64,000 nucleotides of DNA from Candidatus Anstonellales archaeon (GTDB lineage: Archaea; Micrarchaeota; Micrarchaeia; Anstonellales; J096): assembly GCA_038896535.1 (NCBI GenBank), contig JAWACY010000001.1, positions 64,001 to 128,000 of the forward strand, in the 5' to 3' direction. Positions 1 to 64,000 of this stretch are shown piece after piece. Position 1 is the stretch's first letter. Every line of letters starts with the position of its first letter. The notes beneath the pieces were generated by a model that was not told where the DNA came from, did not search any database, and saw only the letters and a program-made list of their open reading frames with translations. Made by a program: the position numbers and the translations under genes.

Positions 1-21
1 TATAGGTTATAATAAGGGGCT

Positions 22-258
22 GGAAGATTATAAGAAGGCGCCAATAAAAGGGTTAGCGCCTTCTTATAGTGAGTAAAAAGCGTCTGGAAGATGATAAGAA
101 GGCCACCATAAAAGGGTTAGCGCCTTCTTATGGGAGACTATAAGGGTCAGGAAGATGATAAGAAGGCCCCCATAATAGGGTTAGCGCCTTCTTATAGTGA
201 GTAAAGGGGTTTGGAAGATGATAAGAAGGCGCCAATAAAAGGGTTCGCGCCTTCTTAT
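22..258. repeat. Array of at least 4 palindromic units (ATAAGAAGGC-N18-GCCTTCTTAT, each preceded by GGAAGAT), period 63-64 bp, directly 3' of tRNA-Arg(CCT); may continue beyond the window start
   Basis: Left arms TAAGAAGGC at 31, 95, 159, 222; right arms GCCTTCTTA at 58, 122, 186, 249; inner 18-mers are related but not identical. Confidence 0.95.
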
Positions 259-260
259 AA

Positions 261-335
261 CGGGCTCGGAGGGATTTGAACCCTCGACCTACGCCTTAGG
301 AGAGCGCCGCTCTATCCAAGCTGAGCTACGAGCCC
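261..335 (-). tRNA. tRNA-Arg(CCT)
   Basis: Reverse complement GGGCTCGTAGCTCAGCTTGGATAGAGC...GCGCT-CTCCTAA-GGCGT...GGTTCAAATCCC...CGAGCCCG folds as a cloverleaf; no encoded CCA, no intron. Confidence 0.96.
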
Positions 336-399
336 TTAATTTAATCATTTATTAATAAATGAATAAAGTTATAAAAAGCATTACTAAAATTTAAATAGT

Positions 400-1500
400 A
401 TGGACAAATTGGATGAAAAAATAAAGCAGATAGAGGAAGAGCTCAAAAGAACTGAAAGAAATAAAGCAACTGAACACCATATCGGCTTTTTATTGGCAAA
501 ACTGGCAAAACTGAAAAAAGAAAAAGAACAAAGAGAACAAAGAAAGGCAGGGAGTAAGGTCGGTTTTGCTATAAAAAAACAGGGGGACGCAACAGCTTTT
601 CTTATAGGTTTTCCATCAGTTGGAAAGAGCACACTCATAAATAAGCTGACTGGAACCAAAAGTAAAGTGGCTGCTTATGAATTTACAACTCTTGAAGCTA
701 TTCCAGGCATTTTAAAACACAGGGGGTTTGAAATACAATTGATAGATGCTCCAGGCATAATAAAGGGGGCAAGCTGGGGTAAGGGAAGAGGAAAAGAGGT
801 TATATCTGCATTGAGGGCGGCCGACTTATTAATAATAGTACTAGAGCCAGATAATATAAAAGAAAAATTAGACATAATTAAAGAAGAACTCTATAATGCT
901 GGCATAAGGATAAATGAAAAAAAACCAGATATAAAAATAGAAAAAACTGATAGAGGCGGGATAAACATAACAAAAAAATCAAGCATTTCAATAAGCGAAG
1001 AGGTAATAAAGAAAATATTAATGGAATTCAATTATCACAATGCCAACATCACACTAAATGAGGATATTACAGTAGAAAGATTAATTGATGCGATAGCTGG
1101 AAACAGATTTTATGTGAAGGCAATATTTATTGTAAATAAATCTGATAAGTTAAGTAATAAACAGCAAGAAGAAATAAAAAAAGTAATAAAAGAGCCATTA
1201 ATATTCTTATCTGCAGAGAGAGGAACAAATATTGAAGAATTAAAAGATAAAATAACAGAAAATATTGGATTAATAAAAATCTATACAATGGATAAATTCG
1301 GAAAAATAGATCATGAAAGGCCCTTAGTTTTAAAAGAAAATTCAACAGTTGCAGATGCTTGTAAAAAAATCCATAGGGATCTGTTGAAAAATTTCAATTA
1401 TGCGAAAATATGGGGAAAATCAGCAAAATTCAATGGTCAAAAAGTTGGGTTAGAACATATATTGATGGATGGCGATGTCATTTTTATAAAAACAAAGTAA
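400..1500 (+). CDS. drg: DRG-family (OBG) GTPase with C-terminal TGS domain
   Basis: NKATEHH N-terminus, GFPSVGKS, YEFTT, DAPG, NKSD, TGS-like end (GQKVGLEHILMDGD). Confidence 0.93.
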   Translation: MDKLDEKIKQIEEELKRTERNKATEHHIGFLLAKLAKLKKEKEQREQRKAGSKVGFAIKKQGDATAFLIGFPSVGKSTLINKLTGTKSKVAAYEFTTLEAIPGILKHRGFEIQLIDAPGIIKGASWGKGRGKEVISALRAADLLIIVLEPDNIKEKLDIIKEELYNAGIRINEKKPDIKIEKTDRGGINITKKSSISISEEVIKKILMEFNYHNANITLNEDITVERLIDAIAGNRFYVKAIFIVNKSDKLSNKQQEEIKKVIKEPLIFLSAERGTNIEELKDKITENIGLIKIYTMDKFGKIDHERPLVLKENSTVADACKKIHRDLLKNFNYAKIWGKSAKFNGQKVGLEHILMDGDVIFIKTK

Positions 1501-1546
1501 ATCATAGTGAGTTTTAAATATTTTTATGTATAAAAATTAACACTAA

Positions 1547-1618
1547 GGGCTCTTAGCTCAGAGGTAGAGCGCCCGCCTTGCACGCGGGAGGCCGGGGGTT
1601 CAAATCCCCCAGAGTCCA
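1547..1618 (+). tRNA. tRNA-Ala(TGC)
   Basis: Cloverleaf with CCCGC-CTTGCAC-GCGGG anticodon arm, G3:U70 pair in the acceptor stem, A73. Confidence 0.96.
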
Positions 1619-1665
1619 TGCATTTTTCCTTTAATGTTTATTTATCACTAGCTTCAAAAATTTAG

Positions 1666-2670
1666 TTAGTCTATTCTTTGTGCTATTATTGTTCTGCTCC
1701 TTAATTTTACTGATTTGCTTAAATTTGCTATTAATGATGATATCTCATTTATTTCCATAATTTTGCCATTTCTCAACTTAATTAAAACTGGGTCTTCTTT
1801 TTTTAATACCCTGCCGGGTTTTATTATCATATATTCATTTTTGTTCATTTTATTTATTGTATTTTTGTCAACTTCTTTATATAATTTTCTTAAAAGTAAA
1901 TTGTTTGCTGTACTTATGTGTTTTGCCATTTTATTAAGACAAAAATTATCACCTTTCCATATCAAATCATCAATTGATATTATGCCTTTTTTCAACGCTT
2001 CCATTAATGCTCTTTTTAACATGGCATCTGCTATTCTCACAGTGCGATGCAAATAAACAGTAAAAAACATTAAATAACGGGCAATGAAAAGCATTTCAAC
2101 ATTTGAAAGGCCGCTTTCTCTTACTAATATTGTGCCATTTTTATATTCAAGATTAGTTAATAAATGCTCGTAATCGACATAACCAAAGTATACTCCACAA
2201 TAATAAGCATCTCTCCTTAAATAATCAAGCCTATCACTCCCAAGAGAAAATGATATGATCTTTTTTTCTTTTGCTCTTTCGATCTCTTTTCTTGTAAAGC
2301 TTGTTCCTTTTAAAGCTTCATCAACAAATGCTTCCCCGAATTCCTCGTGGTTTTTACTTATGCCAAGCTTGTTTAAAACCTCTTCCCCAGAATGAGAAAA
2401 TGCAACATGCCCAATATCATGCAAAAGTCCATATACTCTGGCTTTTTCAACGTCCATGCCAAGTTTTTCTGCAATTGCGCCAGAAATATAAGCTGTGCCA
2501 ATACTATGTTCAAATCTTGTGTGGTTTGCTCCCGGATAAACCAAATATGCCATTGACAGCTGTTTTATTAATCTCAACCTTTGGAATATTGGCTTATCTA
2601 TTATTTCCTTTTCTTCCTTTGTTAATTTTATGAGCCCCAATAAAGGGTCTCTTACCTCAATTCCATCCAT
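1666..2670 (-). CDS. HD-domain phosphohydrolase (SAMHD1/dGTPase-related)
   Basis: FQRLR.IKQL, HTRFEHSIG, LLHDIGH..FSH, DRLDYL.RD, VYLH. Confidence 0.9.
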   Translation of the reverse strand: MDGIEVRDPLLGLIKLTKEEKEIIDKPIFQRLRLIKQLSMAYLVYPGANHTRFEHSIGTAYISGAIAEKLGMDVEKARVYGLLHDIGHVAFSHSGEEVLNKLGISKNHEEFGEAFVDEALKGTSFTRKEIERAKEKKIISFSLGSDRLDYLRRDAYYCGVYFGYVDYEHLLTNLEYKNGTILVRESGLSNVEMLFIARYLMFFTVYLHRTVRIADAMLKRALMEALKKGIISIDDLIWKGDNFCLNKMAKHISTANNLLLRKLYKEVDKNTINKMNKNEYMIIKPGRVLKKEDPVLIKLRNGKIMEINEISSLIANLSKSVKLRSRTIIAQRID

Positions 2671-3899
2671 TACTTAAACCTCATTCCATCTTTGTTTATG
2701 TCTTCTATTTTTTCAATATCGAACTCAATTTTTTTTCCGAAATTATCTTTTATTACAATTGTATGCCCTTCTATTTTTTGGACAGCTCCAATAACATCAC
2801 CAAACGCATTATAAGCATTCATCCCTGAGACATCTAAATTATTAATGAAGTTCTTTTTTAATGAATCAAGATACGTATAAATTATATAAGATGAAGCCAA
2901 TATAACAAAGCCGTATTTAATAACGTCTGCAAATGAAAAGAATGGCTGAGAATCATTTATTATCCACCTGATGAGTATTTTAACAAATAGAAAAATTGCT
3001 ATGAGTGATATTAATAAGGCTGAACTTGTCAAAAGCCTGAATGCATTACTTTCGTAATAAGATAATAATGTCTTCCATATCGCCAGCATAAATGCTATAA
3101 AAAAAATAAATGTTATCAATATATCAAAAGAACTTGCATAAGCAATCAAAACTCCCTCTTTAAGCTTTGACTCATAATTAGAGACAGTAACAACAAAGGC
3201 AACAATAATGAATAAAGTAAGTATAACTGTAACAAGTGCTTTTAAATTGCCTTCAATGTTTATGTTGAATGCCTCAATGACCTTATTATCTATACTAAAA
3301 CCTCTCGCTAATAAATAAGCTCCAAAGATAAATGTAACATACTGCCATGGGATATTAAAGAGCTGTATTAAAGAAGCGAATATCAATATCAATGCTGGTA
3401 AGCCAAATACGATTTTTGCATAATATGGGTCTTTTAATTTTTCTATCAGTAAAAAATAGGCTTTTTCAAGTTCTTTTGCTTGCTTTACATACAACACATC
3501 TGTTGCCTCTATTTTTACTCTTGAGTCAATGACCGGCACTATAGATTCATCACTCACACCATCAGTTACCAATATGGCTGAATCTGCATGAATAGATTTT
3601 AATATTGTATCAAGCTGGTTTGATATTCTTTTTGTTGCTTTAATACCAAGGTCTTTATGGCCAGCCAATAGAACTATTTCAACATCGCTTGATTTTTTCT
3701 TTAATGACCTATAAATTTTTATTGCTTTGAATATAACATTTGCATCCGGATCCTCTGGGTCTGCAACAGCAAGTCTTGTTGCTGCTTCTAAACATGCTTG
3801 CTCACCAATAACAGGAGCAGATAAATGCGCTTTTCTTCCTAGGTCATCATCTATATCTACAGCGATCACAAGCTTTGTCATATGTATTTTTAATACCAT
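2670..3899 (-). CDS. DUF373 family membrane protein, possibly with a small C-terminal beta-barrel domain
   Basis: VDIDDDLGRK, DPEDPDAN, VTDG..DE, VKQ motifs followed by several TM helices. Confidence 0.85.
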   Translation of the reverse strand: MVLKIHMTKLVIAVDIDDDLGRKAHLSAPVIGEQACLEAATRLAVADPEDPDANVIFKAIKIYRSLKKKSSDVEIVLLAGHKDLGIKATKRISNQLDTILKSIHADSAILVTDGVSDESIVPVIDSRVKIEATDVLYVKQAKELEKAYFLLIEKLKDPYYAKIVFGLPALILIFASLIQLFNIPWQYVTFIFGAYLLARGFSIDNKVIEAFNINIEGNLKALVTVILTLFIIVAFVVTVSNYESKLKEGVLIAYASSFDILITFIFFIAFMLAIWKTLLSYYESNAFRLLTSSALLISLIAIFLFVKILIRWIINDSQPFFSFADVIKYGFVILASSYIIYTYLDSLKKNFINNLDVSGMNAYNAFGDVIGAVQKIEGHTIVIKDNFGKKIEFDIEKIEDINKDGMRFK

Positions 3900-3926
3900 T
3901 GCTTTAAAATTATTATAGGTGGCGCT

Positions 3927-4187
3927 ATGAAGTTTACTTTATTAAAAGTTGGTAAAGAAGAACTTGAACTTGAATTAGATGAAGCAGACCCTACTTTAAC
4001 AGAATTATTAGCAGAAAAGTTGAATGAATATGATAATGTAGAATTTGCAGCATCAAGGTGGGACCACCCCTTAGTTGAAAAACCAAGGCTTTATTTAAAA
4101 GTAAATAAAGGCGAAGCAATGAAAACACTAAAAAAAGCAATTGAAGATTTAAAAAAAGATATAAAGAAAATAGAAAATGGACTTTAA
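3927..4187 (+). CDS. rpoL: RNA polymerase subunit Rpo11 (L)
   Basis: 86 aa; VEFAAS..DHPL...P motif; AGGTG RBS-like sequence upstream. Confidence 0.88.
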   Translation: MKFTLLKVGKEELELELDEADPTLTELLAEKLNEYDNVEFAASRWDHPLVEKPRLYLKVNKGEAMKTLKKAIEDLKKDIKKIENGL

Positions 4188-5118
4188 AAGCATATTTATT
4201 GATCCGAAATTACAAATCATCATACTTATACTACTGCTTTTATCTTATATCATAATGCCATTAAATATAAAATCATACATTGGCATTATTGCAGGTTTAT
4301 ACATAATATCTGCTTTTATCATGCAAACAAAAGAGTCAATAAAAGAGCACGGCATTATAAATGAATTAAAAGAGTTATTAATGATAATAATATTGATAGT
4401 TGGTATTTTGATGTTTCTAAAATTCTGGTTTAAAACAGATGCTCCAATAAGTGCTATAGCAAGCTGTTCAATGGCAAAAAACATTAACAGAGGAGATTTA
4501 ATATTTTTAAGTAATAGAGATAACATTAATGCTGAAATAAAAATTAACGCTAGTATAGATGATTTATTTAATCTTAAAACATCTATAATATTTAATAACT
4601 CCGAAATAGCAACTCTAAACGGCTCTTTGTTTATTTATTGTAGAGATAAACAAAATGACATATGCAGGATATTCAATTTAAATCCAGATATGTTTGCTGA
4701 AAAAAGAGGGCCATATTTATTTTATTATGGACAATGCTATAGGAATAATAAAATGGAGCCTTGTATAACAGATATTGGTTTTGGAGATAAAAGATATAAA
4801 ATAAGATTTACTGGTGATGTAATAGCTTATAGGCCAGCTAACGGAACATTATTTTCATTTACAGGGGATATTGTACATCGTGCCATCATTGAAATCAATG
4901 ATAACGGAAACGTCTTTTACATAACAAAAGGGGATAATAATAATATTTTTGATATACAAATTTATAACGCTGGTTTATATAACACACCTGTAAGTAAAAA
5001 TCAAGTCATAGGAAAAGTTATTTACTCTCTGCCATATCTTGGTTATTACAAACTCTTTATAAGTCCATATGTTGCTGAGGATTATAGTTGTATAAACACG
5101 CTCCTGCCACCATCTTAA
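4177..5118 (+). CDS. Signal peptidase I (S26B/Sec11-type) with extra N-terminal TM helices and a large insertion
   Basis: S.SM...I.RGDL, IVHR, TKGDNN, VIGKV...PYLG motifs. Confidence 0.82.
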   Translation: MDFKSIFIDPKLQIIILILLLLSYIIMPLNIKSYIGIIAGLYIISAFIMQTKESIKEHGIINELKELLMIIILIVGILMFLKFWFKTDAPISAIASCSMAKNINRGDLIFLSNRDNINAEIKINASIDDLFNLKTSIIFNNSEIATLNGSLFIYCRDKQNDICRIFNLNPDMFAEKRGPYLFYYGQCYRNNKMEPCITDIGFGDKRYKIRFTGDVIAYRPANGTLFSFTGDIVHRAIIEINDNGNVFYITKGDNNNIFDIQIYNAGLYNTPVSKNQVIGKVIYSLPYLGYYKLFISPYVAEDYSCINTLLPPS

Positions 5119-5177
5119 ACAGCTTATTAAAAATAAAAAGATAGCATAAATTTATAATCATAATTTAAAATATAAGT

Positions 5178-7574
5178 ATGCAAGCGGACTATAGGGACAA
5201 AGCACATAAAAACAAATTAAAAAAGGCTATATTGTTAGATGTTGATTACGTATATAACAAAAAATTTGATGCTGGTTTTATAAGTCTGCTATTAAAAACG
5301 CAGAACGGCATAATAAGAAGATTTTATAAGTTTGACCCATATTTTCTAGTTGATACAAAAGAAATCGAGCGGGGATTAAGATTGCTTAAAAGCCAAAATA
5401 TAGATGCAAGTGCTGAAAAAACAGAGAGAATAATAAATAATGAGAAAAAACAGTTATGGAAAATAATAACAAAAAAGCCGAGCCTTATACCAAAAGCAAA
5501 AAAAATATTGGAAGCTGGCCTTGAAAATGCATCATTTTATGAATATGACATACCTATAAAAAAACGTTTTATGATTGACTATGGGATAGAACCATTCAAT
5601 GAGATATACTATAAATTAAAAGACAAAAGATTAATAGAAGAAATAAAAAATCAAAAGGAGGCTAAGCCCCATTTCAAATTAATGAGTTTCGATATTGAAG
5701 TTTATAACCCACAAGGTGTACCAAATCCTGATAAAGATAATATAATAATTATATCATATAAAAAAGATGATAAAGCATCAGCTATTTCTACTTCACATGC
5801 AAAAAATTCAGCCTTTGCAAAAGATGAGAAAGAACTCTTATTAAAGTTTGATGAACTCATAAAAGAAGAAAAGCCAGACATTATATTTGGCTATAACTCT
5901 TCCTTATTTGACTTTCCATACATAGAAAAAAGGGCAAAGAAACTAAAAATAAAATTGCAGTTGCTGAAAAAATCAAAGAGAATAAGCAAGGGCCTAATAA
6001 AAGGATATAAACTCAGAAGACATATACATCTTGACCTATATCATATAGCAAGATTGCTAAACATTATGGGTATTATTGAAGCTGAAAGACTAACATTGGC
6101 AGATTTGTACAAATCTTTATTCGCAAAAGATAAGTATATGCTTAATAGGCTTGAAATATGGAAATACTGGGACAAAGGGGATAAAGAAGACACTATTAAA
6201 TATGCAATAGGAGATGCTGAAGCAACATTTGAAATAGCAAAAGAGTTTCTTCCTTTAGAAGTTGAACTTGCAAAAACAGCAAAAACAACACTCTTTGATG
6301 TCTCTTTATCAACTGCTGGCCAATTAGTTGAAAGTATGCTTATGTTCTATGCTGCAAAAGAACGCCAACTCATTCCAAAAAAGCCAAACGAGAATGAAAT
6401 AGCAAAAAGGCTTTTGATGCCAATAAAAGGGGGTTTTGTAAAACTACCGATGCCAGGCATTTATGACAATTTAGCTGTTCTTGATTTTAGGGGGTTGTAC
6501 CCTTCAATAATAGTGTCTTATAATGTTGATCCATCAACAATAGCAAATGGAAATGAAGAAGATGTTTTTATTTCACCAACCGGGATAAAATTTAAAAAAA
6601 GGCCCATTGGTTTAATACCAAAAGTACTTGATGAAATAATAGAAAAAAGAAAGGAAATAAAAAAGGTAGTAAAAAAGAGCAATGACCCCTATTTAAAAGC
6701 AAGAAGTCAGGCATTAAAAATATTGGCAAATTCATTTTACGGTTATCTGGGCTATGCTAGAAGTAGGTGGTATAACAGGGATTGCGCTGAAAGCATAACT
6801 GCATGGGGGAGGGAGCACATAAAAAAGGCTGAAGAAGAAGCTGAAAAAAGAGGCTTTGAGGTTCTTTATATAGATACAGATTCATTATTTTTACTAATGA
6901 AAAATAAAACAAAAGAAAGTGTTTTGGAATTTATAAAGGAATTCAACAAAAAATTGCCAGAAAAAATGGAATTAGAGCTTGAAAGTTTTTATAAAAGAGC
7001 ACTATTTGTAAGCAAAAAAGCAGAAGAAAAAGGGGCAAAAAAGAAATATGCTATGCTTGCGGAAGACGGGACAATAAAAATAAGGGGGTTCGAGCTTGTT
7101 AGGAGGGATTGGAGCGATATAGCACGAGAAACGCAAAGGGCTGTACTTGAAACTATATTAAAAGAAGAAAATAAGGAAAATGCATTGAAACATGCGATAT
7201 CAATAGTAAGAGATGTAATAGAAAAAATAAGGAATGGGCAGTTGCCAATAGAAAAATTTATAATAAAAACACAGATAAATAAAGGACTTGATGAATATGA
7301 AGCAACAAGCCCAGAACTCATTGCTGCAAAAAGATTAAAGTCAATTGGAAGAGACGTTGGAAGGGGAAGTGTCATAAGTTATGTTATAACAAAAAAAGGA
7401 AATAGTATATCTGAAAAATCTTATCCATATGAGCTTGCTGATAGTTATGATCCAGAATATTATATAAAAAATCAAATACTGCCTGCTGTTATGAAATTAT
7501 TAAAAGAACTTGGCATAAAAGAAGAAGAATTAACAAACAGTTTAGACCAAAAATCTTTGAAGCACTATTTTTAA
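5178..7574 (+). CDS. polB: Family B DNA polymerase, intein-free
   Basis: Exo motifs FDIE, GYN...FDFPY, Y...D; Pol motifs DFRGLYPS, K..ANSFYG, YIDTDS. Confidence 0.96.
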   Translation: MQADYRDKAHKNKLKKAILLDVDYVYNKKFDAGFISLLLKTQNGIIRRFYKFDPYFLVDTKEIERGLRLLKSQNIDASAEKTERIINNEKKQLWKIITKKPSLIPKAKKILEAGLENASFYEYDIPIKKRFMIDYGIEPFNEIYYKLKDKRLIEEIKNQKEAKPHFKLMSFDIEVYNPQGVPNPDKDNIIIISYKKDDKASAISTSHAKNSAFAKDEKELLLKFDELIKEEKPDIIFGYNSSLFDFPYIEKRAKKLKIKLQLLKKSKRISKGLIKGYKLRRHIHLDLYHIARLLNIMGIIEAERLTLADLYKSLFAKDKYMLNRLEIWKYWDKGDKEDTIKYAIGDAEATFEIAKEFLPLEVELAKTAKTTLFDVSLSTAGQLVESMLMFYAAKERQLIPKKPNENEIAKRLLMPIKGGFVKLPMPGIYDNLAVLDFRGLYPSIIVSYNVDPSTIANGNEEDVFISPTGIKFKKRPIGLIPKVLDEIIEKRKEIKKVVKKSNDPYLKARSQALKILANSFYGYLGYARSRWYNRDCAESITAWGREHIKKAEEEAEKRGFEVLYIDTDSLFLLMKNKTKESVLEFIKEFNKKLPEKMELELESFYKRALFVSKKAEEKGAKKKYAMLAEDGTIKIRGFELVRRDWSDIARETQRAVLETILKEENKENALKHAISIVRDVIEKIRNGQLPIEKFIIKTQINKGLDEYEATSPELIAAKRLKSIGRDVGRGSVISYVITKKGNSISEKSYPYELADSYDPEYYIKNQILPAVMKLLKELGIKEEELTNSLDQKSLKHYF

Positions 7575-7599
7575 ATTTTTGCCCACATTATTTATTAAT

Positions 7600-8559
7600 A
7601 TGGATAGAAAACTATTTGAAAAAATTATTGATATTGTAGAAAGACATAAGAATGATATAGAAGAAAGTGCTTCAATAACAAAGGCACCATTAAAATTATT
7701 TTCATATCAGCTAAAAAAAGACCCAATGGGTTTTTTAGAGTGGCCAATATATTTTATACTAAAACCATTATCAATAAGGGTGAATTTAAATAATTATTTT
7801 CAGGTTTCTAAATTTATATATAAAAGGCGTTTGCTAAGAGCTCAGTATATACTATCAAAATTTTCCGAACAGGAAAATAAAATACTTGAAAATGTATTAA
7901 AGAATTTAGATCCACTGCAAAAAACAACATTCCTTGATTTTTTTAATGGTATAGTAGTAAAAGACCAATATCATGCAAGGGAATTTATCAAAGACGGCCA
8001 AACAATCATTGATTGCGGGGCCAATATCGGCATTTTTTCTATTTTTGCTTCTTATTTAAATGAAAATGGAAAGATATATGCAATAGAGCCAGTTCGTGAA
8101 ACAACAGAAGTAATTAAAAAATTTTTAGGGGCGTTTAAAGTAAAAAATGTTAAGATCATAAGAAATGCCGTTGGTAATAAAAAAGAGAAAAAATCAATGT
8201 ATTTAGAAAGTGGTATTAAGACTAGTGGTAGTAATTCTCTTATTCAAGGATGGGTAAACTATGACACAATTATTAATGTTGAAGTAAATACAATAGACAA
8301 CATCGTTAGAGAAAACAATATGAAAAGTGTTGATTTCATAAAAATGGATATAGAGGGTTATGAAAAAGAGGCATTAACTGGGGCACTTAAAACAATAAGA
8401 AAATTTAAGCCAGTTATAGCAGTTAGTGCATATCACCATAGAGATGATAAAATTTTATTACCAAAAATCATAAAAATGGCTGGCGTTCATTATGGAGTAA
8501 AGTTTGTTAAAGAAGCGGAGGAAGATTTTATTTTTTATCCGAGTGAATCCTATGCATAA
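7600..8559 (+). CDS. FkbM-family SAM-dependent methyltransferase
   Basis: IDCGANIG, AIEP, FIKMDIEGYE..L.GA; ATG at 7600 preferred over TTG at 7579. Confidence 0.88.
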   Translation: MDRKLFEKIIDIVERHKNDIEESASITKAPLKLFSYQLKKDPMGFLEWPIYFILKPLSIRVNLNNYFQVSKFIYKRRLLRAQYILSKFSEQENKILENVLKNLDPLQKTTFLDFFNGIVVKDQYHAREFIKDGQTIIDCGANIGIFSIFASYLNENGKIYAIEPVRETTEVIKKFLGAFKVKNVKIIRNAVGNKKEKKSMYLESGIKTSGSNSLIQGWVNYDTIINVEVNTIDNIVRENNMKSVDFIKMDIEGYEKEALTGALKTIRKFKPVIAVSAYHHRDDKILLPKIIKMAGVHYGVKFVKEAEEDFIFYPSESYA

Positions 8560-9649
8560 AATCGCTATTTCTGTGGGCACTATAGCAGAACTTATAAAAA
8601 TGAGCCCAGTTATGAGACTTTTGGAAAAAAATGGCATAGATTACACTTTTATTCATACAGGCCAACATGATTTTAATAAAGATTTACTCATTGATCTGGA
8701 AGTAAAAAAACCAGATTTTTCTGTTCAGGTTTTTAATAATGCGCCTATTAGGGGTAGAATATCAAGTATTACTAATCTAACAAATTTTTTTTTTAATACA
8801 ACATTTAAAATAAACAATTATCTAAAGAAAAAAAATATATCATTAAATATGGTACATGGTGATACCTTATCTACACTTGTCTGTAGTCTTGCTACAAAAA
8901 TAATGACAAACACTAAATTGGCGCATATTGAAGCTGGACTTAGAAGCTTTGATTTTTTTGAACCTTTCCCTGAGGAGATCATAAGATTTAGTGTTGATCA
9001 AATGTGCGATATAGCATTTTGTCCAACTAAAAAGGCTTTATATAATATAAAAAATAAAAAAAATGCGTTTGTAACAGGTAACACAGTTATCGATGCTCTA
9101 ATATTCAACTTAAAAAAGCATAAAATAAAAGTAAAGGATAATGATTACATTATAGCAAAAATACATAGAGTAGAAAATTTGAATAATAAATTCAGAATTA
9201 AAGAAATTTATAAAGTCTTGAAATCAATGAATTATAAAACAATATTTATAATGTTTCCGAATACAAAAAATGTTTTTGAGTCTTTAGGGTTGCTTGATGA
9301 ATTAAAAAAGAATAAAAACATAATAATATATGATTTTTTATTATATAAAGATTTTTTAAAGCTCTTTGCAAATTGCAAGCTTATTATAACTGATAGTGGA
9401 GGAGAAGTAGAAGAAGCAACATATCTAAAAAAACCAGTAATATCGTTTAGAAAAAAGTCAGAAAGACTAGAAGCTGAAGAAGTTGGTATAGCTAGAAGAT
9501 CAATTAATAGTCAAGAAATACTGAAATTAGTTGACGAAATATTTAATCATGGAGAAATATACAAAAAAGCAAAAAAAGCTAAATGCCCCTATGGAGAAGG
9601 AAAAGCAGCATTTAAAATAATTTCACATATAAAGGATATTTATGAATAA
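8552..9649 (+). CDS. wecB: UDP-N-acetylglucosamine 2-epimerase (WecB-like)
   Basis: GT..E.IKM, HTGQH, VHGDT, HIEAGLRS, PEE, GNTVID, HR.EN, TDSGG, PYGEG.A; ATG at 8552. Confidence 0.9.
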   Translation: MHKIAISVGTIAELIKMSPVMRLLEKNGIDYTFIHTGQHDFNKDLLIDLEVKKPDFSVQVFNNAPIRGRISSITNLTNFFFNTTFKINNYLKKKNISLNMVHGDTLSTLVCSLATKIMTNTKLAHIEAGLRSFDFFEPFPEEIIRFSVDQMCDIAFCPTKKALYNIKNKKNAFVTGNTVIDALIFNLKKHKIKVKDNDYIIAKIHRVENLNNKFRIKEIYKVLKSMNYKTIFIMFPNTKNVFESLGLLDELKKNKNIIIYDFLLYKDFLKLFANCKLIITDSGGEVEEATYLKKPVISFRKKSERLEAEEVGIARRSINSQEILKLVDEIFNHGEIYKKAKKAKCPYGEGKAAFKIISHIKDIYE

Positions 9650-10700
9650 CATTAAAGTTTTTTGCTATAAAAATACTAATAGCCCTTCTCCACATTATTA
9701 TTCTCTTTATTCATTCCCTCCAAAAAATATTGTTTATATGAACACTATAACAAAATCTGGAACTCCAAACTCATATATTACTTTATTAAAGAATAATATT
9801 ATCAAAGCAATGGAATATTTAGGCCTATGTTTGCCAAACATAAGACCAATAAATAAAAACATTGAAGCAGACATAATTCATTCATTTAATTGTTTGGCCT
9901 TTCATAAAGAAAAACCTATTATCGCTGATTTGGAGATGCCAAGAAATGTTATTCTTGGGGCGCCTAAACAATATTGCGTTTCAAGAGTTAAAAGTATAGT
10001 TTCACATAAAAACTACAAAAAGATTTTAACCTGGACAGACAAGACAAAAAATGAGATATTAAAAATGCTTGATGTTAAAAATGATTTAAAAGATAAATTT
10101 TTAACGCTCTATCCAACAATACCGCCTATAAAAATTAAACAAAAAAGAAACAAGAAAAAACATGTATTACTTTTTACGGCACGCTATTTCAAAGATAAGG
10201 GCGGTATGATAGTATTGGATGTTTTTAAAGAAATGAAAATGAAGTATGATGACATCGAATGTATTATTGTATCAAATACCCCATCAAATTATAAAGAATA
10301 TTACTCTAAGTACGGAATAAAATTTTTTGATTTAATGGATAGGCACATGTTGTTCAAAAAAATCTTTTCAATTTCTACAATTTATATCTACCCCGGCCTA
10401 AGCGATAGTTATGGATTTACCTTTTTAGAAGCGATGAGTTTTGGCTTGCCTATAGTAACACAAGAAGGTTACGCGAGGGATGAAATGGTTAAAAATAACA
10501 AAGAAGGTTTTGTTATAAAAAACACTGGCAAAGACTTAATAAATGAATATGTTGAAAAAATAGAAGAACTCATAAACAATAAAAAATTATATAATGAAAT
10601 GTCAAGAAATTGTATTAAAACAATAAATGAAGGAAGGTTTTGCGCACAAAAAAGAAATGAAAAATTAAGAGCAATTTACGAAGAAGCAATTAGAAAATAA
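9642..10700 (+). CDS. GT4-family (GT-B) glycosyltransferase
   Basis: AR...KG and DSYGFTFLEAMSFGLPIV motifs. Confidence 0.87.
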   Translation: MNNIKVFCYKNTNSPSPHYYSLYSFPPKNIVYMNTITKSGTPNSYITLLKNNIIKAMEYLGLCLPNIRPINKNIEADIIHSFNCLAFHKEKPIIADLEMPRNVILGAPKQYCVSRVKSIVSHKNYKKILTWTDKTKNEILKMLDVKNDLKDKFLTLYPTIPPIKIKQKRNKKKHVLLFTARYFKDKGGMIVLDVFKEMKMKYDDIECIIVSNTPSNYKEYYSKYGIKFFDLMDRHMLFKKIFSISTIYIYPGLSDSYGFTFLEAMSFGLPIVTQEGYARDEMVKNNKEGFVIKNTGKDLINEYVEKIEELINNKKLYNEMSRNCIKTINEGRFCAQKRNEKLRAIYEEAIRK

Positions 10701-10708
10701 TGCTTCTT

Positions 10709-13639
10709 TCACTTTAATCTTTTGTATATCTTCACATATCCATTATCAAAAATTTTCTCCCAACCAGGCAATTCATTCAACATAAATGCCATATATAATG
10801 GGCTCTCATAAAATCTTCCTTTTCTGTCATCATAGCCATCTACAACAGAGCCATTAACAATCCATATTTTATCCTTTGTATAAGCTAAATAGAAAATCCC
10901 GTCTGAATATGGCAATAGCAAAGCTTTGTTCAATTGTAACTCATCATTTTCATTTTTCTTATCAAGATAATAAGTTGCAATAATCTCTTTTCCGTCTACA
11001 ATTTTTGCAGTTGATAAACAATAAGCCCTCTTTAATCTGCTTATATCTTGTTTTCCAGCTATGCCCAATTGTGTTGAATAAGCCACATAACCAGTTTTAT
11101 TAGTTATCTTGCTCACTATACAAGTTTCATTTGTGACATATATAGTTTCCCATGCGTTTTCAAATTCACATTCACTAGTAAGTTGTTCTTTTGATGCATC
11201 TGTTAAATTGTTTCTCGCACAAGCCAAATAATTTAAGGCATAAAATTTACCGCCAAACGCATCGCCAGCAAATAATATTTCTCTATCAAAAAGTGCGTAA
11301 TCACTACCATAATATTTTGTTATTTTGTTAAAATCAGTCATATTTGCCATTATATAAGCATGCGCTATGTCCCCTATCATATCCAAGGAAATATGGTCAT
11401 TTCTTATTACTGCATTTCTCTGGCCAAAATAATTAATCCAATGCCCATAATCCCACCAGCTTGTTATTTTTGCATCTTTTGGCAGTGTATTTATAAATTC
11501 CATTGCTTCAAGCCATTCTTTTGGCAGACTAGAAGGGCAGGCATTATATACATATTTGATATTCTTTTCATTTATATTATAAGATAAAACAAAATACATA
11601 ACACAATTAGATTGAGAGAACATATCCCATATTTTAGCATTGCCGTTTGCTAAATTACATAAATACTGTTTATCACTGCTACAAAATGAAAGTACACTTG
11701 TCTCTGGTTTATATAATTTGCATAAATATGATAGTCCAGTATCTTTTAAGCATAATTGCCCTATTGTTAGATTGAAATTCTCAAATGAACATATATTATC
11801 ATCGCATATGTTCGGCATCGCATTTTTATATAAATTATTAAATCCTGGTTTTTCAGCAGCAGCAAATGGAATATAAGCTATTCCGCCTATGTTTAATTGC
11901 AAAACAATGAATGACATTAATAAAAGGAGCAATAATGAAGCAAAATATTGATAATTAACATTTATGAAAAACTTTTTTATTAAAGACTCAACAAAAACAA
12001 AAGCATATGAAAAAGCAAATGCTCCTGCTAAGCCAGATGCAAGAGCCAGCTGGATTGCAAATTTTGCTTTTAAAATTCCAAGAAAAGCTATTGGCAAGAA
12101 AAATGCATAAATTAAAAATAATGGGTAATCAAGGCTTTGCTTTTTCTTCAAAAAATCATAAATATTTTTTATGAATAATGCAGTAAGGAATAATAAAATA
12201 ATAAAAATAAGATTAGGTATTTTATCAATATATATAATATTATAACCAAAAACTGTTTCAGCAATTTTATAAAGGCTAGAGAATATAAGCTCTACTAATT
12301 CAGCAAGTGGTGCAAAAAGTTGCATTACTCCTTCTTTAAATTCAACCCCAACAATGCCAAGTAAAGGCCCAAGACTTTCTCCTGCTGGGTTTTGTTCTGC
12401 TATTGTTCTAACTAATGGCACAGAATATGTTGCTATGCCAACAAATAAATCATTAAGCAGTATGAAAGCCGGATAAATCGCTAATAGAGCAATAAATGCA
12501 ATGATAAATTTAAACTGTGCATTAATTTTTTTATCTTGAATTATGCCCTTTATTCTATCTTTAAAGAGAAGGGATAGCAATAATATGATAGGCAATGCGA
12601 CATATATGACCATATATTTTAATGATAGAGAAGCAATATTAAATATAGCAAACAATAAATTGGATATTGCATAACCAATATAAATTAGGAAAAATTCTCT
12701 TTCATTTTTCTCAAAATATAAGAATAATGTAAGTATTATAATATAAAATACAGATACTTGTACTTGTGTATTAGCTAATGGCATATAGCCAATAAAAGAT
12801 AGAAATAGTAATGGTAAATACTGCCTATCTACAATTGATAAGTATATCAAAGAAAGAGCCACAATATGAAATAAAAATCCGTTTGGCTGTGCTTCAAAAA
12901 GTCCCGCTTGAGTTTTTGCAACAATTCCAGGCGTTGTTATAAAAATAAGAGAAGCCAATAAAGAAGAAAAAGTTGAAAACCTTGTTTTAAATGCCAAATA
13001 AATAAAAAAGCCCATAAATACAGATATTAAAGGGGGGTAAAAACTTGCATAAAAAGGAAGCTTATAAACATCTACTGTTGTTTTTCCTTCATTAATTACA
13101 TAAACCAAAGCTTGATAAAAACCCAAGCCAGGAATTGTTCTATGGCTTACATTAACAACTGGCCACCATGCAGTTTGATCGTTTAATGGTAAATTACCAT
13201 AATTAAGTATTTGAACAGTAACATATAGATAATAATATGGGTCAAGTTCATAGAATATTGGTGTCAAAGATGTAAGTCTTATTATAAAACCAATATATAA
13301 AATTGCAATGATAATAACTGAAATAACAATCTCCTGTTTTTCTTTTTCTATATTAATAAGATCATTTATGCTGGCCTTGTACTTTAATGCAATAAAGATT
13401 GCTATTATATATGTAAATATTAAAACTGCATATGCAGTAACCATATTAAAATTTATACCAAAAAACAGCAACAAAAAGCCCAAAAAAGATATAAAAACAT
13501 ATGAAGAAAATGCTCCTATCAATAACCTTTCAACAATAGTATTTTTCCTAAAATAAAAAAATGCCGCAATAATGCCTGGAAATAAAATAAATAAAATTGA
13601 TATAATTGTTAATGTTATGTTATACATATCATCACGCAT
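10709..13639 (-). CDS. aglB: Oligosaccharyltransferase AglB (STT3 family)
   Basis: ELDPYY, multiple TM helices, TIAEQ, SWWDYGHWI catalytic motif, VKIY C-terminus. Confidence 0.92.
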   Translation of the reverse strand: MRDDMYNITLTIISILFILFPGIIAAFFYFRKNTIVERLLIGAFSSYVFISFLGFLLLFFGINFNMVTAYAVLIFTYIIAIFIALKYKASINDLINIEKEKQEIVISVIIIAILYIGFIIRLTSLTPIFYELDPYYYLYVTVQILNYGNLPLNDQTAWWPVVNVSHRTIPGLGFYQALVYVINEGKTTVDVYKLPFYASFYPPLISVFMGFFIYLAFKTRFSTFSSLLASLIFITTPGIVAKTQAGLFEAQPNGFLFHIVALSLIYLSIVDRQYLPLLFLSFIGYMPLANTQVQVSVFYIIILTLFLYFEKNEREFFLIYIGYAISNLLFAIFNIASLSLKYMVIYVALPIILLLSLLFKDRIKGIIQDKKINAQFKFIIAFIALLAIYPAFILLNDLFVGIATYSVPLVRTIAEQNPAGESLGPLLGIVGVEFKEGVMQLFAPLAELVELIFSSLYKIAETVFGYNIIYIDKIPNLIFIILLFLTALFIKNIYDFLKKKQSLDYPLFLIYAFFLPIAFLGILKAKFAIQLALASGLAGAFAFSYAFVFVESLIKKFFINVNYQYFASLLLLLLMSFIVLQLNIGGIAYIPFAAAEKPGFNNLYKNAMPNICDDNICSFENFNLTIGQLCLKDTGLSYLCKLYKPETSVLSFCSSDKQYLCNLANGNAKIWDMFSQSNCVMYFVLSYNINEKNIKYVYNACPSSLPKEWLEAMEFINTLPKDAKITSWWDYGHWINYFGQRNAVIRNDHISLDMIGDIAHAYIMANMTDFNKITKYYGSDYALFDREILFAGDAFGGKFYALNYLACARNNLTDASKEQLTSECEFENAWETIYVTNETCIVSKITNKTGYVAYSTQLGIAGKQDISRLKRAYCLSTAKIVDGKEIIATYYLDKKNENDELQLNKALLLPYSDGIFYLAYTKDKIWIVNGSVVDGYDDRKGRFYESPLYMAFMLNELPGWEKIFDNGYVKIYKRLK

Positions 13640-14633
13640 TATTTATTTCATTCATTTTCTCTTTTAGCACATAAAGTATTTTAATCTGCTCTTTTGCTGG
13701 TTTTCTTGCCATTGTAGGCAAAAATGCCTTATTCTCTATAGCAAATTTTATTGTTTGATATAAAAATTGCAATGCATTTTTTCTTATGTAGCTATAAAAA
13801 TATTTCCTTCTCTCAATGAGTTTATCAAGAATATATTTTTTTGTTGAAAAAACAAAACCATCAAAATCAGCAAATCCTTTTGCATGTAATGCTTGTTTAA
13901 CATAATCAAATCCTTCATACGTATCAAGCCTAGAATATGGGGTTATTGAAAAACTTATCAATATTTTATTATAATCAATCATTTCTGCATCTTGTTCTTT
14001 AAAATTAGAAATAAGATTTTTATAACCATAATTAACTGCTGCAGAGCATAATATTTTCCTAACAAAAGAACTTCTTATTATTGGTTTTATAATAACCCTT
14101 TTTTGCCTTTTTATTTCATTCAATCCTTGTGCCAAAGCATATGCTGTAGGCATTTCATAAGTAAACCCTTGCTCTTCTATTATTGACATTTCCTTTTCCT
14201 TTTCAATGCCATGTGAAGAAAGCAGATCATACAGCTCCTTAAAGATGATAGCTGAGCCATATTTAAGTTTAAAAAGCATTGTCATATAATCTCCAAAGTC
14301 TGGTAAAAATGAGCGCATATCTTCTTTAATCTTTTTTCTGATTTTCATCCAATATAAACAAAATGAAACCTGCCTCAAACTTAATTTTTTTAATAATGCA
14401 ATCTGCCTGAAATAACGCAATTGTTTTTTTATATCTTCCATCTCTTTCTCGTCTTTATCTTCAATTTCCTTTGCTGCTAATGATATTAGAAATTGCATAG
14501 GCATATGAAAATTTCTTCTTAACATCTCTTTTTTTAATACTGCAAGTGTCATCTCATCTAAACCTTTATAGTTATCAATGGCATATTTTGCAATTGCAAT
14601 GCTTGGCATGCTTATTAAATTATTTACATTCAT
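13632..14633 (-). CDS. Hypothetical protein (333 aa) between top6A and aglB
   Basis: Long ORF overlapping both neighbours (ATGA with top6A); no motif recognised. Confidence 0.75.
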   Translation of the reverse strand: MNVNNLISMPSIAIAKYAIDNYKGLDEMTLAVLKKEMLRRNFHMPMQFLISLAAKEIEDKDEKEMEDIKKQLRYFRQIALLKKLSLRQVSFCLYWMKIRKKIKEDMRSFLPDFGDYMTMLFKLKYGSAIIFKELYDLLSSHGIEKEKEMSIIEEQGFTYEMPTAYALAQGLNEIKRQKRVIIKPIIRSSFVRKILCSAAVNYGYKNLISNFKEQDAEMIDYNKILISFSITPYSRLDTYEGFDYVKQALHAKGFADFDGFVFSTKKYILDKLIERRKYFYSYIRKNALQFLYQTIKFAIENKAFLPTMARKPAKEQIKILYVLKEKMNEINNA

Positions 14634-15757
14634 GGCAAAAATTCCTCCTTTTTTATTTTTTCTCTTAAATAATCTCCTACAAATGTAAGCCTTTGCCCTT
14701 GTAATGCATCCTGCTCAAGTTTCTTCTTTGTTTTTAAAACCAGCTCAAGTTCATCAACCCATGCTTTGTGTTTTTTTATCCATGGATATGATATAAGTTC
14801 TTCGGCCCTTTTTATGTCTACTTCTTTTGCATTTATTGTAAGCTTTTCAAGAAACGGATACTTTTTTATATCACTCATAGCAACGCCAACAAACTTAGCC
14901 TCTGGAACACTAAAATCTTTTCCCAAATATGCCAAATTAATGGATCCAGTTTTTATTGTCCAATATATATACCAACCCCAAGCATCACAGTCCATAAAGC
15001 ATATTATTGGTAATTTCATATCTGCTAACTTCCTTATAAGCCTTCTAGTGCCTCTTGAACTCTGCCCTTTTGGCGTTATCAAAATACAATTTTCCTTTTG
15101 CCAAAATTTATCCTCATTTAATCTTTGCCATAATGCATCTTTCTCGACTACTAAAACATAATCAGCTTTGATTTCAACTATTTCCATATCATTATCAACA
15201 TCTGATGGAATTGTCCACCCGCTCCTTCCTTGTTTTGTGCCATCAATGATTATTTCTTCTCCTGCAAATCTATCAAGAATCTTTATATTCCCTGCAAGAA
15301 CGCCTTTTCTATCAGTCGTTAAATGTAAATCCTCTCTCTTTACTCCTAAAGCAACTTCTAAATCTTCTATTAATGCATTACTCTCGCTCTGCTCTTCAAA
15401 TAAATTCTCGTCCAAATCTTCGCCAAGTGTAAATTTCAGCTGGTAATAAAGCCCTCTTATACTCGTATGCAATCCTTGCTCTATAAATGTTTTTGTCTTA
15501 CTTGCGACAGCTATTGTTTGCATAAAAGTTCTTGATTGGCTGAGATTGAGGAATTTTCTCTGTTCTTGTTTATCACCCAGTTTTAGAAAACCCTCCTGCT
15601 CATTGAATATGACATTGCTCTTACTCCTTAAATAAGTAGAGAAATATGGGCTTTTATTTTGCTCAATTGCTGAAACCATATCTTTGCCCATTTTAACAAG
15701 CTTTTCATAAGCTAACCAATCGTTTGTCTTTTTTTCCTTTTTGTTTTTATCTGCCAT
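14630..15757 (-). CDS. top6A: DNA topoisomerase VI subunit A
   Basis: R.LYY catalytic Tyr region, VVEKD, D.D TOPRIM (DCDAWG), K.EQDAL. Confidence 0.95.
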   Translation of the reverse strand: MADKNKKEKKTNDWLAYEKLVKMGKDMVSAIEQNKSPYFSTYLRSKSNVIFNEQEGFLKLGDKQEQRKFLNLSQSRTFMQTIAVASKTKTFIEQGLHTSIRGLYYQLKFTLGEDLDENLFEEQSESNALIEDLEVALGVKREDLHLTTDRKGVLAGNIKILDRFAGEEIIIDGTKQGRSGWTIPSDVDNDMEIVEIKADYVLVVEKDALWQRLNEDKFWQKENCILITPKGQSSRGTRRLIRKLADMKLPIICFMDCDAWGWYIYWTIKTGSINLAYLGKDFSVPEAKFVGVAMSDIKKYPFLEKLTINAKEVDIKRAEELISYPWIKKHKAWVDELELVLKTKKKLEQDALQGQRLTFVGDYLREKIKKEEFLP

Positions 15758-15763
15758 TGCTAT

Positions 15764-17302
15764 CTACCCCTCTACCTCATTGTTTTTTTCTATCATTGCC
15801 AAGAGCTTTTGCTCTATTTTGCTCTTATCATAACCAGACAAAATAGAAAGGTCAGATGAGAGCTGCTTTACATACCTTAAAAATGCCTTTTTCCTTTTTT
15901 CATGTTCTGCAATCTTCTTTTTATCAGTTATGTGTTGTTTAACATTCCTTGCTGCTTCATAAATTGCATTCTTTATTTCATCAACTATCTCTTCCTCAGC
16001 AGATATTGCCTGCTTACCAGCAGATGTATATGGAACGTGCGTGCTAACAATTGATATAAGCAAATTTATCGGGCTTTGTTCGAAATTATCTATACCATAT
16101 CTTTTCCAATCAACATTTTTCAATGCCTGTGTAATGGCACATGCGCCAGCATCGAACAATAATGGCACTTTATTAGCATATCTCATTACTTGATTGTCTT
16201 TTATTTCTCCACCATAGGCTATTGCCACTTCAACTTTATAGGGAATGCCACCATATAGAATTTTTACAGGCCTTTCAACAACAGCGAATAGCTCAGGCTT
16301 TAATATCTTTTTCAGGCTTGCTTCAAGTTGTTCTCTGCCTATACTTGATAAAACATCCTGCTGTGGGGCTATCCATTTCATTTTCTTGAATGCTTTTATT
16401 ATTTCTTCTGCTTCTTCTCTTGAAAGCGTTGAAGGCTTTTTACTCATATCAATGCCAGTTATTGAGTGCAATTCTTTAACTTTATCGTTAGAGAATCTAG
16501 AAAACTCATTAGTGAAAAATGAACTCAATTTTGTTGCTTGTGTAATTGCAGCCATATCAATTAAATCCTGTACTGCTATGCCCAAAGGATGGGGCTTTAC
16601 TTCTTTTGGTATTGCTGGCAAACTATCGCTTGTTCTTGAAAAAACAACCTGCTGGCCATCAGGACCTTTAAAAATAAATGATGCATGTGGGTTTGCAATT
16701 GCGCTCCTTCTTATATATTCAAATGGCCCATATGCGCTTTTATCATATTTAACTTCTTTAAATTCTGCTTCAACTATAAGACCCTTAAAAGTTCCGCTTT
16801 CTTTCTTTAAATTTGATATGATTGGCTTATTCGATTTTATGTCAATAGATAAATCACATGATATTGTTGTTTCTCCATTGCCAGATATAACATGTGTTTG
16901 TTTTCCTGTTGTTAATAATGAAAGCATTGTACACCCAGCAGCTCCTATGCCTTGCTGCCCTCTTTGTTGAATGTGCCTATGAAACTTCGTTCCAGCAAGC
17001 ATTTGACCAAGAGCCTTCCCTATCAAATGCTCTGGAATGCCTGGGCCATTATCTGATACAACAACTTTATAATGCTCTTCCCCAAGCTCTTTTATTTCGA
17101 CTTTTATGCTTGGTAATATGCCATGCTCTTCACAAGCATCAAGGCTGTTTGTTACATATTCATGAACAATTGTAGTCAATGTCCTTACTTTCCCTGTTAA
17201 TCCAAGCATCTGTCTGTTTTTCCTAAAAAACTCAGTTACTGCATACTCTCTAAAATGCTGCTCAATTTTATTATCAATTTTATTATTAACATTACTAGTC
17301 AT
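15764..17302 (-). CDS. top6B: DNA topoisomerase VI subunit B
   Basis: EFF.KN, E...NSLDA, DNGPGI, RGQQGIG GHKL motifs; RYANKVPL. Confidence 0.96.
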   Translation of the reverse strand: MTSNVNNKIDNKIEQHFREYAVTEFFRKNRQMLGLTGKVRTLTTIVHEYVTNSLDACEEHGILPSIKVEIKELGEEHYKVVVSDNGPGIPEHLIGKALGQMLAGTKFHRHIQQRGQQGIGAAGCTMLSLLTTGKQTHVISGNGETTISCDLSIDIKSNKPIISNLKKESGTFKGLIVEAEFKEVKYDKSAYGPFEYIRRSAIANPHASFIFKGPDGQQVVFSRTSDSLPAIPKEVKPHPLGIAVQDLIDMAAITQATKLSSFFTNEFSRFSNDKVKELHSITGIDMSKKPSTLSREEAEEIIKAFKKMKWIAPQQDVLSSIGREQLEASLKKILKPELFAVVERPVKILYGGIPYKVEVAIAYGGEIKDNQVMRYANKVPLLFDAGACAITQALKNVDWKRYGIDNFEQSPINLLISIVSTHVPYTSAGKQAISAEEEIVDEIKNAIYEAARNVKQHITDKKKIAEHEKRKKAFLRYVKQLSSDLSILSGYDKSKIEQKLLAMIEKNNEVEG

Positions 17303-17352
17303 ATAATTATATTTCTGGTTAAATCTTAAAAAACTATTCTATATTACATATC

Positions 17353-18783
17353 ATGCTAAATGAAAGCATATTTAGAGAATATGATTTAAGGGGCATAATA
17401 GGCAAGGATATAGATGAAAATGGTTTTAACACAATTGCATTAGCATTTGCAAATATATTAAAAAAGAGAAAATTAAAAACTTGCTTGATAGGCCATGATT
17501 ACAGAGAAAAAAGCGAGTTATTCAGGCAATATTTTGTTAAGGGCTTAATAGATAATGGGATTAATGTCATAGACATAGGCATGAGCTTAACCCCAATCTT
17601 ACATCATGCGCAGTTTTTCTATAAATGCAAAGCATGTGCAGCAATAACAGCAAGCCACAATCCAAAAGAATGGACTGGTTTAAAGTTATCTTATGACATA
17701 AAAAGGACATTCTTGCCCGATGATATAAAAGAACTTAAAAAAGAAGTTGAAATAGTGAATAAAAGAATGAAAGGGCAGGGAAAAAGTAAAAATACAAAGA
17801 GCCTTGGCAATTATAAAAGAGGGCATTATTTCCATATTTATACAGAAGATTTGAAAAGAATAATTGGTGAAATAAAACAAGCAAAAAAAATAAAGGCAGT
17901 GGTCAATCCTGGAAATGGTACTGCATGTGCTTTTGCTGGGCCATTATTAAGGGCTTTTAATATAAAGACATATGAAATAAATAACAACCTTGATTGGACT
18001 TTTCCGAAATATTACCCAAACCCAAGCCTTGAGGAAATGATGAAAGAGACAGCGAATAAAACAAAGCAAGAAAAAGCAGATATTGGTTTTGCATTTGATG
18101 GTGATGGAGACAGGCTTGGGGTAGTTGATGAAAAAGGAAATATCATATATGCAGATTATTACATTGCAGCATTGCTTGACTATATAGCAAGCAAATTACC
18201 AGAAGAGGAAAAAAGAAAAAGGGCTGTAATATATAATGTTGCAACATCAAAAGTTATTGCTGACATAGCAAAAAAACATGGTATAAAAGCAGTTATGTGC
18301 AAAACTGGGCATTCTTATATAAGAGATGAAATGCAAAAAAGAAATGCAATATTGGCTGGGGAATCAAGCGGGCATGTGTTCATAAATAGGCCTTTCTATT
18401 ATGGCTTTGATGATGCTTGTTATGCTGCTTTATTAATAGTAAAAATGATCACTGAGAAAGGAAGGCTAAGTAAGTGCATAGAAAAACTCCCAAAGTATAT
18501 AACAAGCCCAACATATCAGATATTTTGTCCGGATAAAGAAAAATACAGAAAAATTGAAGAAATAACGAATTTATTAATAAAAAATGGCCTTAACCCAATA
18601 ACAATAAATGGAGCCAGAGTTGAATTTGAAGATGCTTGGTTTGTCATAAGGGCTTCATCAAACATGCCAAGCATTGTTGTCAGAATAGAAGCGAGAAAAG
18701 AGAAAAGGCTTGAAGAAATTAAAGAGTTTGTCAAGTTAATTTTAAATAAGGTTGGTATAAATAGTGCTTGGAAAACTGGATAA
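17353..18783 (+). CDS. Phosphomannomutase/phosphoglucomutase
   Basis: FREYDLRG, TASHNP, FDGDGDR, GESSGH. Confidence 0.94.
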   Translation: MLNESIFREYDLRGIIGKDIDENGFNTIALAFANILKKRKLKTCLIGHDYREKSELFRQYFVKGLIDNGINVIDIGMSLTPILHHAQFFYKCKACAAITASHNPKEWTGLKLSYDIKRTFLPDDIKELKKEVEIVNKRMKGQGKSKNTKSLGNYKRGHYFHIYTEDLKRIIGEIKQAKKIKAVVNPGNGTACAFAGPLLRAFNIKTYEINNNLDWTFPKYYPNPSLEEMMKETANKTKQEKADIGFAFDGDGDRLGVVDEKGNIIYADYYIAALLDYIASKLPEEEKRKRAVIYNVATSKVIADIAKKHGIKAVMCKTGHSYIRDEMQKRNAILAGESSGHVFINRPFYYGFDDACYAALLIVKMITEKGRLSKCIEKLPKYITSPTYQIFCPDKEKYRKIEEITNLLIKNGLNPITINGARVEFEDAWFVIRASSNMPSIVVRIEARKEKRLEEIKEFVKLILNKVGINSAWKTG

Positions 18784-18805
18784 TTAAATATTGCTTGTGA
18801 TTGTT

Positions 18806-21313
18806 ATGGACTTAATAATTGCATCTCAAATGAGTAGAAAAGAGATAGAATCAAGGCTCAGCACTAACTTGGAAAATGGACTTAGCAGTGAGGAGGCAAA
18901 AAAAAGGCTTGAGCAGTATGGCTACAATATTATAGAAGAGAAAAAGAAAAAAACTTTGATTGATATCGTATCAGCACAATTCAGAAATCATATTTTATGG
19001 TTATTATTGATAGCTGCAATAATAAGTTTATATATAAATCAATATGAGGAGGCAATAGCAATAATAATAGCAATATTGATCTCAATTGCATTTGGTACTT
19101 ATCTAGAATACAAGGCAAATGAAAGCATAGAGCAGTTAAGCAAATATCTTGAGGAGATGTCACTTGTAATAAGGGATAAGAAAATCTATATAATTCCAAA
19201 TTCAGAACTTGTGCCTGGAGATGTGATAATAATAAATGCAGGCCAAAAGGTGCCTGCTGATTGTTATATATTTGAAAGCTCTGACCTTGAATTGAATGAA
19301 GCAGTATTTACTGGCGAATCAAAAGCGATAAAAAAATCGGCCCAAGTATTGAAAGAGCCGGTCCAGATATATAAACTTAAGAACATTTTATTTGCAAATA
19401 CAGAAGTATTGAGAGGAACAGCAAAGGCAGTTGTAATAAAAACAGGGCATGAAACAGAGATTGGTAAAATAGCTGAGAAGTTAAAAGAGATCGAGCAAGA
19501 GACAACCGGCCTTTACAAAGACATGGAAAAGATATCAAAAAATATATCTATTATTGGCGCAATTCTGGTCATTTTAATATTAACAATGGGCTTCATAAAG
19601 GGCCTTGATATAAATACAATATTTATATTTGCACTAACCCTTGCTGTGGCAGTTGTGCCAGAAGGGCTAACTACTGTATTAACCATCATACTTGGACTTA
19701 ATGTAAAGAAAATGGGTGAAAACAATGCACTGATAAGAAGGCTTTCTGCAATTGACAATATAGGGAGGATAAATGTAATAGCTACAGACAAAACAGGAAC
19801 ATTGACAAGGGGCAAGATGACTCTCATGCATATCTATTATGATAATGTACTTTATGATAGCATAGAAAAAAACAAAGAAAAGCTAAAAGAATTTTTACAA
19901 CTTGCTTATAATGCAACAGAAAGCAAGATAACTGACAAGGGTATTGTTGGGGATGAAATAGATACTGCAATAACTGAGGTTGCTGTTGCTCTTCAAATAA
20001 AAAGGCAAAAACCAGACAGCTTATCCCCTTTTTCTTCTGAAAAAAAGTATATGAGCGTGAAAATAGGTAATAAAGAAATCATAAAAGGAGCATCTGATGT
20101 TGTTATGAAAATGGCGTCACATATATTGATAAATGGGAAAACAGAAAGGATTAATAGAAAAATAAAGGAGCAAATAAAGGAAATAATAATAAATGAAGAA
20201 AAAAATGCCATGAAAACCATAGCTCTTGCAAAAAGAGAAAATGGCATAACTTCAATTATTGGCTTCATGTTTTTTTCTGACCCCCCAAAAGAAGAAGCAA
20301 AAAAAACAGTTGAATGGTTAAAAAATAATAATATAAGGGTTGTAATGCTTACAGGGGATGATATACAAACAGCAGAGGCCATAGCAAGGCAGATAGGTAT
20401 AGATGGAAAAGCTGTTTTATGGCAAAACATTGAAAGCTTAGATGAAAATGAGTTGTTATCTATTTTGAATGAATACACAATAATAGCAAGAAGCACGCCA
20501 ACAGCAAAACTAAAAATTGTCGAAGCGCTTATTAAAAAGAATGTTGTTTGTACAATAGGCGATGGCATTAATGATGCCCTTGCATTAAAAAAATCTCATA
20601 TTAGCGTTGTCATGGGAAAAATGGGCGCAACAGTTAGCAAAGAAATTGCAGATATTGTACTAATAGATGATAATATAGAAACACTCACAAAGGCAATAAA
20701 CCTTGGCAAGAATACAATAGTAAATATAAATAACTTCTTAAGGTTTCAATTAACAGCAAATGGCACAGCAATAGTGATGACAATACTGAATTTCCTCATA
20801 AACCCAATAAAATCTTTAATACTTACCCCATTACAAATATTATGGATAAATATCATTCTTGATGGGCCACCAGCTTTAGCCCAAGGGTTTGAAGAAAAAA
20901 GAGACATTAAAAGTATTGGCATATTAGATAAAAATACTATAAATATCATTTTTGCAAATGCATTATTTATGGGTATTTTGTGCTTCATTGTTTTTATGCT
21001 TAACCAGAATGATTATACAAAAGCATTAACATATGCATTTACATTATTTGTATTTTTTCAGATATGGAATGCACTAAATTCCAGATCAATTGACAGGCCT
21101 TTTTATGAAGGTGTTGCTAAAAATAAAGTTATGCTCCTGTCTCTAACATTCATTGTCATAATGCAAAGCTTTCTATTAAGCAATGAGACAACTTTAAAAC
21201 TCTTTGATATTGAGCCATTAAACATAAGTGAATTAGGCTTTCTATTTTTATTATCTTTTTCTATAGTGATATTTGAAGAAACAAGAAAAAGGTTGGGCAT
21301 ATGGACTGGCTAG
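18806..21313 (+). CDS. P-type (P2A-like, probably Ca2+) cation-transporting ATPase
   Basis: TGES, PEGL, DKTGTLT, TGD, GDGIND, QILWIN..LDG. Confidence 0.92.
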   Translation: MDLIIASQMSRKEIESRLSTNLENGLSSEEAKKRLEQYGYNIIEEKKKKTLIDIVSAQFRNHILWLLLIAAIISLYINQYEEAIAIIIAILISIAFGTYLEYKANESIEQLSKYLEEMSLVIRDKKIYIIPNSELVPGDVIIINAGQKVPADCYIFESSDLELNEAVFTGESKAIKKSAQVLKEPVQIYKLKNILFANTEVLRGTAKAVVIKTGHETEIGKIAEKLKEIEQETTGLYKDMEKISKNISIIGAILVILILTMGFIKGLDINTIFIFALTLAVAVVPEGLTTVLTIILGLNVKKMGENNALIRRLSAIDNIGRINVIATDKTGTLTRGKMTLMHIYYDNVLYDSIEKNKEKLKEFLQLAYNATESKITDKGIVGDEIDTAITEVAVALQIKRQKPDSLSPFSSEKKYMSVKIGNKEIIKGASDVVMKMASHILINGKTERINRKIKEQIKEIIINEEKNAMKTIALAKRENGITSIIGFMFFSDPPKEEAKKTVEWLKNNNIRVVMLTGDDIQTAEAIARQIGIDGKAVLWQNIESLDENELLSILNEYTIIARSTPTAKLKIVEALIKKNVVCTIGDGINDALALKKSHISVVMGKMGATVSKEIADIVLIDDNIETLTKAINLGKNTIVNINNFLRFQLTANGTAIVMTILNFLINPIKSLILTPLQILWINIILDGPPALAQGFEEKRDIKSIGILDKNTINIIFANALFMGILCFIVFMLNQNDYTKALTYAFTLFVFFQIWNALNSRSIDRPFYEGVAKNKVMLLSLTFIVIMQSFLLSNETTLKLFDIEPLNISELGFLFLLSFSIVIFEETRKRLGIWTG

Positions 21314-21840
21314 TTTTTCCAAACGTTTATCCGCCATCAGAGGATACATTCATGTTATATGAAGAGCTTAAAAAAGAAAGAGGAAAAATGCTTGAAATTG
21401 GTACTGGTTCTGGTTATATAGCAATAAACTACGCAAAAAAAGGCTATGCAGTGGATGCTTGCGACATAGATAAAATAGCGATAGAAAATGCAAAGAAAAA
21501 TGCAGAAATGAATAATGTTAAAAATGTTCATTTTTTTATCTCTAATGTTTTCTCAAATGTTAATGATAAATATGATATAATTGCTTTTAATCCGCCATAT
21601 TTAGAAAAAGAATTGAATAATAGCTGGATTAGTGTAGAGGATAATGGAGCAATAGAAGAATTTATTAACAACGTTAGGAGTTATCTTAATAAGGGGGGGA
21701 GAGCTTATATAATATTATCGACTGAGAACAATAAGTTTGAGTATTATAAAAAAATGCTTTTAGATTGGGAGGTTATAAATAAAAAAACTTTTTTCTTTGA
21801 AGATATTTTTCTTTACAGGTTAAAAAAGCAAAATTTTTAA
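21301..21840 (+). CDS. HemK2/Mtq2-like protein methyltransferase
   Basis: VYPPSEDT, EIGTGSG, FNPPY, FFE near the C-terminus. Confidence 0.88.
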   Translation: MDWLVFPNVYPPSEDTFMLYEELKKERGKMLEIGTGSGYIAINYAKKGYAVDACDIDKIAIENAKKNAEMNNVKNVHFFISNVFSNVNDKYDIIAFNPPYLEKELNNSWISVEDNGAIEEFINNVRSYLNKGGRAYIILSTENNKFEYYKKMLLDWEVINKKTFFFEDIFLYRLKKQNF

Positions 21841-21879
21841 ATAGATTGATTTAAATAACATAAAAAAAGAGGTGTAAAT

Positions 21880-22245
21880 ATGGGCATACTAGATAAAATT
21901 TTTGGAGGCCAACCAAAAGTTGAAGCCTTGGAAAATATAGATGAAGTTATAGAGGAAGAAGAAGTAGATGCAGTAACGCCACCAGCAAAGATGTATGTAA
22001 AGAAAATTCCTTTAAGGAATGAAGGCGATGCAGACCTTGCTGTGAAAGAACTGGGGGCAGGAAATATAGTGATAATAGATACAACCCCAATAATAAAACA
22101 ACCAAACAGATTAAAAACACTTATAGACAAAATAAAAACAAATGCACAAAAGAATAATGGGGATGTTGCTGCACTTGTACCCTCGCATGAATTAATACTT
22201 GTAACGCCTTCTGGAGTAAGAATAGTTAAGGCAAAGAAAGGTTAA
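21880..22245 (+). CDS. sepF: Archaeal cell-division protein SepF (DUF552)
   Basis: Amphipathic N-terminus MGILDKIFG, GNIVIID, GDVA, LVTPSGVRI; GAGGTG RBS. Confidence 0.85.
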   Translation: MGILDKIFGGQPKVEALENIDEVIEEEEVDAVTPPAKMYVKKIPLRNEGDADLAVKELGAGNIVIIDTTPIIKQPNRLKTLIDKIKTNAQKNNGDVAALVPSHELILVTPSGVRIVKAKKG

Positions 22246-22247
22246 TT

Positions 22248-22415
22248 ATGGGGCTTCAAAAGAAGATTTCTTTACCGACCCCACAGGCAGGCATACTCGG
22301 TATAAGCCAAAAACAGGAAGAAGAAAGTATATTTCTTATAGACCCGAAGGCATTTGTTATTGCCTGCCTTGTTTTGGTATTAATAATAAAAGCTTTGCAT
22401 TTGGTGTTGGGCTAG
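22248..22415 (+). CDS. secG: Preprotein translocase subunit Sec61beta (55 aa; absent from the ORF track)
   Basis: Manual translation MGLQKKISLPTPQAGILGISQKQEEESIFLIDPKAFVIACLVLVLIIKALHLVLG*: P..AG.. and IDP motifs then one TM helix. Confidence 0.85.
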   Translation: MGLQKKISLPTPQAGILGISQKQEEESIFLIDPKAFVIACLVLVLIIKALHLVLG

Positions 22416-23155
22416 TGGCAGTTGATGTACATTGTCATCTGCAAGACCTTGATGAAAGTTATGTGGAGCGGTTATCAAGGCAAAGGACAGTGTTCCCCAT
22501 AATTGCTGGTTATTCGGAATCATCTAACAAAAAGGCTTTTGAGCTCAGTAAAAAATATGGGTTTCCTTTCTATGCCGGCATTGCCCCGCAAGTTGCTATA
22601 AAAGAAACTTTCTCAATGGCAAAGATAAAAAAGCTCCTTGAGTATGCTGTTGCATTGGGCGAGATAGGGCTTGATTACAAGTGGGCAAAGAATGAGCAAG
22701 ACAAAAAAAGGCAGAAGGATGTTTTCATAAAACTTCTTGACCTCGCCCATACCCTTGATCTGCCGGTAGTGATACACTGCAGAAATGCATATAATGAACT
22801 GATAGATTTATTAAAAGAATATGGCAACAAGATGCCTCTGATGATGCACTCTTTTTTTGGCACTACATTACATGCAACATTGCTGCTTGAATGGAATGTT
22901 TTGTTTTCCATAAATACTGTGAAAACAAAGGATAAAAAATCTGTTATAGCAAGATTGCCAATGAAATTTTTTGTAACTGAAACGGATTGCCCATACATAG
23001 ATAAAAATCCAGAAATGATTTACAAATCATTAAGCCTTATATCAGAAACAAAAGGATTAAAAGATTTGGAAGTAGAAAAAGAAACAACAAAAAATGCAAT
23101 TTCATTTTTTAATCTAAAAAATAATGATATATACAAATACAGGATAAGTCTTTAA
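22415..23155 (+). CDS. tatD: TatD-family hydrolase
   Basis: DVHCHL, GEIGLD, IHCR, HSF, ETDCP. Confidence 0.92.
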   Translation: MAVDVHCHLQDLDESYVERLSRQRTVFPIIAGYSESSNKKAFELSKKYGFPFYAGIAPQVAIKETFSMAKIKKLLEYAVALGEIGLDYKWAKNEQDKKRQKDVFIKLLDLAHTLDLPVVIHCRNAYNELIDLLKEYGNKMPLMMHSFFGTTLHATLLLEWNVLFSINTVKTKDKKSVIARLPMKFFVTETDCPYIDKNPEMIYKSLSLISETKGLKDLEVEKETTKNAISFFNLKNNDIYKYRISL

Positions 23156-23255
23156 TATAAATTTTGACTAAATACATTAAATTCTTAATATATTGCTCTT
23201 AATAGATTAAATCATTAATAGATTAAATTTTAAATTGTTTTTATTTATTGTTTTT

Positions 23256-23783
23256 ATGCAAAAACAAGAACTGTCAAACATAAGAAAAGCATTTGAAAAT
23301 GGTGATTTCAGAAAACTCAAAAAATTTCATGATGACCTTGTGAATGAGATAATGCTTAATCCGGATAAAAGCATCGTTGATTTTGCAGTTTATATATACG
23401 CATTAAGCAAACTATTGACAAAGCTGAGATACCAGAAGGAACAGGGGCAAAAGGCAATGAAAATTATAGAATCTGTTTTATTAAAAATAGAGAATGAAGG
23501 AATAAATGAAAAAAATCTTAGAGAACTTGAAGAAAGCATAAAAAACACAGAGTTGCAAGATAAGAGGTTTATTCTTGATATGATACTAAAAGGGAGATTG
23601 AAAACTGCTGCATTATTATATGCTAAAGGCCTTTCATTATCAACAGCTTCTGGCATTACTGGTATAATAAAAGAGGAAATATTATCATATGCTGGAAAAA
23701 CAATGATGTTTGAAAGAATAAAGGATGAGGTAAAGGTGAAAAAAAGGCTTGAAAATGCTAGAAAACTGCTTGGCGGTGGATAG
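23256..23783 (+). CDS. Hypothetical protein with a C-terminal UPF0175-like helix-turn-helix
   Basis: AALLYAKGLSLSTASGITG resembles the UPF0175/COG2886 pattern LY..G.IS...AA.L.G; ATG at 23256. Confidence 0.6.
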   Translation: MQKQELSNIRKAFENGDFRKLKKFHDDLVNEIMLNPDKSIVDFAVYIYALSKLLTKLRYQKEQGQKAMKIIESVLLKIENEGINEKNLRELEESIKNTELQDKRFILDMILKGRLKTAALLYAKGLSLSTASGITGIIKEEILSYAGKTMMFERIKDEVKVKKRLENARKLLGGG

Positions 23784-24467
23784 ATGGAAAGGGCAATTTT
23801 TTGTGATTCCTCATCATTAATATCAATTGGTGAAGCTTGTATGCTAGATGTATTTGAATTTTTTTCATCAAGGGATATTAATTTCCTTATTACAGATATA
23901 ATAGAGAATGAAATAGTAAAAAAACCGCTAAGCATAGAAATGAAGGGTTATCAGCTTTCCGCTCTAAGATTGAAAAGGCTTATAGATAAAAAAATCATAA
24001 ATGTAATAAAAACTGACCAGAAAGAAACAGAAGAATTCCTTTCAATAGTTAATAACATATTTTTTGCTGACGGAAGGGCTATAAGGCTCGTAGATGCCGG
24101 AGAAGCAAACATAATACTAAAAGCAGAAGAGCTCGGTATAAATAATATATTAATGGATGAGAGGACTACAAGGCTTATGATAGAAGCGCCTTTCAAAATA
24201 AGCGAGCATTTCGAGCAAGAATTAAACAAAGAAGTAAAAATAAATGAGAAAAATTTAAAACAGGCCATAAGGGTATTGAATAAATTCAACGTGATAAGAA
24301 GTTGCGAGTTTATATCAATTGCTTATGAAAATGGCTTTTTTTCTAAGTATGGAAAAGATGCAAGAAATTTTTTTGAAGCTGCTTTATATAAATTAAAATA
24401 TAATGGGTGTGCGATAAGTTTTGACGATATAAGTGATATATTAAAGGAGGTAGCAATAAAAGTATGA
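23784..24467 (+). CDS. PIN-domain-like protein (DUF3368/COG2405-related)
   Basis: CDSSSLI, I.NE, GEA, LMDER.TR acidic PIN pattern. Confidence 0.72.
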   Translation: MERAIFCDSSSLISIGEACMLDVFEFFSSRDINFLITDIIENEIVKKPLSIEMKGYQLSALRLKRLIDKKIINVIKTDQKETEEFLSIVNNIFFADGRAIRLVDAGEANIILKAEELGINNILMDERTTRLMIEAPFKISEHFEQELNKEVKINEKNLKQAIRVLNKFNVIRSCEFISIAYENGFFSKYGKDARNFFEAALYKLKYNGCAISFDDISDILKEVAIKV

Positions 24468-25090
24468 ATAAGCAAATGTTATTAATAAATGCCATTATTG
24501 TTGATGCAAGAGAACCAGATTATATAATAAATGAGTTGAAAAAAAAGGCAGATATAGAAATTAAACAAATTCCTCTTGCTGATTATGTTATTAGCAATAC
24601 AGCAATAGAAAGAAAGAGCGCAGAAGATTTTGAAAACTCAATAATTGATGGAAGGCTTTTTAGACAATGCAAAGAATTGAAAGAACATTTTGATAATGTA
24701 ATATTGATATTAGAGGGCTCACAAATAAGGCTTGATAAAAAAATATGGAATGCTGCTATTGCATCAATTGCTATATCTGGCATTACAATAATAAGAGTCA
24801 ATGACTGGCTTGACACAGTCGATATTATAGTTAATATAAAACAAAAACTTGAAAAAGAGGGAGAAGATTTTGTTTATATAGTAAAAGATAAAAAGCCTTT
24901 ATCATTAGATGAACAAAAAATTTTTTTATTGAGTTCAATAAAAGGGATAGGGAAAAAAAGAGCTAAGGCCATAATAGAGAATTTTAAAACACTTAAAAGG
25001 TTAGCAAATGCGGATAAGGAGGAAATAGAGAAATTGCCAGGATTTGGAAGTAAAAGAGCAAAAATACTATTTGATATATTTAATATGTGA
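24464..25090 (+). CDS. xpf: Stand-alone ERCC4/XPF nuclease with tandem HhH domain
   Basis: VDARE, ADY, ERK...DF..SI.DGRL, IKGIG and LPGFG HhH motifs; no helicase domain. Confidence 0.9.
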   Translation: MNKQMLLINAIIVDAREPDYIINELKKKADIEIKQIPLADYVISNTAIERKSAEDFENSIIDGRLFRQCKELKEHFDNVILILEGSQIRLDKKIWNAAIASIAISGITIIRVNDWLDTVDIIVNIKQKLEKEGEDFVYIVKDKKPLSLDEQKIFLLSSIKGIGKKRAKAIIENFKTLKRLANADKEEIEKLPGFGSKRAKILFDIFNM

Positions 25091-25094
25091 TTAA

Positions 25095-26525
25095 ATGGTA
25101 TACAAAGAAGCAAGTGTTAATACAATAAGGACAGTAATAACAATATTGTCATCTTTATTATTTGCTATTATCATATTTAGAACTTTTCAAGCTGAAGAAG
25201 TTGGGACATATTATTTTTGGTTATCAATTACTATTATTGTCTCAATCATATTTAATATTCCATATTCAACATTGCTTTATTTAATACCAAAGGATTTAGA
25301 AAAAAGCAAAAAAATTCTAACAAGCACTGTTATAGTTACTTTTCTATTATCATTTCTTGTTCTGATTTTTATATTTAAAACCCTTGGATTTGAAGATTAT
25401 ATCATATTATCCTTTTTAGGGAGCTTTATTGTTATAACTCAATTAGGTCATGAAATCGTTTTTTCTGCAAAGATGTTAAAGGATTCACTATTATTTACAG
25501 TTATTTCAAACCTATTAAAACTTTTATCATTGCTGCTATTTATTTTCTTCGATATAAAAACTGCGCTCTCATTATTTTTTGCTACTTTTATTTCCGCAGT
25601 CTGCTGGCTAATACCAATAAGAAAAATAATGAAATTAAATGAAATAAATTTTCATTCATTATCTCATGTAATTGAGTTGATCAAAAATAGTAAAGAGGGA
25701 TTTTACTTATATCTAGTTAATATATTGACTTACATTAACATATCTGTTGACACAATATTAGCAGGAATATTTTTAACTGCCTTTGATGTTGGTATATATA
25801 ATATAGCCGGCAATATAATGAGATATGTTATAAATAACATACCATCAAGCATATCATTTTTTATATTTCCCATTCTTTTAAGAAGTAATAAAAAGGGCTT
25901 ACTTGGATTGTCTCTAATAATAGTAAATGTCTTTGTTTTGCCTTTTGTTATTGCAAGCATATACCCATATCCATTTGTAAAATTAATATCTGGAGGATAT
26001 GAAAATCATGCAATGTTATTATTTTATTTCCTTCCTGCAGTAATATGCGCTCCAATATTATACACTCTAATAAGATATGCCCTATCACAAAAAGACTTTT
26101 TTTTTGTTAAATATTTGGCACTTACTGGTATATTAAACATATTACTTAATTACATCGCAATATTGTATGGCTTTGGGATAAATGGACTTGCAATGGCAAC
26201 ATCTATAAGCATAGTTGTTTTTTCTTTTATTTTGGCTTATAAAATGAGGTCAGTTTTGGCTATATCATACAGCATAAAGACCATAATTGCTGGAATAGCA
26301 CTCACATTATTATGCTATATCTTAAGTATTGATATGCCAAAATCTTTTGAAAACGATGCAAAGGCTTTGTTATATGCAGTATTCTTTATTGCTTTGTCCT
26401 TTTTTGTTAATGCCATATTAATCTATATCTTATTTATAAATGAATCAAAGGCATTATTGAGAAACATTTTTATACTTCTTAATAAAATAAAGGATTATGC
26501 AATGCGCAGATTTAGCATTACATGA
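25095..26525 (+). CDS. MOP-superfamily (Wzx-like) oligosaccharide flippase
   Basis: Polytopic membrane protein; D..L....L....VGIY and G..G.A.AT patterns. Confidence 0.75.
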   Translation: MVYKEASVNTIRTVITILSSLLFAIIIFRTFQAEEVGTYYFWLSITIIVSIIFNIPYSTLLYLIPKDLEKSKKILTSTVIVTFLLSFLVLIFIFKTLGFEDYIILSFLGSFIVITQLGHEIVFSAKMLKDSLLFTVISNLLKLLSLLLFIFFDIKTALSLFFATFISAVCWLIPIRKIMKLNEINFHSLSHVIELIKNSKEGFYLYLVNILTYINISVDTILAGIFLTAFDVGIYNIAGNIMRYVINNIPSSISFFIFPILLRSNKKGLLGLSLIIVNVFVLPFVIASIYPYPFVKLISGGYENHAMLLFYFLPAVICAPILYTLIRYALSQKDFFFVKYLALTGILNILLNYIAILYGFGINGLAMATSISIVVFSFILAYKMRSVLAISYSIKTIIAGIALTLLCYILSIDMPKSFENDAKALLYAVFFIALSFFVNAILIYILFINESKALLRNIFILLNKIKDYAMRRFSIT

Positions 26526-27549
26526 TGGAAAAGCACCAAAATGGCTTTTTTTGAGAATGAAAGAACTTGCTGGGGCAATAGCAGAGCTTATAATAGATGA
26601 TTATGGGCCTGGTGAGTTTATAAAAAGGCTTAGCTCACCTTTTTGGTTCCAAGCTTTTGCTTGTTGTTTAGGTTTTGATTGGCATAGCTCTGGCACTACA
26701 ACAACTGCTGTTGCTGCTTTAAGAGAAGGTTACAAAGGGAATGAAATAAAAGTATTTGGTGGGAAGGGAAAAAAGGCAAATGAAATAGAAAGTTTTGGCA
26801 AAGAATATTTTTATAATGACTATAAAAAAATATGCTGCTTAATGCACAAAGGCTTAATAGATGGATACAACATATATTTTTCTTCTATTATAACAACTAG
26901 CGAAGAAACTGGCAAAGAATTTGTAATAATAAACCAAGGAATGAATGATCATTTATTATATGCAAGGAGATATCATTTCCATAGTTCATTTAGATTTTAT
27001 GAAGATCAAGAAAATATAGCTGGGTATGAAGGAAAGGCATTAAATACTATAAGTAGAAAGTCCAATGAATTGAGAAAAACAATGGTTGATATTGTCAATG
27101 ACGGCTTATTACCAAGAATGTTTAAAAAACAATGCAAAATAACAGATTTCTCTGATAAAGGAGAAATTTTAATAATGCCAAAAAGGCATTACATAACAAA
27201 TATCGATTTGAGTGAGAGGGATATTAGAATATTTGAAAAAATAATGGATTACAAGCCAAAAAGTTATGAAGAAATGCTTTTATTTAATGGCATGGGAAGA
27301 AAAAAAATAAGAGCATTGGCATTAATAGCAAACCTTATATATGGAGAAGAAATAGACTGGAAAGATCCTGTAAAATATAGCTTTGCTCATGGAGGAAAGG
27401 ATGGCATTCCATTCCCTGTTGATAAAATGATTTATGACGAGAATATAGAAATCCTTAAAGAGGCAGTAGAAGAAGCAAAGATAAAAGAGGGTATAAAAAT
27501 AAAAGCTCTAAAAAGCCTTGCAAAATTCATTAGTGATGAGCAATGTTAA
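26497..27549 (+). CDS. DUF763 family protein
   Basis: ADL.LH.G.AP.WLF, GFDWHSSG.TT, DP..YSFAHGGKDG.P.PV. Confidence 0.9.
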   Translation: MQCADLALHDGKAPKWLFLRMKELAGAIAELIIDDYGPGEFIKRLSSPFWFQAFACCLGFDWHSSGTTTTAVAALREGYKGNEIKVFGGKGKKANEIESFGKEYFYNDYKKICCLMHKGLIDGYNIYFSSIITTSEETGKEFVIINQGMNDHLLYARRYHFHSSFRFYEDQENIAGYEGKALNTISRKSNELRKTMVDIVNDGLLPRMFKKQCKITDFSDKGEILIMPKRHYITNIDLSERDIRIFEKIMDYKPKSYEEMLLFNGMGRKKIRALALIANLIYGEEIDWKDPVKYSFAHGGKDGIPFPVDKMIYDENIEILKEAVEEAKIKEGIKIKALKSLAKFISDEQC

Positions 27550-28602
27550 TTATCTAGTGATTCTTGCTTGCTCCATCTCTTTTAAGTAATGCTCGTGTTT
27601 CTCAAAATATTTTCTTACTGGTTCTAAGTTCTCTATGAGCCAATCAGCAACATTTGATTTTAGGTCATTTGGATGGATGCTGCCCTTTTCATAAAGCGAC
27701 CTTAATTCTTTTATATTTCCAGTTACATCTCCCCCATATTTTTGTTCTCTTTTAATAGTAAATTCCTGTTCATCGCTTCTTAATATGATCCACTCCAATA
27801 TTTGCCATACTGGATTTTCTTCTGTATTTTTCTCTGGGCAATATGCTTTTGATATTTTTTGCCTTATTACTTCCGGGCTTTCATGGACAAAAAGTGCTGT
27901 TTCTGGCTTACTTTTGCTCATTTTCGTATCCTCTGGGTTCATTCTGTCAAAGCCTTGTAATGAGGGGATTAAATGCGTATGCAAAGCAATGAATGGCCTT
28001 TTATTAATCTTGCTTGCAACATCAAGAGCAAGCATATGTGCTTTTCTCTGATCCATGCCAGCATGTGCTATATCAATATCAAGCTTAAAAATATCAGCTG
28101 CTTGCATTATTGGATATATGACAAAGCTTGATGGCATAACATCGCTCTCTTTCCTGCCCATTATTGTTGTAGCTCTTAAAACTCTTGACAATGTTGCATT
28201 ATTAGCTATTTCCAGGCATGTTTTCCAGTAATCATTATCATATATATCACTTGCTAATATATAGGAAACGCTTTCCTCATCAAGGCCAAGAGATATAAAA
28301 ACATGCTTAAAATAACCCTTGGCAATTTTCCTTATTAAATCTAAATCACCGCCCAGTTTCTTATTTATCCAGCTATGGTAATCTGCTAAAAATATGCATG
28401 GTTTTATGCCTGCTTGCATTAAATCCTTTATTTTCACTGCTGTTGCAAGGCCTGTCCCAATATGAGCAAAGCCAGATATCTCGAAGCCTATATAATGCTT
28501 AATGTTGCTTTTTGTTTCTATTAATTCCCTTAACCTGTGCTCACTAACAATCTCTTCTGTTGGCCTCTTTTTTATCAATTCTATTTTTTCATCAACATCC
28601 AT
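27550..28602 (-). CDS. tyrS: Tyrosyl-tRNA synthetase
   Basis: YIGFEISG..HIG, ADYH, YP.MQAAD, GMDQRK.H, KMSKS. Confidence 0.95.
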   Translation of the reverse strand: MDVDEKIELIKKRPTEEIVSEHRLRELIETKSNIKHYIGFEISGFAHIGTGLATAVKIKDLMQAGIKPCIFLADYHSWINKKLGGDLDLIRKIAKGYFKHVFISLGLDEESVSYILASDIYDNDYWKTCLEIANNATLSRVLRATTIMGRKESDVMPSSFVIYPIMQAADIFKLDIDIAHAGMDQRKAHMLALDVASKINKRPFIALHTHLIPSLQGFDRMNPEDTKMSKSKPETALFVHESPEVIRQKISKAYCPEKNTEENPVWQILEWIILRSDEQEFTIKREQKYGGDVTGNIKELRSLYEKGSIHPNDLKSNVADWLIENLEPVRKYFEKHEHYLKEMEQARITR

Positions 28603-28636
28603 AATAATATTTTATAAAGCATTTTTAAAATTATAC

Positions 28637-29395
28637 ATGAAGACAGATAAAAAACCAAATAAAAAACTTGGGCAACATTTTTTGATTGATAAAAAAGTAA
28701 TTTCCTCAATAGCAAATGAAATAAAAGGAGATATTGCTCTTGAAATTGGCGGCGGGACTGGAAATTTAAGCGCAGAGGTAATAAAAAATGTAAATGTCTT
28801 ATATATCATAGAAAAGGACAAAAAATTAGCCGATTATTTAAAATCAAAAATTCCAAATGCTATTATAATAAATGAGGATTTTTTAAAAATAAAGCCATTT
28901 AACGTTGATGTAATATTTGGTAACCTGCCTTATTATATATCTTCAAAAATTCTGTTTCGATTGTATGATTGGAATTTCTCTTATGCTATATTAATGTTTC
29001 AAAAAGAATTCGTTGAAAAAATGCTTGCAAAGCCAGGCAATAAAAATTTTGGAAGGTTAAGTTTTAATGCACAAAACTGCTATGAGATAGAAAAATTATT
29101 CTGCATAAAGAATACTGCTTTTAGGCCAGTGCCTAAAGTAATGAGTTGCGTAGTAAAAATAAAAAAGATAGAAAAAAGGGTAAAGTGCGATGATAAAATT
29201 ATAATAAGACTTTTCTCGCAAAAAAACAAAAAAATAAAAAATATATTCAAAAATGTTAAATTCGATTCTGATAATGTTAGCAATTTCCTTTCATCAATAG
29301 CAGAGAAAAGGCCATGGCAATTAAGCTTTGAAGAAATAAAAGTTTTGACTGAATATTTAGAAAATTTAGAAAAAAATGGAAAGGCAATTAATTAA
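28637..29395 (+). CDS. rsmA: 16S rRNA dimethyladenosine transferase KsgA/Dim1
   Basis: LGQHFL.D, EIG.G.G, GNLPYYISS, MFQKE, F.P.PKV; real start at ATG 28637. Confidence 0.93.
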   Translation: MKTDKKPNKKLGQHFLIDKKVISSIANEIKGDIALEIGGGTGNLSAEVIKNVNVLYIIEKDKKLADYLKSKIPNAIIINEDFLKIKPFNVDVIFGNLPYYISSKILFRLYDWNFSYAILMFQKEFVEKMLAKPGNKNFGRLSFNAQNCYEIEKLFCIKNTAFRPVPKVMSCVVKIKKIEKRVKCDDKIIIRLFSQKNKKIKNIFKNVKFDSDNVSNFLSSIAEKRPWQLSFEEIKVLTEYLENLEKNGKAIN

Positions 29396-30029
29396 TTTTT
29401 TCCTGCGTTTTTTTATTTTCTTTATTTTGTTTAAGCTTTATAATAAATAAAAGTTGAATAAATGCTATGATTGAAAGAAATGCAAAAAACCATGTTATGT
29501 AGGGCCAATAAAAATCAAATATTAAGGATATGGCAATTAATAATATAGCAAAAACTCTTATTTTTCTTGGCATTATGCTCTCTATTTTTGCAGCTTCTTT
29601 TACTGATAGGACATTTCTGTGGCTGGCGTATGCTTTTGCAAAACTATGTAAAAAAGTGCCAAAAGAAAGAAATATGACAAGTATGTTTGTTGCATATGGA
29701 AATTTCAACATTAGAGTAAATATAAACATGAACTCAACAATCCTGTCTGCTATTCCATCTATAAATGCACCCCAGGAAGTAGTGATGTTCTTTGCTCTGG
29801 CAACATATCCATCAACAGCATCTAGAAGGAATGATATGCATATCAAAAAAATTGATATTAAATATTGGGAGTAATAAAAAAATAAAGAACCAAAAAAAGC
29901 AAATATTAAAGATGAATAAGTCAAATGGTCTGGATGAAAAGACATGAATGGCTTAGATAATAAGCTTCTTATGTTTTCTATTTTATCAGCATCGATTTTT
30001 TCTTCTTTGCCATTTTTCTTATTTCTCAT
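29388..30029 (-). CDS. CDP-alcohol phosphatidyltransferase
   Basis: D..DG.VAR.....T.WGA..D...DR signature. Confidence 0.9.
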   Translation of the reverse strand: MRNKKNGKEEKIDADKIENIRSLLSKPFMSFHPDHLTYSSLIFAFFGSLFFYYSQYLISIFLICISFLLDAVDGYVARAKNITTSWGAFIDGIADRIVEFMFIFTLMLKFPYATNILVIFLSFGTFLHSFAKAYASHRNVLSVKEAAKIESIMPRKIRVFAILLIAISLIFDFYWPYITWFFAFLSIIAFIQLLFIIKLKQNKENKKTQEKIN

Positions 30030-30044
30030 ATGACCACTATAATA

Positions 30045-31316
30045 TCAGCCAAACTTAAACCCAGGAAACATCTTTTGTATTTTTTTTATCATTCCCTTAT
30101 CAGAGGCCAATTTTTTAACAATCTTTTCTGTTTTAAAGTATTCATTCAACAAATTTATTACTTCTTGTTCAGATAGGCCTGAGCCTTTGGCTATTCTTCT
30201 TATTCTCGACTCGCTTTTTTTAACAATTTCTGGATTCCTTCTTTCTTCTTTGGTCATAGAATTTATCATTGCTTCATATTTACTTATCTTCTGTTCACCC
30301 TGTAATAAGGCTTGTTTTGGAATGTCATAAAGGCCTACCATAGATGCAATGTCTTGCAAAGGATTGGATTTAAATGCCTTAAGTTGATTATAAAAAGTTT
30401 CAAGATTAAATTCTCCCTCCTTTATCTCCTCTTCTTTTAATGCCTCAAACTTTTTTATAAGTGCATCTATATCAGGCATGCCGAGTATTTTTGCAATAAT
30501 GCTCTTTGAGCTGTATTGCTGTAATGCATCCATTTTTTCTCCTGTGCCAATAAATGCTATTGGCACTTTCAATCTTGCTAGTGCTGATAAAGCGCCACCT
30601 GCTTTACCTGATCCATCGAACTTTGTTATTATTGCTGCGGTTATTGGCATTGCTCTATTGAATGCTGCTGCTTGTTCTATAGCAACTTTCCCAATATCAG
30701 CAGATATAACAAGAAATACTGTATCTGGCTTTATTTTTTCATATTCATCTTTAAGAGTTCTTAAAAGTTCTTCATCTAAAGCATTTTTGCCGGCAGTATC
30801 TATTATCAATATGTCTTCTTTTCTTGATTTAATCAATTGGTCTAATTTATCAATGCTGTAGAAGTTTGCTGAAACCTGCTTAGCTATTTGTTCAAGCTGC
30901 TCTTGTGCTGCCTGCCTCTCTTTATCTGTGCTCAACATGGCAATAGATAATCCTTTCTTTTTGAAGAACATTGCAATCTTGCCTGCTGTTGTTGTTTTTC
31001 CAGAGCCATAAAGCCCTATCAAAGCAATAACCTGCCTTTTTATCTCTACATTATAAGATATGCCAAACATTGATTCAAGCTCTTCATATAATGCTTTTAT
31101 TGCTTTTTGTTTTAATGTGAATCCATCTGATTTATCGCTTAAAATTCTTTGCTTTAACTTGTTTGTTATCTCAAATGTAAGTTTTATATCAACATCAGAT
31201 GAAATAAGAGCTTTCTGCAATTCTTTCAGCATTTCATTTATGTCATTTTCATTTATAGCAATTTTTGACATAAAATCCTTGAATGCCTGCCTAAATCTTG
31301 AAAAAACATCATTCAT
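30045..31316 (-). CDS. srp54: Signal recognition particle protein SRP54
   Basis: AL..SDV, GLYGSGKTTT, DTAG, TKFDG, GTGE, M-domain SMT.EER and RRIAKGSG. Confidence 0.93.
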   Translation of the reverse strand: MNDVFSRFRQAFKDFMSKIAINENDINEMLKELQKALISSDVDIKLTFEITNKLKQRILSDKSDGFTLKQKAIKALYEELESMFGISYNVEIKRQVIALIGLYGSGKTTTAGKIAMFFKKKGLSIAMLSTDKERQAAQEQLEQIAKQVSANFYSIDKLDQLIKSRKEDILIIDTAGKNALDEELLRTLKDEYEKIKPDTVFLVISADIGKVAIEQAAAFNRAMPITAAIITKFDGSGKAGGALSALARLKVPIAFIGTGEKMDALQQYSSKSIIAKILGMPDIDALIKKFEALKEEEIKEGEFNLETFYNQLKAFKSNPLQDIASMVGLYDIPKQALLQGEQKISKYEAMINSMTKEERRNPEIVKKSESRIRRIAKGSGLSEQEVINLLNEYFKTEKIVKKLASDKGMIKKIQKMFPGFKFG

Positions 31317-32394
31317 TTATATCATCACTCTCTTTCAAATATATTTCTGCAATCTGTTCTGCATTATAATCATATAACATCTTCAATTTTTGCTCTGGTT
31401 TTTCCACTTTTCCTTCCAGTATTTTTATCAACGCATTATCATCATCCATCTTTAATTTTGCTTCTTGGTACTGCTCTTTCCATAAAGAAACTGCCTCTTT
31501 TAAATCTGCTTTCTTTATGTCCATATCTAAAAAAAGGTCTTTGAAAGACATAATATTGAAGAAATCTACTATTGCATTTTTTGTACTGCCTTTTAATATT
31601 AATTTTATTATTGCCCCTTCATTTTTTTGCTTTTCTTCTTTATATATCTCTTTTATTGTATTAATAATCTCTTCCTTTGTTGCATCATTGAAATGCACTT
31701 GTTTTATTACGATTGGCCTTTGCTCAATTTCTATAAATTTTGGTATACAATTATTTGTATCAATTACAGTAACGCCTCTTGGCTTTGCTTCATCTTCATT
31801 TATTGATGTAGCAAGTAAAGATCCGGGCAATATAACTGGCCAGTCATATATTCTTTTATGGATATGGCCATTAACAATAAGAAAAAAACCTAAAGATTTA
31901 AGATATTTAAGCTCTATTCCATCTCCTGGGCTATAGTCTTTTATATTCTGATGTATCATAAGCACTTTTTTCTCTCTCATCTCTGGGAGCCTTTGCTTTA
32001 TGATGTTATCAAGCTCGGCCTGAGCATCAGCTTCATTTACATGGCTCATTGCAAGAAAAGAAAAATCATCTATATGCAAAACCTTATTGTGCAGATATTC
32101 GAAACATCCAATATCAGATAATAGTTTTACTGCGTTTATCTCGTCTTTTGCTCTTTTTTCATGATTTCCGCATATTGCAATTACTTTCTGTTTTTTTATC
32201 TTATTAAATATCAAAAATGTCCTATGCAAAGTTTGCAATGTTATGTCTTTCGTATCAAACATATCGCCTGTATGCAATATAACATCGCAGTTTTCCTTTT
32301 CTAAAATATTTAATGCCCTTTCTAAATGTAAAAATGATTCTTCATAAAATCTCTTATTTCCTAGATGTGTGTCTCCTATAATTCCTATTTTCAT
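31309..32394 (-). CDS. mre11: Mre11-like metallophosphoesterase/DNA repair nuclease
   Basis: DTHLG, GD.FD, GNHE, HQ, GHIH, PGS motifs; ATG at 32394. Confidence 0.82.
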   Translation of the reverse strand: MKIGIIGDTHLGNKRFYEESFLHLERALNILEKENCDVILHTGDMFDTKDITLQTLHRTFLIFNKIKKQKVIAICGNHEKRAKDEINAVKLLSDIGCFEYLHNKVLHIDDFSFLAMSHVNEADAQAELDNIIKQRLPEMREKKVLMIHQNIKDYSPGDGIELKYLKSLGFFLIVNGHIHKRIYDWPVILPGSLLATSINEDEAKPRGVTVIDTNNCIPKFIEIEQRPIVIKQVHFNDATKEEIINTIKEIYKEEKQKNEGAIIKLILKGSTKNAIVDFFNIMSFKDLFLDMDIKKADLKEAVSLWKEQYQEAKLKMDDDNALIKILEGKVEKPEQKLKMLYDYNAEQIAEIYLKESDDINE

Positions 32395-32941
32395 GCTTAC
32401 CAATCCTCAAATGTTTATGCCAATCTATAAATAAAAGGCCTATTGTTATTAAAAAGGCAAGCAAATCTAGATATTGCACTACATGAATATTATTCTCTTC
32501 CAGCATTGATGTGATTTTACCAAGCGTTATTACGCCAAAACCATAACTTATTAACCTGCCAAGCACAAAGCCAGTTATTATTGGTAATATTGGTAATGAT
32601 GAGACTCCTGCTAAAATAAAAATGATGTTGCTCGGCAAAGGCCCCAAAGAATAAATAAACATAAATAATAGCATGGCCTTTTTATTTTTCATGAGCTTCA
32701 TCCTTAAATGATGGAGTTGCTGCTTTTTATGCTCTGGTAGAAATTTCATAAAATAAGAGCTGTAATAATACATTATAAGCCTGCCAAGTGCTGCTGCTAT
32801 AACCCCTATCAAAATCACTTGCCAAACATCGAGATTGTCTTTAATTTGATATCTTGACAATATAAGCCATGTTGGCGGGGCAAACGCTGGGAGGATGTTT
32901 GCAATTAATACAACCAAAAATAATTCAATGTATATATCCAT
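32354..32941 (-). CDS. DedA/VTT-family membrane protein
   Basis: P.F.PP re-entrant segment, A.LG...Y, PLPS.....AG, GR. Confidence 0.7.
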   Translation of the reverse strand: MDIYIELFLVVLIANILPAFAPPTWLILSRYQIKDNLDVWQVILIGVIAAALGRLIMYYYSSYFMKFLPEHKKQQLHHLRMKLMKNKKAMLLFMFIYSLGPLPSNIIFILAGVSSLPILPIITGFVLGRLISYGFGVITLGKITSMLEENNIHVVQYLDLLAFLITIGLLFIDWHKHLRIGKHENRNYRRHTSRK

Positions 32942-32945
32942 AGCA

Positions 32946-33122
32946 TTACTTTCTTCTCTTTGGCTTTAATGGTATTTTGCCTTCATAATACTCTTTTGAT
33001 GCAATGTCTAATGCTTCCTCTGATGGTGCAACATTGAGATTTGGCTGTGCATTTAATGCAAGCTGGAATGCCCTGGCCCCTATTATTCTTGCCTTCTCAT
33101 ATTTATTATGTGATTTTTCCAT
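32946..33122 (-). CDS. rpoK: RNA polymerase subunit Rpo6 (K/omega; 58 aa; absent from the ORF track)
   Basis: Manual translation MEKSHNKYEKARIIGARAFQLALNAQP...IASKEYYEGKIPLKPKRRK*. Confidence 0.93.
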   Translation of the reverse strand: MEKSHNKYEKARIIGARAFQLALNAQPNLNVAPSEEALDIASKEYYEGKIPLKPKRRK

Positions 33123-33175
33123 CTTTTATATTTGTAGGCATTGTTTTAAAAATATTTATCACTAATAAATAAAGC

Positions 33176-33559
33176 ATGAGAAAGCAATATCATGAAGTGA
33201 TAAAAGGAAAAGTTTCTAGAGGAACTGGTGCAAAAAAGGTTAAAGCAAAAGATAAAAAGCTTGCTCATGCTGGCGGTTATTTCATCCCTACAAGGATAGG
33301 AGAAAGAGAAATAAAAATCATAAGAACAAGAGGGGGAAATAGGAAAATAAAGGTAAAGAAAGATTCATATGCAAATGTTGCAACAGAAAATGGCATAAAA
33401 AGGGCAAAGATCATAAAACTTTTGCAGGGAAACAATCCAGATTATACAAGAGAGGGGGTAATAACAAAAGGAAGCATAATAGAAACTGAAATAGGAAAGG
33501 CAATTGTCACAAGCAGGCCAAATCAGCATGGAGTAATAAATGCAAAACTGATAAAGTAA
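33176..33559 (+). CDS. rps8e: 30S ribosomal protein S8e
   Basis: RTRGGN.K, ITKG.IIE..IG.A.VTSRP.QHG.INA. Confidence 0.95.
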   Translation: MRKQYHEVIKGKVSRGTGAKKVKAKDKKLAHAGGYFIPTRIGEREIKIIRTRGGNRKIKVKKDSYANVATENGIKRAKIIKLLQGNNPDYTREGVITKGSIIETEIGKAIVTSRPNQHGVINAKLIK

Positions 33560-33628
33560 TTAGTTTTCTTGGGGTTTTGGAATTCATTATATTTATGGGC
33601 GCGGGCATAAATGCAAAACTGATAAAGT
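33536..33628. repeat. 22-bp direct repeat duplicating the 3' end of rps8e
   Basis: ATAAATGCAAAACTGATAAAGT at 33536-33557 and 33607-33628. Confidence 0.9.
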
Positions 33629-33792
33629 GATATTTAAATAAATACATATTTTTATTAATTTTCTATTTTTTATTTTTCTATTAATTTATGAATTTATGCT
33701 GGCAACCTTGTTAACATAATGATTATGAAAGGTTAACAAATGTTTTTTGCATAAACGATAAAAATTTAAAATTCTTTTTTCCTTAATTTAAT

Positions 33793-34962
33793 ATGGGGGG
33801 CATTCAAAATTACTTGTCATGGGAAGAAAAAATCAGTAAAGGCAGGGCATCTAATAGATTAAAAAGGCTTGTTGGAGAATTATTCAATAATAATAGAGAA
33901 AGAAGGTATTTTTCAATCTTCAAACAACAACCAGAATTGATTGGCAGGACAAGAGCAGGAGATCCTCTTAAATGCATTACTTCTTTTGATGGGGCAAAAA
34001 TAGCATATTCAGAAACAAGACCAGAAAAAAGCACAAACACTTGCTCTGTGCCAATAGTAATATTAAGCGGTTATCTTTGCTTTCCTAACATTTGGCGCTA
34101 TTTTGTTGATGAATTAAAACGGCATTTCAGAATAATAAGGATAAGAACAAGGGGCCATTTCGAATCTGAGCTTGGGGGAAGTAATGCATACACATATATA
34201 AAAGATGCTGCTGCAGACTTAGAAGTTATAAGATTAAGTGAAAATATAGATAAAATGATCCTTATTGGCCACTCCATGGGCGGTTTAATATCATTGAATT
34301 ACATAAGCCAATATGGGCATAATAATCTGAGTGGGCTTGTTCTTGTTTCTTCTCCTTTTGGTGATCCTTTTAAAACTACATATTTTGGCAACCTAGAAAA
34401 ATTAGGTTCAATTTTTGACTATTTATCATATTTATTGCAATTATCAAACATTGATATATTAAAAAGAATGCTAGGAAAAAGTGCTATAGTAAAAAGAATT
34501 TCATATTCTTTAATAACTGGCACTTTGTTAAAAAACAGCTTGAATGGCATTGATGATAAAGAACTTGAATACTTAATAAAGCTTGGCTCAACAATAAGAG
34601 AGGAGACGATTGCCATTGCATTGAGAGCTATGAGAAAACTTGATTTAAAAAAATGCGTTGAAGAGATAAGCATTCCATGTCTTATTATTGCTGGCATAAA
34701 TGATTTAATAGTGAATTGGAAAAATGCAGTTAGAGTTTTTGAGATAATAAAATCAAACAATGGGAATGCAAACCTATGCTTCCTGCCTTGCGGGCATATG
34801 CCAATGATGGAATTTCCAAATGCTTTTAATTATAGCGTTATTAATTTCATGTGCTCCAATATTAGGGAAGTGGGGGAAAATGAAGAAATAAGAAAAATAT
34901 TAAATACAAAAAGCAAAGATTGGAATTTACTGATGCCAATGCTTGAAGACATAAATAAATAA
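33793..34962 (+). CDS. Alpha/beta hydrolase
   Basis: RGHFES, GHSMGG nucleophile elbow, G..D, GH..M.E.P. Confidence 0.88.
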   Translation: MGGIQNYLSWEEKISKGRASNRLKRLVGELFNNNRERRYFSIFKQQPELIGRTRAGDPLKCITSFDGAKIAYSETRPEKSTNTCSVPIVILSGYLCFPNIWRYFVDELKRHFRIIRIRTRGHFESELGGSNAYTYIKDAAADLEVIRLSENIDKMILIGHSMGGLISLNYISQYGHNNLSGLVLVSSPFGDPFKTTYFGNLEKLGSIFDYLSYLLQLSNIDILKRMLGKSAIVKRISYSLITGTLLKNSLNGIDDKELEYLIKLGSTIREETIAIALRAMRKLDLKKCVEEISIPCLIIAGINDLIVNWKNAVRVFEIIKSNNGNANLCFLPCGHMPMMEFPNAFNYSVINFMCSNIREVGENEEIRKILNTKSKDWNLLMPMLEDINK

Positions 34963-34992
34963 GTTCTTAAATTTTGTGCTTTAAAGCCATCT

Positions 34993-36789
34993 ATGGCGAT
35001 GAATAAAAAGGCTAAAGTAAATGCTTTGCTTATCATATTTACTACTTTATTTATGCTTTCATTGTCTTTTTCAAAATTTTATTCCAACCCATATGCAAAT
35101 TTAGTTTATACTCTGAACAAAGATGGAAGCATAACAGTGCATGAGGAGATTGTTTATGATATATCCTGCCCTACATCTGACTGCTATCATGAATTATATA
35201 CATGGCACCCATCAGATATAAGCATTTCTTCAGCATCAGGAAAATGTTTGGAAACAACCTGCTCATTTTTCACCTCATTTAATGGGCAGAGATATGAGAT
35301 GATACTAAGAAAAGAAGGTGGATTTACAACTGGGAGGTATAGTGCTGTATTTGATTACACAATAAAAAGCGAAATATTAGAGCAAAAAGATGTTGCGCAA
35401 TTCTTTTACAAAGTTTGGTATGATCAATGGGAAAAAGACGTTGATGATTTAAAGATAACAATAAATATTCCTGGCTATGTTAATGATACTATCTATTTTA
35501 TACACCCAAATAAATCCACTATTTCCACAAATGCATATGATAATAAAATAATAATAAGCTCATATAAGCATCCTGCTAATCAATACCTTGAAATAAATCT
35601 ATTGATGCCAAAAGAATGGTTCAGCAATTTAAGAAAGGCAGATAACTATATGACAAAAGATGATATAATTAGAGGAGAGACCCTTTCTAATTTGTCAGAT
35701 GCACTGATATTTTTTATGAATGTTATTGTATTAATCCTTCCATTTCTGTCTTTTATTATTATATACTTTTTATATGGCAGAGACGAAGATTTTCCTGAAT
35801 TAAAAATGCTACCAGAATACATAAGAGATATATCTGAAATAGATGAAAAACTATCTCCTTCAGAAGCTGCTTTATTGTTAAAAGGTTTTGGCAATATCAT
35901 TGAAAATAATGAATTATCAAATATCATAACTGCAGAGATAATGGAACTTTACAGGCTAGGTTACTTAGATATTTATACAAAGAAAAATAAAAATTTTTTT
36001 GGCATGGAATATGAAGATGTTTATTTAATTCCAAACAAAGATAAGGACGCATCAAAATTAACAAAGATACAGCAAGCAATTTTAAACTTTATCATTGCCA
36101 ATTCAGAAGACGGGAAATTCAATACTAAAAAGTTTATGACAACTGTTATTTCTACTTGGCCGATAAGCTTAGATTTAACACAACCATATAAATATCCAGT
36201 ATTTGTTTTTGAAGGAGTAAGAGGGGAACTGCTCAGATTAAACAATAATTACATGGATAAAACTGGCTTAAAAATTATGAGGGTCATGTTTTTTGTTACT
36301 GTTTTTTTCTTGCCTTTCATCTTCATTCTCTTAATGAGCTTACTGAATTTAGGCTCTCTCGCGCCTATTTTACACAGCATTATTATCAGCTTCATTGCTT
36401 GGCTCATTATTTATTTATTAGCAGAATCTAAGCCAACAATTATGAGTAAGTGGACAAAAGATGGCAGGATAAAACACGAAAAAATGAAGAGGTATAAAGC
36501 ATTTCTTGAAGATTTTACATTATTAAAGGAGAAGATGCCGAAAGATGTTTTATTATGGGAAAAGGCACTTGTTTATGCAACTGCTTTTGGCATATCAGAG
36601 AAGGTAATAAAAACATTAAATGTTGTAATGCCAGAATATACAAAACAAACAAGATATGTTGCATTTAGACATGCTAAGAATTTATCAACTTCTATTAAAG
36701 AAGGAATTTCTTATATGCAAAGAACCAAGCCAGGCGGTGGTTTTGGTGCTGGAAGGGGAAGAGGAGGAGGTGGGGGAGGAGCAAGATAA
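34993..36789 (+). CDS. DUF2207 family membrane protein
   Basis: Signal peptide, DGS..V.E, LWE..LVYATAFG, Gly-rich C-terminus. Confidence 0.85.
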   Translation: MAMNKKAKVNALLIIFTTLFMLSLSFSKFYSNPYANLVYTLNKDGSITVHEEIVYDISCPTSDCYHELYTWHPSDISISSASGKCLETTCSFFTSFNGQRYEMILRKEGGFTTGRYSAVFDYTIKSEILEQKDVAQFFYKVWYDQWEKDVDDLKITINIPGYVNDTIYFIHPNKSTISTNAYDNKIIISSYKHPANQYLEINLLMPKEWFSNLRKADNYMTKDDIIRGETLSNLSDALIFFMNVIVLILPFLSFIIIYFLYGRDEDFPELKMLPEYIRDISEIDEKLSPSEAALLLKGFGNIIENNELSNIITAEIMELYRLGYLDIYTKKNKNFFGMEYEDVYLIPNKDKDASKLTKIQQAILNFIIANSEDGKFNTKKFMTTVISTWPISLDLTQPYKYPVFVFEGVRGELLRLNNNYMDKTGLKIMRVMFFVTVFFLPFIFILLMSLLNLGSLAPILHSIIISFIAWLIIYLLAESKPTIMSKWTKDGRIKHEKMKRYKAFLEDFTLLKEKMPKDVLLWEKALVYATAFGISEKVIKTLNVVMPEYTKQTRYVAFRHAKNLSTSIKEGISYMQRTKPGGGFGAGRGRGGGGGGAR

Positions 36790-36849
36790 AAAATTAAAAA
36801 TAAAAAAATTAAAAATAAATAAAAGATTTAAATGATTATCTAAAAATAT

Positions 36850-37398
36850 CTAAAAACTAACCTTTGGTGGTTGTTTTTCTTGCTCTGTTGCCTGGAAATA
36901 TATGCGTTCTTTAAAACCAAACAATGATGCAGCTATATTTGTTGGAAATACTTTTACTTCTCTATTATAGGTTAATGTTGCATTGTTAAAGTCTTCTCTT
37001 GCGACGCTTATTTTATTTTCTGTATCAGTTAATTGCTGTTGTAGTTGCATAAAATTTTCACTTGCCCTTAACTGAGGATAATTTTCTGCCACGGCAAAAA
37101 TTGATTTTAATGCTTGAGTCAACATATCATTTGCTTCTAACCTTTGCTGTGGTGTACCCTCAAGTATTTTTGACCTCAATTTTGTTATCTCTGTGAGAGT
37201 TGTCTTTTCATGCTTCATATAACCTTTCACTGTTTCTACCAAGTTTGGTATCAGATCTGCCCTTCTTTTAAGCTGAACATCAATCTGGGCCCATGCGTTG
37301 TTCACTGCCTCATTTAACCTTACCAGATTGTTATATGTTATTATCAACCATAAAACCAAGACTGCCAAGACAACAATCAAAATAATCTCCAATACCAT
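36850..37398 (-). CDS. lemA: LemA family protein
   Basis: YN.LV, IDVQLKRR.DLIPNLV, AVAENYP.L.A, FP.N..A. Confidence 0.95.
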   Translation of the reverse strand: MVLEIILIVVLAVLVLWLIITYNNLVRLNEAVNNAWAQIDVQLKRRADLIPNLVETVKGYMKHEKTTLTEITKLRSKILEGTPQQRLEANDMLTQALKSIFAVAENYPQLRASENFMQLQQQLTDTENKISVAREDFNNATLTYNREVKVFPTNIAASLFGFKERIYFQATEQEKQPPKVSF

Positions 37399-37489
37399 AA
37401 AATAATAATTACCTATTATTTTTAAATATTTATTGTTTTTCTTTAATCATTTTGCTAATATTTTTAAACATGTGTTGGGCATAAAAATT

Positions 37490-38236
37490 ATGCCTTTTGC
37501 CATAAGAAAAAGTCATATTTCTACATCAGAACAATTAAAAATTTTAAAAGAGATTCTTGGCAATAAAGCATATATTTTAATTTTTGATATGGATGGTACA
37601 TTGACAGAAAAAACAGAGCCAAAATGTATAAAACTTATATTAAAGGCTATAAAGGGTTTGTATGGAATGGATATATATAAAAAAGCAAGAAAAGTAATGT
37701 CTGAAAATGAAGAGAAGCTGCTTGGAAAACCTGATTTTGAAATGATAAAAAGTATGTCCATTTACTTAAAAAATGTAAAAAATAGTGTAAAAATAGATTA
37801 CAAAGAAGTATCAAAGTTATATAGGGCATTACTCAAAGCAAATTTACATAAGATATATAATGAAAGGGCATTAATGCCTTATGCTTCTGCATTCATAAAA
37901 AAGGCCAAGAATGATTTTTGCATAGTATCCTCAGCATTGGCAATGCAGATTGAAAAAATAAATAAAGTGCTGTTAAGGAAAACTGGTAAAAAAGCAAGAT
38001 TCATAGTATCTTATGAAATGACAAAAAGGCACAAACCTTTTCCAGATCCATATTTAAAAGCAAAAGAAAAATTAAAAAGACTTGGATATAAAGCAGGTGT
38101 TGTTTTTGAGGATTCAAATAATGGAGTAAAAGCAGCAAAAAAAGCTGGTTTTAAAGTAATAAAAATAGGCAAGAAAAAAGGGAAATATAATTTAACATGG
38201 AAGCAGATACTTTCTTATAACTTTCTTGATTCATAA
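37490..38236 (+). CDS. HAD-superfamily phosphatase (beta-PGM/CbbY-like)
   Basis: FDMDGTL, SS, KP.PDPY, FEDS.NG..AA..AG; start uncertain. Confidence 0.87.
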   Translation: MPFAIRKSHISTSEQLKILKEILGNKAYILIFDMDGTLTEKTEPKCIKLILKAIKGLYGMDIYKKARKVMSENEEKLLGKPDFEMIKSMSIYLKNVKNSVKIDYKEVSKLYRALLKANLHKIYNERALMPYASAFIKKAKNDFCIVSSALAMQIEKINKVLLRKTGKKARFIVSYEMTKRHKPFPDPYLKAKEKLKRLGYKAGVVFEDSNNGVKAAKKAGFKVIKIGKKKGKYNLTWKQILSYNFLDS

Positions 38237-39418
38237 TTTCATTGCAACAACAGGGCTTATCTTGCTGGCTTGGTAAGCTGGTAAAATGCCTCCAATCATG
38301 CCAACAAAAAAACCCAATAAGAAAGCAATGAAAACTTGGTTAATAGAAAGGGAAAAATCGAGCAATTGAAAGAAAGATAATAAAAACCCTATTATTGTGC
38401 CTAACAAAAGGCCAATAAAACTCCCAACCAAAGCTGTTAATAAGGATTCTGCAATAAAGATTTTCATTATATCATTCCTAGTTGCTCCAATTGACCTTAA
38501 TATGCCTATCTCCCTCCTTCTTCTTGTTATTACTGTAAACATCGTATTTGCTATACCAAAAGCGCTAACAAGGCTTGCTATAGCACTTACTGCTAATGCT
38601 GCAATATTTATGGAATTTAATAAATTGCCTATAGTTGATTTCAAATAATCTTGCGTTATTACGGAAAACTGCTCATCATCGGTTATGCCCTTCCTATATT
38701 TTAAGTTATTTTTTATCTGTTCTGCTGCTGAATTTATATCGTAATTATCTAAAATGTCAACATATATTAAAAATATTTTATTTTTTTCCATTTGTATTTT
38801 CTCAGAATCATCGTAATTTACAAAAATTGAGAGGTCATTATTGGCCTCATAGCCTGATGCTTTCATAATGCCAACAACCCTATACTGCTTTCCAGATATG
38901 TATATTGAACTACCAATATTAATTTCATTTGTAAAAAGTGATTGCACTTTTCCACCGATAACAGCTGAGCCAGTTTCATGCTCTTTGAATGCCCTGCCCT
39001 GTTCTATTTTGAACGTTGATTGGAAAAGATCAAATATATTTGGTGTTGCTGCTATAACGTTAATTTTAACTTCTTCATTTTTGTATTTAACATCAAGTCT
39101 TTTTGCATTGCCATAACCAATAGATTCAACAAATGGCAAACCATTTATAGCATTTATATCATTTATATCAAAAGATTGGAAACCAGCAATAGAACTAGCT
39201 GAAAAAATTTGCTGCTGAGATATAGGCAATATCAATATCTTATCAGAGCCAAAATTAGATATCACTGCTTGGCTTTGATTTAATAACATGTTTGTGGCCC
39301 CAAAGGTTAATATTACAGTCATTACACCTATTATTATGCCAATAAGTGTCAACACACTTCTTATAGGTTGATTTATCAATGAATCAAAAATAAAATAACG
39401 TATTACTATGGGCTTCAT
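38231..39418 (-). CDS. ABC transporter permease (MacB/FtsX type)
   Basis: RS.LT.IGI.IG, GIANTM, R.REIG..R.IGA, PA..AS.I.PV.A. Confidence 0.9.
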   Translation of the reverse strand: MKPIVIRYFIFDSLINQPIRSVLTLIGIIIGVMTVILTFGATNMLLNQSQAVISNFGSDKILILPISQQQIFSASSIAGFQSFDINDINAINGLPFVESIGYGNAKRLDVKYKNEEVKINVIAATPNIFDLFQSTFKIEQGRAFKEHETGSAVIGGKVQSLFTNEINIGSSIYISGKQYRVVGIMKASGYEANNDLSIFVNYDDSEKIQMEKNKIFLIYVDILDNYDINSAAEQIKNNLKYRKGITDDEQFSVITQDYLKSTIGNLLNSINIAALAVSAIASLVSAFGIANTMFTVITRRRREIGILRSIGATRNDIMKIFIAESLLTALVGSFIGLLLGTIIGFLLSFFQLLDFSLSINQVFIAFLLGFFVGMIGGILPAYQASKISPVVAMKL

Positions 39419-40620
39419 TATTCATACCTCAAAGCTTGTGCTGGTTTTAATTTAACTATTTCTGAGCTGGATAAAAAAGCAACAATAATTGATATTATAA
39501 GAACAAAAAAAGCAAAAAACACCAGTATTGGGTAATCTGGAGAGAAAGGAACAAAGCCCTGTAATGAACCAATAATAAAAGCAAGCCCATAACCAAGAAA
39601 TATAGAGATTGAGCATATCATTATTGCTTGCACATATAATATTCTCCTCATCTCATCTATAGTTACGCCTAAAGCTCTTAATGTAGCAATCTCTCTTGTT
39701 TTATCTATGACTGCCATGTAAAAGCTATTTCCAAGATTTATAACGCCAACAATTATAGAAATGGAAGATATTAATATAAAGAATAAATTAACCACTGCTA
39801 TAAGCATGTTCACATTTTCATTTATAACATCTGCTGTTATTATAGTATAACCTTTTAGCCTATCACTCATTTTATTTTTGGCCAATACAGAATCAATTTG
39901 CTCTGATATTGCTTTTATATTGTTGCTATTTCCTGCTTTTACTATTATTATGCTGAATTCATTATTTTTCACAGCATCACTCAAAACCTGCCTAGCATCA
40001 TCTATGTTTAATATTAACCTATCATCCAAGGATTGCAAAAAAGAACCTGAAGGCTTTAATATGCCAACAATAACAAATGTCTTATTATTTATCTTAATTG
40101 TTTTTCCTACATCTATGCTTTGCTCTTTAAAAAGTTGCGTTATTCTTGCCCCAACCACAACTTCTCCTTTATTAATTAACCATCTGCCCCTTTCTACTTC
40201 TATGTTTGGTATTATATCAATATCCTCCTTATACATGCCGACTACATTTAATATTTTTACTTCACCAAGATAAGAAACATTTGTTAAACCTCCAATAAAA
40301 CCAGAAACCTTTGATATGCCATTAATTAATTTTATTCCATTTATATCCTTAGCATTAAAACTCTCTCTAATTGGTATTATGTTTGTTCTTCTTGCAGAAG
40401 TTAATATATTACCAGAAACTTGAGTGGGCACTATAACAATAAGGTCTGTGCCAAATTGGAATGCTGTTTTTTGTATTTGCTGATTTATACCATTTGAGAT
40501 GCCAGTCAAAAAAAACACACTGAACATACCTATTGCTATTGCAATAATACTCAGCATAGTCCTTAATTTTTGACTTAAAAGGGAATTATAGGCATATTTA
40601 AATATTATTATTATGTTCAT
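39418..40620 (-). CDS. ABC transporter permease (MacB/FtsX type)
   Basis: Paralogous layout: RT.L....I.IG, REIATLRALG, P..ALRYE. Confidence 0.88.
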   Translation of the reverse strand: MNIIIIFKYAYNSLLSQKLRTMLSIIAIAIGMFSVFFLTGISNGINQQIQKTAFQFGTDLIVIVPTQVSGNILTSARRTNIIPIRESFNAKDINGIKLINGISKVSGFIGGLTNVSYLGEVKILNVVGMYKEDIDIIPNIEVERGRWLINKGEVVVGARITQLFKEQSIDVGKTIKINNKTFVIVGILKPSGSFLQSLDDRLILNIDDARQVLSDAVKNNEFSIIIVKAGNSNNIKAISEQIDSVLAKNKMSDRLKGYTIITADVINENVNMLIAVVNLFFILISSISIIVGVINLGNSFYMAVIDKTREIATLRALGVTIDEMRRILYVQAIMICSISIFLGYGLAFIIGSLQGFVPFSPDYPILVFFAFFVLIISIIVAFLSSSEIVKLKPAQALRYE

Positions 40621-42086
40621 TTTTTCTTCCTTAAAAACAGCATATAGCCAATTCCTATTAATATTATGACTAAAGCAATTATTAACAGATCATTATTCTG
40701 CTTTTGGGTTTCTTTTTTTATGTTTATCTGAAATTCTCTTGCTTCGCTTATCAGCCTATTAGATGGGTCTAAATAAGAAACATTTAATGTTATTTTTCCC
40801 TGGCCCTCTTTTTTAGGCACAACATAAACCTGCCTTGTTGTAAAATCATCTGGGTCAAATGAACCAAAAAATATTGTATCTGTTAAATCTTGCACATCAA
40901 GTTCATCTGATAAAATTTTGACGCTTACGCCAGATATTTTATAACCTGCTTTATTACTAATTGTTATTGATAAAGAATGCCTATTTCCAACAATAAGAGG
41001 GACTGGATTAGCATTAATGAACACATCAACTGCATCTTTACTTCTTATGTTTATTGGTATATTTATTATTTCTCTCTTTTGTATCCCGTCTTGCTTCCAA
41101 GAAATAACGAATGGAACTAGCTTTTGCCCTGGTTCAAGCGTTACAAACACATCGATAGAAGCTGTTTTTGTTTCATTTTGCTTTATTGAATCAACCCTAA
41201 TTTGATTTTGGGATTCGAAAATAACGCCTGAGCCATCAAATGGCTCTATTGACATATCATTTATTTCTCCTCCTATATTGCTTATTTCAAACTCTAAATT
41301 TGAGCTTTCTTTATAAAGCAATTCTTTTTTCTGCTTTATTATAAAGCCTGTTTCCCATCCAACAACTGTTAGGGGGATTGTTCTATTCTTTATTTCTATA
41401 TCATCAACTGCGTTCTTTATTTTTAATGTAAAAATAATATTATTCACTCCTTCCTGCAAGTTTGATGCGTCATATGTAACATTTTTACTTTTGCAACTAA
41501 CGAGATTATCAAAAATAACATCATTCATAGATAAATTACTTGATGATACAAAAACTTGTTTAACAGTTCCTTTTTGAGGACAGACTTCAATATTTAGTTG
41601 CCCCTGCTTTTTTATATTTGTAGGATTCACATTAATATCAACAACTGGCTTAGTGAGAACTTTGATTGGTATATAGATAACTGTATTACTTGGCTCAGAG
41701 CCTATACCTCCAATTCTTTCAATTATCGCTCTTGAATTTATTCTTATTTCTATTGTATAAATACCCTCAGAAGAATATGCTGCTTTGAATGGTATAACAT
41801 ATGTCACAACACCAGGCTGCACTCTGCCTATATCTATTGTTTTACTAAACAAGCCAGCAATCACATCAAATGAAGTTAGCTCAAATCCAATCAAGTTTTC
41901 ATCTTTTGCTATTATATGGGTGTAATTAACATTTAATGTTATTACGCCATTTTCCCCCGGCTCATATGAATCTTTATCCAAGCTATATGATAAAGCATTG
42001 ATAGCAAAGTAGCAATTTACATTTAATAAAAATAATAAGAGCAGGGCATTGATAATGCCAATTGTATTCCTTTTCAATGTTTTCAT
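40617..42086 (-). CDS. COG1361-like S-layer-domain protein with C-terminal TM anchor
   Basis: Signal peptide, beta-rich Ig-like repeats, C-terminal TM plus basic tail; usual position inside this ABC operon type. Confidence 0.7.
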   Translation of the reverse strand: MKTLKRNTIGIINALLLLFLLNVNCYFAINALSYSLDKDSYEPGENGVITLNVNYTHIIAKDENLIGFELTSFDVIAGLFSKTIDIGRVQPGVVTYVIPFKAAYSSEGIYTIEIRINSRAIIERIGGIGSEPSNTVIYIPIKVLTKPVVDINVNPTNIKKQGQLNIEVCPQKGTVKQVFVSSSNLSMNDVIFDNLVSCKSKNVTYDASNLQEGVNNIIFTLKIKNAVDDIEIKNRTIPLTVVGWETGFIIKQKKELLYKESSNLEFEISNIGGEINDMSIEPFDGSGVIFESQNQIRVDSIKQNETKTASIDVFVTLEPGQKLVPFVISWKQDGIQKREIINIPINIRSKDAVDVFINANPVPLIVGNRHSLSITISNKAGYKISGVSVKILSDELDVQDLTDTIFFGSFDPDDFTTRQVYVVPKKEGQGKITLNVSYLDPSNRLISEAREFQINIKKETQKQNNDLLIIALVIILIGIGYMLFLRKKK

Positions 42087-42117
42087 TTTTTCACCGAATA
42101 TGATTTTATCATAACAT

Positions 42118-42834
42118 TTATAATAAATTTCTGTTCCTTATTTTCTTGATTTTTCTCCCATCAGTATGGTTTATAATCATACCATCATGTATATTAAAAA
42201 TTTTATCTGATTCTTCTGCTATTTCTGGGTCATGCGTGACAATAACAAATGTAACGCCTTCCTTATTTAATTCATCAAAAATTTTTATAATTTCATGCCC
42301 TGTCTTTGTATCTAAATTGCCTGTTGGTTCATCCGCAAATATGATCTTTGGATTCATAGATAAGGCCCTTGCTATTGCCACCCTTTGTTGCTGCCCGCCA
42401 CTCAATTTATTTACCTTTGTATATATCTTTTCTTCAAGCCCGACCCTTCTCAAAAGCTCAGCTGCTCTTTTTTCTGCTTTTTCATAATCTACATCATTTA
42501 TTAGCATTGGCAACATGACATTCTCAATAGATGTAAATGAATTTATAAGATTGAATGACTGGAATACAAATCCAATTTTATGCCCTCTTATTTTTGATAT
42601 GGCATCATCTCCCATATCAGCAACATCAATGCCATCAACATAAACTTTGCCAGAACTTGGATAATCAAGCAACCCCATGATATGCAACAATGTGCTTTTC
42701 CCGCTTCCAGATGGCCCAAAAATTGAAATAAAATCTCTTTCATAAATTGTCAATGAAACACCTTTTAGTGCAAAAGTCCCATCATCATAAATTTTCTTTA
42801 CATTTTCAAGCTTTATTATTTCTTTTCTTTTCAT
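42118..42834 (-). CDS. ABC transporter ATP-binding protein (LolD/MacB type)
   Basis: GPSGSGKST, LSGGQQQRV, ADEPTGNLD, VTHD. Confidence 0.95.
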   Translation of the reverse strand: MKRKEIIKLENVKKIYDDGTFALKGVSLTIYERDFISIFGPSGSGKSTLLHIMGLLDYPSSGKVYVDGIDVADMGDDAISKIRGHKIGFVFQSFNLINSFTSIENVMLPMLINDVDYEKAEKRAAELLRRVGLEEKIYTKVNKLSGGQQQRVAIARALSMNPKIIFADEPTGNLDTKTGHEIIKIFDELNKEGVTFVIVTHDPEIAEESDKIFNIHDGMIINHTDGRKIKKIRNRNLL

Positions 42835-42843
42835 TTACAACAC

Positions 42844-45800
42844 CTAATTAAAAAAATCTCCCATGCCCTTTTGCTTTATTTTATCGTCCTCAAAAAGGCT
42901 TTTTATCTCATTCTTTATTAAAGCTAGCCTTTGCTTCATGTAGTTTGAAAGTGAGTAGGTCTCTGATAATAATATGGCATTATCAAGATATTTTTCTATT
43001 CCTCCTCTATGTATTGTTAAAGTTATATTCCCATTGCAGTTATGGCATTTTCCTTTTATTGGTATTCTTCTATACCTTTTATTACATCCAGTACATCTAA
43101 ATGACTGTTTTGAGAACTTTCTCAAATTTCCATAAATATCAGGTATGAAATGACTCAATATGAGTTTCTCCAATGCATCTTTTAAATCAACTGCCCTTAT
43201 TATTTTCATTACTTTTATCTCTTCTTCTGCTTTTTCTGGAATTGTTTTAAGCTCAATATATTTTGTTCTTATTGGCCCCTTATCTAAATAAGCACCATCA
43301 TGAGTAAACATAAGGCCAAAGAACTGCTCCTTTTTCCCTAATCTTGATGAAACACTTTCATAGTCATTCATATTTACATGCTCTTGCTTGAATGCTTTTT
43401 CATAAAACTTAAAATCATATGAACTGCATATATCCATGCTATGAACTTCATCATCAACCTCTTGTGGGTCTATATTTATGTTCATTATTAATGGTGAATC
43501 CATAGTTCCTCCTCTTGAAGCGAGTAGGTATGTTTTAGAAAAATTAAGCAAGCCATCCATTAAAAGGAATATGCTGTCTTCATCTCCATCGCAATTTCTC
43601 CTTCTAGCACATATTAAGTATGGATGGCAATAGCAAACTCTTGCCTTTGTAAATCCTATTATTCTTGCAATATTCCCTGCTGATGTATGCGGGCTTAATG
43701 TTATGACAAGCTTGCCTATTAAGTCATAAATTGAGTTTGCATTGTAATATGGCTTTTCCCCATATAATTTTACTAACTCTTCATCAATAAATTTAGCAGC
43801 ATTCAGCATATGTTTTGCTACATCCTGATTTATAATGATATCCTGTATTTTCAGCTCCAATATCTGATTTTCATTTTCCAGTTCATTGCCATATATATCT
43901 TTTGTATATCCCAATTCCTTTAATTTATCTATGCCTATACCAGCATCGCCAGCATAAAAATGCGTTAAGGCAACATTTGTTGCATCAAACCTTATAGTGC
44001 CATCCCTAAATACATAAAGCCCATATGCTGCTCTTAAAAGGCCTTTTTCCAGCCTCTCTGGTATTTTTTCTTTGCTCATCAATCCTTGAACGCCATTTAT
44101 ATTATTTATTTTATGCCCGACTTTTGCAATTGCATTATCAAAGATCTCAACAAAATTTATATCAGCATGTTTATCATCTGTTTGCTTGGCAATAGAATCG
44201 CAAAATGGACATTTATTGTATGGCACTTGCTTTTTGCATGCTGTGCAATAAAAGCACTTTATCTCAAACTTTCCTTTTCCGCCATTGGTTTTTAATGTAT
44301 TATAAAGTTTTTTCAAGCTCCTTGCAGTTTCACCTGTTGGAAAAATAACATTTGGCTTGCCTTCCATAATTCTTATGCTTGCTTTTTCTGGCCTGCCAAG
44401 CCTTGCCCCTATAAATGACCCGGCTTTATCTTTTATTTCAAAACCAAGCAAATAGGATAAACCATCAAGTATGCCTTTCTCATTTATTGCATTTACAAAT
44501 TCTTGTCTGTCAAAACATAAAATTGTATTCTCTATTACAAAAGCGTTATCACCTTTTATTATTACTTCATTGTTCTCTTTATTGACATCATGCTCTATGC
44601 CAATTAATTCAAGGCATCTCTTTGCATCGCTGCTCAATAAAGCTTTTATGTCATTTCCAACTTTTTCTCCTTTTGTTTTTAGCTCATCATAAAGAGCTAT
44701 AATCTGCTCTTTTGTCAAAGCAGTCCAAAAAAATAATGCAATAGGATGGAGCGGAACCTTATAAGTTTTAGATATCTCAAACGCTTCTTTTGCATTGCCG
44801 GGCTTTTTTATATTCAGGCCTTTGCTTTTTATCTCTGCTTCCCATATCTCTTCGACATATCCCGGCTTAAGCAATTGCATGTTTGTCTTTACAAAATCTC
44901 CTACACTAACAAGAATATCTCCGAGATAAATAATCTCTTCTATATCATCTTTCAACTTTAATGCCTGGGCATAATCGTTAAGCTTTCTAACACTGCCGTC
45001 CTTTAATTTCACTATAGGCCCATCTATACTTGAACATGCTGTTATTACACTACTTTTTCCTGGCTTTTCTATTTTTAACTGCGTTCCATAAGCAATAAAA
45101 TTATTTAATACTGCCATTGTTGCAGGATTTACTGCTTTTGCCATTATGCCAGTTGTAAATGTTCTACCATACCTTAATCTAAAACCACCATTTGCGCTTG
45201 GATATGAAAAAACTGGCCTACCTATGACAAGGCCATCTAAATATATGTCTGCTTTCTCTTCAGCGCTTTTTATTGGGGCAAGTGATTTGATAAAATTCCA
45301 ATGAGAGAGGCCAAGCTTTGAAGTATATTTATATACTTTTGCAGATTTTTGCAATAGCCCCTCACATATTACCAATGGAACGCCTCCCCTTATCCTATTT
45401 GTTTTTATCCTTGGATGGTCTCTATTAACTGACACTTCAATTTCTTCTGTTGGCTCGCCATCTATGCAGACTGGGCAATTTTCAAGCAGTTTTCTTATAT
45501 GCTCTTCTGGTGGGTAATACTGCAACCTTGCTTTTGCAACATCATATATCTGTATTTCTTCAATTACTCTTTCTATCTCCTTTTCATCTGCTCTAAATGA
45601 CTCTATATTAAAGCATTGCCTGACTATATCTGCAAGCACAACAGTAAGGGCAGTTGCTGTTCCGCCAGCCCCTCTTATCGGCCCAGCATAATAAACTGCT
45701 ATATAATGTTTGCCATTATATTTATCTATTTTAACTTTTGCAATGCCCTCTGTTGGGGCAACAAGCACACCTTCTGTTAAAATTGCTGTCCCGACCCTTA

Positions 45801-46098
45801 TTGCTATGTCAGCAAGTTCTTCAATGTTATTGCGCTTTATTACCTCTCCTTTGCATATTTCCTTCACAATCTCAAATGCTATTTCATCTCTTTTCATGCC
45901 TTGTTTTTCTTTTTCTCTTATATAGGAAGCAATGCCTTTTAGCTCAAGCAATCCTTCAACTCTGCTTGCTATGTCATTTGCTTTTGCTATTTCAACATAT
46001 GGCTTTGGATCAAAGCCTTTTCTTCTCGCTCTCTCTGCTATTGCATATGCATTTTCAACTTCATTCTTTATTGATGAAAAATATCTATCTATCTCCAT
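42844..46098 (-). CDS. polC: DNA polymerase D large subunit DP2, intein-free
   Basis: G.DP, EGVLVAPTEGI, GGFRLRYGR, RRNCDGDED catalytic motif, Zn fingers. Confidence 0.97.
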   Translation of the reverse strand: MEIDRYFSSIKNEVENAYAIAERARRKGFDPKPYVEIAKANDIASRVEGLLELKGIASYIREKEKQGMKRDEIAFEIVKEICKGEVIKRNNIEELADIAIRVGTAILTEGVLVAPTEGIAKVKIDKYNGKHYIAVYYAGPIRGAGGTATALTVVLADIVRQCFNIESFRADEKEIERVIEEIQIYDVAKARLQYYPPEEHIRKLLENCPVCIDGEPTEEIEVSVNRDHPRIKTNRIRGGVPLVICEGLLQKSAKVYKYTSKLGLSHWNFIKSLAPIKSAEEKADIYLDGLVIGRPVFSYPSANGGFRLRYGRTFTTGIMAKAVNPATMAVLNNFIAYGTQLKIEKPGKSSVITACSSIDGPIVKLKDGSVRKLNDYAQALKLKDDIEEIIYLGDILVSVGDFVKTNMQLLKPGYVEEIWEAEIKSKGLNIKKPGNAKEAFEISKTYKVPLHPIALFFWTALTKEQIIALYDELKTKGEKVGNDIKALLSSDAKRCLELIGIEHDVNKENNEVIIKGDNAFVIENTILCFDRQEFVNAINEKGILDGLSYLLGFEIKDKAGSFIGARLGRPEKASIRIMEGKPNVIFPTGETARSLKKLYNTLKTNGGKGKFEIKCFYCTACKKQVPYNKCPFCDSIAKQTDDKHADINFVEIFDNAIAKVGHKINNINGVQGLMSKEKIPERLEKGLLRAAYGLYVFRDGTIRFDATNVALTHFYAGDAGIGIDKLKELGYTKDIYGNELENENQILELKIQDIIINQDVAKHMLNAAKFIDEELVKLYGEKPYYNANSIYDLIGKLVITLSPHTSAGNIARIIGFTKARVCYCHPYLICARRRNCDGDEDSIFLLMDGLLNFSKTYLLASRGGTMDSPLIMNINIDPQEVDDEVHSMDICSSYDFKFYEKAFKQEHVNMNDYESVSSRLGKKEQFFGLMFTHDGAYLDKGPIRTKYIELKTIPEKAEEEIKVMKIIRAVDLKDALEKLILSHFIPDIYGNLRKFSKQSFRCTGCNKRYRRIPIKGKCHNCNGNITLTIHRGGIEKYLDNAILLSETYSLSNYMKQRLALIKNEIKSLFEDDKIKQKGMGDFFN

Positions 46099-47509
46099 GC
46101 AGATCCCATAAAGAAAATTTCATTGTTTTTAATTCAAGTATTGGTATCTTTCCAGGAGTCGGCAAATGCCCTTGTTTAAGCTGATACGCTGTCCTGTCTT
46201 GGAATGTTCCAGAATTAACTAAAAATGTTGAAAAATATTTACTTATATCTGTTCTATGGAGATGGCCAGCATGGTAAACATTTGGTATTTTGTCAATAAC
46301 AAGATAATCGAATTCTTCTGGCACAATTGGGTTAATGCCATATATAGGGCTAAGATGCCTCCTTTTTAATTGTTCCTTCATTGCCTCAGCAACATTGATG
46401 TAATTAAGCCCTTTTATATTTGCTATTAAAGAATCTAATGAAGTGCCATGATATATTAAATGGCATATGCCCTCAATATCAACATATGCTGGATTACCTA
46501 CAAAATAGGCTTTTATTGGTAATAGCTTTTTATCTATTGCTGGAGATGGCTCAGCCCTTCTTACTGCATCGTGATTACCTGGACTTATTATGATTTCTAC
46601 ATAATCTGGCAATTGCTCAAGAAATGCCTGTAAATACTCATATTGCTTATATATATCTTTTATTTCAAGGTCCTGCTCTTGATTTGGATAAATCCCTATG
46701 CCATCAACTAAATCACCGGCTATTACTACATATTTTATTTTGCCTGCTAATTCATCTTTTGGATTTCTTATGTTATTTATAAATTTAATTAGCAGGTCAG
46801 AAAGCATTATCTTACTGCCTGCATGAATATCTGATATGTAGGCTATTGCAACATCGCTCTCTATTAAAGGCCATCTGGCATGATCATATGTTGGCCTATC
46901 AAAATCTTTTACAATGAAAAACTTCCCTGGTTTACAATAAAATCTTAAAACCTCATCAGGCACAATTGTTTTAGCATCTTCAAATATTTCACTCTCCTTA
47001 TTTATTATTAGTGTTACTTCCTGTTCTTCATCTTCAGCAGTAATTATAATATTTCCATTCTTTGTTTCTCTTTTTTCAGTAACAATGGCTATAAAAGATA
47101 TATTATCATTTATTTTTTCAGCGTTTTTTATAGTTGTATCAATATAATCATGCCTTTTGTTTTTCAAAAAAACGCTGAGCCTTTGTATCCTGCTTTTAAA
47201 ATATCTAGAAAAATCTTTAACAGTATTTCTTGTCCTGCTCTTGCCAGTTATATCCCTATCTTTATCTGGCTCAACTTTTGGGCTATATTCTTTTGCTTTT
47301 GGTATTTTTGACTGCCTTATTACCCTTACTTCAGTTTCTTTATCTTTTTCGCTTATTTTTCTAACTGCTTCTATTATTTTAACTTCGTTTTCAATTAATT
47401 CTTTATCAACTATAAACAAATCCCTATTTTTTAATCTCTTCTCTATACTCTGCCTTAAGTTCTCATCTAGCGAATTAATGTATGAAAGCGCATCTGCTGT
47501 ATATCTCAT
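46085..47509 (-). CDS. DNA polymerase D small (proofreading) subunit DP1
   Basis: OB fold, then SDIH.GS, GDLVDGIG.YP.Q, PGNHD, YHG, RRHL.P, GH.H, NSGTFQ. Confidence 0.95.
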   Translation of the reverse strand: MRYTADALSYINSLDENLRQSIEKRLKNRDLFIVDKELIENEVKIIEAVRKISEKDKETEVRVIRQSKIPKAKEYSPKVEPDKDRDITGKSRTRNTVKDFSRYFKSRIQRLSVFLKNKRHDYIDTTIKNAEKINDNISFIAIVTEKRETKNGNIIITAEDEEQEVTLIINKESEIFEDAKTIVPDEVLRFYCKPGKFFIVKDFDRPTYDHARWPLIESDVAIAYISDIHAGSKIMLSDLLIKFINNIRNPKDELAGKIKYVVIAGDLVDGIGIYPNQEQDLEIKDIYKQYEYLQAFLEQLPDYVEIIISPGNHDAVRRAEPSPAIDKKLLPIKAYFVGNPAYVDIEGICHLIYHGTSLDSLIANIKGLNYINVAEAMKEQLKRRHLSPIYGINPIVPEEFDYLVIDKIPNVYHAGHLHRTDISKYFSTFLVNSGTFQDRTAYQLKQGHLPTPGKIPILELKTMKFSLWDLHGDR

Positions 47510-47751
47510 ATTTTCACTGATTCAAGAGCAGACAAAATATTGAATAATTTAACTCTTATATGAGTTGGTATGTTTGGATCATCTGTTATTTTTTGTATTG
47601 CATAAACTGCTGCTGAAACTCTTAAATTCATATCTTGTTTATCATCAACCAAATATTTTTTTGCCTCATCAAGTGTATTTCTCACATTCCTGGGGCACAT
47701 TGCATCTTCTTCTGTATCTTTAATTAAAAATATCACGTCTTCTATGCTCAT
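47506..47751 (-). CDS. UPF0147 family protein
   Basis: D...PRN.R, DDPNIP.H.R..L..I.S.LE. Confidence 0.87.
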   Translation of the reverse strand: MSIEDVIFLIKDTEEDAMCPRNVRNTLDEAKKYLVDDKQDMNLRVSAAVYAIQKITDDPNIPTHIRVKLFNILSALESVKI

Positions 47752-47949
47752 TTAACCACCTCTAAAAAGAGCTTTAATTAAAAATATTATTAGCAGGTTT
47801 TTTAAAATTAATCAGTTTTTTCATTATGCCTATGTTTATCTGACACATAAATAAGCCCAAAACATATAAGTATGTTAAAAATCTAGCTGATAAAAAAGCA
47901 GTTTAATAACCAATTTACCCACCAAGCCAATAACATGAATCAGATATTT

Positions 47950-48231
47950 GTAAGAAGGCGGTGTATAAGCCAATTTGCCTTCTTCCCCAAGCGTATAATA
48001 GGGGCTGGAAGATTGTAAGAAGGCGTGTGTATAAGTTAATTTGCCTTCTTACTACAGGGAATAATAGGGGCAGGATGTTTGTAAGAAGGCGTGTGTATAA
48101 GGGTATTGCCTTCTTACCAAAGGGGATAATAGGGGCGGGAAGATTGTAAGAAGGCATGTTTAATAGGGTGAGCGCCTTCTTACCGGGAAGATTGTAAGAA
48201 GGCGTGTGTATAAGTTAATTTGCCTTCTTAC
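47950..48231. repeat. Array of 5 palindromic units (GTAAGAAGGC-N17/18-GCCTTCTTAC), period 65-66 bp with one shortened to 48 bp, directly 3' of tRNA-Lys(CTT)
   Basis: Left arms at 47950, 48015, 48081, 48146, 48194; right arms at 47977, 48043, 48108, 48174, 48222. Confidence 0.95.
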
Positions 48232-48233
48232 TA

Positions 48234-48307
48234 CGGGTCTGGAGGGATTTGAACCCTCGACACTCCGGTTAAGAGCCGGATGCTCTACCAAGCTGAGCTA
48301 CAGACCC
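48234..48307 (-). tRNA. tRNA-Lys(CTT)
   Basis: Reverse complement folds as a cloverleaf with TCCGG-CTCTTAA-CCGGA anticodon arm. Confidence 0.96.
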
Positions 48308-48368
48308 TTATAAACATTTATTTAAAAAACATTTTATAATATTAACACATTTAAAATATAGATAAAGA

Positions 48369-48441
48369 AGCCCCGTCGTCTAGTGGTCAAGGATGCCAGG
48401 CTTTGGCCCTGGAGACCCAGGTTCGAATCCTGGCGGGGCTG
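48369..48441 (+). tRNA. tRNA-Gln(TTG)
   Basis: AGCCCCG/CGGGGCT acceptor stem (A1-U72, typical of archaeal tRNA-Gln), CCAGG-CTTTGGC-CCTGG anticodon arm, GGTTCGAATCC. Confidence 0.95.
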
Positions 48442-48442
48442 T

Positions 48443-49525
48443 ATGCTTGACTTTATACTTGGTATAATTGCTGGCATTTTAATGGCATTAACGCCGGGAT
48501 TGCATATAAATCTTATAAAAGATATAGCATTAACAGATAATTTTTTGATAGCTGCTGCTGGGGCGTTTTTAATATTCAATATAATACAAATATTCGTTTT
48601 TTATACCTCAATACCAGAAGAAATTGCTGGCTTACCTTTAATTGTTAAGCTCTCAAAGAAATACTCACAAAAGGCAATAATAATTTACCATGCATTAGGC
48701 GCTCTTTTTGGTATAGTTTTTGCCTATCTATTTTACAATGATGGCATGATACAAAGTATTTATAACATAATAAAACCTTATTTTGCCTATATCCTTATAT
48801 TAGCTTCTTTATTATTAATAGTAAAAAGCAAAAATAGAAAAATTTTTGCAACATTTTTTATTATTTCTGGCTTGCTTGGCTTTGCTGTTTTTTCATCTGT
48901 TGATAAAGAGCCTTTTCTGCCTTTATTCTCTGGCTTATTCTCATTGCCTTTATTATTAATCAAGAAAAAACAAAATCAGGAAAAAGAATGGCATGAGAAG
49001 AATAGTAAAATCAATATTTTTGAAATATTTTTTTCTTCTCTTGTAGGGTCATTTTTGGGTTTTATAGCAATCTTACTTCCTTCAATAAGTTCACCATCAG
49101 TAATATCAATGCTTATCCTACCAGCAATAAATAATATAACTTATATCTCTATTTTATCCTCAATAACAAGTTCGCAATATTTATATGGCATGCATTCATT
49201 AACAGAAATAAACAAACCAAGGATTGGCTGGATATCAGGGCTCAAAAGTATAAATATAGAGCTATTGATAGTTTCTTGTTTTATATCTTCTATATTAATA
49301 TTCTTGTTTTTAAATAAAATAAAATTACTGAATTCATTTTATTCTCTTAGGCCTTTGGCAATATTTTATATTATTTTATTAACTCTTTTGTTGTCTGGAA
49401 TAGCTGGCATAGTAGCACTTTTTTCCTCTGCTGTATTTGGCCTTTTTGCTGCAACAAAGGATGTGGAAAAAACATCTTTACTTGGTTGCTTAACATTACC
49501 GACAATTATGAACTTCTTATTTTAA
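48443..49525 (+). CDS. TctA/DUF112-like integral membrane protein
   Basis: G...G....L.PGLH.N and P.FSGLF motifs; the ORF-track start (48383) lies inside tRNA-Gln, so ATG 48443 is preferred. Confidence 0.78.
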   Translation: MLDFILGIIAGILMALTPGLHINLIKDIALTDNFLIAAAGAFLIFNIIQIFVFYTSIPEEIAGLPLIVKLSKKYSQKAIIIYHALGALFGIVFAYLFYNDGMIQSIYNIIKPYFAYILILASLLLIVKSKNRKIFATFFIISGLLGFAVFSSVDKEPFLPLFSGLFSLPLLLIKKKQNQEKEWHEKNSKINIFEIFFSSLVGSFLGFIAILLPSISSPSVISMLILPAINNITYISILSSITSSQYLYGMHSLTEINKPRIGWISGLKSINIELLIVSCFISSILIFLFLNKIKLLNSFYSLRPLAIFYIILLTLLLSGIAGIVALFSSAVFGLFAATKDVEKTSLLGCLTLPTIMNFLF

Positions 49526-49651
49526 TTAACTTTACAATGATTATTTTATTTCTCTTTGTTTGCTTGGTTTTGCTTATATCTTTTTTGCTTATATCATTTT
49601 TACTTTATCAAGTTATAAGGCAAGAGATTTATTTATAATAATATATAGTTC

Positions 49652-50206
49652 TTATTTTAATTTCCCTAAAGTGGCAGTAGCAAGTATGCTAAATATGTCT
49701 TCTCCATCCTTGAGTTTTTTTAGCAATGTTTTGAAAATTTTCTCGTTAGGATAATTTGTTTTTTCTTGAAGTATAAGGAGTTGCGCAAGAAGGATTAAAA
49801 ATTTGATATTATACTCTCCATATTTACTTAGTTCTTTGAATCTGTTTATTGTTTCATTATCATAATTAAGCAATTCTCCTAAGCTTAATTTATCCCGTTC
49901 TTGTTTGCTCTTTATTGGTTTGATCTTTTGCCATATCTTCATTAACTCATCTATAAATTTCGAAGTGAGCTCTTTATTCTTGTGTATTTTGATCAATATG
50001 TCGACTGTCCAATGTATATGTTTTGGTGTTCTGATATTAGACCATCCTCCGTTTTTTAACTTTTGCCTGTATTTTATTATAATATCTGCTTCACTTTTTC
50101 TGCCAGGGTAAATGGCCAAAATATATGCCCCATTTATATTTAGCACGCTAATTGGTTTAAGATTTAATCTTTTATCATGCATAAGCTCATATAAATTTCC
50201 TGCCAT
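49652..50206 (-). CDS. Hypothetical protein coupled to the DNA methyltransferase (possible nuclease or partner)
   Basis: ATG overlaps the MTase stop (TGATG); basic protein containing IRTPKHIHW.VD and QEKTNY segments; no family recognised. Confidence 0.7.
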   Translation of the reverse strand: MAGNLYELMHDKRLNLKPISVLNINGAYILAIYPGRKSEADIIIKYRQKLKNGGWSNIRTPKHIHWTVDILIKIHKNKELTSKFIDELMKIWQKIKPIKSKQERDKLSLGELLNYDNETINRFKELSKYGEYNIKFLILLAQLLILQEKTNYPNEKIFKTLLKKLKDGEDIFSILATATLGKLK

Positions 50207-51207
50207 CACCACCACTTCATACTTTCGCTAAACTTACTAACTTTTTCTCCTTTTTCTGGTTTTCTAAAGACAAATAAATGTTCGTGCGCCAATAGCAAGA
50301 AATTATATTGAACACTTCGTTTTTTCCATAGAGGCGTAGCCCTCATATTATGTTGTAGTTTTATTATATCCTCTTTGAGTATAAACCCAACGTCCAAGAA
50401 AGATTGCATGACTCTAAATGAGATGGGGACATAATGTTTATGTCTTCTTGTATCCCCTATTAAAACGGCACAATATTTACCTGGTTTTAATACTCTGTAA
50501 AATTCTTGTGCAACTTTTTTCATCTCGTTTGCAAATTCTTCAACACTTCTGACTTTTGATAGGTCTCCCTCATTTTTATGGCCCGAATTTTTTGTATACC
50601 CTATAATATTTGCGTATGGTGGGTGTGTAGCTATTAAATCAATACTTTCATTTTTGATCTTGTCAAGATTTCGAGCATCTCCAACATATGTTTTTATCCA
50701 ATTTTTTGATTCACTTCTAAGTTTATTGTAAGAAAATTTCAACCTATCCATAGTTAGCATTATTGCCTCTTTGTTAATATCAACACCAATAGCATTCCTA
50801 TCAAGTAATTTTGCTTCTATAAGAGTAGTACCAGACCCAACAAACGCATCAAGAACAGTTTCCCCTTCTTTGGTATATCTAAGGATCAAATTTCTTGGTA
50901 CTTTGGGGGCCCAATTTCCTCTATACCTAGCATTGAGGTAGTGGGTTGCCCATTCCCCCCTTTTTGGGAAACTCCAAACTGTTGTTGTTTCCAATTCAAA
51001 ATTTTTTGGTTGATATTCTTTTATTTTCCAGTCCCTTCCTATTTCAAGTCTTATATCTTCTATCGTTATCTCTCTACGTTCTTCTATAAAACTCTTATAA
51101 TCTGACCACGTTATTTCTTCCATGCCTATGTAAGGGCAGTTGTTTGTTGTATTATTAATCTTTTCTTTTTTCTTTAATTCCATATCAACAACAATATTAC
51201 TTCCCAT
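50206..51207 (-). CDS. Amino (m6A/m4C)-type DNA methyltransferase with HPPY catalytic motif
   Basis: Motif I LDAFVGSGTT precedes motif IV THPPY; RVLKPG; start may be ATG 51123. Confidence 0.85.
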   Translation of the reverse strand: MGSNIVVDMELKKKEKINNTTNNCPYIGMEEITWSDYKSFIEERREITIEDIRLEIGRDWKIKEYQPKNFELETTTVWSFPKRGEWATHYLNARYRGNWAPKVPRNLILRYTKEGETVLDAFVGSGTTLIEAKLLDRNAIGVDINKEAIMLTMDRLKFSYNKLRSESKNWIKTYVGDARNLDKIKNESIDLIATHPPYANIIGYTKNSGHKNEGDLSKVRSVEEFANEMKKVAQEFYRVLKPGKYCAVLIGDTRRHKHYVPISFRVMQSFLDVGFILKEDIIKLQHNMRATPLWKKRSVQYNFLLLAHEHLFVFRKPEKGEKVSKFSESMKWW

Positions 51208-51886
51208 TTCTCCGTCACCACAACAACTTAATGCTTTTACCTACGCCCATGATAATGGTTTTTCTTACTTGCTGTTCCTTTATAATCGCCAGACAAAACT
51301 TAACAGGTCCATTCAATTTGGACAAACCCAGTAATAATGAATATAAACCTAATAATGAATATAAACAAATCTTCTCTTCTTTAACACCTGCAAATTTTTC
51401 CTTTTTTAAATGGCGGTAGTTAGTCATAATTAGATTGCGTCCAACCACAATTAACCCAAAATTTACTAAGTTCTTCCCCATAATTACCGCCCAACCAAAA
51501 TTTGTTTTGCCTATTCACATTTTATATTATCTAATATTCACTTAATCACTAACTTTAATAAATCTATCTTAGCTATTTGTCATTTAATATCTATTTATTT
51601 AGTAAACACTTTGTTGTGGCATAATTAAGATATTGCACTTATTTGCTTATTATTACTGACTATATATTTGATTGATAGATTATCCATAATCAAACTGATG
51701 AATTAGGTGGTTATTTAGGTAGTTTATAATAAGAAGAAAAGGCATGATAGCTACCCTAATAGACCAATTCTATAATTAGATGAGCAGTATTTAAGCCAAT
51801 CATATCTTGTTAATACCACGCATATTAACATCTTATCAATGCATGTATTTTAGGTTATAAAATTATTAAACACAACTAAAAATTAA

Positions 51887-51959
51887 AGCCCCAGGAGGGA
51901 TTTGAACCCTCGACCTCGCCCTTACCAAGGGCGCGCTCTACCTGCTGAGCTACTAGGGC
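51887..51959 (-). tRNA. tRNA-Thr(GGT)
   Basis: Reverse complement folds as a cloverleaf with CGCCC-TTGGTAA-GGGCG anticodon arm; U73. Confidence 0.96.
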
Positions 51960-51968
51960 TTTAAGGAT

Positions 51969-53510
51969 TTATTCATTAAATATTATGCCAGCAGTAAGTG
52001 GATTATTTATATTCAGCATTTCATTTATTTCCGGGCTTATTTCCCCAACAATAGCAGCATAGCTGCCTAATTTGAACCAGGCAAATCTGCCTTTTATGAA
52101 TAATGTTTCTAACCAGTTATTTTTATTTTCAATTTTTACAATATTTAACCCAAGCTTTTTTGCAAATGTTTTTATCACAGCAATTGCTCTGTTTATATCA
52201 GCTTCTTCATCAGCGATCATGAATGCTATCTCATCAATTTCTTTATTATCTCTATAAACCTTGCCTATCTCGAATATTTTATGCTCCAGCTTTTTCATCT
52301 TATTCCTTTCTTCAACAAAAAAGAGATTAAACAATAGCGTTGCTCTTAAACTGTCATGCTCTTTACTAACAGGCTCAAGCACTTTTATGCAGTTTTTATA
52401 AAATTTAGATTGCAAATCAGAGGGAATAAGGAAAAATCCTATTACTTCGTTAAACCCCATATTAAGAAAAATAGCTCTTTCATTTTGCATCGATTTTTCA
52501 AGCTCACCTGTTTGGTATATATTAGCATTCAAAGGTTCTAGGTTTTCATAGCCATAATTTATTATTATTTCTTCTGCAATATCTGTTATGTCCTTTATAT
52601 CAATCCTATAACAAGGCACATAGCACTTTTTGCCTTTCATTATAATGTTGCTCCTTTCTAGAAGCCCTCTTATGTCTTCTTTATTTAATTCGATACCTAT
52701 TATTTTATTTACTTCATTTACCTCAATATCAATATGTTGCCTTTCCATTCTATTTATTGAATTGTTTATTACAAATGATTTTATTTCTGCCCCTCTATCA
52801 GCAAAGGCACATGCAAGAACATTAAAGCAGTTAATTATTGCATTTTCATCATTCCCAGTTATTTCAACAAGAAAGCTATCTGTTTTTTCAGATATTTTTG
52901 TTCTCTCGCTGTTTATTATTGGAGGCATTGATATAACGCCTTCCTTGTCCATAACAAAAGGCCAAGGCCTTTTAATTAAATGGCCATACATTTTTCCTTT
53001 TTCATGCTTGTTTATTACTTCTTCTGCATGCATTTCTTTTTCATGGCCTAGAGGAATAAACATTGCCTCGTTAAGTTCTTGGTAATAAATGGGGGGCTTT
53101 ATTTTTTTTAAGTCATGAATTCCTATAGCCAGTTTTTTTCTTTTTCTGCCATATGTGTCATGTATTTTTTCCTGCGCGTTTATCAAACTTTCTAATAAAA
53201 ATTCCTTATCCTTAACTAATTTTGCAATGAATCCATTTATATAAGGCCTTTGAACAACATTTTTTATATAAATGACTGGCCCTTTTTTTGCTTTGTACTC
53301 ATAAGCCCTTGAATAGAAGTATGAATTTAATGTCCTTATTATTCCCTCAATCGTATGCATGTCAAGCCTATTTGGTGTTACTTCAACATCTAAATAATTG
53401 TCTCTTTCTTCATTTGGAAATCCAAGTTTATTCAAAACTTGCTTTATTTCTTCAATGCTTTTTTTTGTTTTCTCTTCAGCATATGTTATTGGTAATGGGA
53501 TAACTGCCAT
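51969..53510 (-). CDS. pheT: Phenylalanyl-tRNA synthetase beta subunit
   Basis: EVTPNRLD, QEK.H...GR.R.K.AIGIHD, MPPIINS, YR.DI....DIAEE. Confidence 0.93.
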   Translation of the reverse strand: MAVIPLPITYAEEKTKKSIEEIKQVLNKLGFPNEERDNYLDVEVTPNRLDMHTIEGIIRTLNSYFYSRAYEYKAKKGPVIYIKNVVQRPYINGFIAKLVKDKEFLLESLINAQEKIHDTYGRKRKKLAIGIHDLKKIKPPIYYQELNEAMFIPLGHEKEMHAEEVINKHEKGKMYGHLIKRPWPFVMDKEGVISMPPIINSERTKISEKTDSFLVEITGNDENAIINCFNVLACAFADRGAEIKSFVINNSINRMERQHIDIEVNEVNKIIGIELNKEDIRGLLERSNIIMKGKKCYVPCYRIDIKDITDIAEEIIINYGYENLEPLNANIYQTGELEKSMQNERAIFLNMGFNEVIGFFLIPSDLQSKFYKNCIKVLEPVSKEHDSLRATLLFNLFFVEERNKMKKLEHKIFEIGKVYRDNKEIDEIAFMIADEEADINRAIAVIKTFAKKLGLNIVKIENKNNWLETLFIKGRFAWFKLGSYAAIVGEISPEINEMLNINNPLTAGIIFNE

Positions 53511-53534
53511 TTATAGTTTTATGTGTAAATTTTA

Positions 53535-54851
53535 TTAAACATTATTGTTTTGTAATTGATATAATGAATCAATTTTGTCTTTTATTTCTTTTATAAAATC
53601 ATTGAAGCATGTTTCTGGTATTTCTGCTCCTCCAGCGCATTCATGCCCTCCAGCACTTGAATTATCAAAATATTTACACGTCTGTTTTAATATGTTATTT
53701 ACATTCATGTTTCTTGCCCTTAAACTTATTTTTATTCTCCCTCCTTTTTTGCTTATGCCTATAGTTGGCTTCTTATATTTCTCCATGATTTTATTGCACA
53801 CTATGCCTATTATGCCATGATAAATATTTTTTCTTCCATCTATTATTATGATATTACCAATGTCATTTGCAATGCTATCAGCTATTTTATATGCTTCATT
53901 TATTTTTTTCTTGTGGAATGTTGCCTGCTTTTGTATTTCCTTTATAGCCTGCTCATCATTAAAACATGCCTTTATGCCAAGCCAGCATTTTTTCCATCTG
54001 CCAGCAGCATTGAGTAATGTAGAAAAATCTGTTATTGTCATGCCCAAATTTTTTATTATATAAGAATCCCCTATAAACCTTTTTACGTTCTCCTCATCTT
54101 CTGTATAAAAAGCAAGGTCAAGGATTTTTTTTATTACACATTTTCTTTTCATCTCATCAAGAGCATTGAATGATTGCCATGCATTAACATTGCAAGTTTT
54201 TAAGAAATACTTTATTGCTGTTTCATTTTTGAAAACTTTTAAACCAGAATATTTTAATGCATATATCAATGGAACATTAGCCATTCTTAAAAAAGATATC
54301 TTTTTTTCATATATCCCTTCTTTTGTTATTAAATCGGCAATAGCTCTATTAATGTTTGTAAATGGCATTTGCATATCTCCAGCAGAGCCAACAAGGGACA
54401 TGCTGCTTAGTTCATTAAAAACTATATATGTTAATGAGGAAGTTGAACAAAACTTGCTTCCATCCAAGCCAAAATGCCATGGATTTAATATTGGCTTATC
54501 TAATTCTTCTGGTATGTGGTGATCTATTATTATTGCATTTTTTAACTCATTAACGATACTGCAAGAACCAAAATCAAGCATTATTATTTCATTCTCGTTT
54601 TTTATTAAGTCCAATCCATCAATTATGCTATCAAGCATTAATAGCCTTGGCTTTTTTCCTTGTTTTTTTAATGCCTTATAACATATTGCAGCAGATGATA
54701 TGCCATCAGCATCATAATGAAATACTATTAACGGCCTTTCCATTTGATAAGCAAGTTCTTTTATTTCGCTTGCTTTTTTATACATGTTAATTAATCTTTG
54801 GTCTTTGCATATGCTTTCTATATCTTCTATGGGGGTTTGCACGCATTGCAC
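53535..54851 (-). CDS. DHH/DHHA1 phosphoesterase (archaeal RecJ/Cdc45-like)
   Basis: HYDADG, DFG, IDHH, GD, SLR, GGH...GG. Confidence 0.88.
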   Translation of the reverse strand: MQCVQTPIEDIESICKDQRLINMYKKASEIKELAYQMERPLIVFHYDADGISSAAICYKALKKQGKKPRLLMLDSIIDGLDLIKNENEIIMLDFGSCSIVNELKNAIIIDHHIPEELDKPILNPWHFGLDGSKFCSTSSLTYIVFNELSSMSLVGSAGDMQMPFTNINRAIADLITKEGIYEKKISFLRMANVPLIYALKYSGLKVFKNETAIKYFLKTCNVNAWQSFNALDEMKRKCVIKKILDLAFYTEDEENVKRFIGDSYIIKNLGMTITDFSTLLNAAGRWKKCWLGIKACFNDEQAIKEIQKQATFHKKKINEAYKIADSIANDIGNIIIIDGRKNIYHGIIGIVCNKIMEKYKKPTIGISKKGGRIKISLRARNMNVNNILKQTCKYFDNSSAGGHECAGGAEIPETCFNDFIKEIKDKIDSLYQLQNNNV

Positions 54852-54915
54852 GCATAATTAATAGCTATATAATTTAAAAATATTACGACTAAACAACCAA
54901 AATTTAAAGCAACCT

Positions 54916-55818
54916 CTAAAACAAACCTGCTTTTTTCAACAGCAAGGGAAGCGCTAATGATGCCTCAGCATGTATATCAATATGCTTAGCCTTATCTTTT
55001 AACTTACCCCAGCTTATTGCTTCATTACTTCTTGCCCCGCTCAAAGAACCATCAAATTCAGTAGCTGTTGTTATATATATAGCATAATCTAACCCTCCTC
55101 TAACAATATTTATACCTATAACATGATGCTTACTTACTCCCCCTCCAATAATAAGGGCTCCAGTTTTTTCAGCATTTAATACAATATTGGCAAGTTTATT
55201 CATATCATCTCTCATTGCTATATCAAAATCCCTTTTTTGCTGCATAAAAAAATAGAGCTGCAGGCCTATAGCCCCATCTGTTATTGCTGGGCAGAATACT
55301 GGAATATTATTTTTATATGCCCAATAAAGAAAAGACTTTCTCTTATCTTTTCCATTTTTATCTATATACTGCCCGAATGCCTTTGCAATATCAGTTGGAT
55401 TAGCTTTGTTATTCAAATTTTTAAATACATCTTTGCATATTTGCTCAAGCTTTACATATCTATCATTTTTTACAAGTATGTTGCCTATTCTATTAATTCC
55501 TTTTTTATGCAGGGCAGCATCATTTTCATAAAAGCTCCCGATTTCATAACCTATAAATGATTTTATTACATCATGGTCAATTGCTCCTGCTGTTGTTATT
55601 ATTGCATGCACAACGCCTTTTTCAACAATTTTTGCTATTGCTCCTCTAAGACCAGATGCTATTAGATTTCCTGTAAAAGAAAAGAATATGCGTGCTTTCT
55701 TATCTGATATCATGTCTTTTAATATGCTTGCTCCTCTTGCTATTTGTGTTGATTGAAAGCCAATTGAATCTAAATTTTTTATATATTCATCAAAGTCTGA
55801 TGCATCATAAATTGGCAT
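54916..55818 (-). CDS. dys: Deoxyhypusine synthase
   Basis: TGNL.ASGLR, NRIGN, P..TDG, GGG..KHH, DGSLSGA...EA.SWGK. Confidence 0.94.
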   Translation of the reverse strand: MPIYDASDFDEYIKNLDSIGFQSTQIARGASILKDMISDKKARIFFSFTGNLIASGLRGAIAKIVEKGVVHAIITTAGAIDHDVIKSFIGYEIGSFYENDAALHKKGINRIGNILVKNDRYVKLEQICKDVFKNLNNKANPTDIAKAFGQYIDKNGKDKRKSFLYWAYKNNIPVFCPAITDGAIGLQLYFFMQQKRDFDIAMRDDMNKLANIVLNAEKTGALIIGGGVSKHHVIGINIVRGGLDYAIYITTATEFDGSLSGARSNEAISWGKLKDKAKHIDIHAEASLALPLLLKKAGLF

Positions 55819-55865
55819 TATATATTTTTAGCTTATTTTTTTAAAACCTCTGTTTAAATTCATTT

Positions 55866-56351
55866 ATGGAAAACCCATATGCAAAAAAGACTGAGGAAGC
55901 AATAGAAAAAGGGGGGTTGCTCGCACAATTATATTTTGACTTGCATGCTAGGTCAAAGGAAAGCTTGGAAAATCTTGGTGTTGGATTTTCATCAACGCTT
56001 GGTAAAGAAGAGGGAGTAATATTTGCTATAACTGAAGTAGAAAAACCGATAGAAAATGAGGATAAAAGTTATTCAACGTACATAAGGGCAACCTTGCTTT
56101 TTTCTGATTTTCCGGCATTATGTAAAATGTTAACAAAATACAATCCAGTAAGTATTGAAATAATAAAGCCAGAACAATTAAAATTAAAAAACATTGATCT
56201 GATGGAGGGGTTAATGGCATTCTCGGAGACGCTTTATAACTTGAAATTTAAACTTTATAAAGACAACCTATCAGAAAAAGAAAAGGCATTTATAGAAAGC
56301 ATAATAAAAGCAAGAGAGGAGATGGGAAAAAAATTAAGAAAGGGGCAATGA
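55866..56351 (+). CDS. Hypothetical protein (161 aa)
   Basis: Clean ORF co-oriented with the KaiC-like gene; Y.P.SIEII.P segment; no family assigned. Confidence 0.7.
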   Translation: MENPYAKKTEEAIEKGGLLAQLYFDLHARSKESLENLGVGFSSTLGKEEGVIFAITEVEKPIENEDKSYSTYIRATLLFSDFPALCKMLTKYNPVSIEIIKPEQLKLKNIDLMEGLMAFSETLYNLKFKLYKDNLSEKEKAFIESIIKAREEMGKKLRKGQ

Positions 56352-56355
56352 TAGA

Positions 56356-57021
56356 ATGGAATTAAAAGTTGGCATACCAAAGCTTGAAAAAGCATTGGGC
56401 GGTGGTTTTAACTATAATGATGTCGTTGCAATTACAGGCCCTACTGGAGTTGGTAAGTCAACACTAGCAATGCAATTATTGATAAATGGCATAAAAACTG
56501 GAGATAGGGGCATGTACATAATAATGGAGTTTGACAAAGCATATTTTTACAAAACATTTGAAAACTATATATGGAACATTCAAGATTATGAAGAGCTTGG
56601 AACTTTATTTATTGTTGATTACCCGCCAACAGAGATATCACATTTTATTGGGCAAGGAAATCCTCTGAAAGAAATTATAAGAAAATATGATATAAAAAGA
56701 GTAGTTATTGATTCAATATTGCCAATAGCCCTCTCAGCAACAAATGAAAGAGAAATGAGATTAAATTTAATAACAGCAGTTGATAAAATAAAAGATTGGG
56801 GGGTATTAACATTTATTATAGGCGAAAGCCCATGGAGTAAAAATAGTGAATTCCCATCCAGTTATTCAAAAATTGAATCATACGTTGATGGGTGGATAGC
56901 TATGAATTACAACATAAATGAAGAATGGGAAAGGCAACTTCTTGTAATAAAATCAAGAAAAAAACACGAGATAAAACCAATAAAATTCAGCATAGACAAG
57001 ACTGGCATTGTTTTTGAATAA
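56356..57021 (+). CDS. KaiC/RecA-superfamily single-domain ATPase
   Basis: GI..LE..L.GG, GPTGVGKS, RVVIDS, DG.I, V.KSR. Confidence 0.88.
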   Translation: MELKVGIPKLEKALGGGFNYNDVVAITGPTGVGKSTLAMQLLINGIKTGDRGMYIIMEFDKAYFYKTFENYIWNIQDYEELGTLFIVDYPPTEISHFIGQGNPLKEIIRKYDIKRVVIDSILPIALSATNEREMRLNLITAVDKIKDWGVLTFIIGESPWSKNSEFPSSYSKIESYVDGWIAMNYNINEEWERQLLVIKSRKKHEIKPIKFSIDKTGIVFE

Positions 57022-57024
57022 TTC

Positions 57025-57579
57025 TTAGCTTTTGAACTTCTTTAATGTTCTTTCTGCCCTGCCTAGGGCTGTTTCAATTTCATCTTTATTTCTAGCTCCG
57101 GCAACAATCAACTTGCCATTTTTGAATATTAATATTGATATATTTGGGTCTCTGAGCTTCAATATTGCTCCTGGGAATTGTTCTGGCTCATATTCGACAT
57201 CTGCGCTTATGTCCATGGCTATCTTAAATAAATCAAGCTCAAACCCTATATCAGCTGATGCAACCATGTTTGTTATTTCATATTTTGGTTTTTTTGTATC
57301 CAGCCTTTTGAATATCCTTGTTGCTGCTGGCAGAAGCATTTTATATGCCTTTATTATTGCTTCCTCTATTGTTTTTTTGTCTTTACAGCCTACAACAACA
57401 ATTTTGCCATTCTTGAATATAAGCAATGTAGCCTTTGGTTGGTTGAATTTTAATATTGCTCCTGGGAATTGTTCTGGCTCATATTCGACATTTCTAAATT
57501 TAGCAGGAAGCCTATACAGATCGAGCTCAATGCCAAGGTCAGAAGCTGCTACAAGATTTGTTATTTTATACTGCACCAT
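57025..57579 (-). CDS. tbp: TATA-box binding protein
   Basis: Two repeats of ITN.VA..D...LDL...VEYEPEQFPGAILK...IFKNGK. Confidence 0.97.
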   Translation of the reverse strand: MVQYKITNLVAASDLGIELDLYRLPAKFRNVEYEPEQFPGAILKFNQPKATLLIFKNGKIVVVGCKDKKTIEEAIIKAYKMLLPAATRIFKRLDTKKPKYEITNMVASADIGFELDLFKIAMDISADVEYEPEQFPGAILKLRDPNISILIFKNGKLIVAGARNKDEIETALGRAERTLKKFKS

Positions 57580-57650
57580 GATCTCACCTTTTTAAATATT
57601 ATGTATTATTGCTTAAAAAACTATTGTTTTTAAATATATATGGTGAGCTT

Positions 57651-57926
57651 ATGAAAAGACCAAAAGGATATTTAAGTAAAGCAACAAGAAGGATAAAAAG
57701 CAAGGGCAGGATAAAAGTAACTGAGCACATAAAAACATTTAACAAAGGAGATAAGGTAGTGATAGTACAAAAGCCATATTACAAAGGGGCTTTACCACAT
57801 ATTAGATATAAAAACAAGGTCGGCACTATTCTAGAGAAAAGAGGAAGCAGCTATGTAGTAATGATAAAGGATGGCAAAAAAGAAAAGAAGATCATATCCC
57901 ACCCAGTTCATTTGAAAAAGGCTTAA
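57651..57926 (+). CDS. rpl21e: 50S ribosomal protein L21e
   Basis: F..GDKV, PH.RY....G, RG..Y, DG.K.K.II.HP.HL; GGTGA RBS before ATG 57651. Confidence 0.93.
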   Translation: MKRPKGYLSKATRRIKSKGRIKVTEHIKTFNKGDKVVIVQKPYYKGALPHIRYKNKVGTILEKRGSSYVVMIKDGKKEKKIISHPVHLKKA

Positions 57927-57938
57927 TCTGGTGATAAA

Positions 57939-58253
57939 ATGGTAAAGGAGATAAAACCAGTAAGTGAGTTATTTGTAAAAGAACTTCTTGAAAAAAAAGC
58001 AAAAAAATATGGGGAAGAAAGCTTAACACATAATGAACAGCTTGTTTTAGCACATGCAAAGGCAATAGAAAAAATAGGGGCAACTGGGAAATTGGAGAAA
58101 GAACTAAAAAAAGTTTTGCCTGAAGAAGTTGCAATAAAAGTGCTTGATACAATGCCAAAGCATATTGATACTCTTAGGGCAATATTACTCAGCTATGGTA
58201 TAACAGATGAAAACAAGATAAATGAAGTTATGGAATTGCTGAAGGGCGGGTGA
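57939..58253 (+). CDS. rpoF: RNA polymerase subunit Rpo4 (F)
   Basis: Conserved rpl21e-rpoF-DUF655 order; EQ....HA, A.K..D..P....LRAIL. Confidence 0.85.
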   Translation: MVKEIKPVSELFVKELLEKKAKKYGEESLTHNEQLVLAHAKAIEKIGATGKLEKELKKVLPEEVAIKVLDTMPKHIDTLRAILLSYGITDENKINEVMELLKGG

Positions 58254-58254
58254 A

Positions 58255-58794
58255 ATGGAAGATTACATATACATATTAGATGCAATACCATATGGAAGTA
58301 AATACAAAGGCCAAGCATATGGCATAGGCATCGGAGAAAAATTTTTTGTTTTGCTTGAGGTAACATTCAAAAAAGATAAACAGCTTCCAAACATAGGGCA
58401 AAGAGTTTATGTTGGAAAAGAGATAAATAAAAGGGATGTTGTAGATAAAATAAAAAGAAGAATATCATATCAAGAACTAACTACAACTGCTAAGGAGAAT
58501 TTACAATCAGTTTTAAAGAAAATTGTTGAATCCCAGCAAGATAGGTTTGTGTCATTTATAAATACTGCTGGGCCATTATCTGTAAGGATACATCAGCTTG
58601 AGCAACTGCCTGGCATAGGAAAAAAGAACTTAGAGCAGATAATTGCAGAGAGAGAAAAAGAGGCATTTAAAGATTTTGCTGATATAAAAAAAAGAGTTAC
58701 AACATGGCAGGACCCAATCTTAAGTATTGTCCTAAGAATCATTGAAGAGATTGAAGGAAAACATAGGCACAATTTCTTTGTAAAGCCAATTTAA
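58255..58794 (+). CDS. DUF655 putative RNA-binding protein
   Basis: EDY.YILD, IGE..F.LLE, F.N.AGP...R.HQLE.LPGIGKK. Confidence 0.9.
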   Translation: MEDYIYILDAIPYGSKYKGQAYGIGIGEKFFVLLEVTFKKDKQLPNIGQRVYVGKEINKRDVVDKIKRRISYQELTTTAKENLQSVLKKIVESQQDRFVSFINTAGPLSVRIHQLEQLPGIGKKNLEQIIAEREKEAFKDFADIKKRVTTWQDPILSIVLRIIEEIEGKHRHNFFVKPI

Positions 58795-58804
58795 GGGTGG
58801 AAAG

Positions 58805-59923
58805 ATGGATAAAGAAAAACTGGACAAGCTTGTTGCCTTAACATTCGATGAAGACCCAAAAATAAGAAAAAAAGCTTTAAGAGAACTTGCAAAAGTAAAT
58901 GATGCTGCTGCATTGATAGCAATAGCTGAACTTGCATATGATAAAGATAAAAGCGTTCAAGAAGAAGCAAAACGCATATTGGAAGAAAGAAAAAAAACAC
59001 TTCCCCATAAACAATTGCCATTGAATGAGTTATTTGAGGGGGTAAGCTTCTCTGGTGGCCAGGAAAGCAAGAAAAAAGATGAAGAAAAAGCAGAAAAACA
59101 AGCAAGTGAACCAAGAATTATTGAACCAATAAAAAACATATTCCTGCAAAAATATAAAGATGAGAAAAAGGCAACAAAGGCACTGGAACAATTTATATCA
59201 AATATAAAAAGGGAGAAAGAGCCAACAGCACAGAATGTTTTGACTGCTTATATTGAAACAAGGGCATTTGAAAGTAAAGAGGATACAAATAACGTTATAA
59301 AAGAATTAATAGAAGAGAAAGCTGGGGAAAAGAATAAAGAGGGCATAGATATAGAGGTTATAGGGCACGATGTAAAAACAGAAAATATACAAAAAGAGGC
59401 TCAAGAAGTTGAAGATGACTATTTATTCAAAGAAGAAAAGAAAATGATAGAGGATTTATCTGCTTATCCACCGACGCCGTTTAAAATAGCATATGATGAG
59501 CTGATGGCTCTTAATGGTGATGAGAAATTAATGAAAAAGCAAGCAGATATGCTTGTTAATGTTTTTAAAAAACAAGTTGAACTTGCTTATAAAATTGTAA
59601 AGAAAAGGTTTAAGCAAATAAAATTAACAGATATCTCAGAAATCAAAGATGGCATGAAAGGCATAACAACAGATTTACTTGAAGTAATTGAAGTAAAACA
59701 CTTATCATATAAAGATGGAAAAAAAGAAAAATTGTTTACAAGGGTCATGTTAAGAGATGCTAATGGAAAGGAAGGCATATTATACCTTTTTGATGGCAGA
59801 GGCCAGTTTTTAAAACCTGGAATGAAAATATCACTAGAAAAGGCAAAAGCAAAAACATTCAAATTCTCAAATGAAACTGCATTAACTCTTGATAAAAGAG
59901 GCAGGGCTTATATACATATATAA
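58805..59923 (+). CDS. Protein with N-terminal HEAT-like repeat and C-terminal OB-fold-like domain
   Basis: D.DP.IR..A...L...and D.D..V...A...L pattern; C-terminus ISEIK.GM...V..V...L.D..G...L.LF.......G..I resembles SSB/RPA OB folds. Confidence 0.65.
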   Translation: MDKEKLDKLVALTFDEDPKIRKKALRELAKVNDAAALIAIAELAYDKDKSVQEEAKRILEERKKTLPHKQLPLNELFEGVSFSGGQESKKKDEEKAEKQASEPRIIEPIKNIFLQKYKDEKKATKALEQFISNIKREKEPTAQNVLTAYIETRAFESKEDTNNVIKELIEEKAGEKNKEGIDIEVIGHDVKTENIQKEAQEVEDDYLFKEEKKMIEDLSAYPPTPFKIAYDELMALNGDEKLMKKQADMLVNVFKKQVELAYKIVKKRFKQIKLTDISEIKDGMKGITTDLLEVIEVKHLSYKDGKKEKLFTRVMLRDANGKEGILYLFDGRGQFLKPGMKISLEKAKAKTFKFSNETALTLDKRGRAYIHI

Positions 59924-59959
59924 ATAAAAAGGTAAAATGGAAAAATAGAAAAATAGAAA

Positions 59960-60034
59960 GGGCTCGTAGCTCAGCTTGGATAGAGCGGCTGCCTTCTAAG
60001 CAGTAGGTCGAGGGTTCAAATCCCTCCGAGCCCG
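59960..60034 (+). tRNA. tRNA-Arg(TCT)
   Basis: Cloverleaf with GCTGC-CTTCTAA-GCAGT anticodon arm; otherwise matches tRNA-Arg(CCT). Confidence 0.96.
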
Positions 60035-60037
60035 TAG

Positions 60038-60075
60038 GTAAGAAGGCGCTAACCCTATTATACATGCCTTCTTAC
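60038..60075. repeat. Single palindromic unit of the tRNA-linked family
   Basis: GTAAGAAGGC-GCTAACCCTATTATACAT-GCCTTCTTAC, 3 nt after the tRNA discriminator. Confidence 0.93.
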
Positions 60076-60140
60076 AGTTAAAGATCTGAAATTTTATTTT
60101 TTATCAGCAAATTTAAAAAATTTTTTGCTTTAAAAAATTT

Positions 60141-63100
60141 ATGCGGAGAAATGTAAATGTCATTTTTCTTGTTTTTTTATATTTTATATATACCAGTATG
60201 GCTATAACAGTATATGTAAATAACACTCCAATAAGCGGATGTTATCCAGATGGATCTATAAATTATTCTAATATTACTGATGCAATAAATGCAGTAAGTG
60301 ATGGCGATACAATAATTGTTTGTAAAACTTCAAGCACATATGTAGAAGACATAATTATCAATAAATCAATTAATATGTTCGGTAATGAGTCCTATGTCTC
60401 ATTAAATCCATTAACAACAACTGGACAAGCATTCACTATAAAAATAAATGCAAATTACGTTAACATTTCCAATTTCAGCATAATAGGCAATGGGATGGAC
60501 GATTATGGAGGCATAGATGTAAATGGCTTTAATAACACAAAAATATCAAATAATTATTTTTCACAGCTGTGTGAGCCAGCTGTATTAGTTAGTGGGAGTT
60601 ACAATCTTTTGATAAATAACATAGCAAATAAAACTCAATGTGGTAATATTGCATCTGTATGCTCATCTTTAACCTATTACGACGGCACCTATTACACGCC
60701 AGTAGCTTTTTGTTTCTCTCCATTTGGTTTTAATAACAGTGCTATAAATAATACGGCATTGGAATGGCCAACTGGTTTTATCTTTTATAGTAATAATTCC
60801 AATCCAAACACTTACTATGAAGTTATAAATAACACTGCAAAAAATAACGGAATTGGTTTTTTATTTAATGAAAACAACAATGTATTTTTAGCAAAAAATC
60901 TTCGTGCATATAATAACACAATTGGTTTTGTTAGGCAGGGATCAAGCGTTGTTTATATAAATGACTCAGAGTCAATAAATAACAGCAAATATGATTTAAT
61001 ATATGGCGGTGGCTGGAATAACCTCAACTTAGGCGATTTCATCATCGATATAGAATACTCTAGTAATCTTGGTTTTAAAGCATTAAAAAATCTCTCAACT
61101 TTACCAAATGATGTAACACCAATTTATTTATTAAATACCACTGTTCTTGGTTTTACACAATCTGGGAAATTTTATTTCAGAATTAATGATAGTTATATAC
61201 AAACATTTAATTTGAGTTATGATGATCTAGTGCTTGCTTATACGAACAACACAGAACTTTTACTTTATCCTGCCTTTGCAATATATAATGATTCATTAAA
61301 AACAATTGGTGCTAATATCAACAATCTTGGCAACACTACATTTGCGGTGATTGGCCCTGGAAGTAATGCAACAACCATTTATGTTAATAATACAGTCCAA
61401 ACGAATAATTGCCCGCCAGATGGAGCAGTTAACTATGCAAAAATAGAAGATGCTATTTTAAGGCTCTTCCCTGGAAGGTCATTGATAATATGCAATGGTG
61501 GTTCAAATTATAATATATCAAATTCTATTTCAATACAAAAATTAGCAAAAGTCAACATTGCTGGTGTAGACAATAATGTAACAATAACAAATAGCAGCAA
61601 TACATTATTCCTCAATATATTTAACTCAAATTTATCAAATTTAACATTTATTGGCAATCCATACGCCTTCTTTATAGGAGCAATAAACTCTAACATATCT
61701 AATATAAAATCTTTAAATGGTAATGGCATTATTGGCGGGCGCAATGTTACTCTAAGAAATTACTATTCATTCAATAATACATGGGGCTTAGCAATTTTAA
61801 CAGGTTTTTTCTCACCGATTCAACCGCCAGGTTATAACGTAACAATAATAAATGCAACAATACTTAACAGTTCACAATTCCCCTTTGTTGCTGCCTTAAC
61901 TTCTAATGTAACACTAATTAATTCAACTATATTTAATTACTGGGCTTATAATAACCCTATTGTTATCACCAATAACATTGCAACAACAACTATTAATACA
62001 TCAGTAAGGTTTGTTAATGTCACGTTTGGCCCTCCTGATGGCAGTTTAGATGGCAGAACAACAATTAACTTTAAATTATCTTTAAATGATTCTGCTCCAA
62101 ATAATGCTTTCTTAGGTTGGGTTAATGTATCAGACCTGCCATTCTTCCCAAATAATGGTAGCATCAATAATTCATTTAACAAAAAAATAATTTTACTTGC
62201 TTCTAACTCAACTGTTGAAGAATTTAAATTAGTTTGGACAGATAATGAAACACAGAGCCTACAAAATGAGAGTTTAATACAACTATGGAAATTTAACAAT
62301 ACAGACTGGGTATTAGAGAATGATACCCCTGATACTGCAAATAATGAAATAGGGCTTTCAAATTTCACTCCTGGGAGTATATATGGGCTGTTCTATTTTG
62401 GTGGTTTTGGCTCACCTCCGCCTCCACCTCCTCCACCAATAACGCCCCCTTCTGGCGGTGGAGAAAGAAAATTATCAATATCAACAGATTTTATTTGCCC
62501 TGATAATGTTCTTTCAGTAACAGTTAGCGATAGAGATAATGGAGATTTAATTGAAAATGCTAGAGTTGTAGTATCAAAAAGCGATTTATCATATGTTGAA
62601 GCTAAAAGGACAAATGAAAATGGAAAAGCATTATTTAATATTCCATCAAATGGAAGTTACACAATAGAAGCTAGTAAATCAGGTTATCAAAGAAAAGACA
62701 TATCAGAGCAAATAACATTGTGCGAGATAAAAAATGAAACAAAAAATGAGACTAAAAATGAAACAAAACCCAAAGAAAGAATAGAAGAAATAATAGTAGA
62801 AAAACCGCAGGAAAATAGATTGATAATAAATGCCCCTGATGAAGCTTTTGTAGGGGATAATATAACAATAACAGCAAGATATGAAAATGGAGAAATAGCG
62901 AGTAATGTTAAAATTACTGTATTAACACAAAATCAAACATTTGAATTAATAACAGATAGAGATGGATTTGCTTATATAACACCATTATGGGCAGGATTCT
63001 ATGTTTACACATCAAATGTTCCAATAGCAAAATCAAAGGCAACAATAGTAAGGGAGAGAGAAGTAAAAGAATATAGGTTAGAAGTTCCTTTAACAATTAG

Positions 63101-63461
63101 ACAAACAACACCAGTTCATATAATACCACAAACAATAGGGCAGTATACAGTTGATGTTTATTTAGGCACAACATTAGTAACATCAATGAAAGGAACAGGA
63201 AAAACAACACTAACACTGCCAGAAGGTAAATATAAAATTGTTATTAGAAGCGATTATGTTATAAGAGGAGCAACAATTGATATTCCATTAAAAACCCCGC
63301 CAATAGTTGTTAATGTAAATGAAGTCATATACTCATTTATTGCTATGATACTTTTCTTTATGCTCATATTATTCATAAGGGATTATATAAGGGAAAGAGA
63401 GAAAATAAAGAAAGAGACAATGGAAAAATACGCAGCAAAAGGAGAGGAAACATTTAAATAA
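60141..63461 (+). CDS. Large membrane-anchored cell-surface glycoprotein (right-handed beta-helix/NosD-like repeats, poly-Pro linker, Ig/CarboxypepD-like domains)
   Basis: Signal peptide, I.DAI.....GDTI.V beta-helix cap twice, Asn-rich, PPPPPPPP, T..NG.A.F..Y...ASK.GY, C-terminal TM. Confidence 0.82.
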   Translation: MRRNVNVIFLVFLYFIYTSMAITVYVNNTPISGCYPDGSINYSNITDAINAVSDGDTIIVCKTSSTYVEDIIINKSINMFGNESYVSLNPLTTTGQAFTIKINANYVNISNFSIIGNGMDDYGGIDVNGFNNTKISNNYFSQLCEPAVLVSGSYNLLINNIANKTQCGNIASVCSSLTYYDGTYYTPVAFCFSPFGFNNSAINNTALEWPTGFIFYSNNSNPNTYYEVINNTAKNNGIGFLFNENNNVFLAKNLRAYNNTIGFVRQGSSVVYINDSESINNSKYDLIYGGGWNNLNLGDFIIDIEYSSNLGFKALKNLSTLPNDVTPIYLLNTTVLGFTQSGKFYFRINDSYIQTFNLSYDDLVLAYTNNTELLLYPAFAIYNDSLKTIGANINNLGNTTFAVIGPGSNATTIYVNNTVQTNNCPPDGAVNYAKIEDAILRLFPGRSLIICNGGSNYNISNSISIQKLAKVNIAGVDNNVTITNSSNTLFLNIFNSNLSNLTFIGNPYAFFIGAINSNISNIKSLNGNGIIGGRNVTLRNYYSFNNTWGLAILTGFFSPIQPPGYNVTIINATILNSSQFPFVAALTSNVTLINSTIFNYWAYNNPIVITNNIATTTINTSVRFVNVTFGPPDGSLDGRTTINFKLSLNDSAPNNAFLGWVNVSDLPFFPNNGSINNSFNKKIILLASNSTVEEFKLVWTDNETQSLQNESLIQLWKFNNTDWVLENDTPDTANNEIGLSNFTPGSIYGLFYFGGFGSPPPPPPPPITPPSGGGERKLSISTDFICPDNVLSVTVSDRDNGDLIENARVVVSKSDLSYVEAKRTNENGKALFNIPSNGSYTIEASKSGYQRKDISEQITLCEIKNETKNETKNETKPKERIEEIIVEKPQENRLIINAPDEAFVGDNITITARYENGEIASNVKITVLTQNQTFELITDRDGFAYITPLWAGFYVYTSNVPIAKSKATIVREREVKEYRLEVPLTIRQTTPVHIIPQTIGQYTVDVYLGTTLVTSMKGTGKTTLTLPEGKYKIVIRSDYVIRGATIDIPLKTPPIVVNVNEVIYSFIAMILFFMLILFIRDYIREREKIKKETMEKYAAKGEETFK

Positions 63462-63464
63462 ATT

Positions 63465-63818
63465 ATGCAAAATTATAATATGGAACTGAATGACAAAAAT
63501 ATAAAAAATCTTATAATATGGGTGTTATCAATATTTGGGGTAATAATTGGCTATCTGCTATGGAAAAAGGATAAGGACAATATTTATTGGGTAAATATAA
63601 CATTAGCGTTTTTCATTTCAGCAATTATTCTTAATATATTAGCAGGTATTGCTGTTTTTATCCCGATTATTGGCATGTTTATATCTGCATTAATAGGTTT
63701 TTATATACTTATAGCATGGCTTTATGGAATGTTATTAATATTGAATAATAAAACTACATTTAAGCTACCATTATTCAAAGAACTCATTGAATTTATTACA
63801 CAAAAAATAAGGTTATAA
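63465..63818 (+). CDS. Small membrane protein (DUF4870-like)
   Basis: Three hydrophobic segments, IPIIG and F.LP patterns. Confidence 0.6.
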   Translation: MQNYNMELNDKNIKNLIIWVLSIFGVIIGYLLWKKDKDNIYWVNITLAFFISAIILNILAGIAVFIPIIGMFISALIGFYILIAWLYGMLLILNNKTTFKLPLFKELIEFITQKIRL

Positions 63819-63820
63819 GT

Positions 63821-64000
63821 GTGGCGGGCTTCCTGTTATGCAAGCATTCCCTAAGTGATCAGCATAACAAAGGCCCTCTGTGCTGTTTGCTCCAAACAAC
63901 TGCCATACACTTAGGGCTGCTCGTTACCGCCTGACCCAGTTCATGTATAGCAATCAATGGAGGACAGCACTTCATTGCTTTATTATGCCATCTTCCTTAA
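63821..64000 (-). ncRNA. ffs: Signal recognition particle (7S) RNA, 3' part; 5' end lies beyond the window
   Basis: Reverse complement contains helix-8 motif GAACTGGGTCAGGCG-GTAA-CGAGCAGCCCTAAG (63910-63942) and ends ...CCCGCCAC; GC-richer non-coding tract. Confidence 0.82.

Follow-up and report, generated by a model that had tools for sequence, protein, structure and literature searches.

Palindromic tandem repeats in the 3' trailers of tRNA genes of a Micrarchaeota archaeon

Main finding

In the small genome of a Micrarchaeota archaeon, almost a third of the tRNA genes (13/43) are followed directly by perfect palindromic hairpins, in most cases arranged in tandem, which together look like a tRNA trailer repeat of an undescribed, fast-evolving kind. 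We tentatively favor, at a little under even confidence, a lineage-specific REP/BIME-like palindromic tandem repeat resident in tRNA 3' trailers, which expanded through slippage and moved between similar tRNA genes by recombination; a dedicated system is unlikely. The stretch of DNA analyzed (the window) comprises 64,000 nt of Candidatus Anstonellales archaeon (Micrarchaeota; assembly GCA_038896535.1, contig JAWACY010000001.1, positions 64,001-128,000, forward strand). The host is a symbiont-type DPANN archaeon whose metagenome-assembled genome is 0.75 Mb in size and 91% complete, with 43 tRNA genes.

Arrays at three tRNA genes in the window

The tRNA genes of the window were called with ARAGORN and Rfam. 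Three bear the repeat, and two array-less genes serve as comparators (window positions):

22..258, minus strand: array 1, subfamily I (outer pair A-T), four in-window hairpin units with 10-bp stems
30-67, 94-131, 158-195 and 221-258, minus strand: units of array 1, period 63-64 nt
261..335, minus strand: tRNA-Arg(CCT) (ARAGORN; Rfam RF00005, 66.2 bits), no encoded CCA; array 1 begins 2 nt past the discriminator
1547..1618, plus strand: tRNA-Ala(TGC) (ARAGORN), array-less comparator; a T5 run begins 4 nt past the gene
47892..47897, minus strand: T6 on the tRNA strand, first oligo-T run after tRNA-Lys(CTT), about 55 nt past array 2
47950..48231, minus strand: array 2, subfamily II (outer pair G-C), five hairpin units
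47952-47984, 48017-48050, 48083-48115, 48148-48181 and 48196-48229, minus strand: unit cores of array 2
48234..48307, minus strand: tRNA-Lys(CTT) (ARAGORN and Rfam); array 2 begins 2 nt past the discriminator
51886..51960, minus strand: tRNA-Thr(GGT) (ARAGORN), array-less comparator; a T-run begins 3 nt past the gene
59960..60034, plus strand: tRNA-Arg(TCT) (ARAGORN and Rfam); a lone hairpin begins 3 nt past the discriminator
60038..60075, plus strand: the lone hairpin unit, subfamily II, type-A loop GCTAACCCTATTATACAT, from the sequence
60092..60102, plus strand: T4 and T6 runs, 17-27 nt past the lone hairpin of tRNA-Arg(TCT)

A search for AAGAAGGC-N14..22-GCCTTCTT returned 10 matches in the window, all at these three loci (4 at 32-256, 5 at 47952-48229 and 1 at 60040-60073), and none in 100 dinucleotide shuffles of the window, in agreement with the sequence-only reading that first reported confinement of the motif to three tRNA 3' ends. 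The spacers that separate discriminator and first arm are TT, TA and TAG, matching the 2, 2 and 3 nt given in that reading, and the orientation relative to the tRNA is indeed the same at all three loci, as it is in all 51 trailer copies of the genome. The copy numbers of 4, 5 and 1 hold within the window, but array 1 continues beyond the first position of the window, and a fifth unit lies at genome C1:63961-63994. In array 2, the tRNA-proximal unit is followed by a short 14-nt linker (period 48) and the other units have long linkers (period 65-66); the outer pair of its distal unit is disrupted (GGAAGAAGGC). The remaining three tRNAs of the window (Ala-TGC, Gln-TTG and Thr-GGT) have no array, Thr-GGT lacking one though both other Thr isoacceptors carry it.

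Form and variation of the repeat unit

The unit is composed of a 10-bp stem (RTAAGAAGGC/GCCTTCTTAY), a 17-18-nt loop and a pyrimidine-rich linker. There are three main loop types and two linker types, the latter of 14 or about 32 nt and yielding periods of 48 and about 66 nt, and both are mixed in order across the arrays. Of approximately 69 copies, 63 match at all 16 core stem bases, and about 6 extra copies within or adjoining arrays are degenerate; loops and linkers are variable, and the arm spacing stays constant at 17-18 bp as the inner sequence drifts. Eight core stem pairs are invariant across 61 distinct rows and for that reason are uninformative on structure. The outer pair is GC in 47 rows, AU in 7, GU in 2, UG in 1 and something else in 4. 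The compensatory change proposed for this pair is real, A-T at the first locus being replaced by G-C at the other two, but the covariation is essentially one event that divides the two subfamilies. The few degenerate stems display no G-U versus A-C strand bias. Every arm is able to pair with every other arm, which makes pairing ambiguous, and no extended complementarity between the arrays and the rest of the genome was seen. When unit parts were aligned locally with the final 32 nt of each of the 43 tRNAs, the best score was reached in 297, 219 and 362 of 500 shuffles, and any resemblance between unit and tRNA 3' end is no more than expected by chance.

Genome-wide distribution and spread

The genome holds 63 copies (N15-19) at 16 loci. 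tRNA 3' trailers account for 51 of these, all in tRNA orientation, and the array starts -1 to 4 nt past the discriminator at 12 of the 13 array tRNAs. The proposed anchoring to tRNA 3' ends therefore holds for most copies but is not exclusive: the remaining 12 copies form three arrays that lie among housekeeping genes at loci without a tRNA, sense-oriented behind what reads as a plausible TATA-like box. Unit number varies from 1 (Arg-TCT) to at least 7. One array splits the assembly between the end of contig C2 and the start of C4, leaving its copy number open-ended, and four adjacent 66-nt units at Leu-CAG are identical and could be miscounted; these features invite the suspicion of an assembly artefact. 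With unique flanks at 16 loci, most units differing from their neighbors, and the same architecture in independently assembled sister genomes, we regard such an artefact as highly improbable.

Arrays occur in just five of the 20 amino-acid families (Leu 5/5, Arg 3/4, Thr 2/3, Ile 2/2 and Lys 1/2; permutation p ~1e-5). The first unit is almost identical at Thr-CGT and Thr-TGT, Leu-TAG and Leu-CAG have their first hairpin in common, and subfamily I occupies three neighboring loci (C1:31-64 kb) whatever the identity of the tRNA. Because of this isoacceptor clustering, the near-identical first units at related tRNAs and the placement of subfamily I, spread appears to be driven by homology. Within arrays, blocks alternate at Thr-CGT and distal units degenerate. 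These patterns suggest that arrays would gain and lose units through slipped-strand or unequal recombination, that homology-dependent conversion among tRNA genes with similar 3' halves, i.e. isoacceptors, would carry the first trailer units along, and that on rare occasions the repeat may reach other intergenic sites. The sequence-only reading had listed three alternatives without ranking them: a multi-hairpin RNA array released from the tRNA, a REP/MITE-like element targeted to tRNA ends, and an array of protein sites. The species-specific sequence, isoacceptor clustering, distal decay and identical neighbors are explained no less well by a fast-turnover repeat than by a dedicated system.

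Among the points against this favored explanation are two features of the arms and their placement. Neutral drift and conversion would homogenize all parts of the unit equally, and the invariance of the arms thus implies that something recognizes or preserves them. Moreover, homology alone does not account for the precise gap of about 2 nt, which recurs at tRNAs with five unrelated acceptor sequences. Both would be accommodated by a non-autonomous MITE/REP-like element actively targeted to tRNA 3' ends, whose arms a nuclease or transposase would bind or cleave; the gene for this enzyme would lie elsewhere (in the 9% of the genome missing from the assembly, on a virus or plasmid, or in the host archaeon) or have been lost already. 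Invariant arms around a variable interior are as expected of terminal inverted repeats or REP stems, and the precise placement, the three non-tRNA loci among housekeeping genes and the species-specificity of the family point in the same direction. So does a distal end, ACAAATATCTGATTCATGTTATTGG, common to the Lys-CTT and Thr-TGT arrays, which suggests a defined terminus. The T-arm GGGTTCAAATCCC, present in 13/13 array tRNAs versus 11/30 others, could serve as a recognition site at fixed distance, but the isoacceptors counted in this statistic are non-independent.

Targeting of this kind is nevertheless unlikely. The sequence-only reading had suggested looking for co-occurring HUH/RAYT, tyrosine recombinase or reverse transcriptase genes; searches for Y1/RAYT, tyrosine recombinase, reverse transcriptase, TnpB, resolvase (serine recombinase) and IS110 families gave no match in the 91%-complete genome, with positive controls detected, and the Y1/RAYT family PF01797 gave none at E<=0.01 in the same genome, compared with matches in 6 of 14 control genomes. 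No target-site duplication is visible at the array-tRNA junctions, the GTRG head of RAYT-type REPs occurs in only 22/62 units, and clustering by isoacceptor family is unexpected for structure-guided insertion. Two viral 18-mer matches fall within coding sequence and are attributable to chance. The unit has arm-like inverted repeats; the lack of visible target-site duplications, and of any match among the transposase and recombinase families named above, speaks against classification as a MITE.

Hairpin arrays in sister species

The motif family was found in 1/61 relatives and 1/401 phylum genomes; in the 400 other genomes of the phylum it was not found, the only other hit being one single chance match. 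Because of this confinement, turnover of the repeat is judged to be fast. Two other species of the same genus (G001 and G002) have arrays of other perfect hairpins in the corresponding place after tRNAs, again clustered by isoacceptor family. With a threshold of >=8 bp, picked after the data were seen, G001 has 19 perfect hairpins after Ala (3/3) and Pro (2/2) tRNAs versus 1 after the other 38, and G002 has 25 after Ala (3/3), Val (3/3), Pro (2/2) and Ile (1/2) tRNAs versus 0 after the other 35. Motif matches in the sister species lie inside tRNA trailers in 5/5 cases, then in 2/2 and 10/12. There are 14 distinct arms among the 19 hairpins of G001 and 14 among the 25 of G002, such that pairing is kept and sequence is not, and the tRNA families that bear hairpins differ among the three species. 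The first hairpin copy in G001 and G002 mostly has T4-T6 in its 5' arm, and judging from their sequences these hairpins look like palindromic terminators.

A CTTCTT/AAGAAG arm core is common to the three species. Together with the shared position, it could point to a function exerted through a conserved trans-acting factor, which would count against our favored explanation. Under that explanation, the present repeat would be a local, long-looped form of a habit of the genus, whereby several perfect hairpins stand immediately 3' of the tRNAs of selected isoacceptor families.

Transcription and possible functions of the arrays

Archaeal terminators are U-tracts, according to two reports (PMC8716108; PMC3491384). 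A T4 run lies within 12 nt of the gene at 0/13 array tRNAs versus 12/30 array-less tRNAs. The first T4 lies past the array at 9 of the 13 and inside it at 4 (Leu-GAG, Arg-CCT, Ile-TAT and Leu-CAG). At tRNA-Lys(CTT) it comes 336 nt from the tRNA end, and the T6 at 47892..47897 is the likely transcription stop; for the tRNA-Arg(TCT) unit, the T4/T6 runs at 60092..60102 are likewise the likely stop. Subfamily II units have no run of four T, and some subfamily I linkers carry T5-T6, which might stop transcription within the array. The array itself does not qualify as an archaeal intrinsic terminator, given the absence of an oligo-T tract from the vicinity of array tRNAs and from subfamily II.

The earlier suggestion that tRNase Z could release the array is plausible, in that the arrays mostly precede the first oligo-T run and an RNase Z gene is present (266 bits, 299/302 positions matched); CCA is not encoded in the array tRNAs. 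From these sequence features, transcription would proceed from the tRNA promoter through the array and RNase Z would cut at the discriminator, so that arrays are probably co-transcribed with the tRNA and severed from it.

A trailer freed in this way might be a functional multi-hairpin RNA, with hairpins that work as small RNAs or that form a platform or sponge for an RNA-binding protein recognizing the AAGAAGG/CCUUCUU stem. A precedent exists in Nanoarchaeum equitans, also a member of DPANN, where small RNA genes are reported immediately 3' of tRNAs, with RNase Z making their 5' end and with two isoacceptors of one amino acid involved (PMC3491384). The present arrays resemble that arrangement in lying immediately 3' of tRNAs in a DPANN genome, where RNase Z cleavage would set the 5' end; in addition, all arrays are sense-oriented behind a tRNA or plausible TATA-like box, arms are invariant, and position and arm core are shared across three species. 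In contrast to the dicistronic tRNA-sRNAs of N. equitans, they yielded no C/D boxes and no Rfam family, and they consist of tandem units of varying number. An exact C box is absent from both strands of the 4,524 nt of array sequence, which argues against C/D box sRNAs (RUGAUGA and CUGA per unit). Only tRNA and SRP RNA matched Rfam in the window, a search of locus 2 at E<=10 gave no credible match except the tRNA, and nothing matched at E<=0.01 at the three non-tRNA loci, in keeping with the view that the unit belongs to no known Rfam family. Copy number from 1 to at least 7, decay of distal units, variation of the tRNA families between species, ambiguous arm pairing, and the absence both of strand bias in the few degenerate stems and of extended complementarity in the genome further weigh against a functional RNA, and we consider it rather unlikely.

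Invariant arms at a fixed spacing of 17-18 bp around a drifting interior would also suit an array of DNA sites for an arm-binding protein, serving to stop tRNA transcription in the manner of a polar roadblock, to shield the gene from converging transcription or replication, or to organize the chromosome. Orientation is tied to the gene, a converging gene faces 9/12 array tRNAs versus 13/30 others (a weak bias, roughly p 0.1 from counts alone), and for subfamily II, without a T-run, an alternative stop mechanism would be welcome. Yet no candidate protein was identified, the palindrome itself has no polarity, a single unit at Arg-TCT beside at least 7 elsewhere argues against a dosed function, and the retention of arm pairing rather than sequence in the sister species fits a folded strand better. 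We hold this explanation to be quite improbable. The converging neighbors also fit the favored trailer repeat, as REPs prefer sites of this kind (PMC3733652); any benefit of such a repeat is probably modest and generic, e.g. trailer structure shielding the precursor 3' end or buffering a converging gene.

Comparison with known repeats

The sequence-only description of the repeat as REP/MITE-like fits its form. GTAG-tagged REPs/REPINs of bacteria are mobilized by RAYT Y1 transposases. In a survey of bacterial REPs and BIMEs, a conserved, unpaired GTAG (GTRG) head is found in >90% of members, loops are mostly 2-4 nt, and sites downstream of genes and between converging genes are favored (PMC3733652). 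The present repeat is alike in being a short extragenic palindrome of high copy number with conserved stems and variable loops, in its mosaic clusters with alternative linkers, species-specificity and plausible transcription, and in lying mostly downstream of genes and between converging genes; the survey covers bacterial phyla only, whereas the present host is an archaeon (PMC3733652). It departs from REP/BIME in its 17-18-nt loops, infrequent GTRG and lack of a detected RAYT gene, and from scattered REPs in the placement of 51/63 copies at tRNA 3' ends with orientation and spacing fixed. The many clustered mosaic palindromes are thus REP-like, and the dispersal is not that of REPs downstream of protein genes, a tRNA being absent at only 3/16 loci.

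One report describes the tyrT trailer repeats of Escherichia coli (rttR/rtT RNA) as co-transcribed tandem repeats that yield a trailer RNA (PMC3318445, citing Bosl and Kersten 1991). Like the present arrays, they are tandem and directly 3' of a tRNA gene. Each tyrT unit repeats the 3' end of the tRNA, whereas here resemblance to tRNA 3' ends is at chance, 13 tRNA genes rather than one operon are involved, and the unit is based on a perfect hairpin. Palindromic oligo-T terminators of archaeal stable-RNA genes occupy the same position directly 3' of the tRNA; subfamily II differs in having no T4, as do the arrays in the 9/13 tRNAs where the first T4 lies beyond them.

In the intergenic mosaic elements of Neisseria, dRS3 inverted repeats flank RS cassettes and are integration sites for a transposase-bearing prophage. 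The likeness lies in one short inverted-repeat arm recurring between few alternative cassettes; to our knowledge, these elements have no link to tRNA ends, and nothing like a transposase-bearing prophage was found here. CRISPR arrays were rejected, as the would-be spacers (loops and linkers) are themselves repeated and Cas6, the cas family searched for, was not found in the genome.

Significance

Small palindromic repeats are well studied in bacteria and hardly in archaea, and in the literature consulted, including the cited sections of the REP survey (PMC3733652), no palindromic repeat family anchored to tRNA 3' ends was found. On a practical level, assemblies break at the arrays, and the spurious open frames that the arrays produce may end up annotated by gene callers. 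The three congeneric species constitute a natural system for studying repeat origin, homing to tRNA ends and turnover without a visible transposase in less than 1 Mb, and they bear also on whether structured trailers matter to tRNA maturation in DPANN archaea. It is conceivable, if doubtful, that trailer arrays are functional in this group of Micrarchaeota, with a conserved factor reading the AAGAAG/CUUCUU stem about 2 nt past the discriminator and thereby governing, for selected isoacceptor families, 3' maturation, termination or stability, or that a non-RAYT mechanism copies hairpins onto tRNA 3' ends. If either were true, the arrays would represent a new tRNA-linked system in archaea.

Arrays behind tRNA genes in the window and the genome

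Matches to AAGAAGGC-N14..22-GCCTTCTT numbered 10 in the window and were confined to three loci, with none in 100 shuffles, which bears out the sequence-only reading that the unit occurs there solely beside tRNA genes. The three arrays adjoin the 3′ ends of the genes for tRNA-Arg(CCT), tRNA-Lys(CTT) and tRNA-Arg(TCT), lie on the tRNA strand, and begin their 10-bp stem 2, 2 and 3 nt past the discriminator, the last tRNA base before the trailer; these junctions and the shared orientation agree with those first described. The Arg-CCT array, for which at least four copies had been counted, has a fifth unit past the window start. The region is present in six DNA sequencing sets from two studies.

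The genome of this archaeon (751,790 bases, five contigs, 32% G+C), in which the window spans C1:64001-128000, carries 63 copies with a 15–19-nt spacer, and about six degenerate copies lie within or next to arrays. A longer-spacer match at C1:271899 is not a family member and falls in lysine-rich sequence behind an ATG. An intron-aware search placed the tRNA gene total at 43; 13 of these genes bear arrays, and their trailers hold 51 of the 63 copies, so that the association with tRNA ends proposed from the window extends to the whole genome. At 12 of the 13 the distance from discriminator to stem is −1 to 4 nt; the exception is Leu-TAA, where about 80 nt of other sequence precedes the array.

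tRNA genes bearing arrays, by anticodon
Leu: GAG, CAA, TAG, CAG, TAA
Arg: TCG, CCT, TCT
Lys: CTT
Thr: CGT, TGT
Ile: GAT, TAT

The intervening stretch of the tRNA-Leu(TAA) trailer (genome C1:207430-207511, locus extract L289) contains the palindrome GGATTTGAAGCC-AAA-GGGTTCAAAT, made of two T-arm copies, one inverted and one direct, and joined without a gap to a degenerate hairpin unit.

The remaining 12 copies form three orphan arrays, which lack a tRNA and at which an Rfam search detected no RNA genes. All arrays add up to 4,524 nt and make up about 0.6% of the genome. The tRNA-Leu(CAG) array is interrupted by contig ends: C2 stops within it, and C4 opens with a copy of the same unit. This is probably where the two contigs meet, and the copy number counted at this locus is provisional.

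Orphan and interrupted arrays
Orphan array: begins 7 nt past the stop codon of a polyprenyl synthetase gene
Orphan array: between divergent LonB and MFS transporter genes
Orphan array: antisense, between a wyosine-synthesis gene and PCNA
Interrupted Leu-CAG array: C2:240146-240444 (contig end) and C4:1-91 (contig start)

Introns were detected in the tRNA genes (ARAGORN, intron option), consistent with an archaeon. Introns of 15–64 nt occur in six genes, for Tyr, Cys, Leu-CAA, Met, Trp and Ile-TAT; a search without the intron option missed three intron-bearing genes and left two more without an amino-acid assignment. The SRP RNA gene is cut by the window end. The part inside the window matches Bacteria_small_SRP (44.5 bits), and with its flank the 256-nt gene is best matched by Bacteria_large_SRP (98.3 bits), ahead of the archaeal model from that clan; the bacterial model ranks first although the organism is an archaeon.

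Other RNA genes
C1:55737-55830, C1:147055-147142, C1:180178-180287, C2:154171-154324, C2:180396-180483 and C2:208746-208846: intron-bearing tRNA genes
Window 63876-63971 (-): part of the SRP RNA gene; full gene at C1:127824-128079 (L394:325-580)

Anatomy of the unit

Each unit reads T(A/G)-GTAAGAAGGC-loop-GCCTTCTTAC-AATCTTCC-, followed by the next unit directly or by an extra AGCCCCTATTATNCCCTGTG. The short period is 48 nt (9 cases) and the long period about 66 nt, with 66 in 18 cases, 65 in seven, and 64 and 69 in three each. The 8-nt cores enclose a loop of 18 nt (51 units) or 17 nt (11 units), which falls into three main types, GCTAACCCTATTAT.., AAATTAACTTATACACAC and AATGCCCTTATACACAT. Subfamily I (ATAAGAAGGC...GCCTTCTTAT), with an A-T outer pair, is confined to the three neighbouring loci Leu-GAG, Arg-TCG and Arg-CCT at 31–64 kb of C1, and all other loci carry subfamily II, with a G-C outer pair.

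The most striking aspect of this anatomy is that the arm sequence is invariant while loops and linkers vary: over 61 distinct rows the eight core stem pairs show zero variation, and a possible eleventh pair forms in just 28. The outer pair is GC in 47 rows, AU in seven, GU in two, UG in one and something else in four. The compensatory change of the outer pair claimed from the window thus exists as A-T versus G-C, but as a single event that separates the subfamilies. Mismatches in degenerate copies gave no strand bias for the hairpin (G-U versus A-C, three against two), and whole-array folds defined no structure, with identical arms pairing in competing ways. Protein-binding DNA sites, a reading that would give the invariant arms a role as target, seem improbable to us.

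All arrays, for example that at window 47950-48231 (-), have a pyrimidine mirror repeat made up of the 3′ arm and the first bases of the linker, CCTTCT-TACAA-TCTTCC. A triplex is conceivable in principle, with the linker UCUUCC running parallel to the purine arm AGAAGG as its third strand, an idea weakened by 17 of 62 units in which the linker opens ACAAAC rather than ACAATC and then has ACATCC or ACTTCC in place of TCTTCC.

Transcription signals and probable release of the trailer

Array-less tRNA genes usually have a T-run immediately downstream; a T4 lies within 12 nt of the gene in 12 of 30, and the first T4 stands at a median distance of 16.5 nt. At array tRNAs a T4 this close occurs in 0 of 13. 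At nine of these the first T4 lies past the array (for Lys-CTT at 336 nt and for Thr-CGT at 511 nt, among others) and at four inside it; T5–T6 runs occur in some subfamily I linkers. U-tracts are described as archaeal terminators (PMC8716108; PMC3491384), and the genome encodes RNase Z at C3:39534-40397 (266 bits, 299 of 302 model positions matched). On these grounds the arrays are most likely transcribed together with the tRNA, as trailers that RNase Z would cut off at the discriminator.

A functional trailer RNA, for which the tRNA-sRNA genes of N. equitans offer a precedent (PMC3491384), strikes us as unlikely. The scarcity of T4 in the arrays provides no independent evidence of selection, since the arrays copy one unit, and antisense targets showed no excess, with 213 array-complementary 11-mers elsewhere in the genome versus 235 in the same sense. 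Outside the arrays, CCCCTATTAT recurs at 14 sites, which look like the antisense of glycine-rich coding motifs.

Isoacceptor clustering and probable spread

Five of the 20 amino-acid families are represented among the 13 array tRNAs (permutation p about 1e-5). Thr-CGT and Thr-TGT hardly differ in their first unit and junction, Leu-TAG and Leu-CAG have their first hairpin in common, and Lys-CTT and Thr-TGT the sequence past their last hairpin; Leu-CAG carries four adjacent identical units, and distal units are often degenerate. These patterns point to tandem amplification by slippage, with recombination-driven copying (conversion) among tRNA genes of similar 3′ halves. The T-arm GGGTTCAAATCCC occurs in 13 of 13 array tRNAs and in 11 of 30 others (Fisher 1e-4), a hint at most, as isoacceptors are not independent.

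Species specificity and recurrence in sister species

The exact motif is specific to this species: as a family it was found in 0 of 60 relatives and in 0 of 400 sampled genomes of the phylum, where one single chance hit appeared. Scans of genome and metagenome contigs with the 16-base palindrome, which are uninformative on close relatives, gave only single chance palindromes from unrelated bacteria among the matches listed. An 18-mer of 3′ arm plus linker in two viral contigs is a chance match, lying in coding sequence with no hairpin.

Trailer hairpins of another sequence recur in two sister species. G001 (same genus, 43 tRNAs) has 19 perfect hairpins with stems of 8 bp or more in its Ala (3/3) and Pro (2/2) trailers, and one such hairpin in the 260 nt downstream of the remaining 38 tRNAs; in G002 (44 tRNAs), 25 hairpins stand behind Ala (3/3), Val (3/3), Pro (2/2) and Ile-GAT and none behind the remaining 35. 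They start 0–2 nt past the tRNA call in 13 of 14 trailers and 6 nt past it in one, and have loops of 2–3 nt. Their arms differ yet pair perfectly (14 distinct arms among the 19 hairpins of G001 and 14 among the 25 of G002), ATC(A/G)A-rich tails follow many of them, and a CTTCTT/AAGAAG core is found in the arms here and in both sister species. A T4–T6 run is usually present in the first hairpin of each trailer, which in this respect resembles a palindromic terminator. Motif matches in these two genomes lay in tRNA trailers in 5 of 5 cases in one search and, in a second, in 2 of 2 (G001) and 10 of 12 (G002); elsewhere among 150 genomes of the order they stood at control level. The permutation test gave 7.5e-4 for G001 and 2.8e-4 for G002, with a hairpin threshold chosen after seeing the data. 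Which families are involved varies from species to species, a point against a function tied to particular amino acids.

A contig for which the tRNA search listed no tRNA carries two hairpins of the G002 trailer family (G002:C16:13369-13491), possibly an orphan array like the three described here. In G003, G005 and G006, other members of the taxonomic family, tandem trailer repeats of about 100–110 nt (L029 and L035; L330; L332, L349 and L359, respectively) have units that end in the T-arm copied in both inverted and direct orientation, together with a copied tRNA 3′ end. They stand behind isoacceptors of one amino acid (in G006, Ala-GGC and Ala-CGC) and look like tyrT-type tail repeats or att-site remnants. 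Comparison of the present unit with the tRNA-tail repeat of genus g4 (G006) gave z between 0 and 1.4, and homology was rejected.

Enzymes not found and rejected identities

The sequence-only reading had named HUH/RAYT, tyrosine recombinase and reverse transcriptase genes as possible companions of the arrays. In the 91%-complete genome no gene was found for Y1/RAYT, tyrosine recombinase or reverse transcriptase, nor for TnpB, serine recombinase or IS110 transposase, with control genomes giving matches. A mobile element targeted to tRNA ends by an enzyme that has escaped view is a rather unlikely alternative, one that would speak to the precise placement. The tyrosine recombinase model PF00589 has zero matches in this genome, not even a XerA-like gene, and was positive in 14 of 14 control genomes.

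No Rfam family matches the arrays in the window, at the Lys-CTT locus or at the orphan loci. A CRISPR array is ruled out because the 'spacers' are themselves repeated; Cas6 was not found in the genome. C/D box, H/ACA, type III antitoxin repeats and bulge-helix-bulge were discarded on anatomy, and no C box occurs on either strand of the 4,524 nt. The linker was also considered as a copied tRNA 3′ end, and this was rejected because 297 of 500 shuffles reached the observed score.

A coding gene was likewise rejected: B-type loops contain TAA and C-type units shift the frame. Both periods, 48 and 66 nt, are divisible by three, and A-type units have a sense frame in which no stop appears for up to 124 codons. 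A-type arrays therefore contain open frames of 80–124 codons, which gene callers could annotate as hypothetical repeat proteins.

Open frames in A-type arrays
L286:2463-2777 (-)
L285:2585-2827 (-)

Relation to known systems

We tentatively favour, at somewhat less than even confidence, a genuine and strongly non-random palindromic repeat, specific to this lineage and REP/BIME-like in form (BIMEs being clusters of bacterial REP elements), that occupies tRNA trailers. This repeat reading leaves unexplained the invariant arms in this genome and the gap of about 2 nt kept at unrelated acceptor sequences, and these two features keep the targeted element, the trailer RNA and the binding sites in contention. 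Bacterial REP/BIME elements have the same form and differ in their defining features: a survey restricted to bacterial phyla reports a GTRG head in more than 90% of RAYT-type REP members (PMC3733652), versus 22 of 62 units here. Among the closest known systems are the E. coli tyrT trailer repeats, as presented in PMC3318445, and dicistronic tRNA-sRNA genes. Full-text literature searches on archaeal tRNA-downstream palindromic repeats and on Micrarchaeota tRNA hairpin repeats brought up no such arrays; the analysis adds the anchoring of a palindromic repeat to tRNA genes, its clustering by isoacceptor and its recurrence across the genus.
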